From positions 90,001 to 122,000 of the forward strand of contig NZ_OZ034981.1 in the NCBI RefSeq assembly GCF_964030875.1: a DNA stretch of 32,000 nt. Direction: 5' to 3'. Numbering within the stretch: position 1 is the first letter of the stretch; the number at the start of each line of letters is the position of its first letter. Shown piece after piece: positions 1 through 32,000 of the stretch. The notes beneath the pieces are model-generated. The model did not search any database and was not told the DNA's origin. It saw only the letters and a list, made by a program, of their open reading frames with translations. A program made the position numbers and the translations under genes. Source of the DNA: Candidatus Saccharimonadota bacterium. Its GTDB lineage: Bacteria > Bacteroidota > Bacteroidia > Flavobacteriales > Blattabacteriaceae.

Positions 1-905
1 TGTGCTAAACTTTCCTTTTCTTTCCACATTTCTTCTGTAAAGTGCAACTTTACTTCATTGAATATATTCCTGTATTTTTCAATAAGTTGTTTCTTATCAG
101 AAGAATATTTTGAAGCTTTATATGTTTTATCAGAAGTTATCTTCTGAATTTTATCATAAAGTTCTTTATCCTGTACTTCATAAAAATGATCAAATCTTTT
201 AGTACTAAATTTTTCTAGTTTATAGGCTAAACGTATCTGTGCATTTACCTGATCTTTTATAACTTCCTGTGCGAAAGCAATTGCGGATAATATTTCTTTT
301 TCTGATATTTCTTTCATCTCCCCTTCTATCATAATAAGGGCTTCTTTAGAAGCTCCAACAATCATATCGATATCATATTTTAAAATTTCTTCTATATTGG
401 GATGAATAATGAATTTGTTATTACAACGTACAATGCGGACCTCGGAAATAGGTCCATTAAAGGGGATATCCGAAACAGCTAATGCTGATGAAGCTGCTAA
501 TCCTGCTAATCCATCTGGTAAGACTGAGTTATCATAAGAAAGCAGTGAAATCATAATCTGTATTTCAGCATGGAATTTTTTTGTAAAAAAAGGTCTTAAT
601 ACACGATCTACAATACGAGGGATTAAAATTTCTCTATACGTAGGACGCACTTCTCTCTTGAAAAATCCACCAGGAATTTTACCGGTCGCATAATATTTTT
701 CTTTATAGTCTACAGTAAGAAGTAAAAAACCTGTATTTTTCTTTATAGTTTCTTTGGAAGCTACAACAGTAGCTAAAATCATAGTATTTCCCATTTTTAC
801 AACAACGGAACCATCAGACTGTTTAGCTAGAAATCCAGTTTCTATATGAATCCTACGACCGTATGTGATAGATATTTTTTCTGAAATAATACTTGATTTT
901 TTCAT
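1..905 (-). CDS. pnp: polyribonucleotide nucleotidyltransferase (PNPase), N-terminal part; the gene runs off the left edge of the window
   Basis: The minus-strand frame is open from the ATG at 905-903 to the window edge. My translation MKKSSIISEKISITYGRRIHIETGFLAKQSDGSVVVKMGNTMILATVV...YKEKYYATGKIPGGFFKREVRPTYREILIPRIVDRVLRP matches the first RNase-PH-like domain of PNPase. It lies directly downstream of rpsO, the classical arrangement. Confidence 0.9.
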   Translation of the reverse strand, partial: MKKSSIISEKISITYGRRIHIETGFLAKQSDGSVVVKMGNTMILATVVASKETIKKNTGFLLLTVDYKEKYYATGKIPGGFFKREVRPTYREILIPRIVDRVLRPFFTKKFHAEIQIMISLLSYDNSVLPDGLAGLAASSALAVSDIPFNGPISEVRIVRCNNKFIIHPNIEEILKYDIDMIVGASKEALIMIEGEMKEISEKEILSAIAFAQEVIKDQVNAQIRLAYKLEKFSTKRFDHFYEVQDKELYDKIQKITSDKTYKASKYSSDKKQLIEKYRNIFNEVKLHFTEEMWKEKESLA

Positions 906-911
906 ATAAAA

Positions 912-1211
912 TTATTTTCTTAGGTTCAATTCTTTTATTATTATCCTATATCGATTAATATCAAAATTTTTTATGTACTTAAGTAGTTTTCTGCGTTTTC
1001 CTACTAGATTAATGAGAGATTTTTGAGTATGAAAATCTTTTCTATGTTTTTTAAGATGTTCAGTCATATGCTTTATTCTCTGAGTAAGAAGAGCAATTTG
1101 ACCTTCTGAAGAACCCGTATTAGTAACTAATGTACCGAATTTGTCTAAAATTTTTTGGGAAGTGGTTAAAGTGGTTAAAGTGGTTAAAGTGGTTAAAGTG
1201 GTTAAATACAT
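912..1211 (-). CDS. rpsO: 30S ribosomal protein S15 with an N-terminal (LTT)5 repeat insertion
   Basis: 99-aa ORF. ...GSSEGQIALLTQRIKHMTEHLKKHRKDFHTQKSLINLVGKRRKLLKYIKNFDINRYRIIIKELNLRK is a full S15 fold. Codons 3-17 are the 9-bp array. Confidence 0.93.
   Translation of the reverse strand: MYLTTLTTLTTLTTLTTSQKILDKFGTLVTNTGSSEGQIALLTQRIKHMTEHLKKHRKDFHTQKSLINLVGKRRKLLKYIKNFDINRYRIIIKELNLRK
1162..1206. repeat. perfect tandem array, 9 bp x 5 (gtggttaaa), in frame inside rpsO
   Basis: Read directly from the sequence. On the coding strand it is tta-acc-act x5, giving LTT x5. Confidence 0.97.
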
Positions 1212-1222
1212 AATTATATTAT

Positions 1223-1285
1223 ATATAGACTAATATATAGACTAATATGCTAAACTAATATGCTAAACTAGACTAATATGCTATG
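1223..1285. repeat. compound short repeats (atatagactaat x2, then atgctaaactaat about x2, then gactaatatgcta again) in the rpsO/rpmE divergent spacer
   Basis: Read directly. The interleaved 12-13 bp units share actaat and atgcta cores. Confidence 0.8.
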
Positions 1286-1307
1286 GAGCAGTTTTTTTAT
1301 TATATAG

Positions 1308-1340
1308 ATTATGAAATATTATGAAATATTATGAAATATT
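1308..1340. repeat. tandem array, 10 bp x 3.3 (atgaaatatt), each unit containing an ATG, just upstream of rpmE
   Basis: Read directly. ATGs fall at 1311, 1321 and 1331; only 1321 is in frame with the rpmE ATG at 1357. Confidence 0.95.
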
Positions 1341-1356
1341 AAAAAAACATTTTATT

Positions 1357-1617
1357 ATGAAAAAAGGAATTCATCCCAAAAACTATAGATTGGTAGCTTT
1401 TAAAGATATGAGTAGTGAGGAAATATTCCTATGCCGTTCTACAGCTGAAACTAAAGATCAAATAGAAATAGATAATGTAAAATATCCACTAATAAAAATA
1501 GAAATATCTAGTAGTTCACATCCTTTTTTTATTGGTAAAATGAGATTTGTAGATACCGCTGGTAGAGTGGATAAATTTCTAACAAAATACAAGAATTACG
1601 GAAAAACTAATTTTTAA
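1357..1617 (+). CDS. rpmE: 50S ribosomal protein L31 (type B-like)
   Basis: MKKGIHPKNYRLVAFKDMSSEEIFLCRSTAETKD...IEISSSSHPFFIGKMRFVDTAGRVDKF is the L31 signature. I chose the conserved MKKGIHP start rather than the repeat-borne ATG at 1321. Confidence 0.9.
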   Translation: MKKGIHPKNYRLVAFKDMSSEEIFLCRSTAETKDQIEIDNVKYPLIKIEISSSSHPFFIGKMRFVDTAGRVDKFLTKYKNYGKTNF

Positions 1618-1630
1618 AGATTGGAAAAAT

Positions 1631-2653
1631 CTAAATATTATCCCACTCACAAATTGCTGTCGGAGTGATATTGATATTATCGAATATTCCTTTAATGTAT
1701 TTTATTTGAGCAGTCATAGCAATCATAGCTGCGTTATCAGTAGTATATTCTAATGGAAGGAGATGCAATTTCCAATTTTTTTCATTTGAAGCTTGTAAAA
1801 ATTTTCTACGTAATCCAGAATTAGCTGAAACACCTCCTGATAAGGCAATTCTAAAAATACCTGTTTTATAAATAGCCTGGTAGACTTTATCGAATAATAT
1901 ATTGACTAAAGTGTACTGTACTGATGCACAAATATCGTGTATATTATTTATAATAAAATTTGAATCATATTGTAACTTTTTTCGAATGAAGTATAAAAAT
2001 TGCGTTTTAAATCCGCTAAAGCTCAAATCTAGATTTTTTATTTGTGGTTTTGAAAAAAGGAATTTTTTATATTTCCCTTTCTGTGCATAACGATCTATCC
2101 ATATCCCTCCAGGATATCCTAGACCAAGAATTTTAGCTGCCTTATCAAAAGCTTCTCCCACGGAATCATCAATGGTTTTCCCAAGTAAAGTCATTTTAAA
2201 ATAATCGTCTACTTGTACTATTTGTGTATGTCCTCCGCTGACAGTAAGGCATAAAAATGGAAATTTCGGAGTGGAATTAAGTTCATTTCTTATAAAGTGA
2301 GCTAGAATATGTGCTTGTATATGATGTACGCTAATAATCGGAATGTCCCATGCTATAGCCAAAGACTTAGCAAATGAACTTCCTACTAGCAAGGATCCTA
2401 TCAGACCTGGTCCACGTGTAAAAGCTATAGCATCAATTTTATTTCTGTTCGATAACATAATAGCTTGATGAACTAATGGAACAATCTCTTTTTGGTGATA
2501 TCTAGAAGCAAGTTCAGGAACTACTCCTCCATAATAGTTATGTACTTGTTGAATTCCAATAATATTGGAAAGTACAACATCACCTTTCATAATAGACACA
2601 GCGGTGTCATCACAAGAAGATTCTATAGCAAGTATAACAGGATATTTTTTCAT
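1631..2653 (-). CDS. tsaD: tRNA N6-adenosine threonylcarbamoyltransferase (Kae1/Gcp family)
   Basis: ILAIESSCDDTAVSI...GPGLIGSLLVGSSFAKSLA...VHHIQAHILA...LTVSGGHTQI...GGVSANSGLR motifs. The ATG at 2653 is preferred over the GTG at 2662. Confidence 0.92.
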   Translation of the reverse strand: MKKYPVILAIESSCDDTAVSIMKGDVVLSNIIGIQQVHNYYGGVVPELASRYHQKEIVPLVHQAIMLSNRNKIDAIAFTRGPGLIGSLLVGSSFAKSLAIAWDIPIISVHHIQAHILAHFIRNELNSTPKFPFLCLTVSGGHTQIVQVDDYFKMTLLGKTIDDSVGEAFDKAAKILGLGYPGGIWIDRYAQKGKYKKFLFSKPQIKNLDLSFSGFKTQFLYFIRKKLQYDSNFIINNIHDICASVQYTLVNILFDKVYQAIYKTGIFRIALSGGVSANSGLRRKFLQASNEKNWKLHLLPLEYTTDNAAMIAMTAQIKYIKGIFDNINITPTAICEWDNI

Positions 2654-2828
2654 GGATAACACTATGAAAGATTAACATAAGGAAAAAACTTTTGATGGGA
2701 TTAATTAATATGTATCAATTCTTGCTTCCTTATTATATATTACAGAGATCTGACGGTGATTTTAATCACGATAACAACTATTCGCACTCTCCTTAGCAGG
2801 AGTAAGTATTATTCAAAGAAATACGGAG

Positions 2829-2913
2829 GGAGGGTTGCCAGAGTGGTTAATGGAGCAGTTTGCTAAACTGTCGGCGAGAAATCGTCGCGTGGGTTCAAAT
2901 CCCACACTCTCCG
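2829..2913 (+). tRNA. tRNA-Ser (anticodon GCU), type II with a long variable arm
   Basis: Hand-folded. Acceptor ggagggt/actctcc (one G-U), anticodon loop ttGCTaa, variable arm tcggcgagaaatcgtcgc, T-arm gtggg-ttcaaat-cccac. Confidence 0.88.
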
Positions 2914-2927
2914 CGGAGAACGTAGAA

Positions 2928-3001
2928 CGGAGTGTGGCGTAGTCTGGTATCGCGCCTGGTTTGGGACCAGGAGGTCACAGGTTCGAATCCTGTCACTCCG
3001 A
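2928..3001 (+). tRNA. tRNA-Pro (anticodon UGG)
   Basis: Perfect acceptor cggagtg/cactccg, anticodon stem cctgg/ccagg with loop ttTGGga, T-arm cacaggttcgaatcctgt. Confidence 0.93.
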
Positions 3002-3014
3002 CGAAGATTTTAAA

Positions 3015-3088
3015 GGTCACGTAGCTCAGATGGATAGAGCAACTGCCTTCTAAGCAGTCGGTCGCAGGTTCGAGACCTGCCGTGATTA
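3015..3088 (+). tRNA. tRNA-Arg (anticodon UCU)
   Basis: D-arm tagctcagatggatagagc, anticodon loop ctTCTaa, T-arm gcaggttcgagacctgc, acceptor ggtcacg/cgtgatt (two G-U pairs). Confidence 0.9.
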
Positions 3089-3103
3089 CTACATATTTGA
3101 TGA

Positions 3104-3137
3104 GTGTCCACGACTGGATAGTGTCCACGACTGGATT
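3104..3137. repeat. 17-bp tandem duplication (gtgtccacgactggata / gtgtccacgactggatt) covering the 3' acceptor strand and part of the T-arm of tRNA-Leu
   Basis: Read directly. Copy 2 (3121-3137) belongs to the tRNA; copy 1 (3104-3120) lies in its 3' trailer. Confidence 0.95.
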
Positions 3138-3205
3138 CGAACCAGCACATTCTTTCGAATACCACTCCCTCAAAGTAGCGTGTCTACCAATTCCACCACA
3201 TGGAC
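3122..3205 (-). tRNA. tRNA-Leu (anticodon GAG), type II
   Basis: The reverse complement folds as follows: acceptor gtccatg/cgtggac, D-arm tggtggaattggtagacac, anticodon stem ctact/agtgg with loop ttGAGgg, variable arm tattcgaaagaatg, T-arm gctggttcgaatccagt. Confidence 0.88.
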
Positions 3206-3401
3206 TTAATAGGTTTGATAAAAATTATTTACAGGTTGTAATGACAAGGCCCCCTTTCTTTTCCCCAAATATATTAACCCTGTATCTGCTGGTAATAGCA
3301 AAAATACCAAGTTACTCCTATACTTGAAGCCTAAGTCTTTATTTTTTGTTTTTTATCATATTTATTATCTTAGTAAAACAATACTGATAGATACTGTGCA
3401 T

Positions 3402-4079
3402 ATGAATATTGCTTTGATAGGATACGGAAAGATGGGAAAAGCTGTAGAAAAAATAGCCAGAAATCGTAACCATCAAATTGTCTTAATAAGCACGTGTACT
3501 CCTGATCTTACAACCCTTAAAGAGCTAAATATAGCTATAGAATTTAGTATCCCTGAAGCAGCTTTTAAAAATGTAAAAATTTGTTTAGAAAACAATATTC
3601 CTGTAGTTTGCGGAACGACTGGTTGGTTAGATCAACTTTCAGAAATAAAATCCTTGTGTCAAGAAAAAAACGGAACTTTTTTATATTCTTCTAATTTTAG
3701 TATAGGAGTTAATTTATTTTTTGAGATTAATCGGATATTTGCACATCTAATAGCGCCTTATAAGGAATATGAAGTCTCTATAGAAGAAAAACATCATACA
3801 GAAAAAAAAGACACTCCTAGTGGAACTGCGATGACTTTGGCTAAAGCAATATTAAATGAAGGAAAAGATGAACGAAAAAACCAATTAGTGATTACTTCTC
3901 AACGTATTGAGCATGTAATAGGTATACATACAATACGTTATCATTCCACTATAGACGATATTAGTTTACAGCATAGAGCTAATAATCGTGAAGGTTTTGC
4001 TCTTGGAGCTGTTGTAGCTGCTGAATGGGTATATAAAAAAAAAGGTCTTTTTTCTATGAAAGATGTTTTAGGAGTATAA
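3402..4079 (+). CDS. dapB: 4-hydroxy-tetrahydrodipicolinate reductase
   Basis: MNIALIGYGKMGKAVEKIA (NAD-binding GxGxxG), ...EEKHHTEKKDTPSGTA (the E-x-HH-x-K-D-PSGTA catalytic box), ...ANNREGFALGAV. The ATG at 3402 is preferred over the TTG at 3324. Confidence 0.92.
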   Translation: MNIALIGYGKMGKAVEKIARNRNHQIVLISTCTPDLTTLKELNIAIEFSIPEAAFKNVKICLENNIPVVCGTTGWLDQLSEIKSLCQEKNGTFLYSSNFSIGVNLFFEINRIFAHLIAPYKEYEVSIEEKHHTEKKDTPSGTAMTLAKAILNEGKDERKNQLVITSQRIEHVIGIHTIRYHSTIDDISLQHRANNREGFALGAVVAAEWVYKKKGLFSMKDVLGV

Positions 4080-4082
4080 TAT

Positions 4083-5135
4083 ATGATCTGTATTCTAATT
4101 TTTTCGTCACTTTATCAAAAAGCTGTCCGAAATATCTGGTAAGCAGCTATACCAATTTATAGCTTTTGGGTAAAAATTACTCATAGACCAAAATGGTGTG
4201 CCCATAATTGGTGGAATGATGTATCCAATTATGTTGGTAGATTTCGTTTGTTGTTTCGATAAAAACAAAATTTAATAACTTTTATATAAATTCTAATAAA
4301 GAATTCATCATAGTAGAAAAACGTCCGTAAACAGTACTTTCATAATTTTTGTTTGCAATAGTATTTTCTTCTTTTGTGCATACTTATCTTATTCAGACCG
4401 ACTTCGTTTATGGAACGAACTTTAATGATAGGGTACTGTATTTTTGTAAGTCAACTTCATTATGGGTTCCGAATTCCTATTCCCCCTAAAGGATTACCCT
4501 TTATACAATTCCCGTAATGGGAATCCGATCAGATATAAATAACCTACGACTTCCTTATATTAGGTTACCAGCCATCACTCCTATTAGGAATAGGAGATCT
4601 TGTAGTATTTAATTTTCCATCCGATGATACAAACGCAACAGATAGAAAAGATCATTACATTAAACGTTGCGTGGCTATTTCTGGAGAAACATTGGAAAGA
4701 GAAACATTGGAAATTCAAGCTCGGAAAGTGAATGGGTAAAAAAATTCTTCAAAAGAATATGCTTATATCGTGCAAACCAAAGATAAGCCTCTCAATGAGA
4801 ATTTTAGAATTTTTGAAATTACAGATATACAATTTATAGAAAATCGTAATAATTCCGATATAAAAAATTGACAACGTCAAAAAATATTTATTCCCAAGAA
4901 GACTAAAAGAATTATATATTTTTATGTACCTAAAAAAGGAGATGTGATACAAAAAAAAATATCATCACAAATTATGAAGGGCATAAAACATCTTTTTTAG
5001 ATATGGAAAAATAGTAACTCACTACAATATAGAGAAGAATTATTATTTTATGATGGGAGATAATCGTAATAATTCATTTGATTACCGATATTGGGGTTTT
5101 TAAATGGTCCCGTGTTAAGACTCTTTATAAGTTTC
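4083..5135 (+). pseudogene. lepB: signal peptidase I pseudogene (in-frame stops and truncations)
   Basis: The frame starting at 4392 reads FRPTSFMERTLMIGYCIFVSQLHYGFRIPIPPKGLPFIQFP*WESDQI*...GDLVVFNFPSDDTNATDRKDHYIKRCVAISGETLE...VNG*. Later comes YYFMMGDNRNNSFDYRYWGF* (5038-5103). These are the S-box, KR-box and GDN/SxDSR boxes of LepB, broken by several stops. The gene sits downstream of dapB, as in Flavobacteriia. Confidence 0.85.
4685..4714. repeat. 15-bp tandem duplication (agaaacattggaaag/t) inside the lepB pseudogene
   Basis: Read directly. It encodes ETLER-ETLEI. Confidence 0.9.
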
Positions 5136-5136
5136 T

Positions 5137-5472
5137 TTATACTAGTAATTCTCGTTCTATATTTTCTATATAGTCTAATGAATCCTCAAGACGAAAATTG
5201 AGTTCGGGAATTTTTCTAATTTGATTTCGAAGACGTTGTCCTAAAAGGTGTTTATAATATAGGTGTTTATCTATTATTTCTTGTAAAATTTTTCTGTTTT
5301 CCTTTTTTGGGGAAAAAATACTTAAATATATCTTAGCTGAACTAAGATCCGAACTAATATGTACTCTTATTACACTAATCAACAATCCATTATTTACTGT
5401 TTCATAACGAAATATACTTGCTAACTCTTTTTGAATGAGTACTGTAATTTTTTTATTTCGTATGCTTACCAT
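5137..5472 (-). CDS. rbfA: ribosome-binding factor A
   Basis: MVSIRNKKITVLIQKELASIF...VRVHISSDLSSAKIYLSIF...LRNQIRKIPELNFRLEDSLDY is RbfA-like. The ATG at 5472 is preferred over the TTG at 5526. Confidence 0.88.
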   Translation of the reverse strand: MVSIRNKKITVLIQKELASIFRYETVNNGLLISVIRVHISSDLSSAKIYLSIFSPKKENRKILQEIIDKHLYYKHLLGQRLRNQIRKIPELNFRLEDSLDYIENIERELLV

Positions 5473-5557
5473 ATATTTCAACTTTTTCGTGTCCCCATCA
5501 CACTTGCTTACCTGTTTGCAAAACAATCAAATTTGTTGTAAAATTATGTAATTCTTG

Positions 5558-5634
5558 GGTCCCATAGCTCAGTTGGTTAGAGCACCTGACTCATAATTAG
5601 GTGGTCGCTGGTTCGATCCCAGCTGGGACCACCA
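5558..5634 (+). tRNA. tRNA with anticodon CAU (elongator Met or lysidine-modified Ile2), CCA encoded
   Basis: Perfect acceptor ggtccca/tgggacc, D-arm tagctcagttggttagagc, anticodon loop ctCATaa, T-arm gctggttcgatcccagc, 3' a-cca. The ggtcgctggttc segment resembles Ile2-type tRNAs, but identity cannot be settled by eye. Confidence 0.88.
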
Positions 5635-5771
5635 TGGAACACGTAATTAACTTAACCGTATAAGCAGTTTACGCAAGAAAGGGTTTCGTTTTCTACTCCA
5701 CGTTCTGAGATCTTTTCCAGGACGAAATTATAACGTCCTTTGCGAACTACATAGATATTATATTCTGCGGG

Positions 5772-5903
5772 AGCGGTTGCGGTAGCGGTTGCGGTAGCGG
5801 TTGCGGTAGCGGTTGCGGTAGCGGTTGCGGTAGCGGTTGCGGTAGCGGTTGCGGTAGCGGTTGCGGTAGCGGTTGCGGTAGCGGTTGCGGTAGCGGTTGC
5901 GGT
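5772..5903. repeat. perfect tandem array, 12 bp x 11 (gcggttgcggta, itself two GCGGTW hexamers)
   Basis: Read directly. It drives the artefactual (RNRY)n ORF 5758..5994. Confidence 0.97.
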
Positions 5904-6117
5904 AATCCAGGTTCAGTATGATGCTAAACATAGCGTTGGCCAATACGCTTCCCTCTTTCCCGTCAGCATTTATGAGTTCATTCGCACCAATCATAATGGG
6001 GTTTTACGTGCATCTATCACCTGTACCTTGATATTGTCACGAACCACTACTATTTTTTTATAATGAATTCTCGAGAATAAGTAATCTTTTCTTTAATAAG
6101 CAATCTTTAATAAGCAC

Positions 6118-6213
6118 ACTACTGTATTAACTACTGTATTCACTACTGTATTAACTACTGTATTCACTACTGTATTAACTACTGTATTAACTACTGTATT
6201 AACTACTGTATTA
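6118..6213. repeat. tandem array, 12 bp x 8 (actactgtatta, with units 2 and 4 ending in c), ending 21 bp before the rsmH ATG
   Basis: Read directly. The a/c alternation in units 1-4 gives a 24-bp higher-order period. Confidence 0.95.
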
Positions 6214-6234
6214 CAAGTACGAAAATATAAAGAA

Positions 6235-7140
6235 ATGACACTAAACTATCATACACCAATACTTATCAATCAAATTTTAGATTACCTTATTATCGATCCA
6301 AAAGGTACTTATATAGACGCCACATTTGGTGGAGGAGGACATAGCAGAGCTTTGTTAAAACTACTTGAAAAACAAGGAAAAATACTAGCTTTCGACCAAG
6401 ATGAAGAAGCTATTCAAAATAACATTGTTCAAGATCATCGGCTCGAGCTTTTTCATCAAAATTTTCTCCATATTGAAAATCTTTTACGTTTCAAGGGGAT
6501 TTCTAAAGTCTCTGGAATTTTAGCTGATTTAGGGGTGTCTTCTCATCAGTTAGATACCGCAGAACGAGGATTTTCTATGCGTTTTGATCATGATATAGAT
6601 ATGCGAATGAATAAAAAAGCTAAACAATCTGCTAAAACTATCATCAATACTTATTCAGAAGAAAAATTATACAGGATTTTTTCAGAATTTGGAGAATTGA
6701 AAAACTCTAGAAAATTGGCTAAAGCAATTGTTGTTAAAAACCGGGAAAAGCCGATAGAAACGACTTTTGAATTGATCAAAAGTATTGAAAATGAATTTGA
6801 TTATAAAAAAATCAAGTTTTTAGCACGAGTATTCCAAGCATTAAGAATGGAAGTCAACGGAGAAATAAAGGCGTTAAAACAATTGTTAATTAGTATACGA
6901 AGGATACTTAAAAAAGGTGGACACGTTGCTATTATATCTTATCATTCATTAGAAGATAGATTAGTGAAACAATTCTTTAAGAACGGAAGGTTTGATCAAA
7001 CCCCTGAAGAAGACTTTTATGGAAAAAAATTCCGACCTTTTCTGGTATTATCAAATAAACCTATTTTTCCTTCAGAGGAAGAAATTCGTAAAAATCCACG
7101 TGCGAAAAGTGCTCGTCTAAGAGTTGCGGAAAAAATATAG
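6235..7140 (+). CDS. rsmH: 16S rRNA (cytosine1402-N4)-methyltransferase
   Basis: HTPILINQILDYL...YIDATFGGGGHSRALL...ILADLGVSSHQLD...RGFSMRFD...ISYHSLEDRLVK...NPRAKSARLRVAEK are canonical MraW/RsmH motifs. Confidence 0.95.
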   Translation: MTLNYHTPILINQILDYLIIDPKGTYIDATFGGGGHSRALLKLLEKQGKILAFDQDEEAIQNNIVQDHRLELFHQNFLHIENLLRFKGISKVSGILADLGVSSHQLDTAERGFSMRFDHDIDMRMNKKAKQSAKTIINTYSEEKLYRIFSEFGELKNSRKLAKAIVVKNREKPIETTFELIKSIENEFDYKKIKFLARVFQALRMEVNGEIKALKQLLISIRRILKKGGHVAIISYHSLEDRLVKQFFKNGRFDQTPEEDFYGKKFRPFLVLSNKPIFPSEEEIRKNPRAKSARLRVAEKI

Positions 7141-7164
7141 AAATACGTAACTTCATTACTCTTT

Positions 7165-7239
7165 GGTGGATGTAGCTCAGTTGGTTAGAGCATTAGATTG
7201 TGGTTCTAAGGGTCGCCGGTTCGATCCCGGTCGTCCACC
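7165..7239 (+). tRNA. tRNA-His (anticodon GUG) with an encoded G-1
   Basis: The extra 5' G at 7165 sits opposite discriminator C7239. Acceptor gtggatg/cgtccac, anticodon loop ttGTGgt, T-arm gccggttcgatcccggt. Confidence 0.92.
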
Positions 7240-7263
7240 CTAACCCTACATCATAACGTTAAT

Positions 7264-8460
7264 TTATGATAACATACGGCGAATACGAGCAAAAGCTTCC
7301 TTAAGATTTTCTTCAGAAGAAGCATAGGAAATTCTTATACAATTTTCATCTCCAAAAGGTCCTCCTCCAACAGTAGCCACATGAGCATGATTTAGTAGAT
7401 ACATAGCTAAGTCATCAGAATTAGAAATTCTTACACCAGAAAAAGTTTTTCCAAAAAGATCTGAAACATCTGGAAAAATATAAAATGCTCCCTGTGGAAT
7501 ATTGGAATGAAACCCGGGAATATTAGATATTTCTTCCAAAACCATATCCCTACGTTTTTTAAACGTATTAATCATATAACTAATTTTTTCATAAGAGGCT
7601 TTTAAAGCGCTAATAGCTGCTTTTTGTGCAATAGAATTGGCTCCTGAAGTAGTCTGTCCCTGAATTTTCTCACAAATTTGAGCCAGCCATTCTGGTGCCC
7701 CAATATATCCAATTCTCCAACCTGTCATAGCAAATGCCTTGGAAAGTCCGTTTACAGTAACTGTTTGTTCGTATACTTCTGGAAATTCTGCAATGCTAGT
7801 GTAAGTATCTAAATAATTAATATGTTCATATATTTCATCCGAAATTATCATAAGTTGTGGATGCTTGGCGAAAACCTCAGAAAGATACTTTAATTCTTTA
7901 CGAGAATATATACTTCCTGAAGGATTACATGGTGAGCTAAAAATAAATATTTTTGACCGAGATGTAATAGCATTTTCTAGACTTTCAGGGGAAATTTTAA
8001 AATCAGTTTGTAAAGTTGTGGGAATGATCACCTGTCTAGCCTCACATAAACTAGCCATTTCATAATAGCTAACCCAATAAGGAGCAGGAATAATTATTTC
8101 GTCTCCTGGATTAATAAGTGCTAAAAAAATATTAATCAGCGATTGTTTTCCTCCAGTAGATATTACTATCTGAGATGGCTTGTAATTCAGTCTATTATCT
8201 CTTAAAAATTTTTTACACACTTCTTCTCTCAACTCTAAATAACCAGATACAGGAGTATAATAATGATGTCCATCATCGATGGCTTTTTTCGCTGCTCCTA
8301 AGACAAAATCAGGAGGAGAAAAATTAGGTTCACCTACGCTCAAGTTAATTACATCATGTCCTTGTGCTGTAAGATTTCTAGCTCTTGCAGACATGGCGAG
8401 AGTTTGAGAGTATCTCAGATTTTTCAATCTATTGGAAATACTTTGCATTCTTTCCGTCAT
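7264..8460 (-). CDS. PLP-dependent aminotransferase, class I (aspartate aminotransferase-like)
   Basis: 398 aa. INLSVGEPNF..., ...SSPCNPSGSIY..., ...VNGLSKAFAMTGWRIGY (PLP lysine box), ...IRISYASS. Confidence 0.9.
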   Translation of the reverse strand: MTERMQSISNRLKNLRYSQTLAMSARARNLTAQGHDVINLSVGEPNFSPPDFVLGAAKKAIDDGHHYYTPVSGYLELREEVCKKFLRDNRLNYKPSQIVISTGGKQSLINIFLALINPGDEIIIPAPYWVSYYEMASLCEARQVIIPTTLQTDFKISPESLENAITSRSKIFIFSSPCNPSGSIYSRKELKYLSEVFAKHPQLMIISDEIYEHINYLDTYTSIAEFPEVYEQTVTVNGLSKAFAMTGWRIGYIGAPEWLAQICEKIQGQTTSGANSIAQKAAISALKASYEKISYMINTFKKRRDMVLEEISNIPGFHSNIPQGAFYIFPDVSDLFGKTFSGVRISNSDDLAMYLLNHAHVATVGGGPFGDENCIRISYASSEENLKEAFARIRRMLS

Positions 8461-8470
8461 TTAAATATAT

Positions 8471-9091
8471 ATGCATATTTTAGAGAAATATTTTACAGAA
8501 CTTACTGCTCATCAGTATGAGCAGTTTTTTGAAATGAAAACTATTTACGAATATTGGAATGCACGAATGAATTTGATTTCTAGAAAAACAATAGATAATT
8601 TTTATCAACAGCATGTGCTTCATTCCCTTGTAATAGCTAAAATCTCTCCATTTTTACCTGGAGCTAGGATCATGGATGCAGGGACAGGTGGAGGATTTCC
8701 AGGAATTCCTTTGGCAGTTTTATTTCCTAATAGCCAATTTTTATTAGTAGATTCTATTGTAAAAAAAATTCGAACAGTTACAGAAATTTATAAAGAATTA
8801 AATCTTCATAATGTATACACTGAATGTACACGTATAGAACAGTGGAAAGAGAATTTTGATTTTATCATTTCTCGTTCTGTTACAAGATTAAGTCAATTAG
8901 TTCATTGGACTTCAGGAAAATTTTTTAAAACTTCACATCATGCATTAAAAAATGGTCTTTTGTGCTTGAAAGGTGGAGATATAAGTAGTGATATTAAAAA
9001 TTTGCCCCAAGCTAGAGAATATGCTATAAGCAATTATTTTGATGAGTTCTTCTTCAAAAAGAAAAAAATCATTCACCTACCTAGTAGGTGA
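8471..9091 (+). CDS. rsmG: 16S rRNA (guanine527-N7)-methyltransferase
   Basis: WNARMNLIS...HVLHSL...IMDAGTGGGFPGIPLAVLFP...LLVDSIVKKI...SRSVTRL are GidB/RsmG motifs. Confidence 0.92.
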   Translation: MHILEKYFTELTAHQYEQFFEMKTIYEYWNARMNLISRKTIDNFYQQHVLHSLVIAKISPFLPGARIMDAGTGGGFPGIPLAVLFPNSQFLLVDSIVKKIRTVTEIYKELNLHNVYTECTRIEQWKENFDFIISRSVTRLSQLVHWTSGKFFKTSHHALKNGLLCLKGGDISSDIKNLPQAREYAISNYFDEFFFKKKKIIHLPSR

Positions 9092-9124
9092 TGACGAATA
9101 ATATATTTATAACGGATTTTACTT

Positions 9125-11077
9125 ATGAAACATAATATAAACGATAATAATTACACTGCTGATAATATTCAGTCGTTAGAGGATATTGATCATGTTCGTA
9201 TAAGACCATCTATGTATATAGGAAATATAGGACTAAGAGGGATTCATAATATGATTAATGAGGTTATAGACAATTCTGTAGATGAGGCTATGGCAGGATA
9301 TTGCGATAAAATTTGGGTGACAATACATGATGATAATTCCATAAGTGTACTTGATAATGGTAGAGGGATTCCGATAGATCTTCATAAAAAAGAAGGAAAA
9401 TCGGCACTTGAGGTGGTCATGACAAAGATAGGGGCAGGAGGGAAATTTCATAAGGATTCATATAAAGTATCTGGAGGGTTGCACGGTGTTGGAATTTCTT
9501 GCGTTAATGCCCTTTCTAGCTATTTAATTGCTTTCGTGTATAAAGAAGGAAAAATTTATTACCAAAAATATATCCGTGGAAAAGCTTTGGAAGAAGTAAA
9601 AATCATAGGAAAATCTAACCAACGTGGTACTAAAGTACAATTTCATCCTGATGAAAAGATATTCAAAATCATAGAATATGACTATGAGATTTTGGCTAAT
9701 CGCTTGAGGGAGCTATCGTTCCTTAATAGAGGACTTTCAATTTTTTTAATTGATGAAAGGACTATTTATGATAGTGGATTTCCAAACAAAGAAACTTTTT
9801 TTTCTCAAATTGGGCTAAAAGAATTCATTCTATTTATAGAAGCAAATAAAGAGCCTTTAATACAAGAAGTAATATATATAGAAGGAGAACTGGAAAATAT
9901 TACAGTTCAGGTAGCCATGCGTTATAATATCTCATTTAATGAAGATATTCGTTCTTATGCAAACAATATTAATACCAAAGAAGGCGGGACGCACTTGTCT
10001 GGATTTCGAAGGGCTCTTACTCGTACGCTAAAAAAATACGTCGATGAATTAAACTTTCTTTCCAAAGAAAGAATAGAGGTTACAGGTGATGATTTCCGAG
10101 AAGGATTAACGGCGGTAATTTCAGTAAAAGTTCTGGATCCACAGTTCGAAGGGCAAACAAAAACTAAACTAGGAAATACCGAAGTAAGCGGTGTAGTAGA
10201 TAGAATTGTTGGAGAAATGCTCTATGATTATTTAGAAAGACATCCCATTGAAACTAAAAAAATTCTTGAAAAAGCGTTATTATCAGCAAGGTCACGACAA
10301 GCCTCAAAACGTGCCCGTGAGCTTATACAGAGAAAAAAACCAATTATTATAAATGAATTATCTGGAAAATTAGCAGACTGTTCATCAAATGATCCGACTT
10401 CTTGCGAGATTTATATAGTAGAAGGGGATTCAGCAGGTGGAACAGCTAAACAAGGACGAGATAGAGAATTTCAAGCTATATTACCCTTGCGGGGTAAAAT
10501 TTTGAATGTAGAGAAGTCTGTTCAGTATAGAGTGTTCGTAAATGAAGAAATAAGAAACATATTTACGGCTTTGGGGGTCTCTATAGAGAATGAGGAAAAG
10601 CTACTAAGTAGTCCATCGTTAAACATTGACAATCTTCGCTATCATAAGATTATTATTATGACTGATGCTGATATTGACGGAAGCCACATCTCTACCCTAA
10701 TATTAACTTTCTTTTTTCGATATATGAAAAGTCTTATAGAAAATGGATATATATATATTGCTACCCCACCTCTTTTTTTAATAAAAAAGGGGAACAAACA
10801 CACCTATGCTTGGAACGATAAAGAGCGTGAAAAAATTATAGAAGATTTAGGTGGTCTGAAAGGAGTAAATATACAACGTTACAAAGGATTAGGAGAAATG
10901 AATGCTGATCAATTATGGTATACGACAATGAATCCAAAGAACCGGATTCTTAGAAAAGTAACTATAGAGAATTATATTGAGGCTGATAGGATTTTTTCTA
11001 TACTTATGGGAGATGATGTTTCTTCTCGCAGGAATTTTATAGAAAAAAATGCTGTGTATGCACATATTGATTACTAA
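9125..11077 (+). CDS. gyrB: DNA gyrase subunit B
   Basis: YTADNIQSLEDIDHVRIRPSMYIG, EVIDNSVDEAMAG, GGLHGVG, ...EIYIVEGDSAGGTAKQGRDREFQAILPLRGKILNVEK, IIIMTDADIDGSHI, RYKGLGEMNADQLW. Confidence 0.97.
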   Translation: MKHNINDNNYTADNIQSLEDIDHVRIRPSMYIGNIGLRGIHNMINEVIDNSVDEAMAGYCDKIWVTIHDDNSISVLDNGRGIPIDLHKKEGKSALEVVMTKIGAGGKFHKDSYKVSGGLHGVGISCVNALSSYLIAFVYKEGKIYYQKYIRGKALEEVKIIGKSNQRGTKVQFHPDEKIFKIIEYDYEILANRLRELSFLNRGLSIFLIDERTIYDSGFPNKETFFSQIGLKEFILFIEANKEPLIQEVIYIEGELENITVQVAMRYNISFNEDIRSYANNINTKEGGTHLSGFRRALTRTLKKYVDELNFLSKERIEVTGDDFREGLTAVISVKVLDPQFEGQTKTKLGNTEVSGVVDRIVGEMLYDYLERHPIETKKILEKALLSARSRQASKRARELIQRKKPIIINELSGKLADCSSNDPTSCEIYIVEGDSAGGTAKQGRDREFQAILPLRGKILNVEKSVQYRVFVNEEIRNIFTALGVSIENEEKLLSSPSLNIDNLRYHKIIIMTDADIDGSHISTLILTFFFRYMKSLIENGYIYIATPPLFLIKKGNKHTYAWNDKEREKIIEDLGGLKGVNIQRYKGLGEMNADQLWYTTMNPKNRILRKVTIENYIEADRIFSILMGDDVSSRRNFIEKNAVYAHIDY

Positions 11078-11084
11078 TTTATAA

Positions 11085-11650
11085 ATGTTAAGCTTCTTTT
11101 TTTTGAAGAAGGAAAGATTTTACTGGTAGATCAACCTAATTTTAGGTGGTGAAAAGAATTCGTTGGAAGATCTGCAGATTTGTCAATATTAAAAAAATCA
11201 AAGTCGTACATGCTGGAACTCTCGATCCAAAAGCTACTGGACTATTGATAGGATGTACAGGAAAAGCTACTAAGGAAACAGAAAAAGACTATAAAATTTA
11301 CAGTGGGACCCTAAAACTTGGGGCTACTACTCCTTGTTACGATTATGAAATGTAAGAAGATAAAATATTCCCCATTGATCATATACAAATTTATGAAACC
11401 GCTAAAAAATAATGCAACAACCACCAATTTTTTCAGCCCTTCAACAAGAAGGAAAACGTCTTTATAAAATGGCAAGAAAAGGAATTAAGATCGAAACAAC
11501 GTTAAGAGAAGTATAAGTAGAAATTTGAGGGTCCATTGTGGAAAAGGTCCGTATATTAGTTCACAATTTTGTAGATTCACCGCAGGGCCTAACAAATCAA
11601 TGGGTATACAATAAACGACGTAGATACAACCTATTGGCCTTAAATTGACC
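11085..11650 (+). pseudogene. truB: tRNA pseudouridine(55) synthase pseudogene (frameshifts and stops)
   Basis: Fragments lie in different frames. FEEGKILLVDQPNFRW* follows a T8 run at 11097-11104. Then VHAGTLDPKATGLLIGCTGKATKETEKDYKIYSGTLKLGATTPCYDYEM* (catalytic GTLDP box), QPPIFSALQQEGKRLYKMARKGIKIETTLREV*, and CGKGPYISS. Confidence 0.87.
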
Positions 11651-11832
11651 TATACTATGAACATCTGTACACGTAATCGGTGATATATTGCAATGGAATA
11701 TAAATTCGTTAAGTTTTCACTATTCCCATTATCTGGAAATCTCACTCGCAATACCTCTATAAATAGTATATTAGATATGTTTTTCCTGAACTTAATTGAA
11801 TTATCCAATCTCACCATGCCTCCGAAGAATTT

Positions 11833-12192
11833 TCATCCATGTTTTATTTTAAATTTCACTATTTTTTTTGACAGCCATTTTTTAAATCTATGTTCAGCCT
11901 CAGTATTATCAAAAACCCCTTTACGAACACCATCAATAAGATGTTTCTTATACATAACTCCAGAATTAGATAATATAGAACGAACTGTATCTGTAGGCTG
12001 AGCTCCTTTCTGTAACCATGAGATCGCTCTCTCAATACTAAGTTCAATAGTAGAGGGATCCGTTAACGGATTATAAAGACCTAATTTTTCTATAAATTTT
12101 CCATCTCTTGGAGAACGAGAATCGGCTACTACTATATGATAAACAGGATTATATTTCCTTCCGTATCGTTGAAGACGAATTTTTGTGGCCAT
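11833..12192 (-). CDS. rpsP: 30S ribosomal protein S16 (with the C-terminal extension typical of Bacteroidota)
   Basis: [42 protein letters not shown]. Confidence 0.95.
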
Positions 12193-12229
12193 AAAATATC
12201 TCTTTAAATTTTCATAATATATTTATGAG

Positions 12230-12300
12230 GGACCCGTGGTGTAACGGTAGCACAGCAGATTTTGGTTCTGTTAGTCGGGGTTCGAATCCCTTCGGGTCTA
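12230..12300 (+). tRNA. tRNA-Gln (anticodon UUG)
   Basis: Acceptor ggacccg/cgggtct (one G-U), D-arm gtgtaacggtagcac, anticodon stem gcaga/tctgt with loop ttTTGgt, T-loop ttcgaat. One T-stem mismatch appears in my fold. Confidence 0.8.
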
Positions 12301-12336
12301 CAATTCCTCTGTTTCTAATACCCATTCAGTCATAAG

Positions 12337-12657
12337 TCAGAAAGGTAAATCATCAAATTCTTCCTTTGTATCTGATCTAGTTTCATTAATTTTTTCTATT
12401 TTCCATCCCTGTATAGAGTTGAAATACTTTGCAATTCCTTCAGGATTTATCCATTCTCGACCCCGTAGGTTAATGGATATCTTTACTTTATCGTTCGGGT
12501 AAATAGAATTAAGTAACTCTGTTTTCCCTTGAATAAATTCTATCAATAGATGTTGAGGATATTGTTCTTCAGTGGTAAGCACTAACTCTCTTTTTCTAAA
12601 TCCCTTAGACAAAATTTTAGTCTTTGATATTTTTTTTACTTTTCCTGATATTTCCAT
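12337..12657 (-). CDS. small conserved Bacteroidota protein (DUF3127-like) ending in an SSB-type acidic tip DDLPF
   Basis: 106 aa. FRKRELVLTTEEQYPQHLLIEFIQGKTELLNSIYPNDKVKISINLRGREWINPEGIAKYFNSIQGWKIE matches my recollection of the DUF3127 family. The C-terminus is ...KEEFDDLPF. Confidence 0.7.
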   Translation of the reverse strand: MEISGKVKKISKTKILSKGFRKRELVLTTEEQYPQHLLIEFIQGKTELLNSIYPNDKVKISINLRGREWINPEGIAKYFNSIQGWKIEKINETRSDTKEEFDDLPF

Positions 12658-12706
12658 AAATTATATATTATATTTTATATTTACTAAATATACGATAAAA
12701 TAAATT

Positions 12707-13063
12707 TTATAGAGTATCTAATTTAAAACGGGCTTCTTCGCTAAGCATAGAAGGGTTCCATGGAGGATCAAAGGTTAAATCAATTTCTACATTTCTTACT
12801 CCACCAATATCCTTAATTTTTCTTTTTACCTCCTCACGGAGATAATTAGCTACAGGACAGTTAGGAGAAGTAAGTGTCATAATAATTTTGACATCTACCT
12901 TATCGATTATTTTAATATCATATATTAAACCTAGATCATAAATATCTATAGGAATTTCATAATCATAGATTGATTGCAATACTGCAATAATACGTTCTTT
13001 AGAAATATTGTTTTGTTCTTCTATAATTGACACATCCGAATTATTTATCCAATAAATAAACAT
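12707..13063 (-). CDS. Fe-S cluster assembly protein, DUF59/MIP18 (SufT-like)
   Basis: VLQSIYDYEIPIDIYDLGLIYDI...IIMTLTSPNCPVANYLREEVKRKI...VRNVEIDLTFDPPWNPSMLSEEAR is a typical DUF59 core. The true start may be internal. Confidence 0.85.
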   Translation of the reverse strand: MFIYWINNSDVSIIEEQNNISKERIIAVLQSIYDYEIPIDIYDLGLIYDIKIIDKVDVKIIMTLTSPNCPVANYLREEVKRKIKDIGGVRNVEIDLTFDPPWNPSMLSEEARFKLDTL

Positions 13064-13350
13064 GATATATACGAAATTCTTGAATCGCTTCTACAGTAAC
13101 CTCATAACGCACTTGCTTTATTTGTTAGGGGAACGGTAATCAGAAGTATACTCTCGTAAATAAACGACTTTTAAAATTATAACACTGGCAGCTGAAGATT
13201 TTCAGGCCTATAACAGACTGTGTTGAAGTAAACATTTCGTTTTATAAAGAAAGTTTTTTAGCTCCTTAAAACGGATTAGTTTACCTACTGGGCTATAAAA
13301 TTATTTCGCTCATAAGTTCTAGCGGATATTTTTTTGTAGTCCCTGAACGA

Positions 13351-13380
13351 AGCATATCTAAGCATATCTAAGCATATCTA
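13351..13380. repeat. perfect tandem array, 10 bp x 3 (agcatatcta)
   Basis: Read directly. Confidence 0.95.
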
Positions 13381-13545
13381 CAACCTTAATTAAACCTAGA
13401 TCCGGTTGGCCACATCCACAGTACAGTCATCACTATAGAGAATGTCGTCAGAATCGTACACGTTGTAAACTATTCAGATATTTATTGGCTACTCGCTGTA
13501 TATCTTCGCACCGAATAGAACGGTAATGATTATCAGTAGATTGCG

Positions 13546-13649
13546 CAATTACAGCGAGCAATTACAGCGAGCAATTACAGCGAGCAATTACAGCGAGCAA
13601 TTACAGCGAGCAATTACAGCGAGCAATTACAGCGAGCAATTACAGCGAC
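13546..13649. repeat. perfect tandem array, 13 bp x 8 (caattacagcgag)
   Basis: Read directly. It drives the artefactual ORF 13526..13708 (39-bp translational period AITASNYSEQLQR). Confidence 0.97.
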
Positions 13650-13927
13650 ATATATACCCAGCAATGGTCAGCGTAGCATTGTATAATCATTCTCGTCAGC
13701 TGTATTGAGATCCAAACTACTTAACGTTGAGTTTATTATCAACTCTGGCATGTAACAGACGCAACAAGTATGATATTCTCCACGACCAATAAACCTCTAC
13801 AACCCGTATTCTTATACCCTACGTGGTCCAGTATACGGAACTAAAGGGTGATAACATGTAATCCGTTATCAATGGTGGATCGTATATACTTTGAGAGTTG
13901 GTGTATTCTTAGAGAATTTTCCTTTAG

Positions 13928-14395
13928 ATGAAATATTCAAAAAAGAAAATCCGTTTATTCCTTAGCATTGGGATATTTTTTTCTATCGTGTTTCAACCGA
14001 TTAGAGCACAAACGTACATCAACCGATTAGAGCACAAACGTACATCAACCGATTAGAGCACAAACGTACATCAACCGATTAGAGCACAAACGTACATCAA
14101 CGTAAATGTTGAAAAAGGCGCTAGTCTTTTTAAGACTAATTGTACTTCTTGTCATTCTACCGATATGACTAAAAAACTTATAGGCCCAGCGCTGTATGGC
14201 GTCACTAACAAGAGAAATAGTGAATGGATCAAGAATAATAAAGATTTAATAAAAAGCGGAGATAAAGACGCTATTTCGATCTATAAAGAATATGGGAAGA
14301 TAGACATGAACCCTTTTCCTCAGCTTTATGACACAGATATAATCCTCCTTAAAAAACTTCTGAAATACAACCATAAGATCCTAGTGAAACCTTGA
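13928..14395 (+). pseudogene. class I c-type cytochrome (signal peptide plus one CxxCH domain) interrupted by a stop codon created by a 26-bp x 4 array
   Basis: The ATG at 13928 gives MKYSKKKIRLFLSIGIFFSIVFQPIRAQTY. The array then reads INRLEHKRTSTD-TAG (14054-14056). The same frame resumes as ...INVNVEKGASLFKTNCTSCHSTDMTKKLIGPALYGVTNKRNSEWIKNNKDLIKSGDKDAISIYKEYGKIDMNPFP. The tracked ORF 14165..14395 starts after the heme motif. Confidence 0.82.
13994..14102. repeat. perfect tandem array, 26 bp x 4 plus a 5-nt partial copy (caaccgattagagcacaaacgtacat)
   Basis: Read directly. Units are 13994-14019, 14020-14045, 14046-14071 and 14072-14097. Confidence 0.97.
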
Positions 14396-14475
14396 TTAGG
14401 CTAGTTATACTAGGGTTTTGATTTTACTGATTCTGAGAATATACACGCTTGTTCGCATAATAGATGAAGAGTACC

Positions 14476-15045
14476 ATGAAAAAAATCCCGTCGTATTGGG
14501 GATATTCGTTAGATGGGATTATTGACGTGAATAAGGTATATCAGCCCAATCAAACGATTTATTTCTCTCATTCAAATAGATTGGCATTCTAGCGCAAAAT
14601 ATGGAAAAGTATCTGGAATTCCTTCTGCGAATATATGTCTGAATTGCCATGTTAGTATCACGGAATATAACGTCGATTAGATTGAAAATGGTAAATCTAA
14701 AATTTTTTAGACCAAAGAAATACAAAAAATTTATAAAGCTATAGGCCTAACCTATTCTAATAAAACTCACCCGATAAAATGGATAATATGCCTGATCATT
14801 CTCAGCATGTGGTAGCTGGAGAGGAAACAATCTAAGAATGTAGATGTGGTATGTAAAGTCTGTCATGGAGAAGTTCAAGATAAGGTAAAAATGGTTAATG
14901 TATGGGGTTAATTGTCATAGGACTACAGAAGTAAATATGGACAATAAATTACATGAAAAGTTGAAAAAACAACATAATGGTAAAAACCCGGTAAAAGTTA
15001 CAGTAGATTCTGTAGGAGGAATAGAATGTGGTAAATGTCATTAAC
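14476..15045 (+). pseudogene. actA: alternative complex III-like multiheme cytochrome c subunit (ActA-like) pseudogene
   Basis: Fragments: QPNQTIYFSHSN..., IDWHSSAKYGKVSGIPSANICLNCH, CKVCHGEVQDK, GVNCHRTTEVNMDNKLHEKLKKQHNGKNPVKVTVDSVGGIECGKCH*. They lie in several frames with stops, and one expected CxxCH appears deleted (IDWHSS). Confidence 0.75.
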
Positions 15046-15062
15046 TTCATAAATAACTCGAA

Positions 15063-17250
15063 ATGGGAAACACTACACGGAGAGAATTTCTAAAATGGAT
15101 GGTATTTGGAATAGCTTCTGCTACATTAGCTAGTTGCACTGTTATCCTATCTATTCCATATTACACCAGGAATACCAGTATACTATGCTTCAACTATGTT
15201 TGATGGCTTCGATGGCAAAATACTGAATCTCTTCATAACGTATCGTCTCGTGTACAGGCTTCTTTACTTCTATTAGATGATAACGAACGGTTAAAAGGAC
15301 CTTCAATTAAAAGACAGTCTGGATCATGGAATATGTTATTTCACAACTAAAAAAAATTACTTTCTTTTACCAGTCCATCTACGAAAAAGTATATCCAACA
15401 GCACGTTGGATTACTTCTGATGCATATTCTTCAGAAATACTAGGTATCCCACACTCCGATAATTAATTGTTTCCTTTGATGCAGATTTTTTAGGTAGTCC
15501 AGAGAGCTTAGCAAAAAAAAACCCGGTGCTAATAATACAACTGGAAAGCCTAACAGGTGCTCAAGTACATCATCTGTTATATATAAGACTATGCAAGGTG
15601 ATTCTAACCATTATCTAGCACAAAAAATTAAAGGTTCGAAAGCAGTAGTTTTTGCTGACGGCAGTAAAGAGGCTTAGCTCTTTTAATCAATAAAAAAATT
15701 AGTAGCCATGCTCTAAACCTTTTCTTACTTGCGAAAGAAAGTAATGATTTATTATAGATCTTGAAAAAGGAGACATTTTAATAAATAATGCTAATCCTTT
15801 ATATACAAAAAAATTAAAAACTTACCGGATAATTTTCTCCCAAAGAGGATGAAACTTACGATATGATGAAGGTATGGGCACCTACGAACCATTGGTTGTA
15901 AAGCTGGGTGAACCTATTACAGGGATCTCATGCAGCCTGTTATACAACCATTACAAGATTCTTTACTAATATGGAGATGGAGTTGGAGTAATCTAAGATA
16001 TAAGCAAGAAAAATACATATCATAGCAGTAATCTGACCTATTCTGAAAAAATATTTGACCAGTGTTTCATCATTTAATGAAGCCTTTTTTCGTGGCTGCG
16101 TCTAAAACTAAAAAAAAGAAGGTTTTGAACTATATACTACAACGGCCTTAGGAGATGGAACTCAGTCCAATAATCCTTGGAGCTTCCTGATCCCATTACC
16201 CGTACTACTTGGTACACACTTTGGAAAAAACTGGTGATTCGTAATTGGCTCAGAGGAAATGGAGCAATGGATGGAGATTGTGTTTATCTAACAATGGGAA
16301 ATATTACATTTAAAAATGTTCCTGTTTATATACAACCTGTACAAGCGTTGGGTTCCATAGGATACTAAAGGAAAAGTATCCTGTCAATCAGTAGGAATAA
16401 ATGCTTACTATCTGGATGAGAATTTTAAGATTCTACAAAAAGGAATTAAATCTTCAATCAATTTTCTTGTGCGCAGTTACAACACACTATGGTCGGAAGA
16501 AATTCCATTGCTAGAGAAACCAAAAAAAAAAGAAAGAAGAGAAAATAAAAATTTATAAGGGAGATATTCCATTATATAAAATCACACTTTGGAAAGATAG
16601 ATCTCAAGGTCATCATTTCCATCTTTCTATAGATTTATGCATAGGATGTGGATCATTGCATGTCATGCAGAAAACAATGTACCAGTGGTAGGTAAAGTCT
16701 CGTGATATGCATTGGTTACGTATAGATCGTTATTATTCTACTGAAGAAAGTTTCGTCAGTCTGGCCAAAAAGGGACTTTCACAAAAAAATATGTTTTCGT
16801 AGCCAGAAATGTCCAATATAATCCTAAGGTTATTTTTCAACCTGTTATGTGTCAGCATTGTAACAATGCACCTTGCGAAACAGTTTGTACGGGAGCAGCG
16901 ACTTAACATGGACAAAACATGATGGCCTACAACCGGGGCGTTGGCACGCGTTATTGCGCTAACAATTGTCCTTACAAAGTTCGTAGGTTCAACTATGCTG
17001 AAAATTATATAGGGAGATATGCTGAAAATTATATAGGGAGATATGCTGAAAATTATATAGGGAGATATGCTGAAAATTATATAGGGAGAATGGCGCTTAA
17101 TCCAGATGTAGTAGTACGAAGTAGAGGAGTAATGTTCTCTTTGTATTCATCTTACACAGGCTCCCAGAGCCAAAAATATAAAGGATGGTGAATTCCATAC
17201 ATTGTGCACTAAAGCCTGTCCTAAGGAGCTTTAAGTTTTGGTGGTTGGGC
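15063..17250 (+). pseudogene. actB: alternative complex III-like molybdopterin-family / 4Fe-4S subunit (ActB-like) pseudogene
   Basis: Tat-like N-terminus MGNTTRREFLKWMVFGIASATLASC. Ferredoxin boxes IDLCIGCGS..., [77 protein letters not shown]. There are many stops and frameshifts, and the locus is shorter than an intact homologue. Confidence 0.85.
16995..17090. repeat. perfect tandem array, 24 bp x 4 (atgctgaaaattatatagggagat), in frame inside the actB pseudogene
   Basis: Read directly. It encodes YAENYIGR x4 in ORF 16919..17191. Confidence 0.97.
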
Positions 17251-17505
17251 ATTGATAGGTTGCAATGTTTTGATACCACAAGTACTCTGGTTCAGAGCTG
17301 GACGAAGAAGTTTTTTCTGGTCGGATGTAATATAGGAATGTGGTTTGATATGAACCTCAGCCACGATTATCTTCCTTCTACCTGGACAGGATTTCTCCCT
17401 TCTTTTGTAGATATTGGAATTTTTATCGGAACTAATGGTTTTATATTTATTATCCGCACGAATATTTCCTGGAATTTCACTAGTAGCGATATTTCTAAAT
17501 AATCA
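17251..17505 (+). pseudogene. actC: C-terminal remnant of the NrfD-like membrane subunit (ActC-like), fused by deletion to the actB 3' end
   Basis: VLIPQVLWFRAGRR..., VGCNIGMWFD, MNLSHDYLPSTWTGFLPSFVDIGIFIGTNGFIFII resemble only the last roughly 100 aa of NrfD/ActC proteins. The N-terminal bulk is absent. Confidence 0.6.
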
Positions 17506-17720
17506 AGGTTATCTTCCTTTTTTTAATAATTTACACGGACACGATTTAGCTAAATATATTTTTGCTACTAGTCTTCTATGGACTTATTTGTTTACTCTAT
17601 TGGTATGGTAATATACCTGAAGAAGTAACATATTTTCTGCATCGTTCAAATCAATATCATTTTATTCACTTTATCATGCTAATTACCAATTTTTGGACTT
17701 ATCAGTAGTAGATATAAAAA
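17506..17720 (+). pseudogene. further ACIII membrane-subunit remnant (ActF-like?)
   Basis: LICLLYWYGNIPEEVTYFLHRSNQYHFIHFIMLITNF contains the (L)IWY(G/A)N(I/L)PEE-type motif that I associate with the distal ACIII membrane subunit. The assignment is tentative. Confidence 0.4.
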
Positions 17721-17862
17721 AATAATCGTGGATGTATTCTCCTGATAGGACATTGATTATGCCAGGTAGCGGAGACTGCTTTGGTATGTATTAAATCGGT
17801 AGTCTACTTTTTGTAGGTTGTATACCCACAGGGTAATTTACTATTCTAGTAGTAAAGTGTAT

Positions 17863-18288
17863 TTAATAAAGGGTAATATATTTCCTGACAGGTAAACATT
17901 TAAAAGCCATCGCATATTGTTTTATCTGTTTAAACATAGCTTCCATACCGTTAGCTCGTATTGGAGATAGGAAAGAACTAAGTCCAATTTTTAAAATAAA
18001 TTCTGGTTCAGAATAAATAATCTGGTCTAAGAAACGTCCAGAATAGATACGTAGCATTAATGCTATAATACCCCGTGGAATAATAGCATCACTGGAGGCT
18101 TGAAAAAAAATTTGATTTTGTTTTACATAGGCATGTAACCATACTCTAGAATGACATCCTAGAATCAATTTATCTTCACTACGTAAATAAGATGGAATTG
18201 TTTTAAGTTTTTTACCTAATTCTATTAGATAGATATATTTATCTTCCCAATTGTCAAAAATTGAAAATTCCTCTATGACCTCTTGCAT
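17863..18288 (-). CDS. sufE: cysteine desulfuration protein SufE
   Basis: FSIFDNWEDKYIYLIELGKKL...LILGCHSRVWLHAY...FFQASSDAIIPRGIIALM. The SufE active-site GC-x-S-x-VWL box is present. Confidence 0.9.
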   Translation of the reverse strand: MQEVIEEFSIFDNWEDKYIYLIELGKKLKTIPSYLRSEDKLILGCHSRVWLHAYVKQNQIFFQASSDAIIPRGIIALMLRIYSGRFLDQIIYSEPEFILKIGLSSFLSPIRANGMEAMFKQIKQYAMAFKCLPVRKYITLY

Positions 18289-18310
18289 ACTTTTTTTAAA
18301 ATAGGCTGTC

Positions 18311-18385
18311 GGGGATGTAGCTCAAGTTGGCTAGAGCGCTACAATGGCATTGTAGAGGTTGTGGGTTCAATTCCCATCGTCTCCA
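18311..18385 (+). tRNA. tRNA-Ala (anticodon GGC)
   Basis: Acceptor ggggatg/cgtctcc including the G3:U70 Ala identity pair, anticodon stem ctaca/tgtag with loop atGGCat, T-arm gtgggttcaattcccat. Confidence 0.88.
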
Positions 18386-18512
18386 CGAGACAAATTATTA
18401 CATTTGCAATAGGCAAGTGCTAAGTGCTGTGCAACTAGCTATCTTTAAATAAACGAAGCAAAGGGAAGTAGCAGTGTGATACAGATTACTTGTATCTATC
18501 GTAGCTGTATAA

Positions 18513-18564
18513 CTTCGTTAAAGGTACCAACGAGCCGTTCTTCGTTAAAGGTACCAACGAGCCG
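18513..18564. repeat. 25-bp segment (cttcgttaaaggtaccaacgagccg) duplicated with a 27-bp period
   Basis: Read directly. Copies are at 18513-18537 and 18540-18564. Confidence 0.9.
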
Positions 18565-18843
18565 GAGATTATCGTAGATTCTACGTAATACAGCAGTGTA
18601 GGTGCCCCCACTAAAATATTTAAGTGACGTGATAGTCACGGTAATCTACTAATGCTGGGTTCTATTACTTTAAGCAGGATGTTACACTTCGTGATGAAAT
18701 TGTACAGCATCGTAAGCCAACCGACCTAAATATGTGCGTTGCATACCGTAACAAATGTTATGATGGTACTACGGATAAAATTAAACCTTTCGGGAACAAT
18801 ATCAGGATATACTCCTAATGCGTATAGCACGCTGACAAAATAT

Positions 18844-18877
18844 AAAACCCGTCCCGTTGGATAACGATTCGGGTTTT
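18844..18877 (-). terminator. candidate factor-independent terminator downstream of groEL
   Basis: Inverted repeat aaaacccg (18844-18851) / cgggtttt (18870-18877), A/T-flanked on both sides, 21 nt past the groEL stop. The 18-nt loop is long, so confidence is modest. Confidence 0.4.
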
Positions 18878-18897
18878 TAATTGTATTGATGTTTTAA

Positions 18898-20532
<1,635 letters not shown>

Positions 20533-20550
20533 TTAGATTTTTTTATCCGA

Positions 20551-20835
20551 TTAAATAATTGCTAATATGTCAGATTCCCGCATAATTAGGTAATCTTCTC
20601 CTTCATGTTTTATTTCTGTGCCTGAATATTTACCATACAATATTTTATCTCCAATTTTAACTGTCATGGGTTCATTTTTTTTCCCAAATCCCACAGCCAC
20701 AACGGTCCCTTGCTGAGGTTTTTCTTTAGCTGTGTCAGGGATAATAATACCTGAAGCAGTCTTAGTTTCTGCTTCATCAGATTTAACCAACACTCTATCT
20801 CCTAAAGGTTTTAGATTTATATTTTTATTTTTCAT
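20551..20835 (-). CDS. groES: co-chaperonin GroES
   Basis: [49 protein letters not shown]. The upstream extension to 20895 in the ORF track overlaps secG and is not credible. Confidence 0.95.
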
Positions 20836-20882
20836 CGTTAGGTTATTTGATAGAAAAAACATAAAATTATGCCCATTTTTTA

Positions 20883-21098
20883 TCAAAGACAACAAGAGTT
20901 AAATGTCAGTATTAAAATAAATAATACGATTGATAGAATCCAAGTAGTTTTTTCTAAAAAATCATTCGGACGGCGTATACCGAACATTTGTGTGCTCTTG
21001 GGGGTTAAAATTTTAGAACTTTTAGGATTTTGAATCAGAATTATGATCAACAGTAAAAAAGATATAATACTAATAAGTATAGTTAAAAATATATACAC
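20883..21098 (-). CDS. secG: preprotein translocase subunit SecG (short form), GTG start lying inside a tandem array
   Basis: Two hydrophobic helices flank LIQNPKSS...[14 protein letters not shown], as in SecG. It occupies the secG position upstream of groES. No ATG is available, and the GTG at 21098-21096 is the only plausible start. Confidence 0.75.
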
Positions 21099-21144
21099 GT
21101 CGTTACACGTCGTTACACGTCGTTACACGTCGTTACACGTCGTT
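21095..21144. repeat. perfect tandem array, 10 bp x 5 (acacgtcgtt), filling the spacer between the sigma-54 activator stop and the secG start
   Basis: Read directly. Confidence 0.97.
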
Positions 21145-21151
21145 AGTTTCA

Positions 21152-22321
21152 CTAAATTTCTATGCTGAATTGTTTTATTTTTCTATAGAGTGTTCGTTCA
21201 GATATACCCAATTCCTTGGCCGCCGTTTTTCTTTTACCCCTATTTCTCTTTAAAGCTTTGCGAATCAACTCTATTTCTTTTTCCTGCAAGGATAGAGATT
21301 TAGAAGCAGTACGAGGTTCTTTGGATTCATCAATTTCTTCATAATTAGTTTTCCCTGCTGCAGATATTATTTCCTCTTGTGGATAATCCTGTTTAACACG
21401 ATGAGCATATCCTGTTGGGCTTCGCAGAAGTTTCCATGTGAGAGACTTTAAATCGTTTAAATCCTTACGCATATCATAAAGTACTTTGTAAAGTAAGTCT
21501 CTCTCATTACTCATTTGTCCCGACTCCGGAGAAAGCGTCTGTTCAGGAAGATATTCTTTTATGCGTTCAATAGAAACCTCTCTATCAGACTCTAGAATAG
21601 ATAGTTGTTCTACAACATTACGCAATTGACGAACATTTCCTGGCCAAGGATAATTTTTTACATAACCCATAGCATCACTACTTAACTTTATGGTAGGCAT
21701 TCGGTATTTTTCGGCAAAATACTGTGAAAATTTTTTAAATAATAAACTAATATCTCCTCTTCGCGCTCGTAAAGAAGGCACATTAATTTGAACAGTATTG
21801 AGTCTATAATAGAGATCTTCTCGGAATCTTCCTTTAGATATCGCCTCAGAAATATTAACATTAGTTGCTGCAATGATCCGGACATTAGTTCTCTGTATTA
21901 TAGAAGATCCTACCTTTAAAAATTCTCCGGATTCTAAAACTCGTAATAGCCGTACTTGCGTGGTCAGAGGTAATTCACCTACTTCATCGAGAAATATAGT
22001 ACCCTTATCGACTACTTCAAAATATCCTTTACGTACACCAGTAGCACCTGTAAATGCCCCCTTTTCATGACCGAAAAGTTCGCTCTCTATAGTTCCTTCA
22101 GGAAGAGCACCGCAATTTACAGCTATATAAGAATTATGCTTTCGCAAGGAAAGTTGATGAATGATCTTCGGAAGAAATTCCTTTCCTACACCACTTTCAC
22201 CCATTACTAGTACGGAAATATCCGTGGGAGACACTTGTATAGCTTTCGCTAAGGAGCGATTTAGCACCGGATCATTTCCGATTATTTTGAACCGTTGTTT
22301 TATGCTCTGTATGTTTTCCAT
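21152..22321 (-). CDS. sigma-54-dependent transcriptional activator (AAA+ plus Fis-type HTH, with no N-terminal sensor or receiver domain)
   Basis: Walker A VMGESGVGKE, sigma-54 contact loop GAFTGA, Walker B FLDEVGEL, RIIAATN, FREDLYYRL, C-terminal HTH AAKELGISERTLYRKIK. Confidence 0.92.
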   Translation of the reverse strand: MENIQSIKQRFKIIGNDPVLNRSLAKAIQVSPTDISVLVMGESGVGKEFLPKIIHQLSLRKHNSYIAVNCGALPEGTIESELFGHEKGAFTGATGVRKGYFEVVDKGTIFLDEVGELPLTTQVRLLRVLESGEFLKVGSSIIQRTNVRIIAATNVNISEAISKGRFREDLYYRLNTVQINVPSLRARRGDISLLFKKFSQYFAEKYRMPTIKLSSDAMGYVKNYPWPGNVRQLRNVVEQLSILESDREVSIERIKEYLPEQTLSPESGQMSNERDLLYKVLYDMRKDLNDLKSLTWKLLRSPTGYAHRVKQDYPQEEIISAAGKTNYEEIDESKEPRTASKSLSLQEKEIELIRKALKRNRGKRKTAAKELGISERTLYRKIKQFSIEI

Positions 22322-23727
22322 AGTGTTTTTAAACTATTGAAAGTCTTCCCTATCAAGGTAGAAGAAGTACAATCTACAATATTTACAGTCACAAACTCTC
22401 CTATTTTATAGTACTCTTTTGGAAAGACTACTACAGCGTTCTGTGAATTTCTACCATACCAATGCAAAGTGCTTTTTTTTGATTCTCCTTCTATCAAGAC
22501 TTCCTGAATTTTTCCTAAATGCTTTTTTTTACCTTCATAAGAATGTTTATGTTGTAAATCTATAATCTCTTGTAAACGTTTTTTCTTTGTAGAGTCAGGA
22601 ACATCATCAACCAATCTTTTTTCAGCCGGTGTACCTGTACGTACAGAATAAGCAAACATATATCCGAAATCATAGCGCACGTATTCCATAAGGCTCAGAG
22701 TTTTATGATGATCACTTTCTGTTTCTCCGCAAAAACCTGCAATAATATCATGCGATATAGCACAATCTGGTATCAGACATCGTATTTTATCAATAAGTTC
22801 TATATATTGCTCACGTGTATATCGGCGATTCATACGTTTTAATACACGCGTACTACCAGACTGTACGGGAAGATGAATGTGTCTACATATGTTTGAATAA
22901 CGTACTATAACTTTTAAAACTTTTTCTGACATATCATAGGGATTAGAAGTAGAAAAACGAATACGCATTTTAGGCAATGCACAAGCTACTAACTCAAGCA
23001 AATCCGCAAAGTCTAATGAGGTTTTACGTTGAATTTCTGAAGCTTTATAAAAATCCTTTTTCATACCACCTCCATACCAAAAATAGGAATCAACGTTCTG
23101 TCCAAGAAGAATAACTTCTTTATATCCTTTCTTCCAAAGATTATTACATTCATTCACAATAGTATGTGGATCTCGACTACGTTCTCTACCACGAGTGAAA
23201 GGAACTACACAAAACGTACACATATTATCACAACCTCGAGTAATAGTGACAAAGGCTGTTACCCCGTTTCCAATAAAACGAACCGGATTTATATCAGCGT
23301 AAGTATAAGATTTCGAGAAAGCTACATTAAGAGCCTTTCTTCCATCTTTAACCTTACGAATCATAGAAGGAATATCACGATATCCATCAGGACCTACCAC
23401 TAAATCAACTATTTGTTCTTCCTCAAGTAATCGAAACTTCAGTCGTTCTGCCATACAGCCCAAAACACCTATCACTATATGGGGTCTGATTTTTTTTATA
23501 GATTGAAACTGTGCCAAACGCATCCTAATAGTGTTCTCTGCTTTCTCTCGTATTGAACAAGTATTAATCAATATAACATCAGCTTGTACTGGATCCGAAG
23601 TATTACTGAAACCTTCATCGAATAATATAGAAGTAACTATCTCACTATCAGATAAATTCATTTGACAACCATAACTCTCTAAATAGAATTTTTCCCCTCT
23701 GTGTCTAAAACTAGATTCTCCCTTCAT
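22300..23727 (-). CDS. miaB: tRNA-2-methylthio-N6-dimethylallyladenosine synthase
   Basis: FYLESYGCQMN (UPF0004), radical-SAM box GCDNMCTFCVVP, and a TRAM-like C-terminus. It overlaps the downstream activator start by 22 nt. Confidence 0.95.
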   Translation of the reverse strand: MKGESSFRHRGEKFYLESYGCQMNLSDSEIVTSILFDEGFSNTSDPVQADVILINTCSIREKAENTIRMRLAQFQSIKKIRPHIVIGVLGCMAERLKFRLLEEEQIVDLVVGPDGYRDIPSMIRKVKDGRKALNVAFSKSYTYADINPVRFIGNGVTAFVTITRGCDNMCTFCVVPFTRGRERSRDPHTIVNECNNLWKKGYKEVILLGQNVDSYFWYGGGMKKDFYKASEIQRKTSLDFADLLELVACALPKMRIRFSTSNPYDMSEKVLKVIVRYSNICRHIHLPVQSGSTRVLKRMNRRYTREQYIELIDKIRCLIPDCAISHDIIAGFCGETESDHHKTLSLMEYVRYDFGYMFAYSVRTGTPAEKRLVDDVPDSTKKKRLQEIIDLQHKHSYEGKKKHLGKIQEVLIEGESKKSTLHWYGRNSQNAVVVFPKEYYKIGEFVTVNIVDCTSSTLIGKTFNSLKTLWKTYRA

Positions 23728-23824
23728 CTCTTTCTTGTGTTTTTTGTTAGGAGGAGAACTTTTCGAATACGCAAAGCTATAACGCAGCCTTAAACGGTTG
23801 TAATAACTATAATTCTAGCGCATT

Positions 23825-24520
23825 CTAAATTTTTCTCTCCATAAAAATGTCTTTAACATACACTAGAAATCCCACAGATTCTCTGACGTCTATGAAAGTG
23901 CTACGTACATTATGGGACGAATCTTCACCTATGGCTACAGGACGATAAACTATATTGTGCATGCCTAAAATAACGCTTTGAGGAGTATTAATAATGGGAG
24001 TCGAAAGCATAGAACCAAATACTCCTCCATTAGTAATGGTAAAAGTCCCACCACTCATTTCATCTACGGAAATTTTTCCGTATCGTACAAGTGATGCTAA
24101 ACGTTTTATCTCTTGTTCTATTCCTCTGAAGGAAAGTATCTCTGCATTTCTTAAACCTTTAGGTCCAGATAAAAATCATAATGTATTTTCTCTTCTCCAT
24201 CAATCATATAAATTTAGAGCTAATCCTACACCATGTCGTTCTTTATATCAAACTTAATATCTCGCTCATGTCTATTTCGTTAAAAGTAGTAAGCATAGCA
24301 GTTTCGTTTTTTACGTTTACTTTACGTTCAGAAATTTTCTTTATAAGTGCAGAAAGACGTTCTCTTTGAAATGAACGAGGAGCACCAGTAGTTGCTACCC
24401 CTATCGACTGAATAGCTTTAAGAGCATCTTTTTTGGTAATCCGACCTTCTTTACCATAACCTAAAATTTGTGAATAAGAAATCTTTTTCTATGCTAAAAT
24501 ATTCCTTGCTGGAGAAGGTA
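23825..24520 (-). pseudogene. sucB: 2-oxoglutarate dehydrogenase E2 (dihydrolipoyl succinyltransferase) pseudogene; no lipoyl domain found
   Basis: Minus-strand fragments: IPSPARNILA*KKISYSQILGYGKEGRITKKDALKAI (E3/E1-binding domain containing a stop), ERLSALIKKISERKVNVKNETAMLTTFNEIDMSEIL, MSGGTFTITNGGVFGSMLSTPIINTPQSVILGMHNIVYRPV. The DHRxxDG catalytic box is replaced by STFIDVRES. Confidence 0.87.
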
Positions 24521-24801
24521 TTTTTTTAAGTTCACTTGCGATTTGGACTAAAATCTTGTTCAAGAACTTGTATGGATCTGATGTTTTCTTTTTGTAAAGA
24601 TCTCTAGCGTTAATATGATTCGCAATAGCCTTATAAAGTGAAGGTTGTGTAAACCTGGGGTCATCTCCTATACACCACAATAAAAACATCTCTTTGATAG
24701 AAAATCTACAGCAAAATGTATAGCGTGAATCACGTATTCTACATCATCAGCATTGACGTGTAATACTGGGGAACGATATCAGTGCAATAGATACTAGAAC
24801 G

Positions 24802-24907
24802 ACCATCTATATAATCGGTGGTAAATACCATCTATATAATCGGTGGTAAATACCATCTATATAATCGGTGGTAAATACCATCTATATAATCGGTGGTAAA
24901 TACCATT
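24802..24907. repeat. perfect tandem array, 25 bp x 4 plus a 6-nt partial copy (accatctatataatcggtggtaaat), inside sucA
   Basis: Read directly. The unit is the coding sequence for ..FTTDYIDG.. Confidence 0.97.
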
Positions 24908-24983
24908 TGATTATTGACTACTATATGTATCGTTCCTCCTGTTTTATAACCTTCTAGTTGAGACATTTCATAAATAAGACCTT

Positions 24984-25079
24984 GTCCAGAAATAGCAGCA
25001 TCTCCATGTCCAGAAATAGCAGCATCTCCATGTCCAGAAATAGCAGCATCTCCATGTCCAGAAATAGCAGCATCTCCAT
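24984..25079. repeat. perfect tandem array, 24 bp x 4 (gtccagaaatagcagcatctccat), inside sucA
   Basis: Read directly. On the coding strand it repeats HGDAAISG, the GDAA(F)xGQG region of E1o. Confidence 0.97.
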
Positions 25080-25540
25080 GTCTAAGAATGGGTAACAGAT
25101 GGTTAGAATTTTTCTTATAGTAATGATCTATCTTAAACCTTCTACCACAGTATCTACAGTTTCAAGATGCGAAGGTGCAAGACTTATCCCATGACGGTTA
25201 TTTCGTTTTATCGTAGCTACGAAATGATATTTGACGTCTACAGAAAAAACTTATATTCTTTTCCATAGAATTCGCAATATACAGTCTTAAGATGACCCGC
25301 CGTTATATTAGCAAGTGTACAAGGTTCCTTTCCGACAAGTTTTCCAGCTTCAAAAACCGTTTCAAGATCTTCTATACCAAGTACAAATTGTTCAATATCT
25401 AAATTAGGAGAATATTCACGCCTACTCCTAATTGGATTAGTTTTCGTAAAAATATGCCCACGACTACGATAGGCTTGTATAAAATTTCATCCCTGGAATT
25501 CCTTCATCATTTTTTTAGAATCCTTGTTATCATTTCTATT

Positions 25541-25656
25541 GTAGGTAGGCAAAAACCTTGAAAAAAAGTGTAGGTAGGCAAAAACCTTGAAAAAAAGTGT
25601 AGGTAGGCAAAAACCTTGAAAAAAAGTGTAGGTAGGCAAAAACCTTGAAAAAAAGC
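25541..25656. repeat. tandem array, 29 bp x 4 (gtaggtaggcaaaaaccttgaaaaaaagt), inside the sucA N-terminal region
   Basis: Read directly. All three frames of the unit are open on the coding strand, and FFQGFCLPT recurs after 87 bp in ORF 25507..25758. Confidence 0.97.
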
Positions 25657-25785
25657 ACGCCAACTTGGCTCAATCTGGTCTGGAGTATGAAGATATCTAT
25701 GATAGAGCTCTTCAATGAGTTTTGGATGAACGGTATTCAGAAAAGAATAACGATCCATGATAAATAAGTATAAAATGTAACATTT

Positions 25786-28404
25786 TTAGTTAAAAATAAA
25801 ACTCTCCACTAACTTTATCGCTTCATTTAACCCAGTAGAATTGTTCCCCTTTGCCATAGCAAAAAACTTCTGACCTCCTCCATTGAGATCAGGGGATAAT
25901 TTTTTAAGAATTTGACAAGCATTTACCCCATGGTCAACAAGATCATCAGAGACTGCTATGCAAAGCAGCACGTTATTTTTTTCAGAACGACCAACAACTG
26001 TTATTAGTTCTCTATGTTCCCTCCGTAATTCTAATGCTATGGTTTTCATAGCAGTAGGTTCGAGATTTGTTTTTTCAGAGATCAACATAAATCTATCATG
26101 TTTTTTAGCTTTTGTTAACCATTCTTTTTTTAATCTCTGTATTTCTCGTGACGTTACAACATTTATTTGTGTTCGGAACTTTTTTATTTCCTGTTGCAAT
26201 TGTTGTATAGTTTTAATAGGATCGTAGGGATTATGTATTTGATAAATAATTTTATTATAATCATCAGATATCTTGTTAAGATATACAATGGCAGTTTTTT
26301 CGGTAATTGCTTCTATACGTCGTAGACCTGATCCTACAGAAGATTCTGATACAATTTTGAATAATCCTATTTCTCCAGTTTTCTTTACATGTGTTCCAAA
26401 ACACAATTCTAACGAGGGGCCAAAACCTATACTTCGCACTTGATTTACGTATTTTTCACCAAATATTGCTACAGATCCTTCTGAAATTGCTGTTTCAAAT
26501 GGAATGTTTCTACGTTCTAGTAACGGATAATCTTTAAATATTATATACTGTACCAACATCTCAATAGACTGCAATTGTTCAATACGGATTTTTTGAGGAT
26601 GAGAAAAGTCAAAACGCAATCTATCAGGCCCTACATACGATCCTTTCTGAGAAACATGATCCCCTAGGACTTTTTTTAGAGCATAATGTAATAAATGAGT
26701 AGCACTATGGTTTTTTTCAATTTTCTTTCTACGATTTTGATCTACTGAAGCTTTGAAAGGTTTTTGGATATTATCAGGAAGTTTTTCTATCGTATGAAGA
26801 AAAAGACCATTCTCTTTATAAGTATTTATGATTCGTATTGTATCAAATTCATTTTCCAAATAACCACTGTCTCCGACCTGTCCACCTCCTTCAGGACAAA
26901 AAGGGGTTTGATTTAAAACAATTTGATAATAGGGACCTTTAATCGTTTGCAAACGACGATATTGTTGTATATAAACATGAGCATATAAAATTTCATGACC
27001 GAGAAATTTTTTTTCTACGAAAGAACTATTGAGAATAGTCCAATCATCATGCTGAATATTACCAGATTTACGAGCACGTTCTTTTTGAAGAGACATTTCT
27101 TTTTTAAAGCCTATTTCATCTATTTTTAAAAAATTGTCTGCGGCAATTAAACGGGAAATATCTATCGGTAAACCGTAAGTATCATATAACTCAAATATTT
27201 TATCTCCACTAATCTGTTGTTGTCTTTTTTGTTTAGTTTCTTCAATAAGATTTTCCATTCTGTTTATGCCATGAGTTATGGTATTAAAAAAAGTGCTTTC
27301 TTCTGCTTGTACTTGTTCCTCTATCCACTTTTGTTGACTAACAAGTTCAGGAAATATATCTCCCATTTCTTGTACAAGAACTTTCACCAGTTTATACAAA
27401 AAAGCTTTATTATGATGTAAAAATTGATATCCATAACTTATGGATCTTCGCAAAAGACGACGAATTACATATCCTGGACCAATATTAGAGGGATTTTGTC
27501 CGTCAGCAATAGCAAAAGAAATAGCTCTAATGTGATCTACTATCACACGAATAGCTATATCTATTTGAGAATTTTTACCATAATTAACATTGCTAACCGA
27601 TTCTATTTTTTTAATTAGAGATCGAAAAATATCAGTGTCAAAATTTGAAGATTTGTTTTGCAATACTCTGCAGAGTCTCTCAATACCGAGACCTGTATCT
27701 ATATGACGATTCTCTAATTTTTCAAGACTTCCATCCGATTTACGAAGAAATTCTATAAATACAAGATTCCATAGTTCTATTACATCCGGATGATTTTTAT
27801 TAACAAGATCCTTACCGTAAACAGACTTTTTTTCTTTTGAACTACGTAAATCTATATGAATTTCTGAACAAGGTCCACAAGGACCGATAGATCCCATTTC
27901 CCAGAAATTTTCTATTTGACCAAAAGAGATAATGCGATTTTTGTCAATAAATCTTTCCCAAAGAAATCTAGACTCCTCATCAGGAGAAATATCATTTTTA
28001 TCATCACCAGAAAATATTGTAACATATAAATTTTCACTAGGGATTTTGTAGACCTCAGTAAGAAGTTCCCAAGACCATTCTATAGCCTCTTTTTTATAAT
28101 AATCTCCAAAAGACCAATTTCCAAGCATTTCGAACATAGTATGATGATGAGGATCATGACCGACATCCTCCAAGTCATTATGTTTTCCTACTACTCGCAA
28201 GCATTTTTGCGTATTAGCTATTCTAGGATAATGAGGGATTCTTTGCGATAGAAAATAATCTTTGAACGGATTCATTCCCGCGTTTGTGAACATAAGGCTG
28301 GGATCATTTTTTATAACAATGGGAGATGAAGGAAAGATTTGATGATTTTTTTTTTGGAAAAAATTTAAAAAACTCTGTCGGATTTTACGATAGGTAAACA
28401 TCAC
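25786..28404 (-). CDS. alaS: alanine--tRNA ligase
   Basis: 872 aa. FLNFFQKKNHQIFPSSPI..., FTNAGMNPFKDYF, KCLRVVGKHNDLEDVG.D.HHHTMFEMLGNWSFGDYYK, the editing-domain HSATHLLH box, and a C-terminal DHHA1-like GGGQKFFA. Confidence 0.97.
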   Translation of the reverse strand: MMFTYRKIRQSFLNFFQKKNHQIFPSSPIVIKNDPSLMFTNAGMNPFKDYFLSQRIPHYPRIANTQKCLRVVGKHNDLEDVGHDPHHHTMFEMLGNWSFGDYYKKEAIEWSWELLTEVYKIPSENLYVTIFSGDDKNDISPDEESRFLWERFIDKNRIISFGQIENFWEMGSIGPCGPCSEIHIDLRSSKEKKSVYGKDLVNKNHPDVIELWNLVFIEFLRKSDGSLEKLENRHIDTGLGIERLCRVLQNKSSNFDTDIFRSLIKKIESVSNVNYGKNSQIDIAIRVIVDHIRAISFAIADGQNPSNIGPGYVIRRLLRRSISYGYQFLHHNKAFLYKLVKVLVQEMGDIFPELVSQQKWIEEQVQAEESTFFNTITHGINRMENLIEETKQKRQQQISGDKIFELYDTYGLPIDISRLIAADNFLKIDEIGFKKEMSLQKERARKSGNIQHDDWTILNSSFVEKKFLGHEILYAHVYIQQYRRLQTIKGPYYQIVLNQTPFCPEGGGQVGDSGYLENEFDTIRIINTYKENGLFLHTIEKLPDNIQKPFKASVDQNRRKKIEKNHSATHLLHYALKKVLGDHVSQKGSYVGPDRLRFDFSHPQKIRIEQLQSIEMLVQYIIFKDYPLLERRNIPFETAISEGSVAIFGEKYVNQVRSIGFGPSLELCFGTHVKKTGEIGLFKIVSESSVGSGLRRIEAITEKTAIVYLNKISDDYNKIIYQIHNPYDPIKTIQQLQQEIKKFRTQINVVTSREIQRLKKEWLTKAKKHDRFMLISEKTNLEPTAMKTIALELRREHRELITVVGRSEKNNVLLCIAVSDDLVDHGVNACQILKKLSPDLNGGGQKFFAMAKGNNSTGLNEAIKLVESFIFN

Positions 28405-28426
28405 ATAAGTTTTATATAAATATTTG

Positions 28427-28513
28427 CGGAGAGAAAGGGATTCGAACCCTTGACACTGTATTCAGTGAACATACTTTCCAGGAATGCGCCTTAGACCACT
28501 CGGCCATCTCTCC
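28427..28513 (-). tRNA. tRNA-Ser (anticodon GGA), type II
   Basis: Reverse complement ggagagatggccgagtggtctaaggcgc...ctGGAaa...variable arm ttcactgaatacagtg...T-arm aagggttcgaatccctt...tctctcc-g. One U-U mismatch appears in the anticodon stem of my fold. Confidence 0.85.
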
Positions 28514-28520
28514 AAGAATT

Positions 28521-29498
28521 TTACAATATGCTGATACCTAAGGCTTTTCTAACACGTTGTAATGTTATCGTAGCTATTTGTGAAGCACGTTCAGCTCCCA
28601 TAGAAAGAATTTTATTTAAAAGGACTTTTTTTTGTATAAATTCATTGAATTTTTCTCGTTCGTGTTTAAACCGATGTAATAAAAGTTCATAAAGAGCTTG
28701 TTTAGCATTCCTATAACCATAACCTCCAGTTATATAATTTTTTTCCATTTCAATAATTTGGTATTCAGAAGCAAAAAATTTGTAAAAAGTATAAATTAAA
28801 TCTGTTTCTGGATTTTTAGACTCCTCTAAGGAAAAATTATTGGTTCGAATATTCATGATTTGCTGGTATAGTTCTTTTTCTTTAGCAAAAAGATTTATAA
28901 TATTTCCTTTAGATTTGCTCATTTTTTTTCCGTCGATACCTGGAATATACATAAGATTTTTATTAATCATAGGTTCTGGTACAACAAAGACTTCTCCTAT
29001 TTTACTATTAAAACGCTTGGCTATGTCACGCGTAATCTCCAGATGTTGGAGTTGATCTTTACCCACAAGTATTTTTTCAGCATCGTAGAGCAATATATCC
29101 GCTGCCATTAGCATAGGATAGGTAAATAAGCCAGTGTTAATCTCTTTAATCTCATTTTTTTTTTCCTTAAATGAATGTGCTAATTTCAGTCTCTGATAAG
29201 GGTAAAAACAACTTAAATACCAAGATAACTCAGTAGTCTGAGGTACATCGGATTGACGATAACAAATCGCCCGATCTGCATCCAGTCCGCAAGCAAGCCA
29301 AGTAGCCAAAACTTGATAGGTATATTCTTTTAATAACTCAGCATTTTTAACAACAGTTAACGAATGTAAATCTGCAATAAATAAAAAGGAAGTATAATCA
29401 TAGCTATTTGCCAATTGAATAGCTGGAAAAATAACACTCAATAGATTGCCTAAATGAGGAATCCCAGTGCTTTGGATACCCGTTAATATTCTGGACAT
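28521..29498 (-). CDS. trpS: tryptophan--tRNA ligase
   Basis: ILTGIQSTGIPHLGNLL (HIGH-type box), ...GKDQLQHLEITRDIAKRFN..., KMSKS box (GKKMSKSKGN). Confidence 0.95.
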   Translation of the reverse strand: MSRILTGIQSTGIPHLGNLLSVIFPAIQLANSYDYTSFLFIADLHSLTVVKNAELLKEYTYQVLATWLACGLDADRAICYRQSDVPQTTELSWYLSCFYPYQRLKLAHSFKEKKNEIKEINTGLFTYPMLMAADILLYDAEKILVGKDQLQHLEITRDIAKRFNSKIGEVFVVPEPMINKNLMYIPGIDGKKMSKSKGNIINLFAKEKELYQQIMNIRTNNFSLEESKNPETDLIYTFYKFFASEYQIIEMEKNYITGGYGYRNAKQALYELLLHRFKHEREKFNEFIQKKVLLNKILSMGAERASQIATITLQRVRKALGISIL

Positions 29499-29626
29499 TT
29501 TTAAGATTTTAACGCTTCTGCACTTACCACAATTTCTTTAGTAATAGCATACTGACGTTCTTTATTATTAACTAACTTTTATTTCTGTGGCTTTATGCAT
29601 AGCCATAAGACGTGATTAAATAAAGA

Positions 29627-29663
29627 GCTTAGGCTCCATAAAGTAGCTTAGCTCCATAAAGTA
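29627..29663. repeat. imperfect tandem duplication, 19/18 bp (gcttag(g)ctccataaagta)
   Basis: Read directly. The copies differ by a 1-nt indel. Confidence 0.85.
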
Positions 29664-29692
29664 AAAGTAATTAACTTTTTCATCATTACTAG

Positions 29693-29713
29693 ACTTTATA
29701 CTTTATACTTTAT
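29693..29713. repeat. tandem array, 7 bp x 3 (actttat)
   Basis: Read directly. Confidence 0.85.
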
Positions 29714-30108
29714 AGAGATAGGTAAATGAACCTTTAAGAATTTTTCTAGAAATAGATCGCTATAGTCTCCATAACTAGGAAATTTTATTTGTGCAGATAC
29801 TACGACAGAAATACCTTCATTAATTGCTGGTCGGCCACAGTAATAGAGATAATATTAGTTGGAATAGATCCGTCTCCCTAATAGGTAGAGCTGAACCTAC
29901 CAATACTTAACGTTCATATTACGGGCTACTTCAGCATCTTGGATTATTTGAGCAGAACGTTACGAGAAAAGACATAAAGACATCTACGGGATAAGCTTCT
30001 ATAAATTTCACGTCTGGGGCTTGCCTAGTAGCGAGGAGCGAGGCGTTAGCTGCTACTACTACCGTGCACCATACATTACTTATGGGTGATCAGAACATTC
30101 AATAGTAT

Positions 30109-30148
30109 CTATGGCGCTCTATGGCGCTCTATGGCGCTCTATGGCGCT
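30109..30148. repeat. perfect tandem array, 10 bp x 4 (ctatggcgct)
   Basis: Read directly. Confidence 0.97.
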
Positions 30149-30201
30149 GGTAATACCATTACCCCAGCATCCCTTCTACTACCTGTAGTAGATGTCCGCT
30201 A

Positions 30202-30297
30202 CGTTGCACTTTGCGTTGCACTTTGCGTTGCACTTTGCGTTGCACTTTGCGTTGCACTTTGCGTTGCACTTTGCGTTGCACTTTGCGTTGCACTTTG
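30202..30297. repeat. perfect tandem array, 12 bp x 8 (cgttgcactttg)
   Basis: Read directly. It drives the artefactual (VALC)8 and (SATQ)8 ORFs 30086..30385 and 30199..30435. Confidence 0.97.
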
Positions 30298-30579
30298 TAC
30301 CACACCAACATGGTCAATCCCTTTAAGACCAGTGACCAGGATGAAATTCACCGTATCTAGTCCTGAGCTACTCCAAATTATGTAATATAATTCTTTATGG
30401 CTGCTGTCATAGATTTGACCATTCTTTATGCTCAATCAACCCTAGTAGTATCTTTCCATTACTTCCTTTATTTTTCAATGGTATAGCCGTGATGATAGTG
30501 GCTTCGACCCACTTTAAAATTGGAAGACCGATTTTTTTAAATTAATAGAAAGCATTTCATCAGATGCCTTATCAAGCTC

Positions 30580-30960
30580 TGTGTTATTACTACCCCGAGA
30601 AATCATTTATTATTTTTCTTGGCATGCATTGTATTTGAGTTCTTCTTTAAGAAGTTTTTCAGCAATGTTAATAGACAAATCAACTATATATGAGACTTTT
30701 CGCCTGTGCTTGTTCTTCACGGGTTTTATCACTCATTATACGAGCTTATTAATATCTCGTTCAATACGACTTTCTTTAATCCAATTATCTTTTAAAAGAC
30801 GAATTTCTTCACGGACTTTTTGAGCAGCTTCTAGAGAATTATGCAAATGAGTATCACGTTTGAGTATCACGTTGTTCAATCATATTTAATATGGGTGTTT
30901 CCACGCAAATTTTGTCAGAATGAAAAACAAAAGTAAAAAGAGAACACTTTGCCAAAAAAT
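30580..30960 (-). pseudogene. atpF: ATP synthase Fo subunit b pseudogene
   Basis: The minus-strand translation FWQSVLFLLLFFILTKFAWKHPY*..LNN..RDTHLHNSLEAAQKVREEIRLLKDNWIKESRIERDINKL** has the FW-x-hydrophobic-KFAWKP membrane anchor followed by a charged helix. It is interrupted by stops and a 13-bp duplication. Confidence 0.7.
30848..30873. repeat. 13-bp tandem duplication (tgagtatcacgtt x2) inside atpF
   Basis: Read directly. Confidence 0.9.
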
Positions 30961-31175
30961 AAAACCTCGGGAAGGCGTTACTAAATCCACTCGGTAAACC
31001 CTATATAGCTAAAAGGGCAGTGACTATACCGAAAAGTGCAGTAGCTAGGTTGTCTGTAGATCGCCTACAAAACAGATAGCCCTAGCGTCCATACCAATAA
31101 ATAAGGAAGAGAGCGCTGTAAATCTGAATGCTTCAGACACCAGCACTTCGAGTAATAGCACTTCGAGTAATGACG
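30961..31175 (-). pseudogene. atpE: ATP synthase Fo subunit c remnant
   Basis: Minus-strand fragments lie in two frames: AIYRQPS (compare the conserved ARQPE loop) and LATALFGIVTALLAI* (helix-2 end). A 15-bp duplication sits at the N-terminal side. Confidence 0.55.
31142..31171. repeat. 15-bp tandem duplication (agcacttcgagtaat x2)
   Basis: Read directly. Confidence 0.92.
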
Positions 31176-31179
31176 GAAA

Positions 31180-31920
31180 TCAGGCAAACCCTGCAGCAAA
31201 TATACTTTTAAAAATGAATCTGACGCAAATAAAGCTCAATATAATAAGATGACCCGCCGGAGCAAATAAACGAATGCAAAGTGTCATTGGTCTTATAAAG
31301 ATTCCTACAAGTTCTATTGGGATGAGTAAAAAACGAACAAATATCGTAGGCAGATGGAAAATCTGTTTACAATAAGATCTTTTGGAGGTTATAATCAACG
31401 ATAAAACTAAGGTGGTATTAATATTCCCAGTTACATTCGGAATTCGTAGCCGATGGCAGCATCCCAATAAGATTGGTTATAAAAAAAATACAACTTATAC
31501 ATCGCCTATGTTTTGAATAGCTAATTCATCTCTTAGGAACAAAATTAGTGGTTATAACAATTTAGCCTGTAAAGAAATAGGACAATAATCTTTGTCAGAA
31601 TTTGCCATGTTTAAAAACATCCCACAAAGAATAAAAACAGAACATAAAGTAGCCACAACATTTTTCGTAATGGAGAGATTCAACGGTTGCTGATTTAGGT
31701 CCTGAGGTGGTCAAGGACCCATAAGCGTCGGTTTTATTGCACAAGACGATAATATTTTCCTTAATCTTCTACAATCTTTCTTCCATATTTAAACCGAAAA
31801 AACATGCCAGCCTTTATACCACAAAATTATAGGAATACTTAGACTTTTCTCTCCACTACCCCAAAAGTGCCATTCAGATGAATCTCGTATGTGTTCAAGA
31901 ATAACTTCAGCAGGATTCAT
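31180..31920 (-). pseudogene. atpB: ATP synthase Fo subunit a pseudogene
   Basis: N-terminus from the ATG at 31920: MNPAEVILEHIRDSSEWHFWGSGEKSLSIPIILWYKGWHVFSV*. ORF 31180..31467 reads ...NVTGNINTTLVLSLI...IELVGIFIRPMTLCIRLFAPAGHLIILSF, where the conserved RLFGN-x-x-AGH box is altered. Stops and deletions lie between the two pieces. Confidence 0.8.
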
Positions 31921-32000
31921 AATTCTTTCTCTATAAGAAACTACAAAACTATTCAGCACAAAAAATCATGAGTTATTGGACAAGTAGAACCATCCTCATT

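Follow-up and report, generated by a model that had tools for sequence, protein, structure and literature searches.

Why does this symbiont genome carry so many short tandem arrays, and are they products of evolution or of sequence assembly? The window, a stretch of 32,000 nucleotides, is from Candidatus Walczuchella monophlebidarum (ICPU), symbiont of the cottony cushion scale Icerya purchasi, and an initial annotation had counted at least 23 tandem arrays in it. Tandem Repeats Finder (TRF; score threshold at least 50, overlapping rows merged) recovers 22 arrays totalling 1,451 bp (22-23 by counting), including every array listed earlier, with starts within 1-7 nt (for example, 1160 rather than 1162 and 29620 rather than 29627), and adds one at 6090-6116. 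The observation of dense tandem arrays is confirmed. Fifty dinucleotide-preserving shuffles give an expectation of 0.34 arrays at this score, with a maximum of 2, and 1.5 Mb of loci from free-living Flavobacteriales contain 2.2 arrays per 32 kb by TRF. The density in the window is about 10-fold higher than in these relatives, and about 60-fold higher if only perfect arrays are counted (14 of 103 in the free-living control).

A separate I. purchasi assembly, CP170564.1, has no substitutions relative to the window outside the arrays across 32 kb. Exact equality is found for 20 of the 23 arrays. The other three differ in copy number, and one of these has a variant unit in addition. Orthologous loci were also compared in four to six other Walczuchella lineages, at divergences of 0.7-3.6% (trpS plus alaS). 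The arrays are given below with the state of the corresponding sites; each was located by TRF and confirmed as an exact run unless TRF alone is named. Eight lie near rpsO, rpmE, tRNA-Leu, lepB and rsmH:

1160-1206: 9 bp x5.2 (AAGTGGTTA), perfect, in frame within intact rpsO (912-1211, minus strand); single copy in CRGE.
1221-1270: compound imperfect 12/13-bp array (TRF alone, 89-90% matches), divergent rpsO-rpmE spacer; nearly the same form in CRGE.
1308-1341: 10 bp x3.4 (ATTATGAAAT), perfect, a short distance upstream of the rpmE start (1357).
3103-3136: 17 bp x2.0, duplicating the 3'-terminal 16 nt of tRNA-Leu(GAG) (3121-3205, minus strand) plus one trailer nucleotide; single copy in CRMU and CRGE.
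4684-4713: 15 bp x2.0, lepB (signal peptidase S26) pseudogene, of which the fragment at 4539-4736 matches Pfam Peptidase_S26; single copy in CRMU and CRGE.
5766-5904: 12 bp x11.6 (TGCGGTAGCGGT), tRNA-Met to rsmH spacer, the longest array of the window, with a 133-nt exact run; about one copy in CRMU, none counted in CRGE, where the locus is about 132 bp shorter.
6090-6116: 14 bp x1.9 (TRF alone), same spacer; degenerate duplicate also in CRMU.
6118-6213: 12 bp x8 (ACTACTGTATTA/C; TRF alone), same spacer; two copies in CRMU, one in CRGE.

The array in rpsO encodes (LTT)5, residues 3-17 of S15, and is an in-frame (LTT)4 insertion N-terminal to the Pfam S15 domain, which begins at residue 19, downstream of the repeat insert; S15 has 99 aa in the window and 79-89 aa in the other Walczuchella lineages listed. 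Copy number at the rpmE-proximal array is variable, since the 3.4 copies of the window correspond to 9.4 at the same site in CRGE. The array at 1221-1270 is an older array and that at 6090-6116 an older duplication. The units at 6118 follow the order A,C,A,C,A,A,A,A in their last base, which suggests a two-unit (24-nt) duplication step. The first unit at 5766 is a G variant; CP170564.1 has one unit fewer at this site and carries the G-variant unit twice rather than once.

Six arrays lie in the cytochrome c, complex III-like, groEL and secG regions:

13350-13380: 10 bp x3.1 (AAGCATATCT), eroded DNA between sufT and the cytochrome c remnant; 4.1 copies in CP170564.1 (41 nt versus 31 nt here), one in CRMU.
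13545-13648: 13 bp x8.0 (GCAATTACAGCGA), perfect, same eroded DNA; about one diverged copy in CRMU, whose own 9 bp x4.4 array is a few tens of bp away.
13993-14101: 26 bp x4.2, perfect, 5' end of the cytochrome c pseudogene fragment (Pfam Cytochrom_C, 14057-14392), closed by the 5-nt microhomology TCAAC; single copy in CRMU, with TCAAC present.
16994-17089: 24 bp x4.0, perfect, Fe-S subunit remnant of an alternative complex III-like region (weak Fer4_11 match just upstream), encoding (YAENYIGR)4; partial single copy at most in CRMU.
18513-18564: 27 bp x1.9, groEL to tRNA-Ala spacer.
21094-21145: 10 bp x5.2 (TACACGTCGT), between the sigma-54 activator stop and the secG start, overlapping the secG GTG start codon by 5 nt, with the GTG inside the last unit; single copy in CRGE (NCBI and Logan assemblies), CRMU, ICSE, LLAX and the ENA contig.

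Three lineages have independent amplifications at the site between groEL and tRNA-Ala: next to it, CRMU carries a 10 bp x3.4 array, and DRPI has TTTAACGAAG in about 20 assembled copies (13.9 + 5.6) with an internal run of Ns (assembly gap).

The last nine lie in the sucA, trpS and ATP synthase regions:

24802-24906: 25 bp x4.2, perfect, FTTDYIDG region of the sucA pseudogene (tblastn, Pfam E1_dh), with a 5-nt microhomology; CRGE, CRMU, LLAX (whose sucA is intact) and the ENA contig each have one copy; in ICSE, whose locus is 80 bp shorter, no close copy was counted.
24983-25082: 24 bp x4.2, perfect, sucA pseudogene, encoding (HGDAAISG)4; ICSE, LLAX and the ENA contig each have one copy, which in CRGE and CRMU has been deleted or has diverged.
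25540-25655: 29 bp x4.0, perfect, N-terminal sucA remnant (Pfam 2-oxogl_dehyd_N, 25510-25785); single copy in ICSE, all other lineages about 80-90 bp shorter.
29620-29663: 18 bp x2.4, imperfect (1-nt indel; TRF alone), upstream of trpS; CRGE has its own 28 bp x4.8 array including related sequence.
29693-29714: 7 bp x3.1 (ACTTTAT); two copies in ICSE and CRGE, four in CRMU.
30108-30148: 10 bp x4.1 (TCTATGGCGC, 60% GC), heavily eroded DNA separating trpS from the atpF remnant; one copy each in CRGE, CRMU and ICSE.
30202-30297: 12 bp x8.0 (CGTTGCACTTTG), perfect, same eroded DNA; 7 copies in CP170564.1 (84 nt versus 96 nt here), single copy in CRGE, CRMU and ICSE.
30848-30873: 13 bp x2.0, atpF pseudogene (tblastn match, 30616-30990); single copy in CRGE, CRMU, ICSE and LLAX.
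31142-31171: 15 bp x2.0, atpB pseudogene (Pfam ATP-synt_A and tblastn, 31075-31932); CRMU likewise has two copies, CRGE and ICSE one each.

The eroded DNA between trpS and the atpF remnant presumably represents the remains of an ATP synthase operon. The initial identification of sucA, of cytochrome c and of a flavobacterial endosymbiont was correct (the genes by Pfam and tblastn).

Copies within an array had been described as identical apart from a few exceptions, and base-by-base checking agrees: periodicity is perfect in 18 arrays, and the deviations are those at 1221-1270, 6118-6213 and 29620-29663 and in the first unit at 5766. As had also been claimed, no unit is common to two arrays beyond chance 8-mers, and a search for dispersed unit copies returned only matches at a near-chance level, involving units that are AT-rich or among the shortest. 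The proposed GC-richness of the units is true of a few (0.50-0.67 GC), but not as a general property (mean unit GC 0.38 versus 0.34 in the non-coding background, P = 0.07).

Amplification in situ, proposed from the window itself, is supported by the related endosymbionts: nearly every unit is single copy at the orthologous sites of CRGE, CRMU, ICSE, LLAX and the ENA contig. A mobile repeat family was considered and rejected, as the units are mutually unrelated and almost all have one copy at orthologous sites. The arrays of the sister lineages occupy other sites, which are single copy in ICPU; those of the window are therefore young, lineage-specific local amplifications. The imperfect arrays at 1221-1270, 6118 and 29620 are among those wholly or partly common to sister lineages, so that the age of an array matches the identity of its copies. 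Taken as a whole, the arrays are very probably real, non-random and evolutionarily young tandem duplications. The inference of an active process also holds, as three arrays, and no other sites, distinguish the two I. purchasi assemblies, and the array at 1308 differs from that of CRGE; the genome, previously called static, is rather slow in substitutions. Over an orthologous locus of about 21 kb there are 12 arrays in ICPU, 10 in ICSE, 9 in CRMU, 4 in CRGE, 3 in DRPI and 1 in LLAX. L097, a compact relative without neutral DNA, has almost no arrays, and therefore an unusually high duplication rate is not separable from an ordinary rate acting on unusually abundant neutral DNA; the data fit either.

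Location within the window is strongly biased. Pseudogenes and spacers make up 42% of the window and hold 22 of the 23 arrays (P = 7e-8), which occupy 10.5% of that DNA, at a density of 1.6 per kb versus 0.05 per kb in the remainder. The array in rpsO is, as first noted, the only one wholly inside an intact coding sequence, and it is in frame; those at 21094 and 3103 also touch functional elements. The earlier proposal that purifying selection keeps arrays out of working genes is supported by this pattern. The same bias could arise if the tandem duplications themselves inactivated genes. The sole lesion of miaB in ICSE is a perfect 245-bp x2 duplication, and the full frame returns when one copy is removed; the majority of units are also not multiples of three. 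In this window, however, sucA, sucB, lepB, atpB, atpF and cytochrome c have been inactivated in sister lineages too, where the unit is single copy and the genes carry many other deletions. The arrays here therefore arose after inactivation of their host genes, and gene death by duplication is an improbable account of their location.

On another reading, short-read de Bruijn assemblers created or mis-sized the arrays, and the loci would truly be single copy or of another length. For CP170564.1, Illumina reads were assembled by SPAdes with Pilon polishing, and the authors of that assembly mention that coverage is uneven over repeats; the longest array (5766) differs between the two I. purchasi assemblies. 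The DRPI array (CP170567.1) has an N gap, so the copies counted in short-read assemblies may be minimum values; a Logan contig built at k=31 collapses this array to 33 nt. Against this, the two separate assemblies agree on 20 of 23 arrays, the CP170564.1 libraries were PCR-free, all arrays save one are at most 116 bp and so under the 150-nt read length, and the differences of 31 versus 41 nt and 96 versus 84 nt are far below it. A collapsed repeat would be about k long and not single copy; the single-copy states of the sister lineages are therefore real. The artefact reading is largely refuted and has only the slightest probability. Hardly more credible is that the repeats are functional (phase-variable contingency loci, iterons, promoter spacers or a repeat protein under selection). 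Three arrays adjoin gene starts (rpmE, secG and trpS), one alters S15, and the rpmE-proximal array varies in copy number between lineages, but most arrays lie within dead genes, neither location nor unit is conserved, non-multiple-of-three units are common, and nearly all arrays are missing from sister lineages at less than 1% divergence.

The borders of the arrays and the lengths of their units bear on how the arrays form. Border microhomology averages 1.44 nt versus 0.79 nt by chance (P = 0.01) and reaches 4-5 nt in four arrays (P = 0.001), while half of the arrays have 0-1 nt, below the prediction of classical slippage between direct repeats. Unit lengths among 58 arrays from four lineages form two bands (6-18 and 24-29 bp); no unit measures 19-23 or 30-34 bp. 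Across two pseudogene regions, lineage-specific insertions amount to 270-598 bp per lineage, 31-97% of this within tandem arrays, and deletions to 64-1,059 bp; by this rough estimate, duplications are the main DNA gain in a genome otherwise shrinking by deletion.

RecA-independent replication misalignment filtered by purifying selection is the most likely explanation. A local single-copy piece of 7-29 bp is duplicated head to tail, with short or absent microhomology (0-5 nt). The array then grows or shrinks by one or several units per step, as seen in the 6118 pattern and the G-variant units at 5766, and this outpaces point substitution, so the copies remain identical. Selection would purge arrays from working genes, leaving them to pile up in the unusually large neutral pool of pseudogenes and spacers and to survive at functional sites only where harmless: N-terminal to the S15 domain without a frameshift, within 5' leaders or as a tRNA trailer. 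The likely enzymatic cause is slipped-strand mispairing, possibly with re-annealing of an unprocessed lagging-strand flap. Mismatch repair, whose loss had earlier been named as one example of a cause, is not expected to act on loops of 9-29 nt, so its loss is unlikely to be a sufficient cause. Walczuchella genomes have been reported to lack mutL, dnaB and dnaG, with mutS in only three of seven; all seven are without dnaB and dnaG in the literature, yet array density varies. For LLAX, the published list of replication genes consists of gyrase and the subunits of Pol III only, and the genome is reported to have no recombination genes.

A more specific possibility, though a doubtful one, is that arrays are born, not by polymerase slippage, but when unprocessed lagging-strand 5' flaps are ligated back in, the signature of a missing flap nuclease (Rad27/FEN1, or the 5' nuclease of bacterial Pol I), with slippage expanding them later. 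According to one report, Rad27 guards against both sequence duplications and repeat expansions (PMC4608483). Also in favour are the short or absent border microhomology, the lack of Pol I in the LLAX gene set as listed, and unit-length bands that resemble a step size rather than free slippage. Those bands, however, come from only 58 arrays, and the symbiont would have to mature its lagging strands without a ligase or primase of its own.

Replication misalignment under a selection filter, as preferred here, concerns a feature that neither of the two Walczuchella genome papers mentions, and repeat accumulation in Walczuchella is apparently unreported. The closest precedent for these arrays is the similar build-up of repeats in Portiera of Bemisia tabaci.

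All of the tandem arrays claimed in the initial annotation, at least 23 in 32 kb, were recovered by TRF, which also found one extra array at 6090-6116. After merging, 22 arrays with a TRF score of at least 50 cover 1,451 bp of the window, while 50 dinucleotide-preserving shuffles gave a mean of 0.34 such arrays and a maximum of 2. Weak TRF matches (score 30-49) number about 13 in the window against 9.4 expected from the shuffles, so the excess is limited to strong arrays. Copies stand head-to-tail with no spacers between them, according to both TRF and exact periodic runs, and 18 of the window arrays are periodic to the base. The external control, 80 loci (1.5 Mb) of free-living Flavobacteriales, came from a contig scan with miaB as the query, only free-living Flavobacteriales being among the matches listed; it has 2.2 arrays per 32 kb, and 14 of its 103 arrays are perfect. 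The claim of dense tandem arrays is thus confirmed overall and its interpretation supported, while GC-rich units as a general property are not supported (P = 0.07). A preference for unit lengths divisible by three was also considered and rejected (11/23, not significant by our own arithmetic). In the window, copy number is 4 for every one of the five 24-29-bp arrays and exactly 8 for three of the 12-13-bp arrays.

The window carries pnp, rpsO, rpmE, tsaD, dapB, rbfA, rsmH, an aminotransferase gene, rsmG, gyrB, rpsP, sufT, sufE, groEL/ES, secG, a sigma-54 activator gene, miaB, alaS, trpS, and nine tRNAs. Its proteins are encoded on CP170564.1 (288,943 bp), which is "Walczuchella ICPU" of Icerya purchasi (Choi et al. 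2025); the 2025 Walczuchella paper gives the ICPU genome as 289 kb with a coding density of 81%. The two sequences align over the full length of the window with zero substitutions outside arrays, and copy number is unequal at three arrays, so the window was assembled separately from the same symbiont. The I. purchasi symbiont has been assembled at least twice more, as OZ464853 and under PRJEB75090. Orthologous loci were taken from CP170565.1 (CRGE; also Logan contigs of SRR29856496), CP170566.1 (CRMU), CP170563.1 (ICSE), CP006873.1 (LLAX), CP170567.1 (DRPI), and one ENA metagenome contig. Substitution in Walczuchella is very slow, at 0.7-3.6% between host genera; divergence from the window over trpS and alaS is 0.67% for CRMU, 0.78% for CRGE, 1.5% for ICSE, and 3.6% for LLAX. 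The loci compared are collinear throughout, and complete synteny has been reported for seven Walczuchella genomes (2025 paper). In DRPI, from Drosicha, the 1.2-kb interval between trpS and miaB lacks alaS, sucA, and sucB (locus L095, 10978-12159), while a 68-aa alaS fragment is still present there in a Logan contig of a related sample. An intact class I/II aminotransferase gene (Pfam Aminotran_1_2, 376 aa) lies at 7264-8394 on the minus strand of the window; the 2014 LLAX paper counts aspC among the genes absent from Walczuchella. Tandem repeats are not mentioned in the 2014 and 2025 Walczuchella genome papers, the latter remarking only on uneven coverage at "repetitive sequences", and the one paper that a literature search found with both terms is unrelated.

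For almost every array, relatives hold one copy of the unit at the same place. Every comparable sister lineage has a single copy or no extra copy at 19 of the 23 arrays, while four are common to at least one sister lineage. The sucA arrays are single copy also in the two sources that retain an intact sucA, LLAX and the ENA contig. The imperfect array at 1221-1270 is also found in CRGE, the array starting at 1308 has 3.4 copies in the window and 9.4 in CRGE, the 6118 array with its variant units has two copies in CRMU, and the 31142 array also occurs in CRMU. All imperfect arrays are thus among the older, shared ones, and those specific to one lineage are perfect. The reciprocal comparison gave the same pattern, arrays of CRGE, CRMU, and ICSE, like two ICPU arrays located beyond the window, being single copy in the other lineages. 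The arrays do not behave as dispersed mobile repeats (REP, MITE, or IS remnants): beyond chance 8-mers, no unit is common to two arrays, and dispersed copies are limited to matches, close to chance, of the shortest or AT-rich units. Since no two arrays have a common unit and the single-copy states are reciprocal, a mobile or dispersed repeat family is excluded; a CRISPR array is also excluded, as the copies are contiguous without unique spacers and Rfam detects tRNAs only. The proposal of in situ amplification holds on the orthologous single copies, the reciprocal pattern, and the unrelated units.

Copy number has changed between the two assemblies of the same symbiont. Relative to CP170564.1, the window has one more 12-bp unit and one fewer G-variant unit at the 5766 array, three rather than four 10-bp units at 13350, and eight rather than seven 12-bp units at 30202. 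These differences in copy number or unit variants are the sole ones in 32 kb, so that two isolates of one host species are distinguished by copy-number change alone; with zero substitutions outside arrays, they bear out the suggestion of an active process. Among the sister lineages, one array has 2.3 copies in CRMU and 7.4 in ICSE. Judging by the arrangement of variant units within the 6118 and 5766 arrays, copy number can change by more than one unit at a time.

It is unlikely that the arrays are assembly artefacts. Although one array of the DRPI genome is interrupted by an N gap, and copy numbers of the longest arrays may be lower bounds, 20 of the 23 arrays agree between the two separate assemblies and the CP170564.1 libraries were PCR-free. 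De Bruijn collapse shortens a long array to roughly k (33 nt in a Logan contig built with k = 31), which is not the single copy seen in relatives. The differences at 13350 and 30202 are real because these arrays are 31-96 bp, well under read length. The lengths at 5766 (127 nt in CP170564.1 and 139 nt in the window) suggested collapse to an assembler k-mer length, but exact periodicity spans 109 and 133 nt, respectively, and the G-variant unit counts are unequal; this array is not a simple collapse, although its assembled length may differ from the true one. The window array lengths of 22-52 and 96-133 bp suggested a technical ceiling near 100 bp, but arrays of other lineages have intermediate and greater lengths (up to 164 bp, plus one 490-bp duplication), and the split is probably a small-sample coincidence. 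In CRMU (CP170566.1), whole arrays are duplicated nearby (6320-6595 and 11397-11628 of locus L085, and 15563-15838 of locus L088), with 88-bp arrays recurring at a distance of 188 bp at two loci and a 66-bp array at a distance of 166 bp. Either higher-order duplications are nested here or the assembly is ambiguous. Short-read assemblies of such genomes should be read with the warning that they understate arrays or break at them.

With functional DNA defined as the 21 intact CDS and 9 tRNAs (58% of the window), 22 of the 23 arrays fall within the remaining 42% (binomial P = 7e-8), in agreement with the view that they largely avoid intact coding sequence. Arrays make up 10.5% of the non-functional DNA in the window, at 1.6 per kb as compared to 0.05 per kb in functional DNA. 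The pseudogene hosts are lepB, cytochrome c, sucA, sucB, atpF, atpB, and an Fe-S gene with neighboring respiratory-cluster fragments that are alternative complex III-like; the remaining arrays are in spacers. The truB pseudogene (11078-11832), with TruB_N fragments of 68 and 34 aa annotated in CP170564.1, has no tandem array despite about 750 bp of neutral DNA.

Three functional elements are touched by arrays. In rpsO, a 9-bp unit repeated five times in frame adds (LTT)4 after residue 5, preceding the Pfam S15 domain that begins at residue 19. S15 is 79-89 aa long in the other Walczuchella lineages listed, and no S15 with another LTT copy number was found in the protein collection, which also lacks the 99-aa form. 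The GTG start codon of secG falls in the last unit of the 21094 array. The last 16 nt of tRNA-Leu(GAG), together with one trailer base, are duplicated directly downstream (3103 array; window 3103-3205); in the precursor, the 5' acceptor strand could base-pair with this extra copy. CRGE and CRMU have a single copy. Solely owing to arrays, reading frames of 78-99 aa occur at 5758-5994 (minus strand, repeating RYRN), 25507-25758 (minus strand, FFxxF), and 30086-30385 (plus strand, VALC), and CP170564.1 annotates the first two as protein genes of 74 and 83 aa. Neither of these two is probably a gene as such: the RYRN frame (74-78 aa) has no family match, and the frame at 25507-25758 is the N-terminal remnant of the sucA pseudogene lengthened through the array. 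Some annotated "hypothetical proteins", such as these two, are repeat-encoded reading frames.

The arrays in the window are a consequence of gene death and not its cause, since their hosts are also fragmented in single-copy sisters, with dozens of other deletions. The duplication process can also strike live genes, as in ICSE, where a perfect 245-bp tandem duplication in two copies is the sole lesion of miaB (CP170563.1; 17223-17712 of locus L087) and dropping one copy recovers the full-length reading frame. This duplication is either a very recent inactivation, a within-host variant, or a misassembly. In rough, alignment-based counts over the two pseudogene regions on either side of trpS-alaS, each lineage has 270-598 bp of insertions of its own, 31-97% of it inside tandem arrays, and 64-1,059 bp of lineage-specific deletions. 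By these totals tandem duplication is the main source of DNA gain, supplying most inserted DNA and partly offsetting deletion, which is roughly of the same order. Array density among lineages partly tracks the amount of neutral DNA, and an elevated duplication rate is inseparable from a larger target.

Tandem arrays per orthologous locus of about 21 kb
ICPU: 12
ICSE: 10
CRMU: 9
CRGE: 4
DRPI: 3
LLAX: 1
Unrelated compact flavobacterial symbiont with intact genes: 2 (weak)

Clustering of arrays from different lineages was considered and rejected, as it was seen at 2 of the 11 compared loci, about the chance level, with the spacer between groEL and tRNA-Ala (window 18387-18897) as the sole standout. 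There, three lineages have amplified independently within about 60 bp: ICPU has a 27-bp unit in 1.9 copies, CRMU a 10-bp unit in 3.4 copies, and DRPI the unit TTTAACGAAG in about 20 assembled copies, with the N gap inside the array. The spot is a cumulative GC skew peak and a switch in gene orientation and looks like a replication terminus.

The comparisons show local duplication, frequent changes of copy number, including multi-unit steps, and a pattern of filtering by selection; the events are most likely RecA-independent replication misalignments. Microhomology at array borders is short (mean 1.44 nt as compared to 0.79 nt by chance, P = 0.01), with 4-5 nt at four arrays (P = 0.001). Border microhomology of the lineage-specific deletions averages about 1 nt, so these are not obviously slippage between direct repeats. 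Hairpin-prone progenitor sites were rejected, the folding energy of unit plus flank being equal to that of random non-coding segments (P = 0.66). Units of 9-29 nt are not expected among the loop sizes recognized by MutS, and loss of mismatch repair alone is unlikely as the cause for units of this length. In the literature, Walczuchella is reported to be without mutL, dnaB, and dnaG, and mutS to be kept in only three of seven genomes; for LLAX, the replication genes reported are Pol III subunits and gyrase, with recombination genes absent. The causal link of the arrays to repair loss is putative.

For the first duplication, an origin from flaps is a live alternative to misalignment. Flap-nuclease deficiency causes sequence duplications and repeat expansions (PMC4608483), and unit lengths form two bands in four lineages, one of 6-18 and one of 24-29 bp, lengths of 19-23 and 30-34 bp being absent. 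The bands come from 58 near-perfect arrays in the window and six Walczuchella lineages, the longer band having 16 arrays in four lineages. It is conceivable, though improbable, that duplication-prone replication is a major engine of the "accelerated pseudogenization" of Walczuchella, which has lost its own helicase, primase, and apparently lagging-strand maturation enzymes; replication would then duplicate in steps of about 9-15 and 24-29 nt, faster than substitution, killing genes outright (such as the 245 bp of ICSE miaB) and re-inflating neutral DNA. If so, array density would follow lineage-specific losses such as that of mutS. The three genomes that keep mutS are predicted to be those of LLAX and the two Drosicha symbionts, which are poor in arrays.

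The arrays are a new and well-supported case of a known kind of genome instability, of moderate specialist interest. Ancient nutritional symbionts with genomes below 300 kb are usually seen as structurally frozen, changing solely by slow substitution and deletion, but about one tenth of the neutral DNA in this Walczuchella window consists of repeats younger than the split of sister host species. This gives a concrete mutational process to set against the published puzzle of Walczuchella pseudogene richness. The arrays also offer fast-evolving population markers for Icerya purchasi, a worldwide citrus pest whose symbiont is otherwise invariant across the window.

Several known systems resemble the arrays in part. 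In the contingency (phase-variable) loci of pathogens, repeats at gene starts change spacing or reading frame through copy number. The arrays at the rpmE, secG, and trpS leaders of the window are similar in position and, with rpsO, are the only phase-variable candidates. Unlike such loci, the arrays are not conserved (of these four, all but the rpmE array are absent from sisters) and are not linked to surface or restriction genes, and the majority sit in dead genes. Animal mitochondrial control regions are polyploid, asexual, and repair-poor, and the copy number of their non-coding repeats outpaces base change, but these repeats are limited to one region while Walczuchella arrays are scattered through every neutral stretch. 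Bacterial VNTRs or minisatellites, as used in MLVA typing, are head-to-tail repeats of about 6-100 bp with slippage-driven copy number that varies between close strains. The Walczuchella arrays agree with slippage-type VNTRs in their head-to-tail copies, single-copy orthologous sites, and copy-number variation between close relatives. A typical genome has a handful to a few dozen VNTR loci per megabase, which are often imperfect and often located within genes, whereas the arrays here number about 1.6 per kb of non-coding DNA and are almost all perfect, the genome being 289 kb. Deficiency of the yeast flap nuclease in rad27 has a duplication signature (PMC4608483) with which the arrays have in common tandem duplications of tens of bp, flanking direct repeats that are short or absent, and apparently missing flap-processing genes, although rad27 is an experimental mutator spectrum rather than an evolutionary accumulation.

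Portiera aleyrodidarum of Bemisia tabaci is the closest precedent: its intergenic regions are enlarged, and short tandem repeats have multiplied in them (Sloan and Moran 2013, PMC3673631). This Portiera has a spike of 7-bp units, strain indels in repeats, and no deletion bias, has lost dnaQ, dnaN, dnaX, holA/B, ssb, ruvC, and mutL, and is highly rearranged (PMC3673631). Both are ancient insect endosymbionts with tiny genomes of unusually low coding density, tandem repeats concentrated in non-coding DNA, indels within repeats between close strains, no strong deletion bias, and loss of replication and repair genes (for Walczuchella, per the literature). In contrast to the sharp Portiera spike, units in the window range from 7 to 29 bp, and no unit recurs at a second site; over the 58 arrays units are 6-29 bp, and only four have a 7-bp unit. 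Walczuchella also differs in belonging to the Bacteroidota, in its very slow substitution, in full synteny across lineages as opposed to rearrangement, and in its gene losses, with Pol III subunits reported kept and dnaB and dnaG absent; ruvC, lost in the Bemisia symbiont, adjoins the window. With Walczuchella as a second case, phylogenetically independent of Portiera, one can ask which losses from the replisome destabilize repeats.

Follow-up and report, generated by a model that had tools for sequence, protein, structure and literature searches.

Remains of a flavobacterial atp operon in Candidatus Walczuchella monophlebidarum of Icerya purchasi: anatomy of the locus and its tandem arrays

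Remnants of the ATP synthase genes

The source of the window analysed here (the whole stretch of 32,000 nucleotides, positions 90,001 to 122,000 of contig NZ_OZ034981.1) is Candidatus Walczuchella monophlebidarum, the symbiont of Icerya purchasi. Its matching record is CP170564.1 (strain ICPU), the only one found to encode the TrpS and GyrB proteins of the window. Walczuchella is an obligate bacteriome symbiont, and its host in this case, the cottony cushion scale insect, is a global citrus pest. The atp remnant occupies positions 29501-31920 of the minus strand and contains pieces of F1Fo ATP synthase genes in the order atpB, atpE, atpF, atpA, atpG, all on a single strand and arranged as in the intact Crocinitomix operon (L005, 5,515 bp), which served as the reference for gene order and as the source of tblastn queries. 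The remnant comprises 2,420 bp, so that about 60% of the operon length (>3 kb) is gone by comparison with Crocinitomix. Its three minus-strand frames of 806 codons are interrupted by 44, 59 and 57 stops, respectively, of all three kinds, and the longest minus-strand ORF encodes 95 aa. Subunit assignments were assessed by comparing the collinear chain score of the remnant with those of 200 shuffles per subunit, and Pfam scans were carried out on translations in which the stop codons had been replaced by X. The comparison at the atp locus covers four strains (ICPU, CRMU, DRPI and LLAX); the strains of Icerya seychellarum, Crypticerya genistae and Drosicha corpulenta lie outside it. The ICPU genome has been reported to comprise 288,943 bp, sequenced at 1,523x coverage, and all seven Walczuchella genomes to be fully syntenic (PMC12188211).

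The atpB (Fo subunit a) pseudogene (31090-31920, minus strand) consists of an N-terminal piece (31920-31792), which begins with MNPAEVILEHIRDSSEWHFWG (31920-31858) and resembles residues 40-70 of AtpB (E=7e-4), and of a core (31683-31090). The tblastn search with the Crocinitomix query identified a match to AtpB residues 132-352 (E=2e-27, 36% identity) with 4 in-frame stops, and the Pfam ATP-synt_A domain was found above the gathering score (9e-11). The conserved RLFANITAGH motif reads IRLFA--PAGH (peptide IRLFAPAGH, 31275-31249), with a 6-bp deletion of the N-I codons that is present only in ICPU.

The atpE (c subunit) remnant (31004-31064, minus strand) is composed of two pieces in different frames, AIYRQPS (31064-31044) and ALFGIVTALLAI with its stop (31039-31004). 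The match is weak when taken alone (E=0.28); the chain score of 29.2 bits, however, was reached by none of the 200 shuffles (4.8+/-5.9 bits), and the orthologous segment of DRPI matches AtpE residues 27-54 with an E-value of 2.7e-4. The atpF (b subunit) pseudogene (30610-30990, minus strand) was identified by tblastn (AtpF residues 1-77, E=7e-15, 2 stops) and by the Pfam ATP-synt_B domain (0.006), and a database search retrieved AtpF proteins exclusively. It includes FWQSVLFLLLFFILTKFAWKHPY, ending in a stop (30957-30889), and the C-terminal segment DLSINIAEKLLKEEL (30681-30637). Its lesions are a 2-bp insertion common to ICPU and CRMU and a 13-bp duplication private to ICPU.

The segment 30340-30609 (minus strand) is an unassignable spacer at the expected place of atpH and of the 5' 420 bp of atpA. 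AtpH found no match in ICPU, CRMU, DRPI or LLAX (the observed score was reached by 49 of 200 shuffles), the OSCP Pfam domain was not found in the remnant, and AtpA residues 1-140 were likewise without a match in any of the four strains. The atpA (F1 alpha) pseudogene (29783-30339, minus strand) is made up of seven collinear pieces in three frames, which cover residues 148-388 and include SIPTNIISIT (29868-29839) and RPAINEGISV (29833-29804), the latter followed by SAQIK (29797-29783). The AtpA chain scored 157.8 bits vs 109+/-13.5 in the shuffled sequences (reached in 0 of 200), the PDB matches of the frameshift-corrected alpha peptide were all to alpha chains of ATP synthase (E=0.0013), and the DRPI segment orthologous to this remnant gave an E-value of 3e-17. 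Another unassignable spacer (29655-29782, minus strand) stands where the 3' end of atpA and the 5' end of atpG are deleted; by the four-way alignment, about 700 bp of atpA/atpG that are missing in ICPU and CRMU are kept in DRPI and LLAX. The C-terminal remnant of atpG (F1 gamma; 29501-29654, minus strand) matches AtpG residues 245-255 and 265-290 (tblastn, E=0.005; the observed score was reached by 3 of 200 shuffles) and positions 240-276 of the 285 in the gamma family ATP-synt of Pfam (E=0.0016). It ends with ERQYAITKEIVVSAEALKS (29560-29504) and a TAA stop (29503-29501), and this end of the gene is conserved in all four strains.

Altogether, the locus has lost atpH, some 70% of both atpA and atpE, and some 80% of atpG. 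A functional F1Fo complex would be expected to show open frames, the alpha Walker A motif, a c-ring carboxylate helix and a full-length a subunit; here every frame is interrupted by stops, and the Walker A pattern G....GK[ST] does not occur in any frame of the remnant. The subunit genes atpD and atpC are not adjacent to atpBEFHAG in Flavobacteriales, as seen in the Crocinitomix reference, and their reported absence comes from the literature on LLAX, not on ICPU (PMC3971599). That this strain has no second atp locus, V-type ATPase or nucleotide transporter is likewise a statement of the literature. A scan of 29300-32000 against Rfam at a permissive threshold returned zero families, and promoter and terminator motifs were fewer than in shuffles. 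On the plus strand, ORFs of 99 aa and 80 aa were dropped as gene candidates, being repeat-driven or without a Pfam match. We conclude that 29501-31920 is very probably a pseudo-operon that has no function and decays neutrally, left over from a flavobacterial atpB-atpE-atpF-atpH-atpA-atpG cluster.

An earlier sequence-only reading had described this segment as an entire atpB-E-F-H-A-G operon decayed to fragments. All the peptides that it quoted were found on the minus strand at the given positions, its estimate that more than half of the operon is deleted agrees with the 2,420 bp left of a 5,515-bp reference, and its gamma C-terminus ending 2 bp from the trpS start was confirmed (TAA at 29503-29501, trpS ATG at 29498). 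The tblastn check that it proposed with flavobacterial Atp proteins returned significant matches for AtpB and AtpF and short collinear pieces that beat the shuffles for AtpA, AtpG and AtpE, while its proposed comparison with sister genomes revealed collinear remnants with different lesions in DRPI, CRMU and LLAX. Thus B, E, F, A and G stand; atpH is without a detectable trace, and therefore "entire" overstates the case; no atpH fragment was listed by the earlier reading itself. The core of the reading, a dead and more than half-deleted atpBEF(H)AG of an insect endosymbiont with further energy genes lost in the window, is upheld.

Genomic neighborhood

Downstream of the remnant lies an intact trpS (28521-29498, minus strand; 325-aa ORF, PF00579), whose product is 57-60% identical to TrpS of free-living flavobacteria. 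On the other side, a cysS (cysteinyl-tRNA synthetase) pseudogene that continues past the window reaches into it with its 3' end (31953-32000, minus strand); the window translation opens with its tail, NEDGSTCPITHDFLC, closed by a stop. In ICPU and CRMU the cysS remnant spans about 725 bp, in which tblastn with the intact DRPI CysS identified collinear fragments of residues 19-483, one of them (SLIDNEDGSTC) 100% identical to the query, and cysS is intact in both DRPI and LLAX. Fragments of cytochrome c and of a 4Fe-4S (ActB-like) protein at 13064-17862 (plus strand) and of sucA/sucB at 23728-25785 (minus strand) bear out the previously claimed death of the ACIII, cytochrome c and sucAB loci. 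The accompanying claim that the neighbouring translation, chaperone and Fe-S genes are intact holds for tsaD, gyrB, rpsP, sufE, groEL/ES, miaB, alaS and trpS, but not for cysS, the pseudogene just upstream.

Tandem arrays

Tandem Repeats Finder (TRF) with a minimum score of 30 identified exactly seven arrays in 29501-31920, the number given by the sequence-only reading; five of them score at least 50. The atpA remnant contains a perfect 12 bp x 8 array (30202-30297), present as a single copy in CRMU, DRPI and LLAX, a perfect 10 bp x 4.1 array (30108-30148), single-copy in CRMU, and an 8 bp x 2 duplication (29968-29983; score 32), which is weak and could have arisen by chance. The 13-bp duplication that shifts the atpF frame (30848-30873) is private to ICPU, with a single copy in CRMU, DRPI and LLAX, while a 15-bp duplication in the atpB 3' region (31142-31171) is common to CRMU and absent in DRPI. 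An imperfect 18 bp x 2.4 array lies in the atpG remnant (29620-29663), its extra 18-bp copy being absent in CRMU, and a 7 bp x 3.1 array (score 44) occupies 29693-29714. By these alignments, the large arrays are private to the ICPU lineage.

The window and CP170564.1 differ over 32 kb by zero substitutions; the only differences are single-unit changes in three arrays, among them the 12-bp array at 30202-30297 (8 copies in the window vs 7 in CP170564.1). The array density in the window is 6.9 per 10 kb; for free-living Flavobacteriales, with a 792-kb baseline built from 80 loci recovered with TrpS, the figure is 0.29 per 10 kb. None of the 22 arrays scoring at least 50 falls in an intact gene, with intact coding sequence making up 52% of the window (P=1e-7). 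Among the sampled loci, Drosicha has no arrays and Llaveia one. The Logan contig L087 was used solely for the count of 7-bp repeats; as evidence on the locus it was rejected as chimeric, with an atpB remnant fused to a dnaE-like ORF at a GATC junction. According to the literature, every Walczuchella strain lacks dnaB, dnaG and mutL, while three strains retain mutS. The array-rich strains ICPU and CRMU have an intact ruvC, whereas the gene is dead in DRPI and LLAX, which are poor in arrays. A clean correlation between the loss of such genes and array density did not emerge. The idea that in the Icerya lineage (less so in Crypticerya) dead DNA gives rise to perfect minisatellites with units of 7-29 bp that mutate much faster than point substitutions accumulate strikes us as evenly poised between right and wrong.

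Strain comparison and decay of the operon

Collinear atp remnants are present in DRPI, CRMU and LLAX, which come from three further host lineages, with lesions as well as retained fragments that differ from strain to strain. ICPU and CRMU are separated by 65 substitutions and 25 indels over 2,323 aligned bp. Their divergence amounts to 2.5% in the remnant; in trpS/proS it is 1.6-1.8% for third codon positions and 0-0.6% for the first two. For ICPU and DRPI the remnant value is about 15% vs about 7.5%, a distant-pair figure inflated by alignment uncertainty in gaps. Since it changes at least as fast as the third codon positions of the neighbouring genes, the remnant appears, from the aligned sequences, to be neutral. 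Conservation is higher at its two ends (the last ~70 bp before trpS and the first ~100 bp of atpB) than in between, and these ends may be retained as trpS or upstream regulatory sequence, in which case not every base would be neutral.

The LLAX locus (PMC3971599) is orthologous to that of ICPU with the same gene order, as revealed by the alignment. In LLAX, atpF persists as a 131-aa ORF, more is left of atpA and atpG, and both cysS and sucA are intact. ICPU, by contrast, has a frameshifted atpF and a further loss of about 700 bp from atpA/atpG, and its cysS and sucAB are dead. In the original description of LLAX, atpA, atpB and atpG were reported as pseudogenes and atpC, atpD, atpE and atpH as absent (Rosas-Perez 2014, PMC3971599); a trace of atpE is still recognisable here.

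We propose that the operon was inactivated before the split of the four lineages, because all four are without atpH and without the first 140 codons of atpA. Selection on the operon would have been relaxed because the host bacteriocyte supplies energy, and later erosion would have proceeded through many small deletions. On the Icerya/Crypticerya branch, short tandem duplications may then have been gained and expanded through replication slippage, which would fit a genome described in the literature as lacking dnaB, dnaG and mutL. An F1Fo complex could presumably not be assembled from this locus.

Alternative explanations

One might attribute the stops and frameshifts to sequencing or assembly errors in an operon that is really intact, and single-unit differences between the window and CP170564.1 in three arrays do indicate that array lengths are imperfectly reproducible. 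Against this, more than 3 kb of the operon are missing outright, the remnant recurs in four independently sequenced genomes (one of them a 2014 assembly), the ICPU coverage is 1,523x (PMC12188211), and the window and the matching record show zero substitutions over 32 kb, so we regard such an artefact as next to impossible. Hardly more credible is the idea that the fragments are still expressed, with transcriptional slippage or programmed frameshifting coming to their rescue, or that individual pieces (e.g. the 95-aa AtpB) remain functional. The NCBI annotation does contain a 72-aa ATP-synt_A CDS here, and slippage rescue at poly(A/T) has been noted for carB, trpC and mnmE (Choi et al., PMC12188211). 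Such a rescue would, however, have to overcome 44-59 stops in each frame, with all three stop codons represented, as well as deletions that take the c-subunit core, atpH, the alpha Walker A and most of gamma; the AtpB fragment carries its ICPU-private deletion inside RLFANITAGH, a different fragment is retained in each strain, and the substitution rate of the remnant is at or above that of third codon positions.

An alternative that concerns a part of the remnant only, and which we consider unlikely, though by a long way less so than the preceding two, is that some of it is kept for the sake of the flanking genes, e.g. the atpG 3' end as a promoter or leader of trpS. The final ~70 bp before the trpS ATG are conserved in all four strains next to an interior riddled with deletions; a scan for consensus promoters was nonetheless empty there, with fewer sites than in shuffles, and ribosome-binding context alone would give conservation near the start of an essential gene. 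The pseudo-operon thus remains our preferred reading of 29501-31920.

Relation to known systems

The relatives Karelsulcia and Blattabacterium keep ATP synthase. In Uzinura, some Buchnera and Portiera, and Tremblaya the end state is the same as in Walczuchella: there is no F1Fo, and energy presumably comes from the host or a partner (PMC3971599, PMC3787670). In those symbionts, however, the atp genes have vanished without a trace, whereas Walczuchella is midway, with recognisable debris. Most genes of COG category C are lost or pseudogenised in all seven Walczuchella genomes, ICPU included, and ATP from host mitochondria has been proposed for this symbiont (Choi 2025, PMC12188211). The reliance on host-supplied ATP suggested by the sequence-only reading agrees with this published conclusion for Walczuchella (PMC12188211). 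The loss of atp is thus real but already published, and since the host-ATP conclusion is in print, what is added here is a description of the locus, not a discovery. The main text of Choi 2025 (PMC12188211) gives no locus-level anatomy and mentions neither ATP synthase nor tandem repeats; the tandem arrays of the atp remnant are previously undescribed. The loss of ATP synthase is here caught midway, which lends support to the idea of a bacterium powered by its host bacteriocyte, and the instability of repeats in the debris bears on how tiny genomes erode after the loss of replication and repair genes. If the pattern were true genome-wide, the decay of tiny symbiont genomes would not be purely deletional, and the arrays would constitute an undescribed lineage-specific mutational signature as well as a ready strain-typing marker for the symbiont of a citrus pest.

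The arrays resemble the unstable, proliferating microsatellites of Portiera from the whitefly Bemisia tabaci (Sloan and Moran 2013, PMC3673631), in which, as in Walczuchella, short tandem repeats gather mainly in non-coding DNA. Both are ancient symbionts that have lost replication and repair genes and exhibit indels in a repeat context (PMC3673631). Portiera BT displays a 7-bp spike, rearrangements and the loss of dnaQ (PMC3673631), whereas in Walczuchella the units are 7-29 bp long and the losses concern dnaB, dnaG and mutL. Rearrangements of the kind that accompany the repeats in Portiera BT were not found, the four atp loci being collinear, and the ruvC pattern of Walczuchella, with the gene kept in array-rich and dead in array-poor strains, is opposite to that of Portiera.

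Identification of the atp operon remnant

The intact Flavobacteriales operon of Crocinitomix (L005), used as the reference for tblastn searches of the window, is 5,515 bp long and comprises atpB (359 aa), atpE (73 aa), atpF (164 aa), atpH (177 aa), an extra ORF of 146 aa, atpA (524 aa) and atpG (292 aa), in this order; atpD and atpC are not its neighbors. For short pieces, the score of the best collinear chain was compared with those from 200 shuffles of the same DNA. On the minus strand, AtpB residues 132-352 match 31683-31090 (E-value 2e-27) with four in-frame stops, and the N-terminus of this protein, starting from 31920, aligns to residues 40-70 (E-value 7e-4). AtpF residues 1-77 match 30990-30754 (E-value 7e-15), and AtpE is represented by a single short piece, ALFGIVTALL, with a chain score reached by none of the 200 shuffles. 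AtpA persists as seven short collinear pieces (residues 148-156 at 30339, 228-242 at 30065, 291-298 at 29999, 307-322 at 29959, 339-346 at 29894, 355-363 at 29865 and 379-388 at 29833), whose chain of 157.8 bits (shuffles: 109+/-13.5) was likewise attained in 0/200 shuffles; the only PDB entries matched by the frameshift-corrected alpha peptide were alpha chains of ATP synthase (E-value 0.0013). AtpG residues 245-255 and 265-290 correspond to 29615-29510, with a chain score equalled by 3/200 shuffles. Independent support is provided by Pfam (ATP-synt_A: 9e-11; ATP-synt_B: 0.006; gamma family: 0.0016). AtpH gave no signal in the window, 49/200 shuffles reaching the observed score. The sequence-only reading, according to which the entire operon had decayed into fragments, thus holds for the pieces of atpB, atpE, atpF, atpA and atpG, but not for atpH, of which no trace is detectable. 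All peptides quoted in it were found at the positions it gave, and the atpG stop codon (TAA at 29503-29501) does lie two bases ahead of the trpS ATG.

The coding capacity of the locus has been lost: between 29499 and 32000 the longest ORF on either strand does not exceed 99 aa, and the three minus-strand frames contain 44, 59 and 57 stops per 806 codons. Among the lesions in ICPU (the strain of the window, Candidatus Walczuchella monophlebidarum of the scale insect Icerya purchasi) are a 6-bp deletion that hits the conserved subunit a motif RLFANITAGH, a frameshift in atpF caused by a 13-bp duplication, and the loss of the Walker A motif from the alpha subunit. The remnant (29501-31920) measures 2,420 bp, of which ~190 bp are surplus repeat copies, so that the ancestral operon has lost ~60% of its length, in agreement with the earlier estimate that more than half had been deleted relative to an intact operon; the count of seven tandem arrays in this interval was reproduced exactly with Tandem Repeats Finder (TRF) at a minimum score of 30. 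No Rfam family was found in 29300-32000, no domain was found in the plus-strand ORFs of the region, and promoter or terminator motifs are not enriched in it; the region encodes nothing besides atp debris. The interpretation of this stretch as a dead atp operon is supported.

Decay of the locus in related strains

The orthologous loci of DRPI (Drosicha host), CRMU (Crypticerya host) and LLAX (Llaveia host) were compared with that of ICPU. In each, a remnant of the atp operon lies between the same neighbors, collinear but with a different course of decay. DRPI possesses the best-kept atpA remnant (E-value 3e-17) together with a recognizable atpE (E-value 2.7e-4), LLAX retains atpF as a 131-aa ORF, and the remnant of CRMU is similar to that of ICPU. 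In a four-way alignment, the ICPU pieces proved orthologous to those of DRPI and LLAX, which are better preserved, and the strains differ by dozens of small lineage-specific deletions and tandem duplications. Most simply, the operon would have been broken already in the common ancestor of these strains, because the AtpH signal and the first 140 AtpA codons are missing from DRPI, CRMU and LLAX alike.

Between ICPU and CRMU the remnant has accumulated 65 substitutions and 25 indel events per 2,323 aligned bp; its divergence is 2.5%, as compared to 1.6-1.8% at third and <=0.6% at first and second codon positions of the flanking trpS and proS. Between ICPU and DRPI the corresponding values are ~15% for the remnant vs ~7.5% for third positions of the same two genes. 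Substitution at or above the third-position level is what would be expected for unconstrained DNA.

The loss of the Walczuchella atp operon is correct and already known: it was reported for LLAX, with atpA, atpB and atpG as pseudogenes, only atpF seemingly conserved, and atpC, atpD, atpE and atpH absent (Rosas-Perez et al. 2014, PMC3971599). Choi et al. 2025 (PMC12188211), who sequenced the ICPU genome itself, found most of 38 energy-production genes lost or pseudogenized in all seven strains, and concluded that ATP is provided by host mitochondria. Loss of ATP synthase is documented also in Uzinura, some Buchnera and Tremblaya (PMC3971599; PMC3787670). New here are the base-level anatomy of the ICPU locus, including the faint trace of atpE and the true absence of atpH, the cysS pseudogene adjoining the remnant, and the evidence from tandem arrays.

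Genomic neighborhood

The two other large gene-free gaps of the window also contain energy-gene debris, namely fragments of cytochrome c and of a 4Fe-4S dicluster (ActB-like) protein (13064-17862, plus strand) and of sucA and sucB (23728-25785, minus strand); the sequence-only reading was thus right to regard the window's energy genes as dead. Intact genes are tsaD, dapB, rbfA, rsmH, an aminotransferase gene, rsmG, gyrB, rpsP, a DUF3127 protein gene, a SufT-like protein gene, sufE, groEL/ES, secG, a sigma-54 activator gene, miaB, alaS and trpS. The neighboring translation genes had been described as intact, which is true of alaS, trpS and others, but not of cysS, directly upstream of atpB. The last codons of this pseudogene occupy 32000-31953 and it continues beyond the window; in ICPU (6806-7543 of L001, a locus of the ICPU record CP170564.1) and CRMU only collinear fragments within ~725 bp persist, and in LLAX and DRPI cysS is an ORF of 484-488 aa. 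A further translation-related pseudogene of the window is truB, which follows gyrB as two short fragments of 68 aa and 34 aa with TruB_N similarity (12025-12392 of L089, another locus of the same record; approximately 11150-11520 in the window).

Gene loss at this locus differs strain by strain, in a mosaic pattern of decay. In DRPI approximately the first 332 codons of alaS are left and the rest is lost (9715-10894 of its locus, L002); ruvC is a remnant in DRPI (L002 2151-2468) and LLAX (2031-2204 of its locus, L004) and an intact 176-aa ORF in ICPU and CRMU; sucA is complete (924 aa) in LLAX. In the LLAX record, moreover, an ORF of 875 aa (L004 9428-12055) carries each of the three Pfam domains of AlaRS; alanyl-tRNA synthetase was counted among the missing synthetases of LLAX in the 2014 paper (PMC3971599).

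Tandem repeats in the pseudogene debris

The tandem arrays of the window are a mutational signature of its dead DNA. Intact coding sequence makes up 52% of the window, and 22/22 arrays with TRF score >=50 lie outside it (P=1e-7), accounting for 9.5% of the non-coding DNA. Most are 100% perfect, with units of 9-29 bp and up to 11.6 copies. Per 10 kb, the window has 6.9 arrays, CRMU 4.1, LLAX 0.8 and DRPI 0, and the baseline for free-living Flavobacteriales is 0.29 (792 kb of loci); no clean link between density and any specific lost gene was found among the strains compared. Three of the arrays in the atp remnant (12 bp x 8, 10 bp x 4 and the 13-bp duplication) have just one copy of the unit in CRMU, DRPI and LLAX, and a 15-bp duplication is common to ICPU and CRMU only; CRMU and LLAX each have private arrays at other positions.

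Among public contigs, only CP170564.1 (GCA_053502465.1, 288,943 bp) encodes the TrpS and GyrB proteins of the window; the analysis covered ~42 kb of it (L001 and L089). Relative to this record the window is in reverse-complement orientation, and it is not byte-identical to it. Across 32 kb there are 0 substitutions, and the sole differences are three single-unit changes of copy number, each within a perfect array (window vs CP170564.1: 30202-30297, 8 vs 7 copies; 5766-5904, 11.6 vs 10.6; 13350-13380, 3.1 vs 4.1). Such differences may be true polymorphism or a discrepancy between assemblies; in the first case array mutation would greatly outpace base substitution, in the second the arrays would be the sole point on which the assemblers disagree, and under both readings they are unstable. 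DRPI has two copies of a 7-bp unit that occurs three times at the corresponding site of a pair of Logan contigs with 99% identity to this strain. Tandem repeats are not mentioned in either Walczuchella paper (PMC3971599; PMC12188211). The nearest precedent is Portiera of Bemisia tabaci, where microsatellite proliferation has been tied to the disappearance of genes for replication and repair (PMC3673631); unlike Portiera, Walczuchella genomes remain fully syntenic (PMC12188211). In the loci compared, the minisatellites of the pseudogene debris are lineage-specific, and they may be hypermutable.

In Logan contig SRR32776415_751923 (L087), the atp remnant runs into a dnaE-like ORF at a GATCGATC junction (~1095-1105); this contig is probably a chimera made by proximity ligation rather than the product of a rearrangement.

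The cytochrome c gene, otherwise recognizable (CTSCH heme motif; Pfam 2.4e-8), contains a perfect 26-bp x 4.2 array (13993-14101) that brings a stop into it, and a 24-bp x 4 array (16994-17089) comes after the 4Fe-4S (ActB-like) fragment. The sucA/sucB debris at 24802-25655 holds three perfect arrays (24-29 bp x 4), one of which consists of codons for HGDAAISG repeated four times, and the cysS remnant holds a perfect 15-bp x 8.7 array (L001 7154-7284). The rsmG ORF (8471-9091) has a 13-bp x 2 duplication (8475-8500) at its extreme 5' end, and translation may actually begin downstream of it.
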